A DNA stretch of 64,000 nt from positions 806,001 to 870,000 of the forward strand of contig QPGO01000002.1 of NCBI GenBank assembly GCA_008632985.1, written 5' to 3'. The position numbers were made by a program, and so were the translations under genes. Numbering within the stretch: position 1 is the first letter of the stretch; each line of letters begins with the position of its first letter. Shown one piece after another: positions 1 to 64,000 of this stretch. Source of the stretch: Psammoneis japonica. Taxonomy: Eukaryota. The notes beneath the pieces were generated by a model. It saw only the letters and a program-made list of their open reading frames with translations, made no database searches and was not told the DNA's origin.

Positions 1-526
1 CAACCCATTTTCCTAAGGCAGTACCGTTCACAGGAACCTTCACATGGCCGTGCTGTGCATGGAACGCTTTTAGCGCCTTCATACGGTCTTCCCAAGGGGT
101 GAATCCCCCGTTTGCTTTAAACACGAATTCAGCTTCGGTAAGCTTCACGAGCCTATGCGCATCGAGTGTCGACTCTTCTCCGTTTTTCAACTTCCTGTAT
201 TCCTGTCGAATATTCTGAACCCAGTAACTCAGTTTCGTTTTTTGGTCACACGGGACTCTGGTGTGTCCGTGGACCCTCTTAAATTCAGCCAACTCCTCAA
301 GGCGCTTATCGAACCTCTCCTCGTGTTTGCTCTTCTTTTTCGGTTTTTCTTGTTTCTTCTTGTTTGGTTTTTCTCGTTTCTTCTTGTTTGGTCCTCTCCG
401 ATCTCTGTCAATTTTGGGATCGTAGTCCCTGTCGTCCGGATCATCCGCTGTGCTACCCATCTTCCTCTTCTTACCATTACCCGACTTACGGCGTGAACAC
501 TCCCTCGTCTTTTTCGCTGCTTCCAT
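1..526 (-). CDS. Helicase-associated (HA) domain repeat protein, 3' end runs off the window
   Basis: Manual minus-strand translation (not in the ORF track) gives two HA-like repeats, FDKRLEELAEFKRVHGHTRVP...LSYWVQNIRQEY and WEDRMKALKAFHAQHGHVKVP...LGKWV. The frame is open from 619 with ATGs at 526 and 460. Confidence 0.8.
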   Translation of the reverse strand, partial: MEAAKKTRECSRRKSGNGKKRKMGSTADDPDDRDYDPKIDRDRRGPNKKKREKPNKKKQEKPKKKSKHEERFDKRLEELAEFKRVHGHTRVPCDQKTKLSYWVQNIRQEYRKLKNGEESTLDAHRLVKLTEAEFVFKANGGFTPWEDRMKALKAFHAQHGHVKVPVNGTALGKWV

Positions 527-1364
527 TGTCACTCTTCTTGTTATTGCGTTTGGAATGATCCCTCTACAGATATGCGAGTCGACGCTCGGTGCCTCACCGT
601 CAAAGTCAAGCAGCGATGCTCATTGTGGTGATGTTCAGTTGTGCATCGCTGAGGTTGCTGGCATTCCCGAGCCTCTGCACATATAAATTTATTAATTTAT
701 ATATAAATATATATATAGAATGGAAAGATGGGGAGTGTATGTACGTACCCAAGACCCTGCGGGGGAAGGACAGACATCAGCTAGCAAAACTCATGCATGC
801 GCGCGCGGCACGTACGCTTTACGTAAGGTATCGTACTCCGCACTCTAGCTAACTACATAGTATCTAACTCTACTTTCCATCTTGGATCTACTCTACCTAC
901 TCTAGAGAGAGAGAGAGAGAGAGAGCTAGCTCTAGCTGTTAAGGCCCCAAATTTCTTGGGTTATTGTACAGTACTTCCTCTGGAAATGGCGGAAATAACC
1001 AGGGGTAATCTGATACAGAACGCTAGGGTGGACGCTTGTGTTTCTTGAGCTTGCTTTTTAGAGAACTGTCTCCCTAACTTTTCGGAGAGTTTTTACCACT
1101 GCTTCTTTCCATGCATGGCTCGCGAAAGAGACAGGTTGAGTTGGACTGCAGACTAAAGAAAGCATACCCAAGTTACTTTTATTTTCGCGACTTTGCTACA
1201 GCACAAATCTGCCTAGCAAGAACATGGCAGAAGGCCAAACGCGTTCCCAATGAATCACCGACGGACGCTCCCAGGAATTGCGTCCGTCCACAGCTTTGAG
1301 CCATCCCAAATGCAAACCCATGATCAGATTAAAAATACCTTACAAGGCTAGAGACAAAGCCATT

Positions 1365-2444
1365 CTAGTCCTCTTTCTGTTGCTCCGAAAACAGCAACTC
1401 GTACACCATTTGAGCCACGACACAATCCTGCACGGCGACTCCCGAAGAATCAAAAATTGAGAAATTATGTTGCTCTTCCTGCCGACCACCCTGGTTCGAG
1501 ATGTAGTCTCCCAATTCTACAACGCCATCTAGAGAAATGAGTCCTTGTTTCAGCGCTATTTGGAATTCACCGCGTTCTTGAGTTTGAAGCTTGGAATCCG
1601 CAACGAGCAAATCCGACTGGGTTACAAGTTCCGGGTCCAACTCATGCTTACCCGGAGCATCCGCGCCAATGCAAGTAATATGCTGTGGGCGCAATCTATT
1701 AACCGTGTCCAACTTGACGCCCAGCACAGATTCACGAGCACTTGTGGTGGTGACGACAACGTGGCACTGTTTCAGCAACTCGTTTGGCTCCTTTGCAACC
1801 TTGACATCCCATCCCTCACTCTCCATATCCTTACAGAAGCTATCTAGGTTCTCTTGAGTTCTTCCATAAACTAGAACTGAGCGACACAAACAAACGTGCT
1901 CTAGCATTCGCAACTGGTACCTGGCCTGAACGCCCGTGCCCAAAACACCAATGCAATCCACCATGGACGTTGGAAAGGAGGATAGCAAACACGCCTCCAG
2001 AGCAACTGCACCCGCCGCAGCTGTACGGAGCTCTGTAAGCACTCCTTCATCCAAAAGCAGTGCCTCTAGTTTCCCCGTTTGTTGAGAATACAGTTGCAGC
2101 AAGCCAGAATTCTGAAAAGGGTAGCCACCCGAAGCAACCTTGATGACGTGATATTTAGCACCCGTCAAATATCCCGACTTGACGCATACTTGTGCCGCAT
2201 ATCTGGAAGGATCGTCGGACGACGAGCTTGTCGTCGCAAAGGGTGCCATTGGTGGAGCTCCCATGGTTTGAATAGGACACGCATTGAAGTTGCCCTTGGA
2301 ATAGTCCTGAAATCCAAGTTTAATCGCTTGAATCAAGTCTTTATGAAAGGATGAGGAGGAGGATATGGCTTCCTCGATTTGATTCAACGTGTAAATCTTT
2401 GGTAGTTGCTGCGTCTGCGGAGCTTGTTCTGCGGGCGACGCCAT
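1365..2444 (-). CDS. Ornithine cyclodeaminase / mu-crystallin family protein
   Basis: 359-aa ORF with LTELRTAAAGAVA, Rossmann GVLGTGVQA, VVTTT, CIGADAPGKHELD and FDSSGVAVQD motifs. Confidence 0.9.
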   Translation of the reverse strand: MASPAEQAPQTQQLPKIYTLNQIEEAISSSSSFHKDLIQAIKLGFQDYSKGNFNACPIQTMGAPPMAPFATTSSSSDDPSRYAAQVCVKSGYLTGAKYHVIKVASGGYPFQNSGLLQLYSQQTGKLEALLLDEGVLTELRTAAAGAVALEACLLSSFPTSMVDCIGVLGTGVQARYQLRMLEHVCLCRSVLVYGRTQENLDSFCKDMESEGWDVKVAKEPNELLKQCHVVVTTTSARESVLGVKLDTVNRLRPQHITCIGADAPGKHELDPELVTQSDLLVADSKLQTQERGEFQIALKQGLISLDGVVELGDYISNQGGRQEEQHNFSIFDSSGVAVQDCVVAQMVYELLFSEQQKED

Positions 2445-3139
2445 GGTGCTTGTTGATTTTGAAGTGATTTTTTATTTTTTTTGGTTTGTCGTTTCTATTG
2501 TCGGCGTTTCCGCCGCGGCTCCAAAAGATACTGGAACGCGAGCTCGAACCACGCGAACACTCGGTAGACTGACTCCTCATCTCATTTTGCATCATCTTTG
2601 CTCCCTCTCTACTCTCTACTAGCTACTATGCTCTAGCTCTAGTAGTACCGGTAGAGAGCATGGAGTAGCTTGAGCTCTAGTAGAGAGAGCGCTACTACCG
2701 TAGCTGTGGTAGAGTCGATTCTAGCTACCGGTACAAATGCATCGTAATTTCTTCTCTCAGTTCAGTCGTCGTTCAAACGTCTCATTGCCACGTCGTCTGA
2801 GCTCTCCCACCCCCAAGCTAGAGTCTAGATGATTAAAAACGGCGTGGTTTGGAAAGAGGTAATAGTTCTCGGTCTGACCCACTAGGATTACAAGACCGGA
2901 AAGAGTGTTGGAAACTTGCGAGTGCCACTGCTAGCTACTCTCTACTAGAGTAGAGGTTCTCTCTCTACAGAGAAGTAGGGATGAACACATTGTCTCGCTA
3001 CAATAGAAAGCGGTGGAGAAAGCACGGTGCTCTTGACGAGTGACTACTTCATTGAAAATAGGAGTCAGTTCGAGCTATGGATAAAACAACTTAAAATTAA
3101 AATATACAATCTCCCCATGACACAATGCAGATGCAATTC

Positions 3140-6115
3140 TTAACTAATACTCTGCTCACTCTCGAGAAGCCCTTGATTCTCTTCGTCTGGAGAGAAATCC
3201 ACATCCGTGGCTGCATCTCGATAAAAAATGTCTTGACAATTCTCCGGAACTTCGTCCGTGGCCTGAAGCGACGGCTGCATGTACTTGTTCTTGGCAAAAC
3301 TGTAATCCAGAGGCATGTTCTTGTAATCGGTTTCGACACACTCGGACGTGGGTAAATTATCTGCCACCCTAAAGTGCTGCTGGTTGATGTAGTAATTAAA
3401 GATCAGCGTCACCACGATGAGAGGCGCCATCAGCGCTGCACTAACCGGAGCCTTTTTAATACCAAACCAACCCAACAGTACAAACTGTGCAATGATCATG
3501 CACGTAATATTCACGCCCAGGAACCCCGTGAGTAGCTTGCCGCCAGAGTCCTTCAACGGTGGATAAATGTAGATCAACTGATGACGCCATCCAATGTTGA
3601 GGAGGACAAAGCAAGCCGCCATGAAGTAATTCACAATGGGTGTCATGGCCGAATACACAAAAGTGACCATGTAGTACAAGACGCCCTTTCCCATAATGAA
3701 CGAGTACATGATTGGCCACGGTTCTGTCAAACAAATCAATCCCATCCAAGGCGTGTTGCGTTCCTTCTCCGTCAAAGTGGGTCCGAGACAATTACGAATC
3801 ATGGCAACAGCCGTACGGGGAATATTCAAGAGTTCCACCGTTTGTCCCAACGAGGTGGCAACCAGCAAGATCTGTGTAAAGTAAATCGCTTGCTGTGGGA
3901 GAGCACTGGCAATGACATCCACTGCTTTCCACGGATCATTGATAAAACTATTCACGGCTTGCAGTAAAGAACCAGAAATGGCACTCACAAAAAAAGTCTA
4001 TGGTAGGGAGAAAGAGGAAAGGGTATGCGAGGCGCCCGTGAGTAAATCTGGTGCCAGACGAGTAACTCTAAGAGACTTCGCGCACTCTGTTACAACATAC
4101 CTGAATAACCATGAAAATCGACAGCTTGACCATGGTTGACGCTTCCGCAATAGATGCCGAAATTGGCAGTTCCAGATGGCTAATAGCCAAAAGAATATAT
4201 GGCAAAATGGCGTTAAGTCCAACAATCATGAGCGGCGCAATCTGTTTCAAAACCTGTTCCATCCAGGGAAAGTCGTTAAGCATGTCATCAATAAACTTGA
4301 CATCTTCACGGAGCGATTCGACTTCAGTCAAGGAAGAAAGGAATGCCACCGGAATGGTCCAAAAGAGACAGAGTGCAACCGTGGCGCAAAAGGCAATCAA
4401 CTGTCCAGATTTGATTTGCTCGTGTTTCTTTCCCACCATCATCCAATTGATATCGTGTGGCATGGGTGCTTCGCTCGCTTTCAAGACAAAGGGTTTCTGG
4501 TGATGCACCATTTGCATGGCCGCGTGCGTCGTGGTGAGCTTCTTGAACGTGACAAAGCCCGACTCGCGGGTTGCGCCGTCCTCTTCCGTGGTAACCAAAG
4601 ACACTGCAGCGTCCGTCATGGATTTGAGTCCAGAAGCGCCCATGTTGGCCGCTCCTGACACTTTAGTGGACAAATGAGCGAACCCACTCTTTTTGGATGA
4701 TCCGCTTTTGGGCTTATCGACACTGATCGAGTCGTCCCCACTTTCTACATCTTGCGCTTCCGGTTGATCTTGTGGCACAGGTTGATCTTGAGGAATCGGC
4801 TTTTCTTGTTCATCGCCATCGACAAACATGACACTCTTCTTCTGCTCGGATTGAAACTTTCCATAGGCACTCTCGTCGGCAATGCTTGAAACCATACTCT
4901 GTCCCATTTGACTCTCGCCCATGTTACTCTCGGCTTCCGACACGCGGCTCACACCCGTAACCGACATTCCCGTAACATCACTATCCATACCACCACTCGC
5001 CATGAGACGCTTTGCTTCTTCTTGTTTACGAAGCACTTCGGGATCCTGCTTGGCCTTAATCTTGACAATGCAATCCGTAATCTCTTGATTCAATTCACGC
5101 AACTCTTCTGTATAAGCCTCGATAGACTTGACCTTGACTCCATCAACCTTGTGCATGGGTTCCATTCTCTTGTATTTCTTGACATTGACCGCATGCTCAA
5201 GCCTGGCCACGACACCCGTCCGTTGCGCCACAAGCTTGTCCAGATTGGGAATATCCAAGGCAACATGAGCTTCCAGAACAGAATCCTTTCCAAAGCAATC
5301 TTGAAAATAATTCAAAAGCGCCGCGCTCGTCCGGAGTTCGTAGGGAATGTGTGCAATATACACGGTATAATTACGGGGCGTTGTCTTTTCGAGATGCAAA
5401 TGCCGTTTGCGAGTAAACCATTCCAATTCGGCTAAAATGAGTTTCATCGTGACGATGCAAACAATCCACACGGCAACGGCAGTGGCAATCAAGCGTCCGT
5501 TCGAGGGTGGGACACTGGTGGCCGACAATTTCGACAAGCCATCGTACGTCACGTCACTGTCGGGATCGTCGGGTGCCGTGGCGTAAATGGGAAAGAGCCA
5601 AATCGAATTCACCACGCCCACCAACGCCACCTTGCAACCGTAATTCAAGACCCGCAAAAAGCACAATCCGTCCATACCGCAGGCTTCCAACAAGTCGTCT
5701 TCGTTGATAATGGCAAGTTGATACATCCAACTGATTTAAAAGAAAAAAAGCGTAGTGTAAGTAACTCATGTACTTCTAGAAACAACCATCCGAGTCCCAA
5801 CCACAGCATACAGAGCCAACTTATACAATATGCCAATACCACATACCTGATCCAACCGTACTGTTCCTTGGCAAGCGCACACTTGTACTTTGGATTGACA
5901 TCACGAACTTGATAAACCTTTGGGTAATGACGACGGAGTGTACAAAAAAAGACCAGCGCAATCACATAGATTCCCCCATAAATGGCAAGAGTCAAGGCAA
6001 GTGTCGAGCCATTTTGCACGTCCTCTTCTTCTTTTTCGTCTTCTTGCAACCAGCGCGACAAGAACAATTGTTCATCCTGCTCCTCCTCGTAAAGATGATG
6101 AGTAATTGACGACAT
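3140..6115 (-). CDS. OSCA/TMEM63 (CSC1-like) mechanosensitive channel, paralogue 1, 3 exons
   Basis: Motifs CGMDGLCFLRVL, RNYTVYIAHIP, GFVTF, APMPHDINW, FWTIPVAF and DSGG. GT-AG introns at about 5731-5845 and 3998-4100. The start codon is uncertain. Confidence 0.9.
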
Positions 6116-6721
6116 GTTTCTAGGACCTGCTGAACTGTTGTTATTTTTGTGAGACGTCCGCCACTCTCGACAACAACAACAAGTTACGCCAGTACCGATT
6201 CCGACAACTACCACAATGATGAGAATTGACACTCTCACTCTTTCTCGTTGAAGTATCGCTCATTCGTCACACACACACAAACATACCGGCGAGTGTCCTG
6301 CTGTTTTTCCACCATAAATTGACAAAATCCGATTGACTTTTTTCACGACCAGAAACGACATGGAACAACAGACGTTCTCCTAAGTATCTTTGTCCGTTGA
6401 GACTTAACTCATTCACAATCCGTCATACTAACTTTTATACTATAAAAGTATCCATATGTTGTATATTTCATTACACAGAAAATAAGGATTTGCCAAAATT
6501 GATGAAATTATCATCAAAATCGACCAAAAGATCGTGACATCATGTTGACATCAGCAAAGAATGGCGAAGATACCGGTGGCTGGCTCATTCGTAGATTTCG
6601 TACCAATCTCTACATACAGATATTTGGTACGGCATCCTCACGTAGGAACGAACCTCCGCCAACGAACGACGACGCACGACGCATCATCTCGTACAAACTG
6701 CACGTACAAAAGTCTTTCACC

Positions 6722-7542
6722 ATGGCGGCGAGGCTCCGTACCGTTGTTTCTTCCAAGGGCACTGCCGCTGCGGCAGTAGCCACAGCGGCTCTGGGTACTA
6801 CAGTCTCGGTAACACTCTTATCAGACGATGTCGTTCATCCCTTGGAATTGCCGTGGCAGCACTTGGGTCTGTTTGCGTCGTACGATCACGCGGCCCTCCG
6901 CCGAGGCTTTCAAGTCTATCGTCAGGTCTGTGCCACTTGTCATTCTCTCGAGGGCATTCATTGGCGTGAATTGGTGGGTGTCACGCACACCACCAAGGAG
7001 TTGGTGTCCATGGCATCCGAAGTCGATTACGTCGATGGACCGAACGATGAGGGTGAAATGTTTGAACGTCCCGGCAAACTCAGCGATGCGCTCCCCAAGC
7101 CCTATGAGAATGATGAACAGGGCCGCAACGCCAATGGCGGAGCACTCCCACCCGATTTGACGCTCATGGTCAAGGCCCGTCATGCCGGACAGGATTACTT
7201 GTTTTCGTTGTTGACAGGCTATTGCGACGCCCCCGCCGGAAGCCCATGTTACCCGGATTGTATTACAATCCCTACTTTCCCGGTGGAGCGATTTCCATGC
7301 CTCCTCCGCTCAATGACGACGGTGTCGAATACGACGATGGAACACCCGCCACCATTTCGCAACAGGCACGGGATATCGTGGAATTTCTCAATTGGGCCGC
7401 CGAACCCGAAGCCAATGAACGAAAGAAGAACGCCATGATTTACATGGCCGTCTTGGGATTTACCGCGCTTTCGACGGGATATTACAAGCGTTTCAAGTGG
7501 AGTCCCTACAAGACGAGGGCTATTTCGTATTTGAAAAAGTAA
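6722..7542 (+). CDS. CYC1: Mitochondrial cytochrome c1
   Basis: RRGFQVYRQVCATCH haem motif, NGGALPPDL, YYNPYFPGGAISM and a C-terminal TM anchor. There is one frameshift near 7235-7245, probably a sequence error. Confidence 0.93.
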
Positions 7543-7567
7543 AGAGCGAAAATAGTTTTTTGGTTAG

Positions 7568-8436
7568 TTAGTTTGTTTCTTTTATCTTGTGCTTGGCGTA
7601 TTGAACCAGTCGTTGTAGTTTGATGATATCGGGACAGTACTTTAGCAATTCCAAATAATTACCGTGCGTGTACATCCAAGGTTTATGGACACCCCATGGA
7701 CAGGTTCGATTGCCCATGTCGTCATTTATACACTTTGTGTAACCAAAGTCCGATGCAAACGTCATGGCGTCCAGCACTGAAATAACTGGTTGTTGTTGAG
7801 AGCAATTGTTGAATACCGCATCCTCGACAATGTTGATTTGGTCTTTTAGAGGCGTTTCTTGTAGACAGCGAATGACCCAATCCAAGTTGCGTATCGAAAG
7901 TCCACCATTTAAATGGTAGGTATTACGCTGTTGTTTCCATTCTTTTTTGCGTAATACAGAGATGGGACTCGAAATACCACCCAAATAATTGGCATTCCAA
8001 TTGGGAATGTCTTGATTGGACGAACAAATCAATGTATCGGTTTGAATTGTGAGTGCCGTGTCCCCGTATTTTGTTGAAGAGAGGACCAAAAGGAAATGTT
8101 ACGAAAGAGCACATTGTTCCAATTGTGCGGCGAATACACATCCTTGGCAAACGGATCCATGAGGTCATCATATTCGAGCGACCATTTTAATCTACCCGAT
8201 TGTGTAGCGTTGGCTAGAGTTGGACTATTCACAATCCACTCGTCCATACAGGGGGCATTGTGATGAGAATAAAACATAATCACATTGAATGTTGTTTTGT
8301 TTAATGCATTCTCGAGGACAAAGGGAACAGCCGGAACACATCGTGGCTCCACCATGACGACAAATACTTGACGTTGTTGTTCTTGTTGCTTGGGCAACTG
8401 CACCAAGTCAACAAGACCTTCTGAAGTAACTGTCAT
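7568..8436 (-). CDS. DUF5672-like putative glycosyltransferase-related protein
   Basis: Two ORFs joined by a frameshift near 8085 give VMVEPR...LENAL, LTIQTDTLIC, YLGG and NGGLSIRN, which resemble the DUF5672 pattern. The true start may lie further upstream. Confidence 0.55.
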
Positions 8437-8879
8437 GTTTAGGGTTGTTAGAGGGAAATAACCAACAAGGTTGTAATGGGAATCAACAATAATAATAGCA
8501 ATGCAAGCGCATGATTAGGAACTTGTTTCTTCATCAAAAATTATAATTCTCAGAGAGAGCGTCTGTTGAGCGCATGGCTAACGGAAACGAATGATTCCTC
8601 TTGAAAGCCCTCTACAGTATGCTTAGATTCATTGGCCATGTGGATACAGCGGTCAGCGGAGTTTGCAATAAAGAGCGGATGCCATGGTTCAGCAGAATTT
8701 TGTTGTGCTTCATGCATCATCTTTCCCGCGCAAAATTCGCAGACGCACGGACATCGTATCGTTAGTCGCGTTGGGGGTGCTGGTACAACGATGTGTGTGG
8801 CGTGATGACAATGATGCATTGAACTGCGCTAGAAGCAGAAACAACAAGAACCAAACGATGCTCCAAAGAGAGAAACTGT

Positions 8880-10202
8880 CCTGACCTCATGCATGTGGGT
8901 TCCATCTTGGGTCAAACGAAAAACCGGCTCAACAAGACTGTTGTTTCATGGTGGCAGCCACCTCAAGCGGAAGAGTGCAAAAGGTGGCGACAGGCATCGC
9001 CATCAATGCTGGTCAGCTGAATCAGCCCAGTGCTGCAGGCAATGCTCAAGATGAGAATGAATCAATGCCAGCATGGTCAGAAACATGCAGCAAACACTGA
9101 TGCACCTCGCAAGAAGGAGCAACACTGCCGCACATTGAATGAGCTCTGGACCCAAGTGCAACCTGCACTCTGATTGTTCAATCAAAACACCACTTGCAAG
9201 CCTTCATTTGATCCTAGATTCCCTTCCTTGACTCTTGGACCCACTCTTGCACATTGAAGCTTGCCAAAAATTGCGTGCCAACTGCATCACACAGGGCTCC
9301 TTGATTAAAAAAAAAAAAACCGTGGTCAGCAAAGGGCGAGTCTTCAAACAGCTCGGCTTGCTCTTTTGCAGAACAAAGTCCAAAAGCAACAGTGAATGCA
9401 CATCAGTTGCAGGGTTCACCATCACTGTCTGCAAGAGATGCCATGTGTGTCTGCTCTGCTTGCTCTTGGACATTGTGCGCACCACCGGGTCGAGTTGCTG
9501 GGTCTTGCACTCGACGCTGTCTTTGGCTCTCCATGAATCAAAGACGCCAATCCAGAGGCAAGGATGGTGAGGGTGGCAAGAGCAATTGGAGTGACATGAG
9601 ACATGATTGCAATTTGGTGTGTGAGCATGGCGAGTGAGCAAAAAATGATGCAGTGCAAAAAGTGACAAGAGACAACTGCAAATTGTGAGCGTGCGCATGA
9701 CAAACCCCTCTGGCCAACCCTGGCTGGCTGCACCCCAGAAAGGCCAAACCAAGCCAACGCCCCCTCAGGTTACACTGGAAACCTCAACAAGTTGAAAGAT
9801 GGAGACCGCAGAGATGTCCTTGCTTGCAAATTGTGGGGCAAGGCAGCAGCCAGACAGACACAGAGAGCTCGTGGCAGTCCCTGACACTGACGTGCAAAGT
9901 CTTGCCAATCTAAGATGCTGGAACAATTTTTGGCAGATCATGAACAAGAGAAAAAGTGCAAGTGTCTCAAGCCTTGCCTTGAGCAGCATCGCCATTTCGC
10001 TCCATTCGTGATGTCATGCGATTGGCTGCTTTGCAAGAAAGCCGAAGCATTGCTCCATCTGACAGAGGCCGGCTCGACCAGCAGCCAAATGGCAGAAGAC
10101 ATGTTCAGAAGACAGCAGCTGCATCAATGCTGGAATGAGCAGAAGCAATGTGAGGGCAACCCACCGTTGCCTTCGAGGGTCTCGCGTTCCCTCATCCCAG
10201 AT
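8880..10202 (+). mobile_element. Degenerate 3' part of an RLE-type (CRE/R2-like) non-LTR retrotransposon
   Basis: Broken frames read SA-RDAMC, DTD..KS, HEQEKKCKCLKPCLEQHRHFAPFVMSCD..L.K.AE, KW and VRATHRCLRGSRVP. This matches the restriction-like endonuclease C-terminus (EKKRKY..CLEQRRHF.PFV.S.DG, VRATH.CLRGSR) with Tyr>Cys changes. The tract is strongly TpA-depleted. Confidence 0.75.
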
Positions 10203-10645
10203 CGTTTGTGCAATGTGCAGCTGCCAACAAGAGTTGGTGTGTCACGGCGACGTGTTACAGCCTTTAAATGTCACAAAGGGCGTGACAAAAACAACCTTTT
10301 GTCTGCATGCATGCTGCATTATCCTTGTGTCCAGCTTTGGCCAAAGTTGGCCACATATCCGGGTTTTCCTTGGTACATATTCAGCGTACATTCTACGCAG
10401 TTGGCCAACATCGACTCGAGCTCCGATGACTGGTTTCAGATTTTGCGGCCGGCTCGCGCGAATTTTTCGTTTTTCGACGTTTATTATGCAGCATTTCTGT
10501 TTGAAAATGTCCACAATTATGTTGTATTTTATTCATTATATATATGTTAGCACTCGCCACTACACGTTTGTACCAAAGCACACGTAGGGCAGATCGCTTC
10601 ACCGAGCTCGATTCGAACGAAATCCCGTTTAACTGGACTCAAGGN

Positions 10646-10850
10646 CTCCATTCATGATTTCATGCGAAGGGCTTGGCAAGGAGCTGATGCATTGCCCTGT
10701 CATCTTGCAGCGGCTGGCACGACGAACAACAGCCAAATGTCAGAAGCCATGCTTGGAAGTTAGCAGCTGCTTCAATGTTGGAATAAGCACAGCCACAGTG
10801 AGGGTGACCCACCGTTGCCTTCGAGGGTCTCGCATTCCCTCGATCCCAGA
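10646..10850 (+). mobile_element. Second, 5'-truncated copy of the same non-LTR element 3' end
   Basis: Diverged direct repeat of about 10000-10202. Both share acccaccgttgccttcgagggtctcgc.ttccctc..atcccagat, and this copy encodes VRVTHRCLRGSRIP. Confidence 0.7.
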
Positions 10851-11280
10851 TAAGCTCAAGTGCCCCATGTGTTTGATTTGCATTTGGTCAATCGGACACA
10901 CGTCCTTCCGTCGCGCGCAACCAGTCATCCATTGTCAGTCATCAGTCATTATCAATCATTGTAGAGACATTTGAAAGAATGTCATACGAGATCAACTTTT
11001 TTTTTCGAAAAAAGGAGCAAGGGTAAAAAACAACGAACAATCAAACACTGCAACAACGACGTAAGACAAGAAGCGACTGACTCGCCGCCTTTTCAGTGAA
11101 AGGAACTCGCTCATGAGTAACAATCTCGACGGTCGAGGCAGGTGACTTCCAATTTCAAACGCCCGAGATACCGCAACCGCAAGCTACGACATCGACGGGT
11201 CACTGAACTCAGCGAGAAAAAGTGAGAAAGAGTATTGACACGGGGTATTAGCAAACGCAAAGAGAGAAGAAGTGAGCACC

Positions 11281-14228
11281 ATGGAGATGCTACTACTCGC
11301 TGAGCGCCTGCTGAAAAAGAATCACACTGAACCAGCCATGTCGCCCGAGTTAAATCAAACGGCATGAGCGAGGCAATCTCGTCGTCCAACACAACGAAAC
11401 AGACACAACAACAACATCCAATGAAGATGTCTTTGCATCTCCAAATGATGGAGAGACACTTCGAAATACAATGAAGCTCTATGGGTCGCTCTTTTTGTTT
11501 CTCATGTTGATCTTTTGCGTGTTGCGAAGACGCTTTCCAAAAGTATTCAATGTGCGCAACGTGGTTCCGAAACTCAGGTGCAACCTTGCGAGTGATCAAT
11601 ACGGTTTATTTCTTGGATATGGCGCTTGTTGCTGGTCGACGACGATGATATTTTGGACCAATGTGGATTGGATGCTCTTTGTTTTTTGCGCATCTTGCTC
11701 TTTGGAATGAAGGTGTCGTTGGTGGGGATTGTAAATTCTATTTGGCTCTTTCCTGTATATGCCACAGCCCCAGGATCCAATGGAACAGACTACATTGACG
11801 ACCACATCGTTCAATTGTCTGCGACACACATTCCCGCGTCAAACGGTCGGTTGATTTGCACCGTGATTGCGTCCTATATCGTCTTTGGCTTTGCCATGTA
11901 CCTGATACTCGAGGAGTTCAAGTACTTCACGCAAAAGCGTCACCAGTTCCTTTCCAAACGGGTTCCACGAAATTACACAGTCTACATTAGTGGACTTTGT
12001 TCAGAGTATCGCTCCTCCGCGGCATTGTATGACTACTTTTGCGAATGCTTCTCAGAAGAGGATGTGTTGGAAGCAAACGTGGCACTCGATATTCCCAAGC
12101 TGGAACGAAAGGTGGCCAATCGAGACACGATTCTAGCTAATCTCGAGCACGCCATGGCTCTGGAAGCTCTAACGGGCGTTTCACCAACTCACAAGTCAAG
12201 CATCATTGGTGGCGAGGAGGTCAACTCGATCGAGAAGTACAAGGAAGAGTTGCAGGTACTGAATAATGAGATTGAAGATGATATCGCTCGAATCGCTGCT
12301 GTTTACGAAACCGACAAGACCAAGGACGAGTCCTTCGGATCGTCGCTGCCAAGCGTCGAAGACATGATGCAATCCGATTCGGATTCGGATGATGAGGCTG
12401 ACGACGAGGAATCATCACCACGATTGACAGCGTCCCAGTCTGCGTCTGAAGAAAGCTCCGAGAGGAAGAGACGAGGTAGAATGGCAAAGGTCAGAATGTC
12501 TGTGTCCAAGGGTATCAAGAGTGTCGGAACGTCGGCCTTGTCCTTTTTGATTGGAGACGACGACGGAAAACCACGCGAATCAGCCTTTGTGTCATTTACC
12601 AACTACAAACCACAAATTCGGCCCTTCAACTTCTCCACCATCCTTCTCCCTTTTCCATGAACGTCTGTGAGGCCCCCGATCCTCATGACATTTACTGGAA
12701 TCACGTCGGACTGACCCATAAACAGTTGCAAATGGGGAGTTTGATTGCTTTTGGTTTGACGTGTCTGTTTTGTGTCTTTTGGACGGTTCCCGTTAGTTTT
12801 GTGGCGTCTCTCTCCCAAATCGACTCTCTCAAGCAGAGCATTCCGTTTCTGGCAACGCTGATTGAAAAGTTTCCCGCCTTGGAACAGTTCTTTGCACAGC
12901 TGGCGCCTTTGCTCGTCTTGGGGCTTCATACCGTACTGCCCTACATTTTGTTGGAGTTTGCACGAATGGAAGGACCAATCGCTTCCTCTGTCCTCGAGGC
13001 TTCCCTGTTTGTGAAATTGGCTGCCTTCATGGTGAGTTGGCTCAGGAAATCTCTGGATATGTCACAGTTATGTGAGTTTTGTTTGTCCAACCGTGTCCGT
13101 CTTGCTTTTGTACAGATCATTCAGACTTTCTTTGTCTCGACCATTTCCGGAAGTCTCTTTCAAGCTTTGTCTGATATGATTAATGACCCTGAGTCCGGAA
13201 TCGACTTGCTGGCAAACTCTATCGTATCTCAGTGCACGTATTTTATCCAAATCATTTTGGTATCAACCTTTGTGGTCAAGGAATTGAGCTGATGCAGTTT
13301 ACCCGCATTGCTTGCGCATGGGTACGACGCATGGTGGGTCCCAACTTGACCGAAAAGGAACGCAACACATCGTGGATGGGATTGAATCCTCTTGTCGACC
13401 CTTGGGATTTCAAGTTTGGCATTGTCCTTGGACAAGCCGTGCTATACTACATGGTGACCTTTGTGTACAGTTCCATGGCGCCCATATCAAACTACTTTGT
13501 ATGCCTCTGCTACTTGCTGTCTAGCATTGGATGGAGACACCAGTTCATCTACATTTACCCTGCTACCAAAGACAGCGGCGGAAAACTGTGGACTCGATTT
13601 GTAGGCGTGACGTTGACGTGCATGATTATTGCCGAGTTTGTCTTGACAGCGTGGTTGGGTATCAAGAAGGCACCTATTTCGGCGTTTCTCATGGTGAGTA
13701 TGAATATCGCAAATTGCGGTAACCACCGCCTCAAGAGTTCCTCCGTGTCTAATCTAACCCATGTATCTTTCTCAATGCATCAATCTCTAGGTACCGTTGA
13801 TACTGGCCACCTTTCTCTTTAACTATTACATTCGTCAAAAGCACTTTTACGTGACGCGGCACTTGCCCTTTCGCGAATGTCACGCGGTGGATGAAAGGCA
13901 TGCCTTGGACCAGCAGGACGGGTCAGACTTTGACTTTCTTCGAGGCGCCTACCTACAGCCGGCACTCAAGAGTCAACCCATTCCAGAGCCAGACTTGGAG
14001 TCTGTTTTAGATGAGGACCCACTTTCCATTCATCGGGCAATTTCTAGAAAGTCAAGCGACGTGGGTCTCGACAGCCAGCAGCTACAAGACGGCAATGAGG
14101 CTGATTCGTCCAGTAGCAGAGAGGGAGACAACAAGGGCATGCCATACAAGAAGCGATTCCGTGTCTCCAACCTTGATCCTCGAGCTGTACTCAAAGACAT
14201 TCGAAAGCCGTACTCTGAGATTTGCTGA
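11281..14228 (+). CDS. OSCA/TMEM63 (CSC1-like) channel, paralogue 2
   Basis: Motifs CGLDALCFLRIL, RNYTVY, AFVSF, APDPHDIYW, FWTVPVSF and DSGG. Introns at 13032-13115 and about 13694-13790. Several single-base frameshifts occur (about 11620, 12605-12655, 13280) and the start is approximate. Confidence 0.85.
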
Positions 14229-14495
14229 CAGAAAAGCAAACTCCTGAATTGTTGAAAACTTAAAAAATTAGAATACCTTTTTAGAGAAACCTCTGTATGA
14301 ATTCTGCTCTCTTTTTTAAATCAAAAGAGAGACACTAAACTAAAATATTGGAAGGGGACAATGAACCGCTGGTCCATGATAATGTGTATGAGCATGTGTC
14401 AAGTGTGAAACAATGGACGGGAAAAGGCGTATGCAAAGTGGGCAATCGAAAGTCGAGCAAAAACCACGTAGCGAGAAGAATAATCGTTGGTCTCA

Positions 14496-15252
14496 TCAAC
14501 AACAATCGTCGTCTTCTTCATCATCAACATCATCGTCGTCAAGAGTGCTGTCCGAGTCTAGAGTCATGGCGTCTGGCAACTGCTCATCTGTTGAAATGCG
14601 TGCTTCTGGCTTGTTCAACGTAGCTTGCTCCTGCTGTTTCTCATCAACACTCTCCACACGTCTGTGCCACTCTTGTTGTAGTCTTAAGCATTTTTCCACA
14701 ACAGCTCTTGCTCTTGTTTAGTGGTGGGTGCCATTTTAACGAATCGTTTGAACTTACGAGTAAGGCTGCCCAGCACAACTTGAGCTCCCTCCAACTCCAT
14801 GGTGGCAATCGTCGCTCGTCGCTGTCTCTGAATGACGTCGGATTTCGTACCGCGGCATTCATGGATGCTTCACTGACATTTTGTTCCTTGAGCTTGGCCA
14901 TTCGAACGTTTGGTGGCATGCGAAACTCGTCCGCGTTGCGTCGTGGTGGAGACTGCTCTTCATATGTCCCGAGTTCCAATTGAGCAACGGGTTCGTATTG
15001 CCAACCAATTCCAAGTGCCGGACCACCCAGAGCGGCGGGATGATCCGTCATGACGCGTTCGTATTCACGAATTTCAACTGTATGAAAGGAGACACGCCGA
15101 GGATTATTGAGCGGAGCGGATTCGGCCTTGGGTTTTTGAGACAAACAGCTCTTGAGATTGTGTGCTTGTGTTGGAGCAGCACTCACGGCCGACAGGGATG
15201 CACTCCGTTTTGCTGCTTTGGAACTACTGCTGCGACGGCGAAACGAACTCAT
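14496..15252 (-). CDS. Hypothetical protein of a diatom-expanded family (V.F..V.IREY...HP...GP.LGIGW.Y)
   Basis: RRVSFHTVEIREYERVMTDHPAALGGPALGIGWQY...RMPPNVR motif, with frameshift(s) in the 3' half. Confidence 0.65.
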
Positions 15253-15739
15253 TGTTGTTGCAGTCCTTTTTAAATATATGAAATGACTCTAGAAAGATTC
15301 GAGTGAATGAGGAAAAAACAAAAAATGCTTCGCTTCTCACGTGTTGTTGACCATGAAAAATGGTGCGGTGGTGGCGTTGATGAGGTGATGTGTCGTGTGT
15401 GCAAAATCTTGCGCAGAAAGCACGACCGCAGCTGGTCGAATTTTTTAATATACAAAAATGAATGTTTTAATAAAACATTTATGTTCAAGTTCAGTACCAC
15501 AACAGCCGTAGAAAAGACATTTTCTGTGCAACATTGAATGGCTGCCAGCTAAGGAAAAGACGTCATTACTTAGGGATAGCTCTTCAGCATCACACAGAGT
15601 GGAGACGACGTCGTCTTTTGCATGCCCAATCTACAGCAATGGAGCCTTTTATACAAAAATTGAAGTCCTTAGATTCGTCAATCGAGCGAGTCAGATGCGC
15701 CACTTTTCGGCTTGCGACTTCAGCCGAAATCATCGACGA

Positions 15740-16990
15740 AAAAATGATGCAGGTGCGGTGGCATCGCTTGGCACTGTCAATGCTGCATCAACAACAGCGG
15801 CAATGTGCACCTTGACCTTGATGTGTGTCTTTTGAATCATGCAGTGCTCCACAATTTTCCCGAGTTCTTCGCTCTTGTTGTTTTTGTGTCCGCAAAAATG
15901 TCTCTTGCTCGCCACTGTCATTTGAGTCGTCACATCAGCAAAACTCATCTGCTGGCATGTCATGCTGATGTAGAGCCATGATGAAGCACATTGCACCACA
16001 TGTTGATTGATTTCTTCTGGGTGCAACTGCTTTCTTTTTCAACTTGGAGAGAGAGACACGCGCCACTTTTGCTGCCTTGTGTTGGCTGTTTTTTGTGATG
16101 CCTTGGCAAAGTTCAAAAGCACTGAAAAAGTGACTTTCCCACTGCTTGTCATGGCACATGCTGACCATTCACCAAAAATGTGAACTTTCTCCACATTCCA
16201 ATGCCAACAGGCTTGCCTGATGCCTCGCAGCTGGGAGAGATCAAGAGGGGGGGGTGAGTTGGCCCCGGGGTGCCACAGTGTCACTGGACAGCTCCTCTGC
16301 CACCCCAAAATGCTGCTGTGGCTGCATCCCAAATGTGACAGTGTTGTCTAAAGACCCCAGTGACCCTTCTTCATCATTGGAAAGTGCAAAGAGGTGGCCC
16401 AGTTGTTGTGTGCCTCTTCTTGCTTTTGAGAGCACTCTTGCTCACCCCCCATTTTTGCCAAATCTCCCAAAAATGTGTGAGCTGTCTTGCACCATCAGAC
16501 CCCCAAAAGACCCTTGTTTTGCCATTGGAAAATTGGAAGTTGCCACAACATTGTGGCAGCCAACCACTGCTCTCTGACTGCACGGCTTCTTGCTCCCATG
16601 TGCACACCAGAGCCACACTCTTTCAACCTCCACAGAAAAAATCAGCCTTGGCTTTGCTCCACTTTTTACCCTGCATCCAAACAGCTGCCCAATGAGTTGT
16701 TCTGGGAAGTTGTCAACAGTTTTTCACATTCAAACCCAGAGTCTGATTGCATGTCCAGCCCCAATCATCTGAAAATCCCAACAGCCCTGGCCCTGGCTAC
16801 AAACCAGGAGAGACACCAAGGGTTCAATGGAGCATCTAAAGCTGTGCATTCTTGTCATTGAGTGCTTCCCCTTGGCCAATGAGAAAAGCCAGAAATGTTC
16901 TTTTGGGCTGGCAACCCAACTGGATCATCAATCCACACACTCCTGACTTTTCTGCTTTTGCTCATCCTTTTCCTGTCCATGGTCAACCTT
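15740..16990. pseudogene. TpA/CpG-depleted degenerate tract of unidentified origin
   Basis: Very few TA dinucleotides and excess TG/CA. Only overlapping Cys/His-rich spurious ORFs are present. Confidence 0.55.
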
Positions 16991-17337
16991 GATCGTAGAT
17001 GCAAGTCAATGCGCTTGTACGACTGGGTGTGATTTCTTGTGGGTTTAGTTGGATCGAGATGCTGTGGTGCGTTCATCGCAATGTCAAGCTCGAGCGAAGG
17101 ACAACGAACCCATCACAGGCCGACGCGACGCGGACGCGATACGATAGATGGCATGGCCACTGGCACGCCACGACTATCTGATGGCTAGGCTCACCATGCA
17201 GGTGTGTACCATCTGTTCATAACTGATAATTTGGAAGGTGCTACAAGGTTTCGTGGCCACTAATAGCTAGCTATTTTGTGTCTACACCGTCTCGGTGACC
17301 CACTTTTCGTCCATGCTGTGTCGTCCTCAACAATATG

Positions 17338-19611
17338 TCATGCATCGTCGGCATTGCCGTTATCAACAGGGACGAGCCCATAATCTACTGCATGAACAGT
17401 GTCCTGGATTCTTGGCTCGCCACTGCTTCGATAGTACAAACTGTGATCAATGTCACTTCGTACGATTTGAGACTTGATAAAGGGAGTGTAGCTTGTCGTA
17501 AAGAGGGACACAATGGATGATGCCAGTATGGCCGGCAGAGCATATTGCTCACCAGATAAGAAAGCGAGGATTAAACTGGTCGCCAAAGCTGTCCTCGTAA
17601 TGGCAACATTCATGGCAGCCGCAAAGCAAAGGCAAGCAATCGACGGAGATAGCTTGGGAAACAAAAATACGAGTGCCCGACCAAAGGCTGCACCCGCGGT
17701 AAACAAGGGAAAGATGTATCCACCTCGATAACCCGCTGCGACCGTAAAGGAAATGGCAAGGATCTTTGAAACCCCCACTAGTACACACCTGCCACAGCTG
17801 TTCATTTCAAAGCCAAGTAGCCCCGACGTTGGCCATATATGCGGTAATTCCGACGCTGGAGACCCGGTGGCAATGACACCAAACTCAAATTCTCCCCAAA
17901 ACATGGTGTGCGGTATCAGCATTCCAAGCGTCGAAATCACGGTAGCCCCGAGCAAGGCTCGTGGTACGGCATTTCGATTCTCATCATCCAGCAATCCCAG
18001 CCATTTGAAGCAATCCATCAATCTCCAGTGAAAGGTGGCAAAAATCAATGCTACGCCCGCACCCAGCAAACCAATGGCGGCACCAACGACAATCATGACT
18101 GGTTCCGAATCTTGTAACTTGGTCGGTTGGATCTCCCATATTTTTCCCATGGGTATTTGTGCCAGACTTCGAAACACGGCAACGCAAACTTCACCGCAAA
18201 AGATGGCTTCAATCATGTGTTCAAAATACTCAATGCCGTAGCTATTATCGTTGCCGCCAGCAACTCCAAGAGAATTAGAAAGAGGCGATAGCAAAGCAAA
18301 ACATAATAAAAAAACGTTGAAATACATTCTCACCGACTGTTGACTTCCAATGCAAAGAGACTCCCGCCGAGCGGCACACCAAAAAAGGCAGCCAAGGCTC
18401 CTGCCATGCCCATGAGGGTGTGCTTTCGAACGACATTGCGATTGCTCTGCTTGAATACCTTGCGCGACACAAAGCCCGCCGTGGCGGCGCATATACCCAC
18501 CAGGGGAGCCTCGGGTCCGAGGCTTGCTCCCGCTAAAATGCTAAAGAGCGAGGCTGCCAACATGGGTAGTATATGCTCGGTGCTTTCATAGGCCTTTTCA
18601 TGGACACACTTGATTGTGTAGGCTAAATCACCAGGCTCTCCCAGATAATAAATGGACAAGCCGAGCAAACACTCATGGCAAACGTCACGAGCGGTATCCA
18701 AAGGACATGTAATGACTCTGGCCAATCCGTTCGAGCAACAAGAGCGTTAGGCAAATCCTTCCAAACGACTTGCAACAAGTTTAGCAAAACCAAATAGTAC
18801 AAGAAGGCCACAATTCCACAAATGGCACCAATCACCGTCGCCAAAACAATACTCTGCGGTATGGTGCCTTCGGCAAACTCAATGGCATCCTCGTAAAAGG
18901 TCTTTCGGACTTTTTCCAAACCTCTTGTTGCGACAAGCCCGATCGAGTAGAGGAGTTCATCACGGCGGCGGCTCGACTACTACTACTGGCTCGCTTGAGT
19001 TCCGCAGTTCTTGCATTCGCTACGAATTTGGAGGAACCCCAAAGTGGAGTTTGTGGTGGTAACGATACATTGTCGGGTGCATACACTTTGGTTTCCGTCA
19101 GTGTCCCGCTGAATAAAGAACTGTCACTATTTTCTGCCCACGACAAGGTTCGTGGACGTCGTGCAGATGATGGAATATCACCAAGTGTCTTGGATCGAAC
19201 AAAGTACTGAGAGAATTTGTTTGCAATGTTTGCAACGGGCGATGTTAGTTTGCTCTCTGGTTGTTGTTGTTGTTGATTTCGTGGTGCGTGAATCAAGCCA
19301 TCCTCGCGTGCGACAGCATCCGAATAACTCGGCGACAGCAACAAGAGCGACGACGTTTCTCCGGCGACAGCACTATCGTCAAAACGGACAATGGATCTGG
19401 CATCCGTCAGATCAGAGGGTTTTCGATTCACGAGCAGATGGTCTTTGTCATTCTTTCCTGTAGTAGCATCTAGATTTGGGAGTCGGGGGTAGCTAATAAT
19501 GTGTGGTATTTCATCATTGCTTTGGTCGACATTTTTTTTCTCAGACATGCCACGATCGTCATTATTATTTCGCGAAGCGCCGCCGCTTAAGTTCTCTTTT
19601 TGTTGCTCCAT
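17338..19611 (-). CDS. CLC family chloride channel / H+-Cl- exchanger
   Basis: GASLGPEAP (GxExP gating motif), GMAGALAAFFGVPLGGSLFALEV and GYRGGYIFP. Intron at 18242-18333, frameshifts near 18835 and 18660, and a long N-terminal extension. Confidence 0.88.
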
Positions 19612-20559
19612 GGCATGGTGTGTGCCGAAGCGAGAAGATGGCAGGTGCTTGATTTGGATTTGCCAGATTGCCGCAAATCTTTTTTGTTTTTTGATTTTTT
19701 TTTTTATCGATCTCGCACGGTCCGTCCGTTTGTCAATGTTGGCGACAACCCGTGACGCGGAAGGCATGGCAGGCATGGCATCAGAGTGTACGGAAAGTAC
19801 AAACAGTTTCGTGCTTCTCTAGTAAAAGAAGGTCTAGGGCTATGGCCTAATGGAAACAATGACAACGGTGCTTCAAAACTTACACCGTTTCGAAATTTTG
19901 AATGCTGTCCGTTTCGAGTTTTCGCTCAATTCCCGGAAAACACAGTCCCCTCTGTTCTTCCGCTGCAACAGTCACTTCCGTGCCTCCTTCTGCTGTTCCT
20001 TTCCATTTTCAACAGGCTCTTTAACCCTGCACTTGGTTAATTGAGTGATTGTTGTGGTGTCATGCAGGTCCAGCACCATGACGTCCAGCAATGTGTGGCT
20101 CTCGATCAAAATCGTGTGACAGAACACAGAACAGGTCCAAGCACCATGACGTCGAACAACGGGCGCTCGATGTGCCAGGGATCTTTTCTCTGAAAACGTC
20201 ACAAGCAAAAGCGAGGTGGATGATCTTGTGACCGAGATTCAATGACTAAAAACTCCCAAGCAGTGTCGAGGCTGCTGGCCGACGTTGGGTCGCCGTCTTC
20301 GTCGCATCCCCAAAGAGGACATGACTCATGAGAGCATCTTGGACCAATTGACTGAGAGTGAGTCACACCGGCCTCAAACTTGATGGCCTATGTGGAGCTG
20401 CATGGGACACAAGATGTGTTGAAGAAACGCAACTTGGAGACAATGCGCGACGCCAACTGGATCGAGCAAACAGAGTTGCCCGAGCCCACCAATGACCAAC
20501 TCACATGTGTGGCACATTGCAAGCTTGCAGCAGCAAAGCCTTCAGCCTTCTGACCCCAT

Positions 20560-23500
20560 CAACATGCACAAAAAATGACAATGCATGTGACCACACAGCT
20601 CCAATCTGAAACAGGCGGCTGTTCCATGTTTTCTCAGCTGTCTTCATTCATTTCAATCATGTCATGGACTGTGTCATGTCAGTTTTTCAATTTAAATTTT
20701 GCTTCCACATGTCCAACTTTTTCAATGTGAATTGCTTCCCACACTGTGCTGCTCATGTTGAGCATGTTGCCACAGCAACAAGAGCACAAGGCAAAACAGT
20801 GTTCAAGATGAGCCGCTCCTCTCTGAGTCTTTTTGTGATGATGGTGAGACCACACACGGGCAGCTGCATCAGCATCATCCCCAGATTCTGCATGGCACAC
20901 ACACATGCACACAAAACAGCAGATGCAGGCACATCTAGATCAGCATGATCTGATCAAGTTTCTGCCAAGATCTGCTTGCCTTTTTGGGGCAACTGGTGTG
21001 TTGTCACACTGCAAGCAGTGCATTTTGGACTCTGCCAGGTTTGACTGTCATTCCTCTTGCACCCTGTCTCTCACAGTCTCTTCTCTCAAAGAGTGGTGGA
21101 AAATGCACATCATGCTGGTGGTTGTCACTGGAATGACCCCAGCTGCAAGCCATGATCACCTGGTGCACTGCTTGCATGATGCTGGAGTGCTGCAGCTTTT
21201 GATGACAGCACTCATCTTTTCAAAGCCCATCTGCTGACTTTGAGCCTTGTCCTCATCCAGCTGAATCTCACCAAATGTCACTCAAAGAAGTGTCTCTGCT
21301 GGGGAGAACATCAAGCTGGCTCTTGGAGCATCCCTGCACAGTGGGTTTTTCACTTGCTCCCTTCCTCAAAGGCAGCTCCACACAATGGAGCATGTGGTTG
21401 GTTGCGTGCCCCCCCCCCCCAAAGCTCAAGCAGTCCAAGAGATTTGGCTTTGCACCTGAAGATGTTGGTGCACCTGATGTGCCTGAAATCACAGCCAATC
21501 ATGTCAAAAGATCCTCTTTGTGTTGATGCTTCTGGAGGCTTGTCAGCTGAATGTGCACAAAATGACCTGGCCAACCAGTGCAAACACCCAAGATGAGCAT
21601 GGCCAGCTGCTGGCTGCCTCGTGCATGCTGTCAGGCAACAAAAAACAGCAGGTTGTCAAAAGTCACATTGGCACAGAAATTGAAAGGTCAGGGGAGTTGT
21701 GTGAGCAGGAGCTCATGTCAACTCCTCATTGGTTTGTGTTTTTGATTGCACGCAATTGATTGTGCACAAGTTTCTCCAATCCCATTTGCCTGCCTGTTGA
21801 ATGCATGGTGGTTGTTGTCACAGTGTTGACAGGAGCCTGTCAACATGCACAAAATGCAAGCATGGGTGCTTGACTTGTTTTTCAAATCCCCCAAGCAACT
21901 GTGCCGCTGAGTCTCCCTGTGCTTCCATGGTTTGTGCCACCACTGCTGTGGTGGGCACCTTGCCCCTGGGGTGCACATGGTCTTGCTGTGTTGCCATTCT
22001 TGCGGTGCATGCTGCTTGCTCCCAAATGACTCAGGACAACAGCACCCAACAAGCAGCAAGATTGCACATCTCTCAATGCACTGTCTTGTGCATGAAGAGT
22101 GCTGTCATCATTTGCGTGGACAATTCTGACCTGACCTTTGTGACAGTCAGCTCCACATTTTGTCTTGTGTTCTTTTTTGATGAGCACCAACTGCCCAATG
22201 ACACATTTGCACACTTTCCATTTTACACTTTCATGTTTGTTGTTCAAGCATGCTGGCTTTGCTTTCTGTCCTGGACACACTTCCTCCACTTTCCCCAAAG
22301 ATCAACTGTGCGGGACTCTCCCACACAGTTGTGTGCACCCCAGCTCTTGTGGCAGAGGCCACAGAGTCAACAGAGTGTCATTCCATGGGTCATCCTCATC
22401 CAACATGTCCTGTGCTGAAAATGAACACACCACACATTGAGAAGCATCTGGCACATGCACTCTACAGTGACAGCACCCGCCTGTGGATTTCTCTTGCTTG
22501 TGGATTCATGAGCAATGCCACAGCCATTCTTGATCATCTCTGGCTGAACTTGGCCACAAATTCAGTGCCATGGTCATGGACAACCTTGCTTGGCTGTGGG
22601 TGCCTGCATGGCCAGGTTTGTTCCATGATGTTTGCTGTGTGTTCCTTGATCTGGAGCCACCCTGTCAGCCACACTGGGTTGATCATGGTGACTGCTCACC
22701 CACAACTGCAAAACATCCTTTCCACATCACTCAACTTGGGGTGGGGGGCAATCATGTCTGTTGGACACAAGGTCTCTCATGGGGTCATCTCAGCCACCCC
22801 CATTTGGGCAGCTTTCCATGATGCTGCATCTGGCATTTTGTCTTCATGACATTGTTCACACTTGGCACATGCAGAGTGCACCACAGCCATCACACTGGGC
22901 TGGCAGAAGTGCTGGGGGCAATTGACATTTCTGTGCATCATGTTTTGCCAGGGTGGAGCAGCATGTGGCACCACTCAGTTGGAGGTTCTTGGTGCTTCTG
23001 GCACAACAATTTTGTCCTGACAGCACATCAGCTGTTTTGTGATGCATCTCTCCCATGAAGTGCATGTTGTGTTTTCTCAAAGGTTGCTGGTGGTGCTGAG
23101 GTGTCCAAAGCTGCCTGAAGCAAATGCTTTGTGCAAAGGATGCATGAATCATGCATGTCTTAGATGACAGGATTGCCCCAATGCACCAAGCTCAGCTCCA
23201 GTGCATGTGCACATGACACACATTTGAACAATGCATTCCAGCCACAGGAGGTGGGGCTGCGCATGTGATGCTGGGTCCACAGAATTCTGCATGGAAGCTC
23301 CACAGCAAAATTGTCAGGCAACAAATTCATGAATGATTGCCAACAGAACTGTGCATGATTGAAGCACACCATCTCCAGGTTGCCCAAGCACTTTCTTCAG
23401 ATGTGTCAAAGAAATCACCCAGCCCATTTTGATCTCATGAGTGGTTGAAATAAAAAGCCTTTGGCTTTGCAAAAGAGGGAGAGCTTGAAGCAATTTGCAG

Positions 23501-24720
23501 ATGACCACATGCAAAAACATGGCAGTCACCAAGGCATCACCTTCGGGCAAACAGCACACAAGCAAGAACTTTTCTGTGCCCACTGCTGCGGTGTGTTTTT
23601 GTCCTGCCACACCTTGCTCAGAGCTGCACTGGAGTGACAAGTGCTCTTCACATGCACCCATGGCAATGCATGGAACACTCAGTTTGCGTGTTGGGCTGTC
23701 AGCATCAGCTGGCAACTTCCTGAGTGCACAGAATGTCTGGTGCTCTCCTTTCAACAGTGCCTTCTTTTCCAGACATTTTGTGGCAATTCATGGGTGGTTT
23801 GATCATCATCATGACCACCGCGCACTTGTGGGTGCAACAATGTTGCTGCTGTGCCTCGTGCACTGTCAGGTGACAAAAAATGGCAGAGGTTTTCAAAAGT
23901 CATGTTGAGGAAAGAGTTCATGTGAACAGGGAGCAGCACAAATTCCCCATTGGCTTGCATGATCAGAGTCCCTTGTGTGCTTCCATGGCATGCACAACCA
24001 CTGCTGTGTGGTGTGTGTCTCACCCCGGGACATGCACAGCCTCACCATGTTGCCAACAGTGTGGTGCGTGCTGCACACAGTGCTTCAAAGCTGCAAGAAA
24101 GAAGGAGACAGTGACAGAAAAACAGCCCACACAACAGGGCTGGCCACCACACCACCCATGAAGATGAGTGCAGATGGGCCTTGGTGTCCAGGAAGAAAAG
24201 AGAGCCAGAAACCTTCAAAGAGACAAGAAGGCCGAACATGAGTGCAAGGCCACCCAGAGGAAGTGCAAGGGTGTCAGCCAGCACTTTGCAGAGCTTTGCC
24301 CCTGCCTTTGAGAAAGTTGCTGATTTGTCATGACCTTTGGCAGCCACACCCCAATCTGCTCCCAAAAGTGAAGTGGGCAGCAGGCCAAGAGTCAAGAGCT
24401 GGTTTCTTTTTTGCAGCATGAGCAAGAAGTCTCTCCCCCCAACCCCAGCAAAGGAAATGGGGTTTTGATCTGGCCCTGAAAAAGCTTGCTGGTGTCAGTG
24501 CATTTAATGAGAGCTGAGTTGGAGCATGCATGCCAACACATGAAAGTGTGCATGCCTGTGCGTGCATGCAAAACAACAGCTGCTTTTTGGGTGGTTCTCT
24601 GTCTGCGAGCACTCCTCCTCTGTGGCCAACAGCTGGGCAAACTAGAATGGCACACTCAAAATCATAGAAACTGTTGATTGTCAAGCTGTGATTATTCTCT
24701 TGTCCATTTCTTAGCAATCT
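20560..24720 (-). mobile_element. Heavily degenerate Ty3/Gypsy LTR retrotransposon relic (integrase about 21850-23100)
   Basis: Minus-strand fragments: CCQDKIVVP..EWCH..LHPG..QHF..CEQC (H2C2 zinc domain), HGKLP..AEMTP.ETLC, AVTMINP..TGW, EQTWPCRHP.P..VVHDHGTEF, RNPQA and DDPW..RAG.HTT..SPAQLIFG. These match Gypsy integrase with Y>H/C substitutions. Boundaries are approximate. Confidence 0.75.
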
Positions 24721-25133
24721 TGGTCGCATTTGCTCAAGAGGGCAATGCCCTCTGCCTCTTAGAGTAGAGAGAGATGGCGAGAGATGAGACAGACACATGC
24801 ATAGACATAGATCGTTGTCGCCGCAAGGTCCGTCCGTTTGCCGTACATAAAAAAGTGGCGCGAATTTGTTATTTCTTTATATTTTATACATATTTGAGTT
24901 AGTGAGAAAATTATGCGTTTCAAAATTTTATACAACTATCATTTCCTTTTAAAAAGTATAAACAACATATCGGATAGAACAAATACAAGTTACTGCCCAC
25001 GGGTCAAACATATTATTAAGGATTTAATAGTACATAAATTGTTTCCCAACGCTCGTTCCTAAATATCTCGGATGTGACATTTTCTGTGGTGAATTTTTTC
25101 GCCAAATTGCTGCCACATACTTCTCCATCCACC

Positions 25134-28100
25134 ATGGCCCCTTGTGTTGCACCGCCGCTCGAGACGGTGCCGTCCGACGTGGTGGTGGAGACGAATATTA
25201 GCACAGGTAGTGATAATGATAATGGACTGACGTCAAGTCCATCGCAGTCGAAAGAAGAGAGTGAAAACAACGAAACAAAAAACAACCCTCGTCCCTCCAA
25301 ACTCCTGCTTCCTTCGTCGGTTCAGATTTTGGGTGAACTTGTGGGTGCTTGTAATTTGACAACAACTTGTGTAAAACGACAACAACATGACGCTACTGTA
25401 GTGGAAAACAACTCGGAATTACGTCCGTATTGTGTGGTAAAATTTGGAAAGGACGAACTTCACGCAACGAAAAAGGCGGAGGGAAATCAGCCCATTTGGA
25501 CGCTCGATACTCAATCCCTCTTTTTGTTACAAGCCACTCCCGACGAGTTGGCGACACACAAACTAGAGATTGCGGTCTATTCCAAACACAAGGAGACAAA
25601 TTTACCCTTTCCATCATCACAGTCGGATAATGCTGGCATGTTGTTGGGGAGCGTCACGTTGGATGGAGTCAAGCTTCTTTCACACTGCAACGAGGAGCGT
25701 TTTGAAGTAGACTTGCAGCACAACAAGAGGTCGTCGTGTCGAGGCACACTTGCACTGCGGTTTCGAATTGCAACGGAATCCGATGCTAAATTTGTAAAGA
25801 CATGGAACAAACGATTGCGACCTCAAGACAGCACGGGTCTTTCTGAAGTGGTGGCACGCAAACAACGCAAGGACCAAGCCAAACTCGAGAGTCGCAATTG
25901 TCTGCTCCAAGAACAAGAAGAACACGACGAGCTGTCACCCTCTACGGACAGTCGTCCGTTGGCAAAGTTAATTACCGAAGCGGACGAGACACAGCTTTTG
26001 GGGAATACGTTGTTCAATACCATGTCGTTTGCCTTTCTAACAGCATCCACTGTACTGGATCGACGCAAGGACAACAAGATTCACGTCAAGCCCCATTGCG
26101 ACGAGACTCGTCCCGACGAGACAACGTACATGACGCCACAAGAAATCAAGGAGGAAACATACAAGCCATCCACCAAGTGGACCGAAGCGGGCAGTGGCAC
26201 GGTGGGACGCCTCTTTTTGGAAGTGCTGTCGTGTGACGATTTGCCCAATGTCGATGTCGGTGAAGCGGTCGGCAATGTCACGGATTCCTTTGTTGCGGTC
26301 GTGTACGAGGATGCACTGGTGCAAACCCCCGTCATTGACGATGAACTGAGTCCGTGTTGGATGCCTGGACGGAACGGGCGTTTATTTTCAACATGATGCA
26401 TCCGGCGAGTACACTGTATTTGGGATGTTTTGACTATGATATCGGACCGCTGTCGACGCACGACCCGATTGGAAGGGCGGCCATCAACATTAGCAACTTG
26501 AAACGGGATACCGAATACACACTCAAGTACAACTTGTACCCATCGGCCAGTGTGACGGACCGGACGGTACGTGTGTTGTGACGTGTGGTGTGCTGTTGAT
26601 TATTGTTTGTTTTGCAAGACCAACACGCCATTACTTTGCTTGTGCAGTCCCAAGGGACCATTACGATTCGTCTACGAATCGAAATGAATGATGAAAAGGC
26701 GGCCATTTTGGCAGCCATGAAACCTCGACCCAAGATGCATGTCAATGTGCACAAGGAAAAGAGTTTTAATGTCGTGCAATACACGTGTTATGGAGTGGTG
26801 CGTAAAATGAAGGTTGTTGAATGGAATGGCTATGTCTTTCATTATTATTCTTACACCTCGCCTTTTATTCCTTTGACTTTATTTTGATACAGCACAATGA
26901 CGAAACCCAGTTTGATTTGACAGTTCTTCGATCCTATGTGAATGAAGTGCTCGAGTACAAACGACGCGTGACGTACAGCATTGGCGACGCACTCACTTCA
27001 CTTGTGTTTTGGCGTGGTCAAGTCAAGGTGGGCCGTGCCATGCTACCCATTGATTCCTTTTTATTCTTTTGGGCCATGTCGACGCTTGTTGAAAAGCCGC
27101 AATTGCTGCCGGCATTCTTGTTGCTGAGTGTTTCGTGGATTCTCTTGGCCAACATGAGGTTGAGGACCCAGCATCCGTCTCCTTGGAATCGGTGTCCGTC
27201 CTTTTGGCACTACTTATGGGTCCTCAAGACGGGAGAGCATTCGTCGCCACAAACCATTGACGCCTGGGAAGGCTGGGACGAAACCAAGGCGGTGGATGAG
27301 GCGCATGCCAAGAGACTAGAGGATGATCTCAAGACGGCGGAGAAGAAGGCTGCCATGCAAAACACGCTGAATGAAATTGGTGACGATACCATCAAAACGT
27401 CTGCGGCGGGATCTGTAATTCCGATTGATTTGCTTGAACGATTAGGGCGGTATCAAGGAATTATTGGTGGTAAGTTGCTTTGTCAAGAGCTTTTGTCTGT
27501 TTTTCTCAACGTTGAATCTGACGATTTCTCATCCCTCCGTATATTGCAGGCATTTGCCGAAAGCTGCGTTTTGTACGGATAATCTTGCTATGGGAGGAGA
27601 GCATTGTTTCCTTTTGGATCACAGCAATCTTTCTTTTAGCCGGAATTATTGCATTGTTCCTCCCATGGGGGTTCATTCTCACCTGGCTTGGACGCATTGT
27701 TGTCTATGGCTTTCTCGGACCGCACATGAAGTTGGTTGACATGTTTGTCACTGCAAGAGCAAAAGAAGGAGAGGAAAGTCTACTCAAGTTTCACAAACAG
27801 AAGACCTTGGCGAGGATACGACGAGAAGACGCTCTCAAGCTCAAGGCGGTCAAGTCACTGCGATTCGGACACTACATTACGCTGGTCCCGAACTTCAATC
27901 TTGCCCGTCACTACGATCGACCTTTGCCGCAATCCACGGCTCGACCGTTTGAACATGAGAGTGCAGCGTCACCTGACCCTAGGGATGCGCGTTGGCTTCC
28001 CGGGCAGCAGCTTTACGGTGCAATGATTCCGCGTCCCGAGATTGAATCCACTCGAAACCACGAATTAGCAATGGAAGCAAAGGACCGGCTGTCGCTACTC

Positions 28101-28846
28101 GAGGCCAGGTTGGTGGCACTGAAAGTAGCGGCAATGTGTGGAGGAGGAGTTCAAGACTTAAAGAACCGGTTGCGCCGTTTAAAGGATGGCCGTGAAGAAG
28201 AAGACCAACCAGATGCCATGGGATATGAACTTATTGCTTGTGGAGACACGCTTCAACACTCTGATTCTGACCAAGGGTCCCAGGTTGATGTTCCAGACAT
28301 GTCGTGTTTTGCGTACGACGGGATGAGTCTGCGATGCGTATCTGAGCAAGCGTCATCCGATTTCACGACGGTTTACGAGCTTGGAGTAGATGAGACACCG
28401 AAAGCAAGTCTTTGGAGGAGGAAGAATCGGATAGTATGGAAAATTATTCTCTAAGTGACTCGTCCGACGAGCTCGGCGGAAGCTCGAGCGAAGGCAATTT
28501 AGAAGGTGAAGGTATTGAGATTGTCGCTTGCGAAGACGAAGGAGCTGAGGACGCGGCCCGCCACCACGAGGGCAGAGATGTCCTTGTTACCGACACGGAC
28601 TCTATTGCGACTTGCGAGTCCACAGAGGTTATCTACTTTGCTTTTCAGGCTGATAAATCCAGGCGGAAAAGGGTCGCTTGGAAGGACGAAATCGAGAAAC
28701 AAGATGTACTCCTTGAAGAGGAAGACGTAGACGACATCCAAGAATCAGAATCCGTGGATCAGGATCATGTGGACGCCGCCGCCCACGAAGTAGAAGAGTC
28801 GATTCACGAAGAACATGCTGGATCTAACGATGAAGTGGAAGACTAG
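25134..28846 (+). CDS. Multi-C2-domain membrane protein with acidic C-terminal tail
   Basis: Two C2-like blocks (PYCVVKFG..NQPIWT and LFLEVLSCDDLPNVD..TDSFV..DPIGRA) followed by TM helices. Introns near 26567-26627, 26798-26892 and 27469-27549. Frameshifts near 26370 and 28410. Confidence 0.75.
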
Positions 28847-29175
28847 TGTGAAGGAGTTCCTGATCAGAGAGTGAACGCGGAGGACGAAGAAGAAGCAGAA
28901 AAACCCGCGGATCAAGATATTACCGCCAGAGTTCATGCGACCACGGCCCACGGCGCGGAAGAGTTGATTCATGAAAAACATTCTGGATCTAGGCGCAGAG
29001 TGGAAGAAGACGCTCGTGCGGAAGTTATCGATCAGAGCGTGAACGCGAAGGAAGAAGACAGCGCATCAGTTGCGCAGTTGAATCAATAGCGGTTTGCATT
29101 ATATGGTAGATTGTTTATGGCTACCAAGCCGCTTTCCGGTATTAATACATGCATTTCATTTTGGCTAAAGGCTTT

Positions 29176-30335
29176 TTACACCATGGTCCACTTTGCTTTT
29201 CGCTTTCCATCACCTCGCTTGGTAATACCGACGCTCTCCGGTTCCGCGTCCTCTTGTCCTTGTTGTGGCGTCTCAGGCTCCTCCATTGGATCATCTGTTG
29301 GTATCGCTTCCATATCTGCGACATCTGTTGCTCGCCGTCTCGGATACAAAAGACAGACAACGCCTTGCGCAATACCCAAGAGTAGTCCGATGAAGTTCGG
29401 TAGCCCAATAATGTAGTTACGTTGTGCCACGGCATATGCCAACCAAAAGCTTGTGTTACACCAATTCATAAACATGGTACCACGGTGTATCGACTCAGAG
29501 CTCCCCGTCCTCATGACTTGCCACAAGGTTTGCAACGGAGCGCCGTAGAAGAAGACCAAGTTGACATTCACAACAATGCCGATTGTGTTTTCTGGATGAG
29601 GTGGCGGCCATATCCAACCTACCCATACTAGAACGAGGACCCATGCAATCACCATTTGAAAAAAGGAGCGTTCATGTGGCACGGCAACCAACAAACCCTT
29701 GGCGCGTTCATCAATCGCTAGCTCTTCGGATGAATCCAAATCCAGTATTTCGTCTACAGCGTCTTCTTCGTTAGCCACGTCTGCATCCCATTCTTCTTCC
29801 TGTGCTTGGTGTTGGGAGGCATTAGTCCCGACAATGGTCGTCGCATCGTGTCGTTGCTTTTCTAGTCGCTCTTCTATTCGATTATAGTACTGAATCTTGA
29901 TGGCACCGAGATTCAGCCAGATCGACAGGACAAGACCAGCTGAAAAGTGAAAAGATCCAGGTAGCCGTTAGAACGAATCTTACAGAAAGTACAATCTTTG
30001 AAACAAGTCTTCACCATAAAACTTACGAATATTACCAGCCACAACAAATGGATCGTGAGTATAGTATCCATAGGCACTCCATCCTAAACAATTTCCCGTC
30101 ATAAAGACCCATGGCAATGGATTCAGAGCTCCCAGCCCGCCAGATGCCAGTGCCTTTTTCAAGTCTCCCACGGGAGCTGTACCGCACAGAACAAAATGAA
30201 AAATGAGGCAACAGACACATCACTAACGAAAACAAACACCTCTCTTCCTTTCTTACCGGCAAACATGGCCGATGCCATTACAGCACCAAGACCTGGGCAG
30301 ACATAATTCAGAATGATGTCCGATGCATTCGACAT
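29176..30335 (-). CDS. SWEET (MtN3/saliva) sugar transporter
   Basis: MSNASDIILNYVCPGLGAVMASAMFA exon, LGALNPLPWVFMTGNCLGW, and FFYGAPL..V..T.SSESI...NTSFWLAY...I.LPN motifs. Two GT-AG introns. Confidence 0.88.
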
Positions 30336-30579
30336 TTCTTTTTGCGACAGATAGGGAATTCCAAAAGAAAAAGGAGAGATTCTGCTAGCATCAACGTGGA
30401 CTTCTATAGGTAAATATTACAGAGGCGGTCAACCAGGGCAGTCACACGCAACGACACAAGCATTCATCAACAAACAAGACGATGCGTCTCCATTGTGTCA
30501 AGTCTTGATCTCAAGAAGTTCAAGAGCGCGAGGCGCGAGGCAGGAACGAGGTAGGTCTCACTAAACAATTTGTATTGTC

Positions 30580-32099
30580 TGACCTTCGCCGACAGCACAA
30601 TGCAAGGTGACCATCCACCTCAAAAAAAGCTTCTGCTGCTTTCATTCATTGGGTGCTGGGGAGACAAACTTATAAGAAATCTTTGAAACAATGGCAAAGT
30701 GACATGCAAAATGGGACATGATTTTTTGGTCTCTGATGGCGACCGACACAAAAAAAAAGCTCCTCTGGAGGTGCCACCTCACACAGAAGGTTGAGAAATC
30801 TTTTCTCTCTCGTGCGCGGCTCTTTGGCAGGGGGGCTGACCGTGCAGGGGGCAAAAGCCACAGCAAAAGAGCAGGAAGGACTTTATGACCAGCAGCTGTG
30901 ACACCATCAGCAAAACAATGAGCANAACAAAATTTCTGTGCTCAAACACCAACCTCCATCTCACAGAATGTGCTGAGGCAAAATGGCTTCAATGCTCAGA
31001 GATGCTGCCGGTGGCATCATCATGTCTGGGGCCTGCTGCACAATGTGCTGTTCATTGCATCTGGCACCAAGCTAACAGTGACAAGTGCTGCACAGAGTTC
31101 TGCTGCAAATCTGAGAAAAAAGAGCAAAAAAGCACCTGAAACGCCGCTGGACGAGAGGGTTGACATGAGGCCCTGCAAGCAGCAAAAATCAACATCTCAA
31201 AAACATCATCTCACCAATCACAGCCTTGCTCACCTGTTGCTGTAGCTTTGCCTTTACAAGCCAGACTGGTCTTGGAATTTGTGAGTGGGGGGTTCATGGC
31301 AGCAGTGTGGTGACACCATTTTTGGTGGTGTGCATGATTTGTGCGTTGTGCAGCAAGACATGTGAAAAAATGAGGCTTTTGTTTTGGAGCTCAGCTTTCT
31401 TGCACAGATTTGGCACCAAATTTATGTTGCACAAAAAATGCACAGAAAACCTTGTGATTCATCCAAAAGTGTCTCACCTGGAATGAAAGCATGCTGCAGC
31501 TTGCTTCTTCTTCTTGCAGGAGCATTTTTCTCAACTTGGGACTCACACGCCCTCTTCTTTCTCAAAAAAGAGCAGGCACAAACACTGCCAAAATGCGGAA
31601 GCAAAATTCTCAATTGTTTGGTTGCTGCCAGCTGCATCAGCATGGAGGCAAGTCCAACAAGAGAGATTGTGCTCAAGCACTTGCACAGGCAGCCAGCTCA
31701 TCTCGCTCTGTGTCTCCTCCACGAAAGAAGTGTCGACCAACTCTTTTTGACGCTGGCAGCTTTGATCAGCATTTCATTGGCAGCAATCTGACTGAGTTGA
31801 TTTCACAGACCAGATTCTTACAAATGGCTCTCACTCATTGTGTGTCTCTGACAACATTTCTCTGACAAAAGAGCTGCTGTGCACTGCCAGCAGTGTGCCT
31901 CTGTTGCTCCTTCAAGGAAGAAGAAGAGCCAGGTTGAAGGGGGGCTGTGGTGCAGCCAGAGCCACACATGTGTTGTTCCAGAATTGGATTTTCCAACATT
32001 CAAGATTCTGAGCTGGCTCTTGACACTTGTTGCCACTGATGATTTGATGCTCCATCTCATTTGTTTGGTGTGTTGCCCTCTGTTCCTCCGTGGTGTTTG
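30580..32099. pseudogene. TpA/CpG-depleted degenerate tract, possibly a decayed host gene next to the YR element
   Basis: Near-absence of TA, TG/CA excess and spurious Cys/His-rich ORFs. It abuts the element end at 32100. Confidence 0.5.
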
Positions 32100-32550
32100 G
32101 GATCCGAGCATTGACTCAGCAAACGACCGCTTCGGACTAGATCTCAATTGATCCCAGTCAAGAACCACCAAGAAGTAACAAAACCTTAAGATGCTTGGGA
32201 GACTCACAGAGCAGGGCTTTCGGCACAAGCTCTGCTCCGTACAAGGGGGGGTGGGAGAAACCCAAACCCTCCGCAGGGTCCTGCACCAGTGCAGGGGCTC
32301 TTCCGGAAATTCAACGGAGCACCAGTGCCTCGGGCGTTTCCGAGAGCCAACCCCTGGTGGCACACCCTTCGGCATTTCGCGACGTTGGGCAGTGACTGGG
32401 GGGCAAAGTGAGCACCTCGAATGAAGACACGCCAGACCAAGTTTTCCCGTACGAAAACTGAAGCCGTCGAAGGTGTTGTGCTGCGTTGTAGTCCCAGACC
32501 TCGTCTTGTCGACTCCCGAGGCCGAATGAGACGGGTCGAGCTCTAATCCC
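32100..32550. repeat. Split direct repeat B2 (about 451 bp)
   Basis: Aligns without gaps to 32813-33263. Confidence 0.95.
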
Positions 32551-32567
32551 AGGGTGTGGTGGGTGGG

Positions 32568-32815
32568 TAAAAAGAAGAATGCTTTTCCGAGCTTGAGTGA
32601 TCCAGTCACGATGATCAGGGTTCCTGTTCCAACAAAGCTGGAAAAGTGAGAGAAAAGAAAACCGAAGTTTGACCGGTCACAGTCAGAAGACTAGACCGAG
32701 TCATCTTGAGTCGGAAGTGCCCCACTTCCGTCGCGGATCCAGCGAGAGGTCACAGTCATCGAGCGAGGTTGGTTTGAGTCAGTCCGTCTCCATCTGAACT
32801 TGGGTGCGAGGAGGA
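32568..32815. repeat. Split direct repeat A2 (about 248 bp)
   Basis: Aligns without gaps to 41021-41268. Confidence 0.95.
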
Positions 32816-33263
32816 TCCGAGCATTGACTCAGCAAACGACCGCTTCGGACTAGATCTCAATTGATCCTAGTCAAGAACCACCAAGAAGTGACAAAACCTT
32901 AAGATGCTTAGGAGACTCATAGAGCAGGGCTTTCGGCATGAGCTCTACTCCGCACAAGGGGGGGTGGGAGAAACCCAAACCCTCCGCAGGGTCCTGCACC
33001 AGTGCAGGGGCTCTTCCGGAAATTCAACGGAGCACCAGTGCCTCGGGCGTTTCCGAGAGCCAACCCCCAGTGGCACACCCTTCGGCATTTCGCAACGTTG
33101 GGCAGTGACTAGGGGGTAAAGTGAGCACCTCGAACGAAGACACGCCAGACCAAGTTTTCCCGTACGAAAACTGAAGCCGTCGAAGGTGTTGTGCTGCGTT
33201 GCAGTCCTAGACCTCATCTTGTTGACTCCCGAGGCTGAATGAGACGGGTCGAGCTCCAATCCC
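32813..33263. repeat. Split direct repeat B1
   Basis: Aligns to 32100-32550 and overlaps A2 by GGA. Confidence 0.95.
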
Positions 33264-33376
33264 CCCCGATGAGAATCCTGGGTAGTGGCCACCAAAAATG
33301 TCGATCCGGAGAGCAGGAAGCTGGAAGACTGTCCTCCGGAGACCTGGCGTCACCAAGGGCTCGCGACCGTCCCGAG

Positions 33377-34930
33377 TCACATGGCCTTGGCACAACGCAG
33401 GAATGATGGCAAAAGAAGGGTAATGTCGGCATAGTGCTGGTGCATTTTGTGTGTGGGTCGTGCCGCACCTGATCTTTCCTTCTTCTTCCAACGGTTGACA
33501 ACGTCAATGTCATCTTCCGACACCTTCTGAGCAACAGCACGCGAGTCCGAACCCCGTCTGAACGAACGACTCACATCACACTTGTCCTGCACATCAGAGA
33601 ACGTGGTGATGTCCACTGCGAATGGGCTTGGGTGGTCCTCATAAATGTCTCCCAAGACTTCATGAAAGAAAACGTTGAGCTCTTTCGTAGATGAGACCTT
33701 TCCCTCCACATTTGATGTCGCTGGTCCACGCGTGCGCCGATGATCCCAGTGTAATGAGACTGCCGTTTCGACCCAAAAACGAAGGTTGACACCTGAGCTG
33801 GTGACATTGACACTGGGGAGGAGGTGCTGCCGCTCCCCATGCTCTCCCTTGACTCGGCCCAAAAGAGGGACGACAACATAATCCGCGTGTCTTGGGAGGT
33901 GTCTGACAAGAGCCCCCAAGTCCATAAGTGGGCCTTCGGGACCTCGAAGAGACAAGACGTAGCTAGCCGCAAAGTGCAATCCGCGTGCAAGGTAAATAAA
34001 TCTCTCCGCCTCTCCTGGGGCTCGGAGGGCCCTCTCCTCGACCCGAGGCAACAGATGTTGCATGACGTCGACCGACATCGCTCTGTCAGGCCTCCAGTCT
34101 TGGCCCATCCGTCTTTTGCATCCGGTCATGAATCGCTGGAACCACAGTGAAGCACACGGGTCTTCGCACATGCGCAGATGCTGTTTGCCTTCCAAATCCC
34201 CCAATGCCAAAGCTCGCGAATTGGCCTCCGCCGATGCGCGTACCTGGTTGGAGTGAGCAGTGCGCAATTTTCGGATCGTGTCAAACTGAGTGTACGATTC
34301 CGAGTGTTTTCCCGCCGCCGTCGAAGCCAAGACGATCTGCATGGCGACTTCATGTCCACAGTGATCATAGGGTGGGAGAGGGCCCGGCTCGAGGTAAGGC
34401 CCCGTTAGGCCCAGGCGCTCAGATGAGGCTAGGCCCCTCCCAACTCTCGACGCGTTTGCTTCGACTGTTGTCGATTCCCTGCTCCAAAACGCGTCCAAAA
34501 TCACTCTTCGAACACACGCTAGAGCGACCTCGTCTCAAGGTGATGAAGGTAGGGCCTCCCTCTGGCAGAGCTTGTGAAGTGCACAGGTGTCGCACTCAAA
34601 GGCAACCATTGGATGATCTCCCACGCGAGCCTGTACAAACTTGTTTTTGTCTTGAGGCTTCCGACACCAAGCATCATCGTCCAGCCTTGGGCAGTCCCCC
34701 CCCGAGAGATTGCGCGTTGTCGTTTTGAGGGTCGTCCTCCAGAGTCCCCCCCAGATGGAAAGTCACGCTTTCTCTCGAAGTGTGGCACCCTGGACACCAT
34801 GCCTTCCGACATGCCGGCCAGATTCCTACTCTGTGCACAAAATTTGCGCAAAACACTCCTTTCGTCCACCGCAGCATCCGGCCACACTCGACGCAGGGAC
34901 CGCTCCATTGCACACATTTTCGGGGTTCCC
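33377..34930 (-). CDS. Tyrosine recombinase of the retroelement (5' part frameshifted, Cys-rich)
   Basis: The catalytic residue pattern LRGPEG (R), RVKGE (K), SRSFRRG (R), NRW (W) and HYAD (Y) lies in ORF 33377-34504. Confidence 0.85.
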
Positions 34931-37900
34931 CGAAGCTGCCAAGGGCTGCAGGAGACGAACAAAAAAGAAGGCCAGTTGGCAAGGGCTCGAACATGTCACC
35001 TGGCCAGAACGGCCTTGATCCAGCCGGGACAGCAAACACCAGGTCCGCCGCCTTGTGCAACTGTTTCTGCCACTCCGGAGTCATCAAACGCGGGCAGATG
35101 AACACATGGAACGATGTCTGGCGCTTGATTCTTGCAATCCGGAGCTCTTCTAGGGCCGCTCTCGCCGCGGCTGGAGGTGGGGCCCAGACCCACGTGCCCG
35201 ATCTGAAATGGGGCATTTCGACAGCTTTGCAGGCTGGGTGGCTCCACCCCGCAATGTCATGACCCTTCTGATGCCAATCCAAGGGGGTCAGCAGTTCCGG
35301 AGCTGGAGTCCCAGCCCAAGATTGAACCCACGCAAAGAGAGCAGCCGACCGAGTTGTGGCTCCGAGATGGAGAGGGACAAACGAAAGCATCTTGGCTCCG
35401 TTCATGACACCCTCGGTCAAGACTCCCCTGGACACTCCGTCAGTGCCCTGAGCTGTCATCCGCACCCCCGAGACATGCACGAGACACAGCCCAATCCCAC
35501 ACTTAGCCTCCAAAGATTTCAAGCAAATGACCTGCTCAAGCAGCAGAGGGCTGGTCGAGGTGCCCTTGTGCCAAGCTGTTTCAGCAACTGAGTTGTCCGT
35601 AAAAAAGAACAAACACGCGCCGGTCAATTCCCCCTGCTCCCCAAGTTCTTGGATGGCGTCCACCGTGTTGGATAACTCTTTCCAGTTGGAGGAGTTCCCC
35701 AGATCATCATCGCCCCACACACCGATCCGAAAGACAATGGTTCCGTCCGCTGCTTCCAGGGAGGTCCCAAGGCCTTTTCCAGATGCATCCCCAAAGCCAT
35801 GGAGGACAGTGACAATCTTTGAGGACCGGATGACAACCGCAGAAGGGGTCGGAGACTCCGTGACGCGGGACATGGCAGTTAAATCCATGAACAAACGAGG
35901 GACAGCCGTGACCTGCGGAGGGGGCGGTTGATCCCTTAGCCCCTCAGCAACCTCTGACGGGTCAAGGCCCTGCTTCTCAGCGAGGTGGTGAATCCAGCTT
36001 GCGAATTCTTTCGCAGTCATCGCCCAACCATCCTTCTTTCGATTTGGTCGCCAGGAGTCGAGGGTCAAATGGATTCCTTCAAGGAATGGTGTTAAAAAGG
36101 GGTGAGTCATCGCAAGGTGGACTGGAAATCCCCTCTTCCACTCCAGATCCTCAAAGTCAAATGTAGGGAGGAAGCCCCCCGGACGCCCGGCGTAAAAACC
36201 AAGCAGTTCTGCAATGACACCCTTGGCTTTATCCCATTTGGCCTGGGAAACTGACTGAGCAACATCCCCATCGACAACTCGGAAAATGGCACCAGCCCAG
36301 GCTCCGGTCTCAACCTGCGAGGGGGGGCGCACCTTCCGGGCAGCATTCTGCAGTCCAAGATGCTGCAACCGCGAGGCCATTTGGTGAGCAACTTGCCAGG
36401 CGGATTCCTCATTAGCCCCCATTCCGCGTAAGTCATCAACGAATGTTTTTATGTCGCCAGCAATTTCCTTGCGACGAGAATTCCACTTCATCACGAATGG
36501 TTTCTCCGTCTGGAAGTTGGGATCCCCTGGCAAGTTTAGGAGCAGCTTGTCGCACCCCATGACATTGGAGAGTCGGTTTGGATCGCCTCTGGCAATCTCA
36601 TCGGCCCAATAAAATGCCCTCACCACCAAGCAAGGGCTGGGCCACATCCCCACAAACAAACGGTTCCAACACTCGAACCAGGGCGTGCCCGTCGAGATCA
36701 ACTCCTGGGACCCGAGACATGGCTTGAGAGGCGTCAAGTCGATCCCCGCACATGGCCGAATGTTGGGATCCATGAAGAAGTTTAAAAACATGTCGCCCAG
36801 GTCGAGATCCACTGAAAAGGCAGCACGAGTCATGCACCCCAGAACCGACACAGGAGTGGGCAAGAAAAACGAGGGTGCCCAGAGGGCGTCGTTTAACCCC
36901 GAGGAGGTTCCGTCATAAACCATTCGTACGTCTTCAACGATTTCCACCAAGCGACCATTCTGGGGTTCCACACGGACGGTTTTTGGGACCCAAAAACAAT
37001 CAGTTGGACTGACCACCCTCCCACGATGGACGCAACCTTGGTCTCGGACCTTTTGAATCTTGTCCACCATCCTAAGAATCTCGTGCTCGGACCCCCGGAT
37101 TCTCTGCCGTCGGCGATTGCGAGGGAGAGGGCCCTTGACAAATGTCTGGATCCCATCTCGAGCCCCCACCCGCTGTTCCGGAGTGGGCCACCGCCAGAAC
37201 AAAAGAGACGAACCTCGGTCCCAACTCCACCAGGAGCTGTCCAACACTTGCGCTGACACCTCAGTCCCAAGGTGTGCGTCTAGAAGCAAGGGTGGGAGTG
37301 GAGGGTGGCGGCAAACCCCCCCCTGAAGACGCCCGGTGGCGTCCCCAAAACGTCGGCGTTGTGTCGCCAGCATGGCGACCCAAGTCGGACCACACTCCCA
37401 GCGCAGATGGCCCAGAAAGGACTGAAGGGTCTTTTGCCGCCACCACCGGTGCGCCAAGTCCCGAAGGGCTGGCAAAGCCTCACCAGACCCCGGGAAAATC
37501 AAAGTGATCCTCTCATCCCACAACCGGAAAGGAGGGGCTGCCGCATCCCCCTTTGCAGCTTTCGCCGTCATGAGGGATGCGTCAATCCAAGTGTGGGGTA
37601 AATAGCGTCCGAGAGTCGGCAGCCACGTTCCGGCCTGGCAGACCGGGACCCCGACCTCCGTGTTGTCACACACCATGCCCCCAGGTTGTGACGAATTCCG
37701 GGGCGTGTGATCAACAAACACCTCCACAAAAAGTGTGAGGAGATTCAACGGGACAAGAGGAAATCCCCGCTCGAAAGCCTGATGTACCTGAGGCGTGCGG
37801 AAACACAGGGGAAAATCCCAGGCCGCCAATGTCTCATCCACAGACAGTGTGCGGGTGACCCAACCTGTCGGCGACCGATGCGATGGGTGCACGACTGGTC

Positions 37901-38432
37901 GGGTCAGAAACTGTGGGTTGAGATGGTCGCCCTCATTGTAAAATTCCCCACTCGGGTGTTGTGGCGATGGCGACCCGGGCAGCTTATAGTCGATGATGTG
38001 CCCAATGGACCGCCGCAGGCCTCCATCAAAGACCGGAGCAGGAACCCCCCGCCAGAAGAGTGCAGTCCGAAAGGAAGTGACACCGCCCACCACCGCATGT
38101 GTAATGTCCCGCCGCTGTAACTGGTTTAAACCTAGAAGACTGCGACGCGAAAATGCTCCCACAGGGATCATGATCAAAGATCCCGACCGCATTGTATGAG
38201 CTGCGGACTCAAGGAACGAAGGTGGCCCCGACACGAATACAACATCAACCCGCCTGGTCAGTTGTTCAACACTTGCCCATGAGACCCATGCCAAGGAGGC
38301 ATTCAATTGGTTCCGAAACAGTTCCACTGATAGAGAACCCCAGTGGGAGTCGTCGCAGCAGCAATGAACAGCAGGCCATTCCTTTGGTCGCAAGGACAAG
38401 AGCCAGATTGGGGGACCGGAGGCGAGAATCAA
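34674..38432 (-). CDS. Reverse transcriptase / RNase H polyprotein of the retroelement
   Basis: RT motifs RMVYDGT..GLN, DLDLGDMFLNF and TFVDDLR. RNase H motifs GFGDASGKG, SSNWKEL, FTDNS and HVSG.RM..QGTDGVSRG. Confidence 0.9.
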   Translation of the reverse strand: MILASGPPIWLLSLRPKEWPAVHCCCDDSHWGSLSVELFRNQLNASLAWVSWASVEQLTRRVDVVFVSGPPSFLESAAHTMRSGSLIMIPVGAFSRRSLLGLNQLQRRDITHAVVGGVTSFRTALFWRGVPAPVFDGGLRRSIGHIIDYKLPGSPSPQHPSGEFYNEGDHLNPQFLTRPVVHPSHRSPTGWVTRTLSVDETLAAWDFPLCFRTPQVHQAFERGFPLVPLNLLTLFVEVFVDHTPRNSSQPGGMVCDNTEVGVPVCQAGTWLPTLGRYLPHTWIDASLMTAKAAKGDAAAPPFRLWDERITLIFPGSGEALPALRDLAHRWWRQKTLQSFLGHLRWECGPTWVAMLATQRRRFGDATGRLQGGVCRHPPLPPLLLDAHLGTEVSAQVLDSSWWSWDRGSSLLFWRWPTPEQRVGARDGIQTFVKGPLPRNRRRQRIRGSEHEILRMVDKIQKVRDQGCVHRGRVVSPTDCFWVPKTVRVEPQNGRLVEIVEDVRMVYDGTSSGLNDALWAPSFFLPTPVSVLGCMTRAAFSVDLDLGDMFLNFFMDPNIRPCAGIDLTPLKPCLGSQELISTGTPWFECWNRLFVGMWPSPCLVVRAFYWADEIARGDPNRLSNVMGCDKLLLNLPGDPNFQTEKPFVMKWNSRRKEIAGDIKTFVDDLRGMGANEESAWQVAHQMASRLQHLGLQNAARKVRPPSQVETGAWAGAIFRVVDGDVAQSVSQAKWDKAKGVIAELLGFYAGRPGGFLPTFDFEDLEWKRGFPVHLAMTHPFLTPFLEGIHLTLDSWRPNRKKDGWAMTAKEFASWIHHLAEKQGLDPSEVAEGLRDQPPPPQVTAVPRLFMDLTAMSRVTESPTPSAVVIRSSKIVTVLHGFGDASGKGLGTSLEAADGTIVFRIGVWGDDDLGNSSNWKELSNTVDAIQELGEQGELTGACLFFFTDNSVAETAWHKGTSTSPLLLEQVICLKSLEAKCGIGLCLVHVSGVRMTAQGTDGVSRGVLTEGVMNGAKMLSFVPLHLGATTRSAALFAWVQSWAGTPAPELLTPLDWHQKGHDIAGWSHPACKAVEMPHFRSGTWVWAPPPAAARAALEELRIARIKRQTSFHVFICPRLMTPEWQKQLHKAADLVFAVPAGSRPFWPGDMFEPLPTGLLFCSSPAALGSFGEPRKCVQWSGPCVECGRMLRWTKGVFCANFVHRVGIWPACRKAWCPGCHTSRESVTFHLGGTLEDDPQNDNAQSLGGGLPKAGR

Positions 38433-38543
38433 GCAAGATCCTTGAAAACAGAAGGCCTTTCTGCCCCGTATGATGTGCCTTAGGTCATTCGGCCTATCGA
38501 ACGAGACCTGGCCCTCCCCCGTATCCTCCGTTCCCCATGAATT

Positions 38544-41008
38544 TCACTTCTTGCTCTCCAGAGCCTTAAGCCGACGAGTCAGGTCCTTAATTTCCGTTCG
38601 CAATTTGCCCAGCTCGACGTGCGCCGAGTCGCCTCGGGCCTGGGCTGACTTAGCCTCTGAGCTAGCGTTCTTGGCTTTCTCCGTTAGCATCAGCACCGAA
38701 GATTGCAAATCAGTTGCCACCTCGAATCCCGAGTTTGTAGCCAGAAACTTGACGCATTCCGACACCATAGAAGGGTGGTCGGTAAATCCTAGAGAGGTGT
38801 GCTCTGCCATGACATCGTGGGTCCGAAACACCGCCCACAAAATCTTGCTGCACACTGCATCTGGGTCCGTCCCGGAAATGGAGGTAAAAACCCCGGAGCG
38901 CGCCTTGTGGATGTCCTCGAAAATGCGGTGAGTCAATTTAGTCGTCAAGGACCACGCTTGCTTCTTGGAGAACTTGCTCAGGTCGGTGAGTGATGCACAA
39001 GTAGAGTCCATAAACTGAATTAGCGCCCAAAGAAATGCCACCGATTTCGACAATGCGTCCCGGACCACCTGACTTTCAAATGTTCCCGGTCTGATGCGTT
39101 GGTTAATGTCTTCCATGATGTCGCTCTCCGTTGTGGCGATCTTCCCCTCGATGAAGTGCTTTGTTCCGACATTCCCCGAAGACCAGTGTTCGTGGGTCTC
39201 GATTTTATCCAAGTGAGAGGGGTGCAAACCCAAGGTCTGAGACGACTTCGCAGATCCTGAGTCGAAGATCCGAGGCATGCGATGCTGGAAACCCGCCAGA
39301 GTTCGCGCGTCTTCCTCGGCAGCGACATTCATGCTCATTCGCTTGGCCCACTGAGATAAAAAGTGATGCAGAGCGGTGGGCTCAATCCCCTTAATTTGGT
39401 CCAAGAGCAAGACGACATCAGTTAAGCACCTGCATGCCCTCGAGGGGAAATGCTGTGTCATCCAGGCTTGACACTCCTCGTAGGATGACATGCCAACCCC
39501 CGAGAACTCAATGGCAGACTTGTCTGACTTTGCACGCAACTCACTCACAGCGCGGTCCAGGCGTGTGACCCTTGCTTCCACGGACCCTTGATCGAATGAA
39601 GCGCCGTGAGGTGCAAACCCCGAACCAAACTGGGACTCGATCGACCTGACCTTTGAAGTGAGCTGTGTGCACACACCCGAAGCATGTCATTCTTCAGGTT
39701 TTCCAGATCCGTGCGGCTGGCCGTCAATCCCATCCGATCTTGCATGTGTTGGAACTTCTCATTGAAAGTTCTCACCAGATTGTTAGATTGGTTTCGCCAC
39801 CCCGTCTCCACTTGTGTGACACGCTCGACTGGGTCCGGAGATTGGGTTCCGGCTTCCCGGGATGCAACGTTCGCCAGCGTGCCCCAAAGAGCAGGGGCAA
39901 GAAGAGCCTCATCAAACCCCTGGGTCGGTTCCCCGACAGACGCGTCGAGCTGATCCAGCTTCCGGCTTAGAATCTCAATCATGGACTCCGCAGCGTGGAA
40001 TCGCCTGCCAGCTTTGTCGCCAAAGTCGGCCAGTGCTTCCCCGGCTTGCCTCAACCCATCCTCGGACAACTGGACCACACGGGCCAACGCGGACGGACTT
40101 TTGTTTGCCGCCAGGAACTGCACCGGGGTGGAGAGCATTCGTTTCTCGTACGGCGTGAACCCCTCCAGCACGGTGTCCTCTTGAAGGGTTGACGGTTCCG
40201 GCCACTGCTTCCGAGCCGGTGTCTTGAACTCGGCCGCCCTTTCACACTCCATCAGGGCGGGTTCGACCTCGTCCTCGGTGGAAACAGGTTCGCCATTGCC
40301 CAGCACCAAGAATTTCTGCCGCCAACTGGCTGGTGCATCCGACTCGGCTTCCCACTTGACCAACACTCCACCAGACATGTTCCCGCTGCTTGGGATGGGT
40401 TGACAAAAACCCGTGTCCAGGGACTTGAGGATTGCTGCCATGCCCGACGCCGGAACACTCATCTTGCTGCCCTTGTGCCTCACATTACACTCGCTTGCCT
40501 TCTTGAGACAGAAGGTGGCTCCTCCGCCCTTGATCCCCAAGCACCGGGGTGCCCCAACAGCCTCCAGCCAGGTGATTCGACAACGAGGCACATGCGAGGA
40601 CGAAGAAGACGTGCCTTCCCTCTCCGACTCGACCGTGCCTCCGATGTCACCTGATGAATCCTGCCCAAAGAAACCAACCCGAGACGAGCGGGTTTCCCTC
40701 TGAACCGGGTGGGATGCGTCTCCTTCCAAAACGTGAGTTCCTGGAGGGTGGGAAATGACTTCCCCTGACTCCGCCCTGTCAATGTCCGACTGGGGATGAC
40801 CATAACCCCCCGAAATGTCATCGCTCATGCCTCGAGGATTTAAGCCCTCGTGACCCCCCCCCTGACGTGCAGCCCCAGAGGGGCGAGCCTGAGGAGAGGG
40901 AGCCGCCGGAGAGCTCGACGAGAAAGGCGAGACAACATCCGACTCCAGTTGACGAGCTGAATCAACGAACGCATCATCCGAGATGCCCGAGGCGAAGAAA
41001 TCCGACAT
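38544..41008 (-). CDS. ORF1 (gag-like, coiled-coil, Cys/His cluster) of the retroelement
   Basis: ORFs 39545-41062 and 38544-39674 are joined by a frameshift near 39670. It has a C-x9-C-x6-C-x3-H cluster and a coiled-coil C-terminus, and lies upstream of RT. Confidence 0.7.
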
Positions 41009-41020
41009 GATGAGGGAGAC

Positions 41021-41268
41021 TAAAAAGAAGAATGCTTTTCCAAGCTTGAGTGATCCAGTCACGATGATCAGGGTTCCTGTTCCAACAAAGCTGGAAAAGT
41101 GAGAGAAAAGAAAACCGAAGTTTGACCGGTCACAGTCAGAAGACTAGACCGAGTCATCTTGAGTCGGAAGTACCCTACTTCCGTCGCGGATCCAGCGAGA
41201 GGTCATAGTCATCGAGCGAGGTCGGTTTGAGTCAGTCCGTCTCCATCTAAACTTGGGTACGAGGAGGA
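41021..41268. repeat. Split direct repeat A1
   Basis: Aligns to 32568-32815. Confidence 0.95.
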
Positions 41269-41755
41269 GTTCAATTTGCAGACGTCTTAGCTCGTGACTC
41301 GTGATGCGAATTTCGATGACCGACTGGGTGTCTGTGGCTACGTAAAGTAGTGTAATAAGTCATACGTAGAATTCTTTTTGTTCTTTTGCAAATGACTTAT
41401 GGTTTGAAGGGCAGTTCACTACTATGTGTTGAGTCATTTTGTCCTTGATAATGAAGTGCCGCAATAAATGTTTCTTGGTTCGCGATCTTTGCATCCGCGA
41501 TCTTGCCGGGATCCATCGGACGAGTGCGCTTTGAAAGGACCACAATGAAACAGCAAACACACCAAAACGTGAGTTAGATGGGATAAATGATTCGTCTCTC
41601 CTCGATAGTTATCTATGTTTGCTTTACTTGCTATTCTCTTCGGTTGTCGCGTGTTGTGTAGCTTTCGTGTGGAATTACACATAGTCTTGTCTCATCATTA
41701 ACCTTCTTTTACTGCTGTATTCTCTGTGGAAAAGAAACGGGGAACGAAGAAGAAG

Positions 41756-43826
41756 ATGATAAAGGTTCTCAATCTTCACTTTCTCGGCGCCGTTGTATGC
41801 GCGTCGATGCTGAAAGCACGACCAGCAATGGCGGAGTTTGAGAAGAATTGCGGCAAAAAAGGTAAAGAGCCCTGCGGCATTTACACTTTTCAAGATATCT
41901 TGAAGATCGAAACGAATGGACTCAACAGGCATTACATATTGATGAATGAAATTGATGCCAAAGCTTCCAAGGAAAGGTACGTGCCTATTGGAAGTTCAGC
42001 TTCCGGTGGCTTCACTGGAATCTTTGATGGCAATGGGTATCCGATAAAAAACTTGAAGATTGAGCGAGAGGAGGATAAGGATGGTGACAAAGCATCCTAT
42101 CTGGGTTTTTTTGAAAGTATTGGGGACAATGCCGTTGTGCGAAATGTTGTTCTTGAAAGCCCCTATATAGTAGGTGAAACTAGCCTTGGGACACTTGCTA
42201 GTGATATTGGAGGAAATCAGATAAAGATCGAGAATATCCGTGTTATCAACCCTTTTGTGAAGGGATATACATTTGTTGGAGGCCTTGCTGGAATTATATC
42301 TACCGGAGGGGGTCAGGGGTTAGAATTCGAAACGTGATGGTTGATAACCCATACATAGAAGGTGGCTCTACCGTTGGTGCGCTGGTTGGTTGGGCATATC
42401 ATCCAGGCCTTCTAATCTCATGCTGCCATGCCCGCGGTGGAAGCGTCAAAGTAACGGAAGATCTTGCCGGTGGTCTGGTGGGAGAACTAGAAGATGGTAG
42501 AATAGAAGAATGCAGTGCTCAAGGAGTGAACGTAATGGGGAATGGGACTGCAGAATATGGTGCTGGCTTGGTAGGGAACGTCGGACTCGTCTATGTTGAG
42601 TCAGACATTCTCAATAGCTATGCAACGGGAAACGTCACTGATTTTTTAACTGCTGGTGGACTGGTGGGATTAATGTCTGATGATCGCCATTTATTGTCGA
42701 ATTGCTACGCGCGAGGTGACGTTAATGTGACCAAATACGATGGCGGCGGGCTCATCGGCGAAATGCAGGGTTCCGACGTAAAGAACTGTTTTGCGACCGG
42801 CACAGTATCGGGACGTGGGGGTGGCCTGATAGGCTCTGCTTACATTGATGAATATAGTTATTATTCTGATGAGGAACTCATCCAGAACAACTACGCCGTG
42901 ATGAGTCCGGCGGTTGGCGATAATCAATTTACGGGAGCCACGGTTGTCAGTGAGGGGGCTGATTACTTCCTCAACGATCAGAACCAGCCAATGGTAGGCT
43001 GGGATCGTGACATTTGGACATTTGAGGCAGGTAAATATCCAGAGCTTGCCTGTTTACTAGAGGTCGACGCTGGAGGACCCTACGAAGGGAAAGTAGGCGA
43101 ATCCATATCTCTTGATGGAGCCTCTGCCTTTAGTGGGGCCACGAAATACAAATGGTCCATTAACAGTGACCAATGCTCATTCATCGATGATAAAGTCCTA
43201 AAACCGTCCTCAAATGCAGCGGCTCGTTCACGAAGAACCCTGCTCTTGTCAAGGCCTGTGTGAAGGTCACTGGTGAGGATCAATTTGTGTTCCGAGATTG
43301 CGCGACGGTGTCCATCAGCACAGCCTCGCCCGGACCGTTTCCAAAGTCGTTTCGCAAAGACGTTTCCTGTCGCTACACGTGGTGTCTTGCACGGCTGTTG
43401 AAGAAGTATGGTCGGCGAACGGAGTTTCCGGGGGCACAAGTTGCTTTCGACAGCTATAATCGCAAGGTGAACAAGTCCAGGACTCTCATCAATGAGAAAG
43501 GACAAGTTCGTGGCTCCCTCTTCCAACTTAAGAAAGCCCTAATATCTCTCGAGCAGCTCAAAATGCCTTATCCTGGATATTATAATGATGCGGGTCGGTT
43601 TGCAAGTACCTGTGCTATCAACCTTGTTGAGAGCTTCATCCAAAGCTTCAAAGGGGAGGGAATACTTAATGAGGGATTTATCAAAAAAGTACGCAACTCG
43701 AGGTTAGCCGCTGCAAAGGCAAAGAGGAAATCGAAACAGTGGAGGCAGAGTGTCATCGAGTGTGAAGGAGCGATTTGGGCCCTGATGAAGAAACTGCGTG
43801 AAACGTCGGTGCCCGTATGTTCGTAG
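41756..43826 (+). CDS. Secreted GLUG-repeat protein with a PKD-like segment
   Basis: N-terminal signal-like peptide, FTGIFDGNGYPIKNL, repeated VGGLAG/VGALVG/AGGLVG..SYATGNV units and VDAGGPY. No introns seen. Frameshifts near 42330 and 43210. Confidence 0.75.
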
Positions 43827-43949
43827 TTTGCGCAATCGCTGAAAGTGTAGATGAGTGTATGATGTGTTCTATTCATAAATTAAGCTGCTTATTGATTACA
43901 GGTGTTGATTTGTACGTCAGGACTGCTTGGTGTAGAGATTGAAAAAAAG

Positions 43950-44800
43950 TGATGATGGCTAACACTTTCAACTTTTGATCATCAAGAGAGCAGACACGAC
44001 AAAGTCTTCCTTGCTCCAAGAGCACCCATGGCACCATCTTTGGCTTTCAATTGGTCTGCTCATTTCCGTTTGAGTTTGTGAGCTTAGTACAACCTGTGGG
44101 CACGAACGATGGATGCCCCCAGCAGAATTCGTGTCGAGTTTTATGTGAATGACACCGTCGGCTCTCTTTGATGAAGCATTAAAACAAGTCACATGCAACT
44201 GGTCAAGAAGATGATTCTCCCCATTTTCATGGCACAGGCAAAGACAGCACTGTAAAGGAACTGATGCAATGTTGCCACGAGTGAAAAGCAAATGTGGGTG
44301 GAGGAAATGGGGTTTTTCTGCGACTTTTGCTGATGCCAGGAGCTGCGATCCCCCAGCATGCCCTTGCCACAATTGTTGCATCAGGAAGAAACTGTGATGC
44401 AATGCCCAGAGGAGGATTTGGAGTCAGTGTCCTGGTGCAAGACAGCTGATTTGCATGCTCATCACAAGCTGAGTTTGCCAGACAGCACGCCACATTTTTT
44501 CTCTTTGCGGAGGGGGGCAAAATGAGATGTGTGCAAGAGCTGCTCTTTTTGGCTGCTCATCATGATGAACTGCACTCATTTTTGAACATTGTGCCATTTG
44601 CTGTTGTGTTGCTTTCATGAGTTGGTGCAGCAAGGAAAGTGTGGCTGGTTGTGGAGCGGGGGTTTGGCGAGCTCTTGTGGAGCTGGGTCTTCTTGGCTGG
44701 CCAGAGGAAACCCTGCAGCTGGTGAGAGAAGTTTCTTTTGTGCAAAGAAAGCAAAGGAATTGTCGCAGTGTCAAATTAGCATGCCACACTTTTGATGTAG
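43950..44800. pseudogene. TpA-depleted degenerate tract of unidentified origin
   Basis: Low TA, TG/CA excess and spurious Cys/His-rich ORFs. Confidence 0.45.
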
Positions 44801-45226
44801 TAAATGGAATGCATGGCCACTCTAGAGGATTTGATTGCGATGTTTGTTGGTCTAGAGTCAGTTGTTGGCTAGTTGGTTAGCGGTCGGTTGTTGGCAACTG
44901 TTTCTAAAGTCTACCCGCCCGATTTGGATCACTTGTCACGAGCTCAATGCAATGGAACGAGCTCGGACCACGTCACATCGATCATTCCTTTGTACATGAG
45001 CACGAATATTACATAAAGCTGAAAAAAGCCCGCGAAACTTGCCGAGCACGCCGCAATAAGATTCCACAAGAATCCTGCCGAAATCAACACCTCCAACACA
45101 GCTTGCATGATTCATTCACTCACTTTGACTGCGTCTGAGACCATCTTCGTTGATCTCCTTCTCTGTGATTGTGTTGCTTCGTTTGTTTAGCTTGGTATAT
45201 ACAATTTTGATCCAATAGTTGAAATC

Positions 45227-46617
45227 ATGGCCATGTCTTCCGCTCTTCGGTTGGGAGTAGTAGTACGTCGCGGTGGGACCACCATGACCTCATCTCTAGC
45301 GTCTCGGCCCTTGTTGACTGCTACATCTCCCACCACAACTTTCACAACTCCCATGGCTGTTTTAGCACCACGAATGCTTTCGTACTCTCTTGATTCTTCT
45401 CGCGGTGGAGGCGGAGGTACAGGCAGTATGGATGTATACAACTGGCCCCTCTCCAAGGTCAATACAGTTTTGAACATTGTTCCTCAGGGAGAACGTCACG
45501 TGGTGGAGCGACTGGGAAAACTGCATTCGATTCAAGATTCGGGATGGTTTCTTGCGATTCCCTTTTTGGATCATATTTCGTATATTATCGATGTGCGTGA
45601 ACGGGCCATGGATATCGCACCGCAAGCGGCAATCACACGAGACAATGTCTCTGTGGAAGTTTCGGGTAATTTGTTTGTGCGCTTTATCGATGCCGAAAAG
45701 GCTGCTTATGGGGCGAGGAATCCTCTCTATGCCATGACTCAGGTATGTTGTGACTTGTAGAGAATCAATAGGTGCATCTCTTTTCTTTGCTTTTTCTTAC
45801 TCTCTGCTTTGTTCATTTAAAGCACGCTCAATCCGCCATGAGGTCGGCTATTGGTGAGATGGAACTGGATGAAATATTGCACGGCCGGGCTCGATTAAAT
45901 GCTCTCATCAAGGGCACTCTCCAAGAAGCGGGTGTTCCTTGGGGACTCGAGGTGCGACGCTATGAAATCACAGAAATCACACCCGATCCACAGATTCGCA
46001 TCGCCATGGACAAGCAGGCTGCCGCCGAACGTGACCGTCGTGAACAAGTGCTCCGGGCAGAGGGTGACAAGAAACGTGCCGAACTAACTTCCGAGGGAGT
46101 CAAGATTGCGTTATCCAACGAGTCAGAGGGTACGCTCATCAAGGTGACAAACGAAGCCAACGCCACCAAGACGAAACTGCTACGAGAAGCCGAGGGTCAA
46201 GCAGAAGCGGTGCGGCTCTTGGCCAAGGCACAGGCGGATGCCCTAAAGGAGATTTCGGCGCAGTTACAAAAGCCAAACGGAATGGATGCGGCACATTTGG
46301 CCTTGGCTAGGGAATATGTAAGCATGTATGGTGAAATGGGACGTGAGAGCAATACCATGATTTTCAATGATCGACCTGCCGATGTGTCTTCACTCATGGC
46401 ACAAGCTGTGACGGCAATGAAGGCTGTGTCCAATAGTGATATGGGTGGAGCAAGTAAGAAGCTTTTGGATGCTGCCATTTCGGGAGAAGCAGGCGACACG
46501 AAGAATGTTGATCACGACATGCATCACGATATGACTGAAGCCACCACTGCGGTATCAACCGACGATACCCATCACGACATGACACAAGACACTACAGAGG
46601 CGAGCAAGAAGGAGTAG
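45227..46617 (+). CDS. Stomatin-like protein 2 (SPFH/band 7), mitochondrial
   Basis: IVPQGERHVVERLGK, AITRDNV, AQSAMRSAIG, WGLEVRRYEI and QAAAERDRR motifs. Presequence-like N-terminus. Intron at 45743-45822. Confidence 0.92.
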
Positions 46618-46847
46618 TATGGCCATTGGCTATTGTTGTGGCTGGTTGTTTAGTTTGGAAACTTTTTGTATTGAAAAGATCGTCTCTTCATGGTGGCGGC
46701 ATCCAACAGAAACAGCTAAAACACGAATGTTATTCTAGGCAATAACAACGCATGTTTATAATAAGTTAGCTTGTGGACATTCGTACCTGGTCATGGTATG
46801 TTTTCCTCTTGTATTGATTCTCGGCTTGAGCAAAGCAACCCTACATC

Positions 46848-48015
46848 TCACATTTCGTTCCGTCTCACTCGATCCGAGTAATAGTACGGACGCCTGTTGG
46901 ATTGAGCTTGACGCTTCCACTCTACAGCATTATCCCATTCCTCGTGTACCGACTTGTAAAGTTCCATGGCGCATCTAGCGTCCTCGATAGAGTCGTGCTC
47001 GTCTCCCTGGATCTAATGCCCAAATGCGTCGTTGCCAACTCGGATAGCTTTTTCGCACGCAGATAGTACTGTTCTCCAAAGAACCTGGTTCCGGCACAAG
47101 TCCTCATGAATGGCTCGTACTTGGCAGTATCACGAGTCCACTGCCACGGATGGGTCAGTCGAAGGACCTTCAAATCGTTTTCGAGCCCGTGTCCCACCAA
47201 GATTTTGCCTTGTAGCAATTGATGCACGAGATATCGGCACCGTCCGAAATCCATAGCATCCGACGACTCCAAATCACCTGGACGAATACCCGAAACAAAG
47301 GTCCGGTAATCGGTAACGGGTTCCAGGACCTTGACAAAGGTATCCAAAAGCACATGCCTGTCCCAGTTGACCAGTGACACGCGTGCCAATACCGATCGCT
47401 TTCCCATGGGCCCAACGCCCACCATTTCACAATCCATGGCAACATATCTCTGTCGATGTTCATGAGGGTTGTGGCGAAAGTGAAGTGCTGCATTCATCAT
47501 GGACCAATGCTGCTGAAGCGCCACGGGTACAGACGGACGTACTCGAGATTGGGAGGGATGAAACACATGTCCGGTAGGCCTGTAAGAAAATCATCAACGA
47601 AAGAATTACACAGCCTTTGTTAGCACATATGATCGACGAGGAAGCTCAAGAGACAGTACACACAAGACAAATTGTTCTTACCCGTATGGAACAATCTGTT
47701 TTGGATTGCTCGGTACCTACGCCTGCGACGTCGGCGCTTCTTCTTTTCATCGGGAAACGTGCTGTTGTTGTCCATTGGCGTGTCGGTCGCCGCCGGTTCT
47801 TCGGATGATTCGTCAGACTCCATATCAGTTTTATCGTCCACTTTCCAGGAGACTGCGATAGGGTAGGGTTTCGTTGGTATTGCTTTAGATTGAGGTGGAG
47901 AAACAAAATGAGAAAATGATTGCATATCTGCCAACAACACGAGACCACACACAAGACAAGCTAGACAACGGGAGCACTTACCATTGTAGAAGACGACGGA
48001 GACAAGCCTTGCCAT
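46848..48015 (-). CDS. DEDDh exonuclease, REX4/ISG20-like
   Basis: YVAMDCEMVGVG, ILVGHGLENDL and, after a frameshift near 47010, HDSIEDARCAMELY. Two short upstream exons are approximate. Confidence 0.85.
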
Positions 48016-48324
48016 TCGCAATCGCTGTCCACCTCGTTGCCTTTCTTTGTTTATAATGAGCGTTCCTCTCTCGTACCGCTAGCGCCAACCGTGAAACAGA
48101 ATCCAAACGATCATTTTGAACGACGTGAATTTCAAAAAAGTTTTTGAAAAAAAAAGTGAGGCGGGACGGACGCCGCCTTACGAACTCGTTTTTATCCGAG
48201 CTCGAAAATGATCCTTCACTGATGACGGACGGGCAATGAGTTGCCGTGAAGTGTATGTGATGTTTGGCTCATGTCTCATGTTGTGACAAGTGACAATGAA
48301 CGCAGGTCGTTTATTGCATAGACC

Positions 48325-49748
<1,424 letters not shown>

Positions 49749-50072
49749 CATGAATAAGAAAAACCGTATACCTGTATCAGTATAGACATTGGCGGGCCTC
49801 TTTAGTGTTTGGTACTCTACCGCACCGGTAGAATTGTAAGACAGGCTTTTTGGTGGTAAAACACTAGTCGTTAATCGTAACCAGGACAAGACGGATAATG
49901 AATCTAGAGTGATGGTATTTGCATCCAATATTTCTCAACAAATTACAATAAGATTACTAGCATGCATTAACACAGCACACTACAAGCTACTTCGAGTTAC
50001 AAATGGGCGACACAAGAGTCAGTGCTTTGACACGAGCAATCGCTCGCGTAAGCGTTTGCTCATCACAATGGA

Positions 50073-52039
50073 TTAATTTTCATCAATGCAGAAGCGAAGC
50101 TCCGAACCCGCTACACAAACGCCGCCACCACTCTCAAGTTCACCCTCTACGGTCAGAACTTTGTCGTAGCAGCCAGGAAGACAAGCATCAATAGTATCTC
50201 TCTCCACAAGAGGGAGGATATCTCCACCGTCGAGGGTGCGAACCGTTTCATTTAAATCTACGAGAAGATCGCGGGTCTCGCCGTTGCACGCGCGCTCGAA
50301 CTCAGTGACTAGAAGGGTATCAGAACCGCTGTTGATCGCTTGGTAACTGTAACTAACTTCAACGAAACAATTGTTGTCAAAAGTGTTGTTCAGGCCCCTG
50401 CATCTTTCAATCTGCAAAGAGCCAAAAGAATCCTTGAGATCAAGAGGCGCGTTGCCCGATGCATCAAACGTAACAATCTCGACTACATCTCCATTGCCTG
50501 CATCAGCGATAGAACAATTTAGGTCGGATGGTAGGCAGCTGCCCATGGCCGCAATTGAGATGGTCCCGTCAAGGCGGACGGTGCAGTTGCAGAAGACTCT
50601 CTCAGCGTTGACGCACGTAATACGTGCAAGATCACCCGCGGGGATGGTGTTGCCTAGAAAGTCTTCACAAAAGCTGTTGGGCTGCTGGTTGCTATCCGTA
50701 GTACAATTGATACTCCTGTAAGAAATGGTGAGGCGATCAACGCATTCTCCTCCGTTACAAGTTTGATCGGGCGGCACGATCTCATCACAGCTATCCATAT
50801 TATCATCGTCGACAACGCAAGCAAGATTGGTCTGTATGCGACAAAAACGAAAGTGCGTGAGATTTCTATGAAGGGCCTCTTGCATGAATTGTGAATACAA
50901 CAAGGTTACCTCGATTTCGCAGGTACGCCCAGGAATACAAAAGTCAAGAGCATCTTCATCCTGGCAGATCACTCCATCGGCTCCTTCTGCAACAAGAATT
51001 GCTGTCTTATTGATACACTGGGGAGTACAGCTGTCAATCGTTCCGGTTTCTACGACGCCAAAGCCTTGTCCCGGCGGAAGGTTTACCGTATCATTAAGAA
51101 GATCCTTGACATCTCCGTTGCAGGTACGGTTCAACTCGAGAATGTCTGCGGGAACATCACCTGTGTTTGCCACGGCGTACGTATAATTCACGTCAACAAG
51201 ACAAACAGAGTCGATGTCACCTGACAAATCTCGGCATCCTTCAATCTGTAACGAACCAAATGAGTCCTTGAGATCCAGAGGCGAACTTCCGGATGAGTCA
51301 AAAGTAACGTTCTGGGTGATGGTACCATTTTCCGCATTAGAAATGACACAGTCGAGGTTATTTGGTAGACAAGTACCGTTGACACCAATCGTGATGGTAC
51401 GGCCAACTTCTACTGTACAGTTGCAATACACCCTCGTTTCGTCCGTGCACAGAATCCGTGCCGTTCCTCCATCTACGATAGCGTCGACAAAGTCTTGACA
51501 CTCAGAGTCTGGCTGGTCGTTGTCGTCTTCCTCACACGTGATATCCTGCCACGAGATAATGAGGCGGTCAATGCATTCTTGGCCGGTACAGGTCTCTGGA
51601 GGAGGTGTGAGTTCCTCACAGGACTCGCCGTCTGTCGCGGTAATGCAACCCAGCGTCACCTGAACGCATCAGGAAGGAAAGAGAAATAGAATGAATGCGT
51701 GATGTTTATGCAAACGTACGAACGGATAATGTAACTTCATATTGTGCTTACATTCACCTCGCATGGACCGTCGTCTGTTGGTGGCGGCGTAGGTGGAGGA
51801 GGGATGCTCATTTCAGAGTCTTGTAGCAGTCTCGCCCAGTATTCTTCTTCATCTTCTCCAAGTCCAAAGCTCTCGTCGTTTAAACCTGCTTCGCGTAAGG
51901 CAGATCTGATTTTGGTGTGATCGAAAATCAATGACTTTCTCGCGCGAGTGCCGCCTCCGTTGCCTTGGGCGTTTACACCGCTTGACAAGGAGACCAAGGC
52001 GCACGTTGACACTAAGAAGGCAGTACTTAAAAGCCTCAT
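50073..52039 (-). CDS. Secreted Cys/Asp-rich repeat protein A (2 repeats of about 250 aa)
   Basis: Signal peptide, YWARLLQ, Pro/Thr linker and repeats with CIDRL.I...LDLKDSFGSLQIE.C. Introns at about 51661-51750 and 50832-50909. Confidence 0.8.
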
Positions 52040-52772
52040 CTTTGATGCTGTCGATCGATCGCTTGTGACTTATGATTAGAATAGTACAACCCTTTAGTGG
52101 CGCCGCCGAGACTGAAAAGTGAGAGTGGACGATCATCACATCCGACCGTTTGAAACATGCCGTTCTTGGTTTTCGTGAATTCCGTACAGTAATACCCTAC
52201 TGCGTTGCACGTGATAGCAGACCAGCTACAGTTAGTACGGTATGTCAACGGTCGTGAGCTATCAATACAAATTTTCAAATTGTAAACATCATTTACATTT
52301 CCTCTTTTTGATCATATAAGTGATCAAATACCTGAATAAACCTTTTTGAAATGAATATATAATTATATTTAAAAAACGAATAAAATTAATAAAACTTTCG
52401 ATTTTGCTTGGAAGGCTTCTTCGGCGCACCGAGGACCGAGGGCCCGCCAAGGATTTATAAGGGGCCCGCCCTCTCTCTACTGTACCGTAGAGAGGGGCCC
52501 TCTAGCTACTCGAGTGTATTCATATGATAGGAGGGCTAGCTACTCTAGCTAGACCTCTAGCTAGAAGTAGCCTAGCTAGAGTCGTCGTCTAGCTAGGGGC
52601 TAGCTAGAGGGCTATCGCCTGGAGAGCTGGAACAACAATGCGACTGCACCCTGCCTTCATGATAAATCCTATGTTGACGGTAGGCGAATATGCACTGCAG
52701 AATCAAGTCATAAAAATAGTAACATAAAAAACCAGTGTAACAAAATTTTTTCCCTACACTCTCGGGAGAACA

Positions 52773-55700
52773 TTATCCCTCTACCAGAAAGTCTTCCAGA
52801 TCAACATACGCATCATCACGGTCATTCCCCGCATCCTGCCCTGCCTCTCGATCACGCTGGAGCATTTGGTCTACCACAAAGTTTCTACTGCGGGGTACCC
52901 GCTTCCTCTTCTCATTTTGGATTTCTTTCTCGATCATTGCATTCTTTCGAGATCGTTTGCGCTTGGCCTGGTCCAAGCCATCATCGGAAGTGTCGTCGTC
53001 TAAAAGGGCTAGACCGAATCCGGAGGAATCGGATAGCGTTTTCAGTTTCATTGAAATCAGATCATGTAGTGTAGTCTCTTCCATATCCAGAACAGCTCCA
53101 TCGTCCGCCTTGAATATGAATTCTTCCACCTTCTGGAGCGCACTGCAAGTCGTCTTTTTGACTGTGGCGTTAAATTTCTGTAAGGCATTTTCAAGCTCCT
53201 GCATGTTCGAAACAACCTTTGGAAGTCGGGCAAGGACAGGTTCCTTTGGAGTATAGATACCTCTAGTGTATTTTGCTGATTCTTTGCTCTTTTCCTTTTC
53301 CGCTTGAAACCACCTTCTCGTTCCTCCAGTCAGGTCAAGACCCGGTACGTCCTGGAGGAGCCATGCCGCGAGACATGTCGTTGATTCCACAACGCCTAAA
53401 GCAGTGATTGCGTCGCACTGTTGATTTGTTCGGATGAAAGCGGAGAGGCGGCGGATTGAACGTTTCAATGCCAGTCCAATCTTGTCCAACAAGGAGCACA
53501 ATCGTAGCTTCCCCTCACTTGTCAGTCTTAAGGCCAAGAGAGCACCAATCGCTGGTTCCTTATTCGTATCAGAGGTGGATTTCTGCTCATCGAGAATTGC
53601 GTAGACGCAAGTGAAAACACCATACAACTCATCAAGTCTCTCGGATCCATAGAGGCTCAAGCAATAGCTTCTTTCCACGTCTTCATTAAACAATCCGGGT
53701 TGCGCGCAAGGAGTACCAACTTCCACACCGCCACTGATGCCGCTCGACTGCATAACTTCGAGAGATTCTGCCCATAGATTCTCCATCGTTTGCATTGAAC
53801 AGCAAAATGACCAGGAAAGAGTCTTCGCGGTGGGCATTCGTATACTCAATTCCTTTCTATCGGATGCGGAGCCGCAATTGCTGGCAGAAAGATCTTGGCA
53901 TCCAGTAGGAATCTCAATCACAGCGGGAATGCGATCTGGCGACCTCGTGCCATCTCCTTGAGGTCGTACATCTTCTCCGTCAGTGTCCAACACGCTACCA
54001 TCCCTTTCCTCATTATCCATCGTACCGGTGACTTCCACGCCAGCGATCTCGCTCCACACTGCTTTGGGGTCCAATTCGTCCCAGACTTTGAGAAGGCTGA
54101 GACACTGTTCAAATACCATTGAGTAAAAGCATTCCAATTCTTCGAAATCCTGTCCACTCTGGCATGTCCATTGCGCTATGTTTGTTCTTGTTAAGCAGCG
54201 GGGTATAGAAGGAATCAAATCCATAAGAAGCATCAGTACTTTCCTAAAAATCCGAGAAAGCGGCAGCGATACAGTGCAAATGATTTTCCACATGCGCAAT
54301 GCCACCGTTCGACAAGCTTCCCAAATTTCAACGGCGCCTCTGTGGTCAACATTCTTGTCTGATTCGCGAAAAATGTTGATAGCTACTTCCAATAGGTCTA
54401 GGTACGTTGACAACATGTTGGTGTCCATACCTCCACTCTCACCTTCCAAGCCTGACAACACGTCGGAAGAGAGAGTGTCGAGACAACTTGTCCAGAACGC
54501 GAGTGGCAACAGCGAACCCACGGAGGAGTCAACAGTACCACCAACTGGTGTAATGAAATTGTCCGAGGCACCACTGAGCAAGCTCAGCAATGTGGAAAGG
54601 AGATTTAGCCTGACTTGCCTAACTGCCCCATCGACTTCTTCACTTGATTTAAGTCCCATAAGTGAGAAACTCTTGTCCTTGTCTCTGTCAACCACAAGTG
54701 CGGGATTTTGATGATGAAAGTTTTTCTCTTCCAGAAATAGAATAAACCGTTTAGACGCGTCCTCGTTTCCGATAGCCTCGTACAACCGCCAAAGACTCTT
54801 CACGGAAAGTGTGCATTCCTCGCAGTGGATATTATTGTCGGCCCCCTTCAACTCGTGTCGCTGGATTAAGTCTTGAATGTCGTCGCCGTAAATCAATAGT
54901 GACTTGTATAGATCGTTAACGTCCTCAATTTTCGATTCTCTGAAGTCTTTCAAGACCTTGGAAGCAACGCCGAAGAAGACTCCTCCTGTCTTGATGAGCG
55001 ACCCAGCATTATACTCGATTGTCTCTTCGGAACCAAAACTGCATCTTAGCAAAATTAGAGTGCTTACGCATTTGAATAGGCACTTTGAATAGTCTTCAGA
55101 AAAACTTTCAGCTTCGTAAGAGGACAAATTTTGATCCAAAAGGGATTCGATCAGGACACTACAAAAAGACGCCAACATGCTCTTCGAGATTAAACAGTCG
55201 TCTTGTATCGACGAGGGGGTGGATGATAAATTGTCACTTGATGGAGCAGAAAGAGTCGCCCATCTGTGTTGATTTCGTTGGTTGATACTTTGATCTTGTC
55301 TTGGAGTTCTAGCGACCGATGCACAAAGATCGCTTTCTTCCCCTACGAGGGACGCGCGAAGGAGTTGGCATGTATCTAAATGTGACAACTTTTGAACCAC
55401 AAGAAGATAATTAGTCTTCACTTCAATCGTAGAACATCCCACAATGCATAGTAGTACAGCGCAAAGGCATGAAACTGTTGCTTTCTCAGAAAGCGCAATA
55501 GTTTGCTCCAGGTTCTGAAAGGAGTTGGAAGGGTGTGATGCTTCGCTCGAAACTCCGCATAGTCCGGTGATGAGATGCTTGTGTCCCTCGAGTAAGACTT
55601 CTTTTCGGGTTTCGTCTCGACGTGATGCCGCAACCTCAAGGGCTATTATCAACCGAAGCAAGGATACCGTATCGTCTCTCAGCGAAGAGCACTTCTTTCG

Positions 55701-58166
55701 CGAGCCCTGTCCTTTCGCATCGCTGTGCCAATAGCTAGCAATTGCCAGCTGAGGAGAGAAACAAAAGCCACCTCTGGCGTCAGCACAAAAGTTCGAGAAT
55801 CTCATTAAACATGATCTCAAGATGATATCGACCGTCTCCGACGATATCGCTTCGTTCTGGGCTAAGAAAATGAGGCGTTGATACAGCCATGCCCTCGCTG
55901 ATACTGTCAGGACCGGATTTTGGTTCAAAACGATCATATCCGACAGCATCATTCGTGCTTCTACCCCGCACTCATCGATTAAAGAGTCTTCGCTGTCTGG
56001 CAAAAGCGCACACAAGCCGTGAAGCGCTTTCACAACGCGGTCTTGGCCGGCTCTGCAACGTTCACCGGTTGTCCTCCCTCTACATTCCCACGACACGCCA
56101 AAAAAGGGAGTCTGGAGCATCTTTCGGCAAGAGGAAAGTATCGCAGTCCGCGCAGAGTGCACAGGTGACAGCGCTGTTGCTAGATGACAAAATGCATCTT
56201 TCGACAAGGGTCCAGAGAATATATTTTTCAAAATCGGGCGCAACGGTTCCATCAGGTCCTCGCTGCGAAACGACGTCTCCTCGAGATGGCGAATGGTCTT
56301 GACCAATACCTCCAGGGTGATGCAAAACAAGAAAGAGCGACTCTCGACGGCGTAAAAGCCAGTATCTTCCAGAGGAGCATGAGTGGGGTTTGAACCATTT
56401 TTCCCCACGAAAGACTGCATCAACATACAAACTGTGCTCGCTCTCGATGATGGGATGTCAACGTAAGTGATAACCACGGCCCAGACAGCCAACACAATGT
56501 CCTCAAGTGTCAGTTGGTAGGATTTGTCTGAGTGTTTAAAAACGATGGATTGAGCGGCATGCACCCAAAGCTGCGCCCTTTCCGAGTAGGCAAGCAAAGC
56601 GGCAGAAGATAGGTTTGTGATACTGTCGCGGGCTTGCCGTTGACCAAGAAAGATGCAGTCATGAACTAGTTTCGTACAACGCCTTGACAGTAGCACCGCT
56701 GTTGCATTGTTTTCTCCTGTAGAACCCACAGTCCCATGACCTTGGTAGCACGTAGTCTGCAAAAAATCGCGCGCCTCATTCAAAGTGACTTCATTTTGGA
56801 CTCTTGGGTTCTTGTGCTTGCTTTTACGTCCTCGTTTTGACAACACTTTCCTACCTTCGTCTGGAAATGCAATTCGAACCAACACACTCCAGCTCTTGTG
56901 CACTAAATCTATTCCGTCGTTCTCGTTTGAAGCGTATCCAAATGCACGAGACAACAAGTGCGATACAAGCTGGGATCCCGATTGCTGAATAGCTTCAAGT
57001 AGCACCAGCTGCAGATTTGCCCGAACCCAGGTTGGGACCTTGTCGACACTCGTTGTATCTGATGTGATCGTTAATGCATGATTCACCCACGAATGTAGCG
57101 TTGGGGTGGAGAGCATGGATACACTCGATTTCAGCACCGTCTCAACTGTAGAAAAATTTTGCCTGTCGTCACATGCAGTCTTCATGAAAAGGTACAATAC
57201 AAGATCATGCCATGAGGGCCCCTCCACATCAACATCACGTTCTGTCGAGAAGAACGTTGTGACAATGACCTGAATCAAACCGGGGTAGTCTTGTCTGTCG
57301 ATCCCCCCTTCTTCTTGAAACAGCTTTTTGTGCAGAACTCTTTTCAAAACCACAAGTTGCGTTGGTTGCAAGTGCGATTTGTTCTGTGATGCAATGGTGA
57401 GCCAAGATAACAATCGATTGGAAGCAATACTGCTACGAAAAATCAGGGCGAGGATTTCCTCCTTAATGGATTCGTGGCCATGTTGCAACTCGGCTCGCTT
57501 GTCTACTGCATCGCAGAGAGACAAGAGGCTGGGAAGCACTTGTTCGAGTGGTAGCATCCAATCATTTTGCTTTGCTGAAATGTCGTCTTCCTGAACACCT
57601 ACCAGTGGTTCAAGCATGATTCGTGCAAGTTCTGTCAGTGCCATTCTTGGTGTACACTTATTTGATACGGCGTTCGGGTTGTTTCGCCCGCGTTTCGTCG
57701 TTGAAGTTGTAGCGATGTGACTTGGAGTGAGCCAGTTCGAGACAGATTCTTGTAGAAACGTCTGAAGATCTGCAAGGGCTGACCACTTGGAATGTTTGGT
57801 GTGTAATATGCAAGCTTCCAGCAATGATTGATCTGTAGTTCTACTGTGCTGAAACGCCATAAGAACGTTTGATGCAACTTTCCAGACAGTGTCATACCAA
57901 GGCGGGGTCCAGAGGAGGCCTCTTATCATAAAGTAGCAATCCGATTCCACCATTTCCTGCCTGCACAGCTTATCATAGACGGATCGTGCTGGTATCGAAG
58001 GACAAGAAAACAGAGGTATATCGACAGCGTTACTGTCGTGTTGTAGAGGAGGAAGTTGCGAAAGACCGAAACACTGACAAACACGACGCTGATTTCGTTC
58101 ATCTACCGCACGTTTCAGATCAAGCCCCACTGCGGTAGCAGTTTCTTTTCCAGTTATCTTAGACAT
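52773..58166 (-). CDS. Large hypothetical alpha-helical protein, 1797 aa (weak FANCI-like C-terminal resemblance)
   Basis: Single uninterrupted ORF, Leu-rich. The C-terminus has LARLPKVVSNMQELE, a basic NLS-like stretch and RSRN..D..L...DLEDFLV. Confidence 0.8.
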   Translation of the reverse strand: MSKITGKETATAVGLDLKRAVDERNQRRVCQCFGLSQLPPLQHDSNAVDIPLFSCPSIPARSVYDKLCRQEMVESDCYFMIRGLLWTPPWYDTVWKVASNVLMAFQHSRTTDQSLLEACILHTKHSKWSALADLQTFLQESVSNWLTPSHIATTSTTKRGRNNPNAVSNKCTPRMALTELARIMLEPLVGVQEDDISAKQNDWMLPLEQVLPSLLSLCDAVDKRAELQHGHESIKEEILALIFRSSIASNRLLSWLTIASQNKSHLQPTQLVVLKRVLHKKLFQEEGGIDRQDYPGLIQVIVTTFFSTERDVDVEGPSWHDLVLYLFMKTACDDRQNFSTVETVLKSSVSMLSTPTLHSWVNHALTITSDTTSVDKVPTWVRANLQLVLLEAIQQSGSQLVSHLLSRAFGYASNENDGIDLVHKSWSVLVRIAFPDEGRKVLSKRGRKSKHKNPRVQNEVTLNEARDFLQTTCYQGHGTVGSTGENNATAVLLSRRCTKLVHDCIFLGQRQARDSITNLSSAALLAYSERAQLWVHAAQSIVFKHSDKSYQLTLEDIVLAVWAVVITYVDIPSSRASTVCMLMQSFVGKNGSNPTHAPLEDTGFYAVESRSFLFCITLEVLVKTIRHLEETSFRSEDLMEPLRPILKNIFSGPLSKDAFCHLATALSPVHSARTAILSSCRKMLQTPFFGVSWECRGRTTGERCRAGQDRVVKALHGLCALLPDSEDSLIDECGVEARMMLSDMIVLNQNPVLTVSARAWLYQRLIFLAQNEAISSETVDIILRSCLMRFSNFCADARGGFCFSPQLAIASYWHSDAKGQGSRKKCSSLRDDTVSLLRLIIALEVAASRRDETRKEVLLEGHKHLITGLCGVSSEASHPSNSFQNLEQTIALSEKATVSCLCAVLLCIVGCSTIEVKTNYLLVVQKLSHLDTCQLLRASLVGEESDLCASVARTPRQDQSINQRNQHRWATLSAPSSDNLSSTPSSIQDDCLISKSMLASFCSVLIESLLDQNLSSYEAESFSEDYSKCLFKCVSTLILLRCSFGSEETIEYNAGSLIKTGGVFFGVASKVLKDFRESKIEDVNDLYKSLLIYGDDIQDLIQRHELKGADNNIHCEECTLSVKSLWRLYEAIGNEDASKRFILFLEEKNFHHQNPALVVDRDKDKSFSLMGLKSSEEVDGAVRQVRLNLLSTLLSLLSGASDNFITPVGGTVDSSVGSLLPLAFWTSCLDTLSSDVLSGLEGESGGMDTNMLSTYLDLLEVAINIFRESDKNVDHRGAVEIWEACRTVALRMWKIICTVSLPLSRIFRKVLMLLMDLIPSIPRCLTRTNIAQWTCQSGQDFEELECFYSMVFEQCLSLLKVWDELDPKAVWSEIAGVEVTGTMDNEERDGSVLDTDGEDVRPQGDGTRSPDRIPAVIEIPTGCQDLSASNCGSASDRKELSIRMPTAKTLSWSFCCSMQTMENLWAESLEVMQSSGISGGVEVGTPCAQPGLFNEDVERSYCLSLYGSERLDELYGVFTCVYAILDEQKSTSDTNKEPAIGALLALRLTSEGKLRLCSLLDKIGLALKRSIRRLSAFIRTNQQCDAITALGVVESTTCLAAWLLQDVPGLDLTGGTRRWFQAEKEKSKESAKYTRGIYTPKEPVLARLPKVVSNMQELENALQKFNATVKKTTCSALQKVEEFIFKADDGAVLDMEETTLHDLISMKLKTLSDSSGFGLALLDDDTSDDGLDQAKRKRSRKNAMIEKEIQNEKRKRVPRSRNFVVDQMLQRDREAGQDAGNDRDDAYVDLEDFLVEG

Positions 58167-59430
58167 GGTTCAGTCAAAGGGTGATGTGACACCTTTTCCC
58201 AGCTCCCAGCACCCAATCCGATTTTGCAATGGGTTTGCGATATTGGCATCAAAATAATGAGCCTCTTGGAATCATCTGTCGCGCATCGCGCAAAGCAACA
58301 GGCGAGTGTGGCGCTGCGCCGTCGTCACCGGCACGTCCATCACATCTTGCACTGCAGGGCCTGCGCCTAAGGCAGGGCCCTCCACTCTCTCTAGCCAGAG
58401 CAGTGCTCCTGGCTCTAGCTAGAGAGGGCCTAAATTACAGTGGGCCCCAGAGAGAGGACAATTCAGTGCAGAGAGTGGATTGTGTTGCAGCACAAGTGCA
58501 GGCTGTGCAGGCCCTGGCTGCAGCGCAGCTCTGCAATGGGAAATGTGAGACAGCTGGACTTTCTCAAGAACGCTGCAGTGGGGCTTGCTCCAAGCAAGTT
58601 GGCCGGCCCTCTGCAGCAGCTGTGGGGCTACAAACACAATTCCATTGGCACCTGTGGATCCAGCTGCAGCCCTGGATCATAAAGCAGCAACCCGATTCCA
58701 CCATTTCCTGCCTGTGCACAGCTTGTCACAGACGGATCGTGCTGGCATCGAAGGACAAGAAAACAGAGGTGTGTCAACAGCGTCACTGTCGTGTTGCAGA
58801 GGAGGAAGTTGCAAAAGACCAAAACACTGACAAACATGATGCTGATGTTGTTCATCTGCCGCACGCTTCAGATCAAGTCCCACTGCGGCAGCAGTTTCTT
58901 TTCCAGTTGTCTCAGACATGGTTCAGTCAAAGGGTGATGTGACACCTTTTCCCAGCTCCCAGCACCCATTCTGTTTTTGAAATGGGTTTGTGCTGTCCTG
59001 GCATCAAAATCATCCTCTTGGAGTCATCTGTCACGCGTCGTGCCAAGCAACAGGCGAGTGAGAGTGCACGCTGCACCGTCGTCACCGGCACGTCCATCAC
59101 ATCTTGTGCTGGAGGGCCTGAGGCAGGGCCCACTGCTCTCTCTAGCTAGAGCAGTGCTCCCAGCTCTAGCCAGAGAGGGCCCAAATTACAGCAGGCCCTG
59201 GAGAGAGGACAATTCAGTGGAGAGAGTGGGCTGCATTGCAGTGCGAGTGTGGGCCATGTGGGCCCTGCAGTGCAGTTCTGAAATGGGAAACATGAGATGG
59301 CTAGACTTTCTCAAGAACGCTACAGTGGGGCTTGCTCTAAGTAAGTCGGCCGGCCCTCTGCGGCAGCCATGGGGTGACAAACATAATTCTACCGGCAGGG
59401 CCCCACCTGTGGATCCAGCTGTAGCCCTGG
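57925..59430. repeat. Tandem duplication of about 750 bp (57925-58675 / 58676-59430) covering the 5' end and upstream region of the 1797-aa gene
   Basis: Both units start atcataaag(t/c)agcaa and end cagctg(c/t)agccctgg. Confidence 0.92.
58677..58919 (-). pseudogene. Hypermutated truncated copy of the first about 80 codons of the 1797-aa gene
   Basis: MSETTGKETAAAVGLDLKRAADEQHQHHVCQCF versus MSKITGKETATAVGLDLKRAVDERNQRRVCQCF. Confidence 0.9.
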
Positions 59431-59486
59431 CATGACACAGCAGTGCCTCTAGAGGGCTCACCGAGGCGCATCAACAGGAAGCTTTT

Positions 59487-59958
59487 TTTCAACGCTATTT
59501 GAGCAGGATGGAATCACAAACGAGCAGCAAAACCATGGAACGAACAGACTTGTACTATTCATGTTACTAACTAGATAGCAGAAGAATGCTCGTCGGAAAC
59601 AACAGGAATCCTTTTCAATCGTTGTCCATCTGAACTAATCTAAATTCTGAAACATTATGGCAAGAGGGGGTATGTTATGGGAGGGGAGATTATCCCTTCC
59701 ATCGCGGCACGGCCCTTTCTTTTCAACGCTATTTGAGCAGGATGGAATCACAAACGAGCAGCAAAATCATGGAACGAACAGACTTGTACTATTCATGTTA
59801 CTAACTAGATAGCAGAAGAATGCTCGTCGGAATCAACAGGAATCCTTTTCAATCGTTGTCCATCTGAACTAATCTAAATTCTGAAACATATAATGGCAAG
59901 AGGGGGTATATGTTATGGGAGGGGAGATTATCCCTTCCATCGCGGCACGGCCCTTTCT
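59487..59958. repeat. Near-identical tandem duplication of about 235 bp (59487-59720 / 59721-59958) downstream of repeat protein B
   Basis: tttcaacgctatttgagcagg...ggccctttct occurs twice with about 4 differences. Confidence 0.92.
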
Positions 59959-62860
59959 TTATCCTGCCGCCTCGATACAGAAGTCAAGCTCTCCAACAGC
60001 CTCGCAGTCGCCAATAGCTGCTACCACTGGTGAACCCTTGACATCAGTTCGCTTGCTGTAGCAGTCAGGGACGCACGCATCAAGAGTTGCAGGCTCCGTA
60101 ACCGTAAGCTGTCTACCGCCTTCAAGTACAAGCTGCGAGGGATTAACACCTTCAATAAGGTCCTTGACATCTCCGTCACAATCACGCTCCCACTCTGTGA
60201 TTTGGAGCGCATCAGCACCCCTGTTGAAAGCTGTGTAGTTGTAATCAACATCAAACAAACATTGGTTGTCAGTGCCATCTAAGCTTCTGCATCGTTCAAT
60301 CTGCAAGGCACCAAACTGATCCTTGAGATTAAGGGGTTGGTCTTCTCCAGATGAATCAAAAAAGATGTTCTGGACAACAGCATCGATTCCTTCTTCGACG
60401 TTAATGATGTCGCAATTAAGATCTGGCGGTAAGCACGTTGCGTTGGCGCCAATTGTGATGGTTTGATTCTCGGTGACGGTGCAGTTGCAGTACACTCTCA
60501 CTGTATCTCTGCAAAAGATCAAAGCGTCTCCACCCTGAGGGATGGTATTCTCGGGGAAGTCAGTACAGTTATAGGGAGGAGAAGTTTGATCGTTCATGGC
60601 TTCATCACAGAGAATAGCACGCCACGAAAAGGTCAACCTGTCAATGCATTCTCCTCCGCCGCACGTTTCATCGGGAGGTACAAGCTCGTCACAATTGTCC
60701 TCGGAGCCACGAACAATACATTGAACACTAGCCTGTTGATGTGTTTAATTAAAAGGAAAGAAAAAGAAAGTGAGAACGATGCCACACGGGTGGAGGGAAT
60801 GTGATATGAAAAAAAAAACTTACATCGAGTTCGCACGTGGGCTCCGCGGGCTCCGGGATGCAAAGGTCGTATCCATCTTCATCTTCGCAGATGCTTCCAT
60901 CTTCACCTTCTCCCACAACATTTACGGTACAATTGATACACCCGGGAGTACAGCTGTCGATTGTGGCGGGTTCTGTGATGCCGAGTGACTGCATCGCTGG
61001 AATAGGGATGCCGCCAGGAGGCAGAAGATCCTTCTCTTCTCCGTTGCTGCAGGTACGTTCAAATTCAGTGATAGTCAAGTCAACATTACCTGGGTTTTCT
61101 ATGACATAAGTGTAATTTACGTCAAAAATACACTGGGAGTCGATTTCACCATCCTGGGTTTTGCAAGCTTTAATCTGCAATGCACCAAATGTGTCATCAA
61201 GATTAAGCGTCGAGCTACCGGATGCATCAAAGATGTTTTCTTGATTGACGGCATTAAGACCCGACTCGACATCAATGATGGTGCAGTTGAGTTCCGTTGG
61301 GAGACAAGTACCGTTGGCGGCACCAATTGTGATTGTTTGGTTGATTTTGACGGTGCAGTTGCAGTACACCCTTTCAGTATCTACGCATACGATCAATGCA
61401 TCACCACCTTGAGGAATGGTGTTCTCTTCGAAATCTGTACATAAAGCGTTTTCTTGATCATTGTCATCCTCTGAACAAAGAATATCAATCCAGGCAATGG
61501 TCAAACGGTCGATACATTCGCCACCGTTACAGGTTTCGGGGGGAGGCTCGATGACATCGCATGGTTCACCAGTGTCTGCGAGGATACAGTCCATCGTAAC
61601 CTGAAAAAAAAATATGTGTGGAAGATATCATTGAGAATCGTTAGGTAAGAGAGAAATCGACAGAAGAGAAAGATCATCAGTTAAAAGAAGATTGAGAGAT
61701 TCAACTTACGTCCACTTCACAAGGCAACTCAATGCAGAATTCGTCAGATTCACTGTCTTCACAAATAACCCCCTCTTCATCCTCAGCTCTGACAATAATC
61801 TCGGTCGTGTAGCAGTCCTCGACGCATCGGTCCAGCACTTGAGTTTCCATGGGATCTACGCTATCTCCCGGCGCCAGTGTTGTAGGATCGACAAGGTCAA
61901 TCAAGTCATCGGTTTCACCGTTGCGAGTGCGCAAAAGCTCAGTAACTGTAAAAGTAGTGGAGCCCGTATTGTCAATCGGGTAGGTGTACTTTAGATCCAA
62001 GAAGCAATCTTCCACGTTTCCGTCATCATCCTCACAACTCTTTAGCGTCATGCTTCCAAACTTGTCTTGGAGTTGCAAATCCACCGTTCCTGATGTATCG
62101 AAAGTAAGCGTTTGACAGAGCCTATTTCCGTTGGGGCTAGAGATAGTACATGTCATAGTGTCTGGAAGAGTAGAGCCCTCGTTAGCCTCGAGAGTAAAGA
62201 AGGGGTTGGGGTTAGGGTTGGTCTCTGGACGGATGGTGTTGTCTTCGAAGGTGAAACCATCTCCCTCACAGAAGATTCTCACGCGAGGATAACCGCTGCA
62301 TTCTTCTTGAAATTCAGGATTATCTTCGCATTCGAATGCACCATCGTCGCCTTGCTGACTGTTGCTACTCGCGTCGCAGTCACAGTACTCGTACTCGAAC
62401 GTGAGCTTCGTGAGCGGGTCGCTGCCTTCAGCACAGTTGCCATCAATCGGTGGGATTTCGTCACAGGGGGTACCAGCTGGTACATCGTCGGCTCCATCTT
62501 GAACTTCGCACACAAGGCCCACCTGATTATTGTTCATGACAAGAAGAAGACGATGTGTGTTAGCACGGAGAGTATTCTAGAAAATGTTGTGAGACAGTAT
62601 TTTCTTACTTCAACGTCGCACACTCCAGTAGGAGGTGGAGTAGGAGGAGGCGTAGGAGTGATAGGTGGTGGCGTTGGCACCACACTCATGGTGTCCTGAA
62701 GAAGCCGGGACCAGTACTGCTCATCGTCAGCTCCAAGGTCACGCACGGCATCCTTGACTTTGGAAATCACAGATCTCCTCGTTCCTGCGGCGGTGACGCC
62801 GTCGGCCCATGAGAGGGCAATGCTGGTAACTGCGAACAAGGCAGACCCAAGAAATCTCAT
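59959..62860 (-). CDS. Secreted Cys/Asp-rich repeat protein B (3 repeats), paralogue of protein A
   Basis: Signal peptide, YWSRLLQ, PTPPP linker and repeats with LQLQDKFGS / LNLDDTFGALQ / LNLKDQFGALQ. Exons at about 62860-62607, 62523-61710, 61601-60824 and 60731-59959. Confidence 0.82.
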
Positions 62861-63399
62861 CGTTGTTCTGTCTCTTCAGGCGATCGTCAATTGTACCGGT
62901 ACCTTCCGCTTGTTTTGTGTCGAACACAGAACCGGAAAAAGTGAGCGAAGGTATGTTGGCGTCGGAGGGAATCGCAGTAGAATGTGTACCGGAGGCTACG
63001 CATTGGCGATTATTCAGCGTATCTTGACACATAACGGCTAGAAATAGCACGTTATCAACGTATACGAATTTATATTGTCATTTTATGTGTGCAATATGTA
63101 GATACTCCTAAATAAATTTATTTAGTTTTGTATACTATTAAGTCGCCATAAAATATGTAAACCGATCACTATGGAAAAATTGAAGAAAGTTCTCCGTTGC
63201 TATTGAATAACGGCATTAATTACTGAATATATGAATTTGTGCCACGAACATCGCCTAAATTGGGGCGCGCGAAAATAATGGCGATAAGCGCGGAGATGTG
63301 GAGTTGCCACACTTGCCAGCCCTGGCCAGCCACGTCTCTCTACTGGTGGCTAGCAGTAGAGAGTGGCAGCCAACTCTCTAGCAGCCAGCTACCAGTTCG

Positions 63400-64000
63400 C
63401 ACCAACCCTAAAATGAATGTTGCGTTTGTTGTCATAAAAGATGAGCGCGGCGCTCACAGCTCCAGCAAGATCCCCTCCCTGCCTGTGAGATCTCACTGAT
63501 TGTCAGCCACCACATCCTCGAGTGAAGCAGGCGCCCCTGCAGCATGCTGGGTTTTGAGCTGGCACAGATGTTTTGTCATTCCTGGCCTCTTTTAGATTGT
63601 GACAGACCCAACACACATGCTGTGTGCCACCATGTCCAGCGCATTTTGGGCTGAGCGAGTTTTGCACAACGGCGAAAGGGCAAGAAGTGCTCCTCGGCCG
63701 GAGCGACTCTCAGACATCACAGAGGCCAAGTGCAAAGGTGCTTCACTGCATGTTGCAACTCACCACAATGCAGCATGCACTTTGTGCCAATGTTCTGCAT
63801 TTTGCCCACTCACCACGCCACACCAGATCGTCTGTCATTTTCCGCCAACAGCAGCAGCGACGAGTTGGGGCTTCGTCGCTTCCTCATCACATCGCATCTT
63901 CCCACCTGTCCTCACACTTGCCGGCACCTGCAGACCTCCCAAGCCGGAAGTGATCCTCGCTCCCAAGCGGGAGTGATCATCGCACCTTCGTGCTCGCGGT
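63400..64000. pseudogene. TpA-depleted degenerate tract continuing off the window
   Basis: Almost no TA in about 600 bp, with TG/CA excess. Confidence 0.5.

Follow-up and report, generated by a model that had tools for sequence, protein, structure and literature searches.

TpA-specific transition mutation of mobile and duplicated DNA in the diatom Psammoneis japonica

Described systems and the TpA-poor tracts of the window

RIP, known from Neurospora and other ascomycetes and dependent on RID (DNMT4) during the sexual cycle, makes C:G to T:A transitions, for the most part from CpA to TpA, and so increases TpA and A+T. Hypermutation by APOBEC3 and ADAR occurs in strand-coordinated bursts on cDNA or RNA. 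The mutation described here resembles RIP in its irreversible dinucleotide transitions, its two-state genome and the sparing of rDNA, but it turns TpA into CpA or TpG, depletes TpA with G+C unchanged, and duplication alone appears insufficient for it. With APOBEC3 and ADAR it shares context-specific transitions against mobile sequence, but the hits are solitary, fall on both strands and lie in chromosomal DNA that includes non-retro sequence. The closest precedent that we found, and the only earlier report, is the rhizarian Bigelowiella natans, for which the main text of a preprint describes hypermutation at TpA in two insertions of viral DNA, at ~1,000x background per generation and in some lines only, with a TpA rho of 0.45, 124 small clusters genome-wide and TpA-poor coding sequences enriched for RT and DDE domains; an ADAT-type deaminase (an ADAT2 homologue) is proposed, not shown (Mettrop et al., 10.64898/2026.01.13.699255). 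As far as that main text goes, both cases show TpA to TpG/CpA changes on both strands of nuclear DNA, in foreign or silent regions and far above background, but the depletion in B. natans is mild and viral, whereas here we report diatoms, including a second one, near-saturation in ~60% of sampled windows, three transposon kinds and a host duplicate as targets, a TAY preference, paired CpG decay and spared sub-regions; diatoms, CpG, LTRs and flanking-base context are not mentioned in it. Literature searches for TpA loss in diatom repeats found no report, a weak negative as most of them also missed the Bigelowiella preprint.

The window, a 64-kb stretch of Psammoneis japonica DNA, was described in a sequence-only reading as a mosaic of sharply bounded TA-poor, TG/CA-rich tracts between normal genes. 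Dinucleotide ratios and segmentation by an HMM with three states, for which other contigs were the training set, agree on this. TpA observed/expected was 0.03-0.17 in the tracts and 0.47-0.68 in genes, a stronger depletion in the former; at the coordinates of that reading it was lower than in the seven intervening stretches (0.46-0.68), with values of 0.05 at 8880-10200, 0.24 at 10640-10980, 0.06 at 15740-16990, 0.05 at 20030-24720, 0.08 at 30580-32090, 0.26 at 32090-41270 (the tyrosine-recombinase, YR, element), 0.14 at 43950-44800, 0.36 at 58300-59460 and 0.10 at 63400-64000. TG+CA was 1.58-1.93 in the tracts, with the exception of 1.17 in the YR element, and 1.11-1.22 between them, and G+C was ~50% in both. 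The HMM assigned 15,777 of 64,000 bases to the mutated state and recovered eight of nine tract pieces, giving no call at 10640-10980 and only a partial one in the YR element. The pattern lies far beyond simulation: the longest run without TA is 1,288 bases, whereas none in 100 simulated windows exceeded 396, and five of five simulated windows contained 0 mutated-state bases. The bounds are sharp in that transitions span ~100-200 bases, with the exception of the edge shared with the YR element, and the CpG depletion also claimed is present but uneven, with observed/expected values of 0.17-0.80 (0.80 in the YR element) against 0.93-1.06 between the tracts. Six-frame translations hold 0.09% Tyr, 6.5% Cys and 5.4% His in the tracts and 2.3, 3.7 and 3.4% outside, as the report of Cys/His-rich, Tyr-poor frames had it. 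TAA and TAG make up 0.28% of tract triplets against 1.82% outside, TGA 2.35% against 1.85%, and with TAA/TAG erased the tracts do inflate spurious ORFs, including full-length Tyr-free pol frames. The sequence-only reading was silent on the direction and chemistry of the change (TpA to TpG/CpA).

The proposed link of the mosaic to repeats is borne out by the repeat matches of the tracts. The HMM-called tract at 8793-10355 (8 TA in 1,563 bases) consists of dispersed-repeat pieces, with 77 own-genome matches (40 of 382 candidates scored), a family at 9798-10203 whose copies elsewhere are 71-79% identical, and a high-copy repeat of ~110 bp at 10208-10322; a short 79% copy of 10000-10202 lies on the plus strand at 10646-10851, weakly depleted and not HMM-called. 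The tract at 15746-16991 has lost TpA and CpG (5 TA, 13 CG by HMM), and own-genome searches with its DNA and one reading frame returned the self-match only; Pfam had no match for it, and it has no recognizable identity. The saturated tract at 19894-24642 (minus strand; 11 TA in 4,749 bases by HMM) contains a decayed Gypsy integrase region at ~22100-23135, minus strand, with 48 matches to Gypsy copies at 65-73%; the RT, RNase H and integrase domains of the family were assigned on homologues, and a repeat end at ~19945-20040, the left end of the tract, has 27 matches. Dispersed-repeat pieces erased of TpA and CpG at 30593-32082 (8 TA, 17 CG; 24 matches) adjoin a young YR retrotransposon at 32100-41268 on the minus strand, recognized by its repeat layout, in which TpA is mostly lost and CpG mostly kept. 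Its split direct repeats run A1 (41021-41268), ORFs, B1 (32813-33263), A2 (32568-32815) and B2 (32100-32550), which we take to be a Ngaro/PAT-like layout. The element has 39 own-genome matches, the nearest at 96-97%; a Pfam search of its ORFs gave no match, and an RT-like region (34674-38543) and an integrase-like region (33377-34534) were assigned by language-model look-alikes alone, whose clusters were RVT_1 at 0.95 and phage integrase at 0.97 from rank 12. The HMM places a tract at 44182-44797 (2 TA in 616 bases; TpA and CpG erased, depletion from ~43950), and 44093-44215 is similar to one end of the copies of a young, DNA-transposon-like family whose ends are short inverted repeats (5 matches, 72-82%). 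At 63443-64000 TpA is erased (1 TA in 558 bases by HMM) and CpG partly kept; the tract extends ~1 kb past the window, where TpA is 0.19 and 0.09, and Pfam and further look-ups gave it no identity. Six-frame Pfam readings of six tracts and of 1.5 kb past the window (44 readings) returned no meaningful match. Two of the three unrelated retroelement classes claimed for the window, Gypsy and YR, are thus confirmed; the third is not.

Direction, context and rate of the mutation

TpA is changed to TpG or CpA, on both strands equally and in solitary hits. At 18 columns that are Tyr in 90% or more of 60 foreign homologues, 30 own-genome Gypsy copies kept Tyr at 27 of 411 positions and had Cys (TGY) at 210, His (CAY) at 158 and Arg at 4; A, C, D, F, G, H, P, Q and W were kept at 94-98% in the same copies. 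When 21 copies were scored against a spared reference stretch, A>G was found at 246 of 459 TA, 22 of 1,044 AA, 12 of 888 GA and 5 of 879 CA sites, and G>A at 73 of 497 CG sites and at 5-8 of 586-908 in the other contexts. The reverse direction was rare in the L009 comparison (TG to TA 2/442, CA to TA 3/529). At 83 sites in 19 copies we counted 240 TG, 267 CA and 78 TA, each copy having its own fixed choice of TG or CA. Fitted TA rates by 3' base (A 1.1, C 2.6, G 1.4, T 3.3) show that TAY is preferred, and strand runs are absent, since 167 of 313 neighbouring hits were on the same strand with 160 expected (P 0.21).

The catalytic-motif tyrosines, including that of the RT motif YxDD, are among those lost, an outcome unfavourable under selection. 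Selection on the elements to avoid TpA, or a sequencing or assembly artefact, seems to us a negligible prospect: contigs of run X1 match three tract stretches with 0, 0 and 1 listed differences, short-read contigs agree at 58320-58943 and 59077-59515, and the same pattern occurs in unrelated metagenome assemblies, although runs X1 and X2 may come from the assembly's own sample. GC-biased gene conversion was considered and rejected, as it is not TpA-specific and CpG goes the opposite way.

Eight pairs of terminal repeats (2,865 columns) contained 45 TA singles, 32 TG/CA doublets and 30 CG singles, with only nine other differences (5 transitions and 4 transversions) and with 14 TA and 155 CG kept in both. 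The loss per copy was 0.62 for TA, 0.088 for CG and 0.002 for other changes, so that the relative TpA rate in young elements is ~240x that of other changes, a ratio taken from the repeat pairs and not per generation. CpG loss is a separate process, ~tenfold slower: CG was changed at 30 of 185 sites in the repeat pairs (~24x background in young repeats), and TpA loss precedes CpG loss and is also seen where CpG is kept. In the genome sample CpG was <0.5 in 70% of TA-depleted windows and in 1 of 113 TA-normal windows. Silenced diatom transposons are described as undergoing CpG decay at 5-methylcytosine, with a diatom DNMT5a (PMC9998398); such decay would explain the CG to TG/CA changes, which we infer to be deamination of methylated CpG, but TpA removal is beyond its reach. 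DNMT5 was not identified among the own-genome methyltransferase loci read, of which L273 looks DNMT3-like. The suggestion that saturation levels could act as a clock holds in part: TpA dates only the youngest insertions, because it saturates while other differences are still ~0.2% per copy and because its loss varies with position inside one element, and CpG decay offers a slower hand. TpA erasure likewise distorts LTR-based dating.

Targets, spared sequence and the trigger

The mutated classes comprise Gypsy (LTR), YR and DNA-transposon-like elements and a host-gene duplicate. The gene itself (52773-58169, minus strand, a 1,798-aa frame of ordinary composition) is intact, is covered by contigs of runs X1 and X2, and its 5' end served as reference for the duplicate. 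In run X2, which leaves the tracts uncovered, one GT..AG intron is skipped; we do not take this as evidence on expression. The tandem duplication consists of a first unit at 57925-58687 and, 84% identical to it, a second at 58676-59443 that repeats the 5' end of the gene and is dead, both on the plus strand. In the coding part of the second unit 12 of 13 TA (7 to CA, 5 to TG) and 6 of 15 CG are changed, with four other substitutions in 242 bases; in the first unit the gene start and ~180 bases upstream are intact and the distal ~340 bases are mutated. Thirteen TG/CA doublets beyond 58350 indicate that both units were mutated distally.

Editing of element transcripts by an ADAR-like enzyme, followed by reverse transcription into DNA, could draw on two ADAT1/ADAR-fold genes and on the 5' U preference of ADARs noted in the preprint (10.64898/2026.01.13.699255), but it is largely refuted by the hits in the tandem duplicate and in DNA-transposon-like copies; the two LTRs of one insertion also differ, the strands are hit equally and without runs, and AA is hit ~25x less than TA, which leaves it a very small chance. 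The mutation acts in DNA after insertion. As the duplicate and the DNA-transposon-like copies carry the signature, it has no need for RT, and the sequence-only reading was right that it is not an element-specific RT error. We consider it very probable that the A:T to G:C changes at TpA, in mobile or redundant chromosomal DNA and after insertion, are the work of a host process.

Host genes are otherwise spared, apart from the dead duplicate and histone pseudogenes in repeats. All eight copies of the 18S rDNA are spared (TA 0.86-0.87, at least 99.67% alike). Of 22 loci with a histone fold 17 are spared too, among them histone genes with up to 97% likeness; the five hit loci lie inside depleted DNA, and the three that were read show Tyr to Cys/His changes. 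These spared sequences bear on a true RIP logic, in which pairing of duplicated DNA would mutate both copies, possibly via diatom DNMT4. The distal mutation of both tandem units would fit it, as would saturated LTR pairs around spared element centres, the sparing of 66-67% paralogues and of a 97% identical, unmutated 240-bp tandem duplicate (59483-59960, plus strand; 13 and 15 TA), both in line with the thresholds of RIP, and the presence of three intact genes that read as DNMT4-like, of which one has a chromodomain; diatom DNMT4 groups with RID, its function being given as unknown (PMC9998398). Yet the 18S copies and histone genes are spared despite their likeness, and in one four-copy element a 2.1-kb stretch at 99% identity lost only 2-5 of 92 TA, next to a stretch with losses of up to 33 of 54. 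The duplicate has no hits in its live coding part, the target in Bigelowiella is described as single-copy (10.64898/2026.01.13.699255), and no route is known by which a C5-methyltransferase would turn A:T into G:C. The tract at 15746-16991, mutated though no second copy was detected, counts against a process aimed at mobile or redundant DNA. We regard a RIP-type trigger as rather improbable. As rDNA, live histone genes and fixed sub-regions of young elements escape the mutation, silencing is the likelier trigger, and the mutation probably follows a silent-chromatin or small-RNA mark rather than duplication as such. Spared centres as chimaeras of old and young copies were rejected, other differences being 1.1-1.5% in spared and hit parts alike (L090 vs L091).

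Candidate chemistry and wider occurrence

For the preferred process, the mark would begin at element ends and then spread, guiding the mutator to silent DNA, where adenine would be deaminated to hypoxanthine by an enzyme of TadA/ADAT or ADAT1/ADAR fold and fixed as G at replication. A hit TA is no longer a target, so that the tracts saturate at TG/CA; with Tyr turned to Cys/His and TAA/TAG stops gone, elements die by missense with their frames open, and the slower CpG to TpG/CpA process acts on the same DNA. Enzymatic adenine deamination by a candidate DNA deaminase is our leading suggestion for the chemistry, with nearly even chances.

Searches of the genome for several deaminase families found housekeeping-looking genes only, none with a visible chromatin domain: a TadA-like, an ADAT2-like, a dCMP, two guanine-deaminase-like, a RibD and the two ADAT1/ADAR-fold genes. 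The ADAT2-like gene has HAE, PCxxC and the Asn of the GCxN motif, which is usual in eukaryotic ADAT2 and hence not diagnostic; ADAT3 was not among nine PF00383 matches, and a Bd3614-like search returned the TadA gene only. The housekeeping look of these genes speaks against deamination, as do the absence of strand runs, unlike processive single-strand deaminases, and the presence of a gene for endonuclease V, which can cut at deoxyinosine. In favour of deamination, an MPG/AAG-type hypoxanthine glycosylase was not found in the genome, in a search whose control matched in 4 of 14.

The same mutation might instead arise by a different chemistry and no adenine deaminase, through an oxidised or alkylated T pairing with G, methylated adenine or error-prone repair in methylated chromatin. 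The changes of TA to CA and to TG are one event seen on opposite strands, and since TpA is palindromic A and T are not separable as the attacked base; solitary hits without clustering by strand, and the co-occurrence of TpA and CpG loss in a genome with many C5-methyltransferase genes (27 matches), would also suit such a route. Against it, TpA is lost earlier than CpG and also in sequence that retains its CpG, searches of the genome matched no N6/N4-methylase, TET/JBP or MT-A70 (a weak point, the controls for the last two being equally silent), and a 5' T preference fits TadA/ADAT/ADAR enzymes according to the preprint (10.64898/2026.01.13.699255). On balance we find this chemistry unlikely, if still a serious contender.

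It is conceivable, at somewhat less than even chances, that at least two diatom lineages carry a natural adenine base editor, guided to transposons and dead duplicates by silent chromatin or small RNA, saturating TpA as a genome defence on the scale of RIP, shared with Rhizaria and possibly old in SAR: an enzyme that edits genomic DNA unengineered, and a natural DNA adenine deaminase would be of interest to base editing. If true, this would give eukaryotes a second mutational defence on the scale of RIP, its chemistry reversed and over half of a diatom genome shaped by it, and would extend a single-species preprint case on viral insertions to a transposon-directed process in another major lineage. 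The preference for TAY over TAR, the solitary hits, the spared sub-regions and the comparison of carrier with non-carrier diatoms are handles for an enzyme search. Dead elements retain long frames, go undetected by Pfam and homology searches and inflate gene counts.

The genome sample was bimodal, with TpA <0.2 in 211 of 338 windows. The same signature and context were found in a second organism, a Seminavis-like diatom represented by microbial-mat contigs, at 71 metagenome loci. Among homologues of a mutated Gypsy pol, the best 120 of 2,062 all have ordinary Tyr (2.9-4.8%), and the signature is therefore not general among relatives of the family. Six Tyr-poor pol proteins were seen among 149 representatives.

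The TpA-poor mosaic of the window

The sequence-only reading had described the window as a mosaic of TpA-poor tracts between normal genes, and this was borne out by dinucleotide ratios, HMM segmentation and simulations. The nine named pieces have observed/expected ratios of 0.05-0.36 for TpA and 0.17-0.80 for CpG, whereas the seven stretches between them have 0.46-0.68 and 0.93-1.06, respectively, so that TpA loss is stronger in the tracts than in genes; G+C is ~50% in both, and intron-containing host genes, such as those for cytochrome c1 and OSCA-type channels, show ordinary composition. An HMM trained on contigs other than that of the window called mutated segments at 8793-10355, 15746-16991, 19894-24642, 30593-32082, 34564-37938, 39487-40802, 44182-44797, 58438-59301 and 63443-64000, in total 15,777 bases with a TpA ratio of 0.03-0.17; 10640-10980 was not called. 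No such segment was found in five of five simulated windows, and the longest TA-free run was 1,288 bases in the window against at most 396 in 100 simulated ones. The state changes within 100-200 bases at tract edges. The overlapping Tyr-poor, Cys/His-rich reading frames were seen again, with depletion of TAA and TAG. Contigs of sequencing run X1, possibly the same sample as the assembly itself, agree letter for letter with the window at 58320-58943 and 59077-59515, and a single difference is listed in them for the tract at 44 kb.

Dispersed-repeat matches were found for six of the nine pieces (those at 8880, 10640, 20030, 30580 and 43950, and the YR element, 32100-41268), and one is a local duplication; a search of the window's own genome (G000) found no second copy of 15746-16991. 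Of three retroelement classes claimed earlier, a decayed Gypsy is present, as is a young tyrosine-recombinase element whose direct repeats are split; the third class was not confirmed. A repeat of ~110 bp (10208-10322) occurs in dozens of places, almost always within depleted DNA, its copies usually paired ~340 bp apart. Intergenic runs rich in CTAG, CTAC and AGAG lie at 840-940, 2580-2960, 52300-52500, 58380-58430 and 63330-63390; CTAG is also among the TA contexts that the mutator spares most. Unmutated genes include two OSCA-type channel paralogues (3140-5735 and 11596-13822), paralogous Cys/Asp-rich repeat proteins with 66-68% DNA identity (50073-51668 and 59959-62576) and a GLUG-motif protein (PF07581, 41702-43826) whose codons are AT-richer and which looks bacterial, possibly through gene transfer. 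An 80-base GT..AG intron at 45740-45821 is skipped in run X2, which is catalogued as probable DNA but may therefore be an RNA run.

Direction, rate and context of the changes

Three independent references agree that the change runs from TpA to TpG/CpA. Compared with the intact host gene, its tandem copy has 12 of 13 TA changed (7 CA and 5 TG) and 6 of 15 CG, with 4 other substitutions in 242 bases. In 30 Gypsy loci of 48 G000 matches, 18 columns where Tyr is conserved in 90% or more of the first 60 among the best 120 foreign homologues gave 27 Tyr out of 411, the others including 210 Cys, 158 His and 4 Arg, while residues with TA-free codons were 94-98% retained; the reverse transcriptase motif YLDD has become HLDD or CLDD in mutated copies. 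When a spared stretch of one copy was compared with 21 others, A to G had occurred at 246/459 TA against 22/1,044 AA, 12/888 GA and 5/879 CA, and G to A at 73/497 CG; changes back to TA were rare. Polarised triplets of YR copies showed 28/165 TA and 126/1,675 CG changed versus ~1% elsewhere, with the ranking unchanged. The process operates like RIP but lacks its defining spectrum, since RIP turns CpA into TpA and the tracts show the opposite. Off-target A to G in Gypsy copies L002-L028 (AAT 20/334, GAA 17/335 and AAG 17/391, versus 0-1.6% at CA contexts) is low, on few sites, and may stem from shared ancestry.

The terminal repeats of one insertion are expected to be identical when inserted. 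Eight pairs from five insertions (2,865 columns) differ by 45 TA singles, 32 TG/CA doublets, 30 CG singles and 9 other substitutions, giving a loss per copy of 0.62 for TA, 0.088 for CG and 0.002 for each other base, and hazards of roughly 240 and 24 times background for TA and CG, respectively, the repeat pairs being heterogeneous. Both strands are affected alike: across 83 sites in 19 copies, 267 are CA, 240 TG and 78 retain TA. Neighbouring changes fall on the same strand in 167 of 313 cases, with 160 expected, so that strand coordination is absent. The mutations also extend to a four-copy DNA-transposon-like element, whose inverted ends are short. Because of the differences between terminal repeats, the hits on both strands, their lack of coordination and the DNA-transposon-like target, the process acts after insertion on chromosomal DNA, by solitary hits, and requires no RNA stage. 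The fitted rate depends on the base 3' of the A (T 3.3, C 2.6, G 1.4, A 1.1), and surviving TA in the window tracts is mostly CTAG, TTAA and CTAA/TTAG, with ATAT at 0/236.

Targeting and spared DNA

The genome comprises 597 contigs (91.4 Mb), with the window at 806001-870000 of contig C3. A sample of 17 stretches of ~10 kb was taken at arbitrary coordinates; one of them borders the window, and small contigs are over-represented among them. TpA was <0.2 in 211 of the 338 windows sampled, with a bimodal distribution. CpG was <0.5 in 70% of these and in 1 of 113 TA-normal windows; TpA is therefore lost first.

Duplication appears insufficient as a trigger, because eight 18S copies, 17 of 22 histone-fold loci, a 240-bp tandem duplicate and high-identity parts of elements are spared, but, contrary to this, the tandem duplicate of the host gene's 5' end is mutated in both units beyond 58350. 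Mutations are found in five histone-like copies that lie in depleted DNA. Histone H3-like copies L122-L126 sit within depleted repeats, and L123 and L124 share 97% over 3.3 kb, which suggests capture by a mobile element. Fixed sub-regions of young elements are spared, such as the 5' part of pol in three Gypsy copies with saturated LTRs (normal TpA at L090 4000-5750, L091 3750-5500 and L266 5750-7750), and background divergence is equal in spared and mutated Gypsy parts. In L090, the 3' side of the spared region fades gradually. A 2.1-kb part of the four-copy DNA-transposon-like element, at 99% identity, has lost 2-5 of 92 TA, and the adjoining part up to 33 of 54. The young 4.5-kb element L256-L259 (L258 2726-7242) is bounded by inverted ends of ~24 bp and carries two ORFs; TpA mutation is heavy in the transposase-like one, and the second is almost intact. 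Targeting probably follows a silencing mark that would start at element ends and then spread.

Other organisms, prior work and candidate enzymes

Seven mutated Gypsy readings were made into a profile, and a motif derived from it that requires the mutated state was used to scan metagenomes. The scan matched 140 stretches, of which 71 were confirmed (51 clusters at 97%), from a single series of assemblies, some labelled microbial mat; preselected by the mutated motif, these loci are evidence of presence, not prevalence. TpA is <0.25 in 44 of the 71, the 850 codons at conserved Tyr columns include 374 TGY, 337 CAY and 63 TAY, and residual TA is 0.17 in CTAG, 0.12 in CTAA/TTAG and 0.001-0.004 in ATAC, GTAC and ATAT. 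In one case (L157/L158), a normal NOP58 gene lies next to the locus; it has 65% identity to that of G000 and 80% to that of Seminavis robusta, with which it forms a 100/100 clade with G000 outside. The G000 protein is 73-79% identical to diatom proteins, and G000 is taken to be a diatom, its position inside diatoms not being resolved by the tree. The remaining loci may not all derive from a single organism. Tyr is <0.5% in 6 of 149 representative pol proteins, two of which have best identities to G000 of 55% and 38% among the candidates scored; the mutated state is absent from the best 120 of 2,062 homologues of the mutated Gypsy pol.

The data very probably reflect a TpA-erasing process, for which any enzyme is a candidate only. 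The kind of process is already known but scarcely described, and the variant here is new. As far as the available text goes, Mettrop et al. (bioRxiv 10.64898/2026.01.13.699255) report that TpA turns into TpG/CpA at ~1,000 times the background rate in a pair of viral insertions in Bigelowiella natans, and they propose ADAT2, with diatoms, CpG, LTR and trinucleotides unmentioned in the accessible main text. Both testable features of the Bigelowiella process are found here, and it is exceeded in scale, targets and lineage. No diatom report of TpA loss in repeats was found in the literature searched, whose coverage leaves out most subscription papers.

Adenine deamination, the simplest chemistry and compatible with the 5' T, is put forward tentatively; A and T are not distinguishable as the altered base because the TpA step is palindromic. 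Searches of G000 returned TadA-like, ADAT2-like, dCMP, guanine-deaminase-like and RibD genes, two ADAT1/ADAR-fold genes and an endonuclease V gene, and found no MPG/AAG-type glycosylase; no single candidate stands out. There are 27 C5-methyltransferase matches, an expanded family of which several are mutated copies (L071-L073, L077 and L080 in TpA-erased DNA) and at least three appear, by our reading, to be intact DNMT4-like genes (L067, L068 and L074, the last with a chromodomain). According to the portion of PMC9998398 consulted, transposon methylation in diatoms depends on DNMT5a, and diatom DNMT4 is RID-related and of unknown function. In L064 (contig C79), a guanine-deaminase-like domain is in frame with a sequence that reads as 2-oxoglutarate/Fe(II) oxygenase-like. 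The dCMP-deaminase loci L062 and L063, on contigs C41 and C317, are identical and are probably uncollapsed haplotypes of the assembly.

Follow-up and report, generated by a model that had tools for sequence, protein, structure and literature searches.

TpA-directed mutation replaces tyrosines in a Ngaro-type retrotransposon of the diatom Psammoneis japonica

Background

RIP of ascomycete fungi converts CpA to TpA and creates stop codons. A hypermutation from A:T to G:C that strikes TpA only has been described in Bigelowiella natans, where it affects viral DNA integrated into the genome (Mettrop et al., bioRxiv 10.64898/2026.01.13.699255). According to the same preprint, its signature arises in mutation-accumulation lines, ADAT2 is proposed as the responsible enzyme though none is shown, and TpA-depleted RT and DDE sequences are also noted (10.64898/2026.01.13.699255). 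Ngaro retrotransposons, a superfamily of the DIRS order, are defined by split direct repeats in the arrangement A1-[ORFs]-B1A2B2 and by three ORFs with RT/RNase H and a tyrosine recombinase (PMC8547959). Here we describe an element of this kind in the diatom Psammoneis japonica, lying in a window of 64,000 nucleotides (GenBank assembly GCA_008632985.1, contig QPGO01000002.1, positions 806,001 to 870,000 of the forward strand) to whose first letter all coordinates refer.

A Ngaro-type element and its copies

Comparison of repeats within the window and with further copies in the genome gave the following layout:

32100..41268, minus strand: whole Ngaro-type tyrosine-recombinase retrotransposon, A1-[gag, pol, YR]-B1-A2-B2, about 9.2 kb
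41014..41268, minus strand: terminal repeat A1 (5' end), where TpA loss is mostly absent
38544..41008, minus strand: ORF1, gag-like by position, split in the assembly by 2 extra bases at 39669-39670
34963..38432, minus strand: pol, true frame of about 1157 codons, RT and RNase H-like, with catalytic Asp intact and Tyr codons depleted
34674..34962, minus strand: tail of the 1252-codon frame, reading recombinase N-terminal sequence after a one-base deletion
33377..35101, minus strand: tyrosine recombinase ORF, catalytic part at 33377-34534
32813..33263, minus strand: repeat B1, from repeat comparison
32561..32815, minus strand: repeat A2, from repeat comparison
32100..32550, minus strand: repeat B2 (3' end), from repeat comparison

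The element has the Ngaro plan, with split direct repeats, an RT/RNase H ORF2 and a tyrosine recombinase ORF3, and it shares the complement of three ORFs with that superfamily. It differs from Ngaro in being about 9.2 kb rather than about 6 kb long, in scoring under Pfam thresholds, and in having RSFRR in place of His-X-X-Arg. The ORFs of the window, including the gag-like ORF1, returned nothing informative against Pfam, and neither did PDB sequence searches with pol and the recombinase. We call ORF3 a recombinase because of a fold match: the structure predicted for one outside homologue resembles Cre (E 4e-5, TM 0.55), and the XerH and lambda integrase folds too. The label RNase H is based on motif and position, without a profile match. 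Among the 582 pol homologues found at E<=0.001, those that are named come from the diatom Fragilaria crotonensis; one host protein, too, has diatoms as its named relatives. RVT_1 was below cut-off in all six pol homologues scanned (best E 2e-5).

The genome contains at least 20 further copies, 64-96% identical. ORF1 is unbroken in two of them (L032 and L043, 865-866 aa), and the recombinase frame runs to 567 aa in four (L031, L033, L034 and L041). The first-pass annotation had read pol as open for 1252 codons and had quoted nine motifs from pol and the recombinase, all of which we found as given on the minus strand. The frame from 38432 to 34677 is indeed open, but its final 95 or so codons lie past a one-base deletion, since one base is missing at 34962 relative to the four closest copies. 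The recombinase ORF is frameshifted in the assembly at this position and again at 34703, where there is an extra base. Because the host cytochrome c1 gene near 7240 is frameshifted as well, the indels of the window copy may be assembly errors.

Spectrum and direction of the substitutions

The substitutions had been proposed to be changes of TpA to TpG or CpA, opposite in direction to RIP, and the comparison of copies bears this out. Between the window copy and its closest sibling (L031), 384 of 9159 aligned columns differ, comprising 158 CA/TG doubles, 81 columns with TA against TG/CA, 93 with CG against TG/CA, and 11 transversions; about 87% of the divergence within this close pair thus falls at TA or CG sites. 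Across five close copies we identified 298 sites of TpA origin, none of which mixes TA with CG. The window copy has lost 195 of these 298 TpA sites. By comparison, it lost 36 of 553 CpG sites and shows a private change in 11 of the 5264 remaining columns, so that by arithmetic on these counts TpA loss is about 250-fold over background per base pair and about ten times CpG loss. The lost sites of the window copy read TG in 105 cases and CA in 90, and both outcomes occur in every copy. This site analysis covers 5 of 21 copies (the multiple alignment covers nine) and leaves out TpA sites where none of the five still has anything but TG or CA, so the figures underestimate TpA loss and bias the concordance between copies downwards.

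The same depletion is seen in composition and is specific to this genome. Its own pol regions have an observed/expected TpA ratio of 0.09-0.29 (20 regions) or 0.08-0.20 (6 more), whereas 78 relatives from outside span 0.42-0.87, with one copy (L039) and 2 of 80 outside loci dropped for short coverage. No TpA-normal copy of this Ngaro family was found among the 26 regions measured, counts that are lower bounds. The direction of change is fixed by this depletion together with the tyrosine columns of the homologues. We regard it as virtually certain that a mutational process produced this pattern.

The base on the 3' side has a marked effect, with fitted rates of loss of 0.87 for TAT, 0.73 for TAC, 0.42 for TAG and 0.30 for TAA (235 sites, likelihood-ratio statistic 119, 3 df). 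Within the first 400 alignment columns, TpA loss is zero in the window copy and in two siblings (L032 and L033).

Loss after insertion, at the DNA level and without selection

The losses occurred after insertion, because the repeat pairs of the window element itself differ and outcomes are discordant between copies. In 699 bp of these repeat pairs we counted 25 events, 18 of the TA type, 7 of the CG type and none of any other, and where two copies share a TA loss they show the same outcome at only 47-59% of sites.

There is no sign of selection on the TpA losses. The fraction of TA kept is 0.23 in Tyr codons, 0.27 at codon positions 2-3, 0.28 at positions 3-1 and 0.27 in non-coding sequence, and the share of TG among outcomes (0.53-0.61) is the same for silent, missense and non-coding changes (Fisher p 0.94). 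Of the remaining private changes in pol, 24 are silent and 24 missense, a balance expected if the lineages had been active until they inserted.

The process works on DNA, since piggyBac DNA transposons show the same pattern: between two copies (L080 and L090), 49 of 51 TA sites are converted and 2 are reverse, and TpA observed/expected is at or below 0.18 in 10 of 16 piggyBac matches, the other 6 being undepleted. A 400-bp tract in a further piggyBac copy (L085), in which 14 TA and 7 CG sites were lost together, was considered as a local burst and rejected; it also holds 11 of the 20 other differing columns, so conversion by a dead sibling or a chimeric assembly is likelier. TpA loss is confined to foreign or mobile DNA, with observed/expected ratios of 0.1-0.3 in elements compared with about 0.4-0.7 in host genes and 0.86 in 18S rDNA, whose 8 matches retain TpA. 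A host region duplicated at 99% is untouched, and may be a haplotig.

Tyrosine loss, open frames and inactivation

The first-pass annotation had singled out nine residues as replacements of conserved Tyr or Leu. We scored their columns against pol homologues (120) and recombinase loci (67) from outside this genome:

36996..36998, minus strand: Cys of SPTDCF (TGT); Tyr 68 and Phe 32 of 110 homologues, Cys/His 0; siblings TGT, TAT, CAT
36750..36752, minus strand: Cys of RPCAG (TGT); Tyr 53, Phe 29, Cys 16, His 13 of 120
36630..36632, minus strand: Cys of PSPC (TGC); Tyr 95, Phe 23, His 1 of 120
36360..36362, minus strand: His of RLQHLG (CAT); Tyr 91, Phe 20, His 4 of 120
36123..36125, minus strand: Pro of GFP (CCA); Leu 109, Pro 0 of 120
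36102..36104, minus strand: His of MTHP (CAC); Phe 85, Tyr 34, His 1 of 120
35799..35801, minus strand: His before the RNase H-like GFGDASG (CAT); Tyr 110, Phe 9, Cys 1 of 120
35568..35570, minus strand: His of AWHKG (CAC); Tyr 41 of 120, a variable column; the copies are a Cys/His/Tyr mosaic
33578..33580, minus strand: Cys of KCDVSRSFRRG in the recombinase (TGT); Tyr 47 and Phe 16 of 65 outside loci; not the nucleophile
33431..33433, minus strand: Tyr, putative recombinase nucleophile (TAT), retained in the window copy; added here

Seven of the nine stand in columns nearly without Cys, His or Pro, whereas the RPCAG and AWHKG columns are variable. At RPCAG, 29 of 120 homologues carry Cys or His, the homology result that had been set beforehand as telling against the claim, which fails for this residue. 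The sibling copies show a random Cys/His mosaic at the flagged codons, and across the nine aligned copies a TGY/CAY mosaic is still present in the RPCAG and AWHKG columns. Depletion of Tyr in the window pol is far beyond chance, because its content is 0.48% (6 residues), whereas the 120 homologues have a median of 2.12% and none falls below 1.44%. In 16 columns Tyr makes up half or more of the homologues' residues; there the window copy carries Tyr 3 times, Cys/His 9 times, Phe 3 times and Trp once. Summed over 21 copies, these columns hold His 106, Cys 95, Phe 48 and Tyr 42.

The idea that elements are disabled by missense change while their frames stay open holds in part. Enumeration of codons confirms that a change of TA to TG or CA never makes a stop, always removes TAG, and removes TAA when the outcome is CAA, and TAA and TAG triplets are at about half their frequency in host DNA, with TGA unchanged. 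The proposed removal of stops therefore stands as codon arithmetic, but the gag and recombinase stops of the element are TGA in all 9 aligned copies, which show no read-through of the element's real stops. CGA to TGA is the sole stop-making change of TpA or CpG decay (enumeration), and with 12 CGA codons and a CpG loss of 6.5% the chance that the window pol would be open is about 67%. Eight siblings contain 17 in-register stops, of which 15 are TGA, mostly at CGN columns, and pol has stops in 16 of 20 siblings and none in the remaining 4. Preservation of the ORF is thus a temporary by-product, because CpG decay adds TGA stops in the siblings.

For inactivation, the Cys quoted from KCDVSRSFRRG is not the critical site, since it is not the nucleophile. 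That role probably belongs to the Tyr at 33431-33433, judging from position, conservation and fold: the column is Tyr in 63 of 64 outside loci and is changed in all 18 siblings (Cys 13, His 5). By established recombinase chemistry, these 18 siblings would be unable to integrate with their own enzyme, and their inactivation through loss of the putative nucleophile is well supported. The window copy retains this Tyr and the conserved Asp of RT and RNase H. Within pol codons 1-1152 it carries at least 51 missense and 22 silent changes of the TpA type, and in the recombinase 6 of 8 columns with conserved Tyr are altered; judging by this load, it is probably inactive. Missense load and the siblings' lost nucleophile accord with disabling by missense, but the catalytic residues examined in the window copy are retained.

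Candidate mechanisms

We propose that a host process turns A:T into G:C only where A follows T, acting after integration on either strand and at one site at a time within putatively silenced mobile DNA. Each TpA would be hit once, as the TG or CA product would no longer be a target. A TadA/ADAT2-family enzyme, aimed at heterochromatic DNA, might deaminate adenine to hypoxanthine, to be fixed as G at replication. The outcome could serve as a genome defence in which elements are killed by missense load, most cleanly through the recombinase Tyr nucleophile, with open frames as a by-product of the spectrum. Adenine deamination by a TadA/ADAT-type enzyme in silenced DNA is in our judgement the best mechanism, with a somewhat better than even chance of being right. 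We favour it because the need for a 5' T and the TAT optimum resemble TadA8.20, and because pure transitions fit hypoxanthine. TadA8.20 prefers UA and edits UAU best (PMC12027372), but in a fixed reporter it edited UAG at least as well as UAC, unlike the fitted rates here (PMC12027372), and an early ABE prefers YAC (PMC12703980). TadA/ADAT2 and the engineered adenine base editors share with the diatom process the A-to-G change and a strong 5' T/U preference; they differ in having tRNA targets or being engineered, whereas here the TpA specificity is near-absolute and the substrate is chromosomal DNA. No special deaminase candidate emerged among the 9 deaminase-domain matches of the genome, which look ordinary as a set, and the best TadA-like protein has Asp at the E. 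coli D108 position, where Asn has been argued to be important (10.64898/2026.01.13.699255). A fusion of deaminase and 2OG-oxygenase (L055) was considered as the enzyme and rejected, being common to many diatoms. Runs of strand-coordinated TG or CA outcomes were absent from the five copies (p 0.10-0.82), which counts against a processive single-strand deaminase, expected to leave such runs. A further point against the proposal is that TpA loss and CpG decay are only weakly coupled (residual r 0.16, p 0.09).

Read from sequence, an A>G change looks the same as T>C on the opposite strand, and a thymine lesion, one of the two main rivals, would give a formally identical spectrum: an enzyme might modify the T of 5'-TpA, for instance through oxidation or O4-alkylation, making it pair with G and yield T>C. 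Modified thymines able to pair with G exist, and independent, site-by-site events without strand runs would suit a miscoding base present at low level. We know of no thymine-modifying enzyme with TpA specificity, however, and the genome gave no TET/JBP match, in a search run without a control that cannot show absence; we consider this explanation unlikely. The other main rival is error-prone repair, in which a polymerase of the eta or iota type is recruited to methylated, mismatch-rich transposon DNA and puts G opposite T. In its favour, TA and CG losses fall in the same DNA blocks, and polymerase eta has a preference for A preceded by T or A. This polymerase also strikes AA and produces transversions, whereas here AA>AG does not exceed background (12 of 829 sites, against 21 of 1044 for GA) and transversions number 0 at 51 TA sites. 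Distance to CpG has no influence on TA loss (rho -0.05, p 0.35), and a rate of about ten times CpG loss also argues against repair, which we hold to be quite unlikely.

Editing of RNA or cDNA during retrotransposition would accord with the 5' U preference of ADAR-type enzymes stated in the Bigelowiella preprint (10.64898/2026.01.13.699255) and with the sense-strand TG excess in 2 of 5 copies (p 0.002, 0.01). Like divergence of the family from an active master copy, it is at odds with the two outcomes within every copy, their independence between copies and the lack of selection, and the finding that DNA transposons are equally hit largely refutes both, making them very improbable. An assembly artefact, in which a modified base flips the long-read consensus to TG or CA at true TA sites, would be compatible with the indel errors and with random TG/CA outcomes, as strand-specific miscalls would give, and of the words sampled from the window only 0.44 occur in a public run. 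An independent k-mer assembly of that run (one sample, possibly the source sample, platform unrecorded) gave 805 short contigs of mixed identity over the stretch; among 40 of 275 rows there were 6 CA/TG doubles, 5 changes of TA to TG/CA, and only 4 cases of TA against TG/CA in the window. Because these short-read-type contigs carry TG/CA alleles and not uniform TA, an artefact is scarcely credible. No RNA run was listed as containing this stretch.

Relation to Bigelowiella and RIP

This signature matches that described for Bigelowiella natans in the 2026 preprint, and so is not categorically new. Both processes convert A:T to G:C only at TpA, giving TpG or CpA, and only in foreign or mobile DNA, at about 1000-fold over background in Bigelowiella, as the preprint gives it, and several hundred-fold in the diatom element. 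Bigelowiella is a rhizarian in which, as the preprint describes, two viral regions mutate in culture, the NCLDV one being single-copy with a Rho TpA of 0.45, whereas the diatom case involves multi-copy retro- and DNA transposons near saturation (observed/expected 0.1-0.3). What is new here is the second lineage, together with the consequence at the protein level, the finding that selection is absent, and the rule for the 3' context. Protein consequences and context rule are additions in that the main text of the preprint (10.64898/2026.01.13.699255) contains 'diatom', 'tyrosine', 'stop codon' and 'trinucleotide' 0 times. We found no report of the TpA signature in diatoms in the literature covered, that outside subscription journals.

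A mutation process known from one preprint thus appears in a second, distant lineage, much stronger and with effects on proteins. Elements of this kind look intact by ORF length yet lack most of their tyrosines, so annotation will call dead elements active, and dating of repeats by divergence will be badly inflated in such genomes, since about 87% of differences fall at TA or CG sites. The diatom would also offer a tractable system for finding the enzyme, perhaps a naturally occurring deaminase of adenine in DNA. More tentatively, and at somewhat less than even probability, diatoms may possess a natural chromatin-guided DNA adenine editor that brings TpA sites close to saturation in freshly inserted mobile elements and defends the genome by missense rather than nonsense killing, most surely of enzymes with a tyrosine nucleophile. 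Such an editor, possibly common to diatoms and Rhizaria as an ancient defence of the SAR group, would amount to a base editor of nature's own for adenine in chromosomal DNA.

With RIP the process has in common that dinucleotide-specific transitions accumulate in mobile DNA after insertion and without selection. It was expected to be unlike RIP, and it is: TpA is lost and not gained, reversing the direction that defines RIP, the diatom lacks strand-coordinated runs, and multi-copy rDNA retains its TpA. Diatoms carry the RID-related DNMT4 (PMC9998398), and the genome of P. japonica contains 27 C5-methyltransferase matches.

TpA content of repeats and multicopy genes elsewhere in the genome

Several copies of a C5 cytosine methyltransferase, which share 91-96% identity with one another, lie in DNA with a TpA observed/expected ratio of 0.07-0.11, that is, in TpA-erased DNA. 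Tyrosine makes up 0-0.3% of the residues of these copies, as compared to 2.4-3.1% in intact methyltransferases (n=3). The loci are a multi-copy repeat bearing a methyltransferase and struck by the same TpA process as the Ngaro element.

L065, L066, L067, L071 (genome G000, contigs C301 and C297): C5 cytosine methyltransferase copies
L055:313-1785: fusion of a TadA-like deaminase with a 2OG-Fe(II) oxygenase

The deaminase-oxygenase fusion is conserved across diatoms. Among piggyBac-like loci, transposase TpA is normal (0.45) in L079 and L080, and their relatives are erased; L085 (L085/L093) contains a 400-bp TpA-erased tract that resembles the product of conversion by a dead sibling copy. TpA is retained in the eight 18S rDNA matches, distributed across seven contigs (L072-L077), and most of the differences fall within those flanks that were examined.

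Ngaro copies and other tracts of the window

TpA losses are absent from the first 400 alignment columns in three of five Ngaro copies. The outermost 5' repeat of the window element (41014-41268) mostly escapes TpA loss. In the Ngaro copy L033, an additional A-B repeat unit is present at the 3' end (L033:8383-9901). The L032 copy is 95% identical to the window copy, differs from it at 208 transversion columns and has a gap in late pol, a combination which suggests that a segment was deleted or recombined.

Seven further tracts of the window are TpA-poor:

8801-10300: TpA-poor tract
15701-16900: TpA-poor tract
19901-24600: TpA-poor tract
30601-32100: TpA-poor tract, adjoining the 3' end of the Ngaro element
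44101-44800: TpA-poor tract
58501-59100: TpA-poor tract
63401-63900: TpA-poor tract

Several of these are low in CpG as well and look older.

Near window position 7240, the reading frame of the host cytochrome c1 gene is shifted by one base, probably through an assembly error, and small indels at 41449, 41648, and 42312 were seen in contigs.

Follow-up and report, generated by a model that had tools for sequence, protein, structure and literature searches.

Probable regional TpA-specific A:T>G:C transitions alongside CpG decay in a diatom genome window

Comparison of repeated sequences within a 64,000-nucleotide window of the Psammoneis japonica genome (contig QPGO01000002.1, positions 806,001 to 870,000; "the window" is this whole stretch) very likely records a regional, TpA-specific A:T>G:C process acting alongside CpG decay. 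This is a claim about the phenomenon and not about an enzyme: we show its sequence context, its direction, its regional limits and its coupling to CpG decay, and that the cause is an enzyme, we infer. The signature has so far been reported only from one unrelated alga, Bigelowiella natans.

A duplicated gene start and the direction of change

The focal locus is a tandem duplication of ~751 bp at the start of an intact orphan gene, with the following features.

52773..58166, minus strand: intact orphan ORF of 1797 aa from the ORF list, starting with the ATG at 58166; the initial 242 bp serve as reference copy
57925..58675: tandem repeat unit A, the gene's first 80 codons and ~510 bp upstream, from self-alignment
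58676..59430: tandem repeat unit B, the gene-start relic and the copy of the upstream region, supported by public contigs
58676-58919, minus strand: gene-start relic inside unit B, in which a 2-bp insertion breaks the reading frame
58219..58334: CpG-rich proximal upstream region of the intact gene, with 13 of 14 CpG retained
58440..59140: hypermutated domain of ~0.7 kb, with approximate boundaries set after seeing the data, reaching from the last part of A into the first part of B
59483..59960: young TA-rich tandem repeat of two ~240-bp copies with 96.7% identity, which adjoins the domain and is the negative control

Units A and B are 84% identical in nucleotides and 93.7% identical in the purine/pyrimidine alphabet (self-alignment). 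Their coding parts align over 242 columns with 22 mismatches. The 13 TpA of the A coding part appear in B as seven CpA, five TpG and one shared TpA; the 15 CpG appear as three CpA, three TpG and nine shared. The remaining differences are four other substitutions and one 2-bp insertion, and the B coding part has no private TpA or CpG. These counts reproduce those that the sequence-only reading had made by hand for 57925-58166 against 58676-58919 (12 of 13 TpA, 6 of 15 CpG, four others and the insertion). The changes are confined to particular dinucleotides. W>S transitions affect 12 of the 27 A/T bases within TpA and only 2 of the 104 other A/T bases (Fisher p = 3.9e-8), the excess over other contexts that the same reading had expected, and a general WA>WG spectrum, as from a polymerase-eta-like activity, is absent. 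S>W changes affect 6/30 CpG bases and 1/81 other C/G bases (p = 0.0015).

Searches of Pfam, PDB and PHROGs gave no match to the 1797-aa ORF, and the search for a homologue or related locus found none, so the arguments for the polarity at 57925-58919 are indirect. At all six CpG differences in the coding part, A has CG and B has TG/CA, never the reverse; since the polarity of CpG decay is known, B is the mutated copy. The B state has one TpA in 244 bp, which is below every 242-bp window elsewhere in the gene (minimum 3, mean 8.1), and the 13 TpA of the A state fall within the range of those windows. The TpA observed/expected ratio (o/e) is 0.74 in the first 242 bp of the gene and 0.49 in the remainder. 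Judged by this CpG co-decay, by the single domain into which the losses fall, by the depleted blocks and by 8 of 11 homologue-conserved Tyr recoded to His or Cys (the last three described below), TpA sites on either strand went A:T>G:C, which bears out the direction first proposed. Over three repeat pairs in the window, the 39 sites with TA in one copy and TG/CA in the other comprise 24 CA and 15 TG outcomes, so both strands were hit.

The opposite reading takes TG/CA as ancestral, with C>T at CpA/TpG having made TpA in the intact gene copy, as in fungal RIP. Direction is not directly observable from the two focal copies, and a second allele or close copy from the same organism, which has the A state at 11 of 12 sites, carries the B state (C) at 58160, so that this site was either hit twice independently or went from C to T in A. 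Against this reading, 12 hits (9 nonsynonymous) would have been needed in an intact ORF with neither a new stop nor a CpG hit, the dead copy would have taken all six CpG hits and no TpA-creating hit, and the ancestral gene start would have had one TpA in 242 bp. It could not produce the TpA-free kb-scale blocks of the window, the Tyr>His/Cys changes polarised by homologues contradict it, and RIP would mutate both copies along the duplicated length, which is not seen. We consider it very improbable.

An assembly or base-calling artefact at modified bases is the least credible of all the alternatives. Modified bases can lead a long-read consensus into systematic transition errors. Public contigs from a run of the same organism nevertheless cover 58186-59560 with 0 differences and so support the variant bases, although that run is possibly the source sample of the window. 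In addition, copy B is matched over 58834-58984, with one difference, by a 151-nt contig of an unrelated marine-sediment metagenome, and this contig bears the B-specific states.

A delimited domain, depleted blocks and a recoded insert

The duplication extends ~510 bp upstream of the ATG, and in this part the TA and CG differences run in both directions: private TA number 3 in A and 8 in B, and private CG 6 in A and 5 in B. Thirteen TG/CA doublets are also found there, for which CpG ancestors alone suffice as explanation.

Taking TA as ancestral, TpA is lost at 20 of 21 inferable sites inside 58440-59140 (1 kept) and at 3 of 33 outside it (30 kept), in the same duplicated sequence, so that a delimited stretch is changed far more than its flanks. 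A runs test that uses no boundary, applied to the order in which A or B retains TA along the alignment, has p = 0.0004. The domain straddles the repeat junction, and the outer halves of units A and B retain TpA. A TpA-free run occupies 58682-59142, and TpA loss in copy B is uneven, 12/13 in the coding relic and far less past about 59140. CpG losses co-localise with the TpA losses (15/36 inside the domain against 2/36 outside, p = 6e-4), in agreement with the earlier suggestion of a mutator that acts regionally and is linked to silenced DNA with CpG decay. The CpG>TpG/CpA excess of 5mC-type decay is thus found in the coding relic, in the domain and in the depleted bins described below (o/e 0.17). 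Inside the domain TpA loss exceeds CpG loss (20/21 vs 15/36, p = 4.7e-5), as had also been claimed. The unit-B copy of the CpG-rich upstream region (58972-59091) retains 9 of its 14 CpG.

The young repeat provides the control. Its copies (59483-59722 and 59717-59960) differ by four substitutions, none of them TA to TG/CA, and share 12 TpA. The process had been called repeat-associated, and in the RIP sense this does not hold: the domain ignores the repeat units, their outer halves are spared and the adjacent young repeat has no change at its 12 TpA. By the positions of the changes, the process is domain-targeted, not repeat-induced like RIP.

Similar footprints occur elsewhere in the window, as extended blocks and in a retroelement-like insert.

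8832..10255: TpA- and CpG-depleted block, by composition
15672..16666: TpA- and CpG-depleted block, by composition
20040..24504: largest block, nearly free of TpA and CpG, where TG+CA o/e is ~2; internal degenerate repeat at about 21883-22019 and 23939-24078
30675..32137: TpA- and CpG-depleted block adjoining the retroelement-like insert, by composition
44255..44776: TpA- and CpG-depleted block, by composition
32100..41268, minus strand: GC-rich retroelement-like insert, with split direct repeats and four open ORFs
41021-41268 ... 32813-33263, 32568-32815, 32100-32550: split direct repeats of the insert, from self-comparison

The 16 doubly depleted 500-bp bins have 0.34% TA, 1.03% CG and 23.1% TG+CA, and the 88 normal bins have 4.07%, 5.54% and 14.7%. 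Total YpR is constant (24.5% in depleted and 24.3% in normal bins), TG+CA regressed on TA+CG has a slope of -0.95 (r = -0.86), and strong shifts between the two sets of bins are limited to the TA, CG and TG/CA classes. ApT o/e is nearly unchanged (0.95 depleted vs 0.84 normal), which counts against the alternative chemistry taken up below; 6mA in eukaryotes lies at ApT in active genes without depleting this dinucleotide (PMC12695648, in the part available). The window has 30 TpA-free runs of at least 200 bp, the longest of 1288 bp; in 50 Markov simulations there are on average 3.4 such runs and at most 7, and the longest has 331 bp. A domain search of 88 ORFs in the old depleted blocks found none above noise, and the ORFs of block 20040-24504 have no Pfam domain.

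A genome-wide bias against TpA which, together with CpG decay, equilibrates wherever selection is absent, given time, would require no targeting. TpA is indeed scarce window-wide (o/e 0.48, and 0.60 in normal bins). Yet the units of the duplication are copies of one sequence and of equal age, and their non-coding TpA are lost inside 58440-59140 and kept outside it, in both directions. The intact gene has retained every synonymous TpA of its first 242 bp, several presumably non-coding bins have TpA o/e of about 1.0-1.17, and the young repeat has no TpA changes at 3.3% divergence, whereas the insert repeats have 16 at about 3.9%. Such an untargeted bias is improbable, if somewhat less so than the RIP direction.

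The insert has TpA o/e of 0.25 and CpG o/e of 0.8. Between its repeat pairs, 27/27 substitutions are transitions at YpR steps, and 16 of them are TA vs TG/CA. Its four ORFs all terminate in TGA, and ATA makes up 1/70 Ile codons in the insert ORFs vs 34/289 in host ORFs. We aligned the 1172-aa ORF (34674-38192) with the best 60 of 6032 homologues, 150 of which were listed, and took as conserved the columns with at least 60% Tyr. At 8 of 11 such family-conserved Tyr (TAY) columns, the ORF has His or Cys (CAY/TGY): four His and four Cys, with two Phe and one Tyr at the others. Among those best 60 of 6032 homologues no sequence has more than two His/Cys at the 11 columns (median 0). In the same alignment, the ORF retains 7/7 conserved His and 20/22 conserved Trp, and with 0.51% Tyr it is poorer in this residue than any of the best 60 of 6032 homologues (minimum 1.35%). 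The targets observed thus are one retroelement-like element, the focal duplicate of an orphan gene start, and old blocks with no recognisable domain.

A-to-I editing of double-stranded transcripts, ADAR-like with its 5'-U preference and fixed via reverse transcription, would fit the 5'-T preference and the one retroelement-like target. The focal target is, on the contrary, a gene start with its promoter that was duplicated in tandem as DNA, not a retrocopy, the differences between the insert's own direct repeats post-date integration, and the blocks are sharply regional in DNA coordinates. To our knowledge, ADAR is confined to animals. RNA-level editing is thus as remote as the RIP direction.

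Known systems and candidate causes

The sequence-only reading knew of no described system of this kind, but one exists. Mettrop et al. (bioRxiv 10.64898/2026.01.13.699255; all statements here refer to the available portion of the preprint) describe the same TpA-only signature in integrated NCLDV and virophage DNA of Bigelowiella natans, a chlorarachniophyte. Its mutation-accumulation lines acquired 230 of 231 A>G/T>C mutations within two integrated viral regions, all of them at TpA. The hypermutation is regional, about 1000-fold over background, and the genome has 124 TpA-poor, CpA+TpG-rich clusters, in which unannotated, transposon-related or viral ORFs abound. An ADAT2-like adenine deamination of DNA is proposed, and the preprint's Discussion gives a 5' U/T preference for ADAR and TadA/ADAT. 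Its cluster thresholds, which we applied with the standard observed/expected ratio in place of its Rho formula, are passed by 10/64 1-kb windows here, five of them consecutive at 20001-25000.

The two cases are alike, as far as that portion of the preprint goes, in TpA-only A>G/T>C change that gives TpG or CpA by strand, in regionality and in a TpA-poor, CpA+TpG-rich footprint. They differ in host, a diatom (stramenopile) here and a rhizarian there, and in evidence, as our signature is inferred from sequence comparison and the B. natans mutations arose de novo. Domains here are 0.5-4.5 kb against 25-186 kb, and the targets include a gene-start/promoter duplicate and a retroelement-like insert, where those of B. 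natans are viral insertions. Strong CpG decay co-localises here, and the available text on B. natans has 0 mentions of a CpG effect; since it is silent on CpG, it is an assumption that one mechanism acts in both organisms. In its sequence pattern this is the same TpA-directed signature, here coupled to CpG decay, and, the window being from a diatom, a new member in a second lineage.

Other systems share parts of the pattern. As in fungal RIP, dinucleotide-context transitions degrade redundant or invasive DNA and accompany silencing. RIP, in contrast, is C:G>T:A mostly at CpA and creates TpA, where TpA is destroyed here; and RIP is triggered by duplication and hits both copies along the duplicated length, where only a positional domain is hit here and a neighbouring duplication is spared. 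Neither TpA enrichment via C:G>T:A nor mutation of both copies over the duplicated length was found. The CpG>TpG/CpA changes in the same domains are like decay from 5mC, which accounts for the CpG part and no more: TpA loss is more complete, and the insert has TpA loss without CpG loss. APOBEC3 (C>U on DNA) and ADAR (A>I on dsRNA) restrict retroelements and viruses in animals; as with these and with TadA-derived adenine base editors, base deamination would here mutationally inactivate invasive nucleic acid. We know of no natural eukaryotic DNA adenine-deaminase defence that has been demonstrated biochemically.

By analogy, the leading candidate for the cause, which we put forward tentatively, is an adenine deaminase of ADAT2/TadA type that works on DNA at 5'-T-A. 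The same phenomenon could have another chemistry, with no adenine deaminase: a modified T in TpA (5-hydroxymethyluracil or a base-J-like TET/JBP product) that mispairs with G, or error-prone or aberrant base-excision repair in methylated DNA that gives T>C. T>C at TpA on one strand is indistinguishable from A>G on the other, the outcomes are 24 CpA and 15 TpG, and TpA loss co-localises with CpG decay, that is, with presumably modified or repaired DNA. In dinoflagellates, 5hmU prefers TpA. Routes through a glycosylase and AP sites should, on the other hand, add transversions, and at TpA we find 23 transitions against two transversion-type changes in the A/B pair and only transitions in the insert repeats. 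We consider this chemistry rather unlikely, behind the deaminase. The sequence-only reading had noted no candidate enzyme in the window, and in agreement with it, deaminase, MT-A70, TET/JBP and DNMT domains were unseen in the 84 of 120 ORFs of at least 115 aa that were scanned.

Proposed course and meaning

Whatever the enzyme, two transition processes at YpR steps have very probably rewritten 58440-59140, a chromatin-sized domain of ~0.7 kb centred on the upstream, redundant copy of the duplicated promoter and gene start. One is fast and TpA-specific, A:T>G:C, turning TpA into TpG or CpA by the strand hit. The other is slower, the ordinary CpG>TpG/CpA decay expected from 5-methylcytosine in silenced diatom DNA (for cytosine methylation of diatom TEs, see the available part of PMC9998398). 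Just beyond the domain, the intact gene with its CpG-rich proximal promoter is untouched even at synonymous sites. On this reading both processes are near completion in the older blocks of the window, and the TpA process alone has recoded the retroelement-like insert. Their aim is regions (silenced, foreign or redundant DNA), and not sequence duplication as such.

Neither TAA nor TAG can arise by TA>TG/CA, so such a process cripples proteins (Tyr to His/Cys) and leaves reading frames open. Diatoms may, we suggest with some reserve, share the TpA-directed DNA-editing defence of Bigelowiella, in which case this "editing immunity" would be old and SAR-wide. Its diatom form would work together with 5mC on small domains of silenced chromatin, would hit redundant host promoters and mobile DNA alike, and would inactivate proteins by Tyr>His/Cys with ORFs left open. 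If this is true, open-frame recoding would also explain many of the long orphan ORFs in such genomes.

A hypermutated domain across a tandem duplication

The orphan gene is intact, and its start is duplicated in tandem next to a second, TA-rich repeat:

52773-58166, minus strand: intact orphan ORF of 1797 aa, with its ATG at 58166
57925-58675: unit A of the tandem duplication, the gene's first 242 bp and ~510 bp of upstream sequence
58676-59430: unit B of the tandem duplication, directly adjoining unit A
59483-59722 and 59717-59960: TA-rich tandem repeat, 96.7% identical, a few hundred bp from the hypermutated domain

No entry in Pfam, PDB or PHROGs matches the 1797-aa protein, and we detected no homologues at near or shorter lengths. 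Four paralogous DUF7467 genes with ~67% DNA identity (50073-51659 and 59959-62537, minus strand) flank the orphan gene and the domain.

The coding parts of units A and B are the stretches compared in the sequence-only reading, and our recount reproduces its figures exactly. The 242 aligned coding columns include 22 mismatches. Twelve of the 13 TpA in A appear in B as CpA (7) or TpG (5), and 6 of the 15 CpG appear as TpG/CpA. Besides these there are 4 further substitutions and one 2-bp insertion, which disrupts the reading frame of copy B. There is no TpA or CpG private to B. Among A/T bases, 12/27 within TpA have changed versus 2/104 elsewhere (p = 3.9e-8), and among C/G bases, 6/30 within CpG versus 1/81 elsewhere (p = 0.0015). 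Over their full length, units A and B are 84% identical in nucleotides and 93.7% identical in RY code. Contigs from a sequencing run of the same organism, perhaps the very sample behind the window assembly, show 0 differences along 58186-59560, and another study's marine-sediment metagenome has a 151-nt contig that maps to copy B with 1 difference. No RNA run is among the matching public runs listed. The pattern of TpA and CpG changes is real and highly non-random, with a context effect far above chance. A general WA>WG signature, in which A/T bases outside TpA would also change, is rejected by how few of those bases do; GC-biased gene conversion is rejected as there is no effect outside TpA.

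In the rest of the duplication, which is non-coding and mismatched at 67 of 496 aligned columns, TA and CG differences run both ways: A has 3 private TpA and 6 private CpG, B has 8 and 5, and at 13 sites one copy has TG where the other has CA. At face value, this weakens the intact gene as a polarising reference. The difficulty is resolved because the sites map to one physical domain. Taking TA as ancestral, losses are found at 58396, at 20 sites in 58555-58994, and at 59171 and 59182, and TA survives at 57929-58436, 58680 and 59143-59422; since losses and survivals separate along the sequence, the losses make up a single domain of ~0.7 kb. This domain covers distal upstream sequence of A, crosses the coding relic of B and reaches into B's proximal upstream sequence. 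Inside ~58440-59140, boundaries that we chose post hoc with the data already seen, 20/21 inferable TpA are lost versus 3/33 outside, which bears out the proposal of a regional mutator. A boundary-free runs test on which copy retains TA along the alignment gives p = 0.0004. CpG loss, a change of undisputed direction, follows the same limits, with 15/36 lost inside the domain and 2/36 outside (p = 6e-4); the CpG-rich proximal upstream region of the intact gene (58219-58334) keeps 13/14 CpG, and its copy in B 9/14. TpA has been lost more completely than CpG within these limits (p = 4.7e-5), as had been claimed from the coding part. A uniform genome-wide bias on neutral DNA is ruled out by the two units, which have the same sequence and age and differ by position alone.

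Same-organism contigs also include an alternative version of 57400-58195, for which 11 of 14 differences are listed. This second allele has the state of A at 11/12 TpA sites and the state of B at 58160; it also differs at 58152 (CA/CG) and 57990 (TG/GG). As three sequences cannot be rooted, the second allele tells us no more than that A did not recently acquire its TA states as private changes. The exception at 58160 is mild counter-evidence to TpA loss, or a parallel hit. Upstream of the ATG (in the 57400-58310 region) the second version skips ~85 bp (58196-58280) and continues into CpG-richer sequence unlike the window. Contig depths, which are unreliable for this use, hint that the duplication may be confined to one haplotype.

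Direction of the change

Metagenome scans, one using residues 1-300 of the protein and one a degenerate DNA pattern, gave no outgroup DNA for the focal repeat, and viral sequences gave no match to the whole 1797-aa protein. Direction is therefore argued from several independent lines, which together uphold the A:T>G:C change at TpA put forward in the sequence-only reading. CpG polarity points to the in-domain copy as the mutated one. The B state has 1 TpA per 244 bp (o/e 0.06), fewer than any 242-bp window elsewhere in the gene (minimum 3, mean 8.1), and the 13 TpA of the A state fall inside the range of these windows. A third line comes from five depleted blocks, of ~50% G+C, where both TpA and CpG are nearly absent:

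8832-10255: depleted block
15672-16666: depleted block
20040-24504: depleted block, the largest
30675-32137: depleted block
44255-44776: depleted block

The dinucleotides of depleted and normal 500-bp bins differ as follows.

Dinucleotide composition of 500-bp bins
Class: depleted (n=16); normal (n=88)
TA: 0.34%; 4.07%
CG: 1.03%; 5.54%
TG+CA: 23.1%; 14.7%
Total YpR: 24.5%; 24.3%

Total YpR is unchanged (regression slope -0.95), and strong shifts are limited to the TA, CG and TG/CA classes, with ApT o/e going from 0.95 to 0.84. Runs of at least 200 bp free of TpA number 30 in the window and add up to 11.5 kb (longest 1288 bp); in 50 first-order Markov simulations their number averages 3.4 and never exceeds 7, and the longest is 331 bp. 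A process that makes TpA cannot yield such sequence. The largest block contains a degenerate internal repeat whose copies differ mostly by TG/CA doublets (18), the expected end state if each copy independently resolves each ancestral YpR step. The window has single N bases at 10645 and 30925; that at 10645 is at the edge of a degenerate repeat (10000-10202 and 10646-10851) adjoining a depleted block.

The fourth line is polarised by homologues, and comes from a retroelement-like insert:

32100-41268, minus strand: GC-rich (56%) insert of ~9 kb, with split direct repeats and four open ORFs (487, 315, 1172 and 321 aa)

The direct repeats are in the order A1 ... B1-A2-B2 on the minus strand, a layout that we take to resemble Ngaro/PAT-type tyrosine-recombinase retroelements, and the 321-aa ORF presumably resembles a tyrosine recombinase; none of the four ORFs has a Pfam match. 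Repeat pairs of the insert differ by 27 substitutions, and 27/27 are transitions at YpR steps: 16 are TA versus TG/CA, 7 are CG versus TG/CA, and 4 are within two doublets. A very large, unannotated family includes the 1172-aa ORF; it comprises 6032 representative clusters, with the best relative at 45% identity, and its consensus has a YVDD motif. A sub-threshold RVT_1 match appears in 1/12 homologues, and a profile of the family alignment finds no match among PDB sequences. We aligned the ORF with the best 60 of 150 homologues listed (6032 found). At the 11 columns with at least 60% Tyr, the window protein has His 4 times, Cys 4 times, Phe twice and Tyr once, and in any of the 60 homologues His or Cys occurs at these columns at most 2 times (median 0). 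It retains 7/7 conserved His and 20/22 conserved Trp, and the reverse case of Tyr at a family-His column occurs 0 times, in an alignment that has no conserved Cys columns. With 0.51% Tyr, it is poorer in this residue than every one of the 60 homologues (minimum 1.35%, median 2.5%). Tyr is coded by TAY, His by CAY and Cys by TGY, so each change from Tyr to His or Cys is one transition at TpA, either TA>CA or TA>TG. Overall, Tyr makes up 0.65% of the four element ORFs versus 2.21% of 13 host ORFs; all four element ORFs end in TGA, and ATA is 1/70 of their Ile codons.

In this element, TpA is low (o/e 0.25) and CpG nearly normal (o/e 0.8), which indicates that the TpA process can proceed without CpG decay or far ahead of it. 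The right window edge (63410-63999) has the same TpA-only profile, with TpA o/e 0.04, CpG o/e 0.65 and 56% G+C, and may be another such element running past the edge. TA>TG/CA changes create neither TAA nor TAG, and TGA arises only from TAA, so that by the genetic code the reading frames of mutated copies should remain open.

Trigger and mechanism

The sequence-only reading called the changes repeat-associated; a trigger by repeats, as in RIP, does not hold here. The extent of the domain is not matched to the repeat units, all synonymous TpA in the intact gene start are retained (9/12 of the TpA changes would be nonsynonymous if placed in the gene), and the neighbouring TA-rich tandem repeat is spared, with 4 substitutions of which 0 are TA to TG/CA. 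For these reasons, the TpA hypermutation is not repeat-induced in the manner of RIP. At the centre of the domain lies the redundant upstream copy of the promoter and gene start, and a plausible trigger is the silencing of that copy.

The TpA changes are transitions only, hit both strands and have regional limits, and the process is coupled to CpG decay yet separable from it. The cause would be an enzyme-driven lesion at TpA in silenced DNA. Deamination of adenine to inosine by an ADAT2/TadA-like enzyme is our leading candidate, tentatively held; its main rival, thymine modification or aberrant repair, we regard as unlikely. A 6mA route is rejected for the wrong dinucleotide and chromatin context: eukaryotic 6mA is reported to occupy ApT sites of active genes without depleting that dinucleotide (PMC12695648), which counts against it. 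Deaminase, MT-A70, TET/JBP and DNMT domains do not appear in the 84/120 window ORFs of at least 115 aa that were scanned. The strand hit mostly reads 5'-YTAY-3' (16 versus 4 where the strand classes differ, binomial p = 0.012), a weak preference and a lead only, found post hoc in a small sample of 39 sites from three pairs with TA assumed ancestral. Diatom transposons are reported to be under cytosine methylation control (PMC9998398), which agrees with the CpG decay in the window.

Precedent and meaning

Other genes in the window are:

6542-7438: cytochrome c1 ORF, best relatives at 82% identity and none identical
3143-5735 (minus strand) and 11596-13819 (plus strand): two inverted paralogues, ~67% identical, of a CSC1/RSN1-type 10-TM channel gene

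The cytochrome c1 relatives carrying organism names (4 among those listed) are all diatoms, including Fragilaria crotonensis and Thalassiosira oceanica; the other two names we read as Attheya and Triceratium. This eukaryotic window has few introns, which together with the two alleles fits a diploid diatom and not Bigelowiella natans.

The comparison with B. natans matters because a 2026 preprint reports the same signature there, so the earlier statement that no such system had been described does not hold. In that preprint (bioRxiv 10.64898/2026.01.13.699255), 231/302 nuclear point mutations in 15 mutation-accumulation lines are within an integrated NCLDV region and a virophage region, and 230 of the 231 are A>G or T>C, every one at TpA. 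Regional rates are ~1000 times background, with only some lines affected. TpA-poor, CpA+TpG-rich windows form 124 clusters in the B. natans genome, rich in unannotated and transposon-related genes, and an ADAT2-like protein is proposed as a DNA adenine deaminase; the preprint makes no mention of diatoms, stramenopiles or CpG. By the preprint's thresholds, 10/64 1-kb windows here qualify, 5 of them in succession. Our literature search found the TpA signature in no diatom or other organism beyond that preprint, and reports of TpA-specific A:T>G:C hypermutation to date concern one organism. The signature here is the same, in a diatom; three features are added, namely CpG decay in the same places, the small size of the domains, and the targeting of a redundant copy of a host promoter and gene start.

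For annotation, hypermutated regions retain long ORFs that are dead genes. TpA-free DNA has stop-free frames of up to 250 aa on both strands, as in 58190-58939 (plus strand), because TGA is the sole stop remaining, and ORFs in such blocks are likely to be mis-annotated as genes. When 88 stop-to-stop ORFs of the depleted blocks are compared with Pfam, there are just 4 weak matches (E 0.035-0.049), which we take as noise. Hypermutated regions also shed sequence similarity quickly, yet their purine/pyrimidine pattern persists. The same footprint in a diatom would place the process in a second major eukaryote lineage. Diatom genetics is established, so that knockouts could identify the enzyme responsible. 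The diatom case would show that the process can act alongside cytosine methylation, and that its targets include redundant host DNA and not viruses alone.
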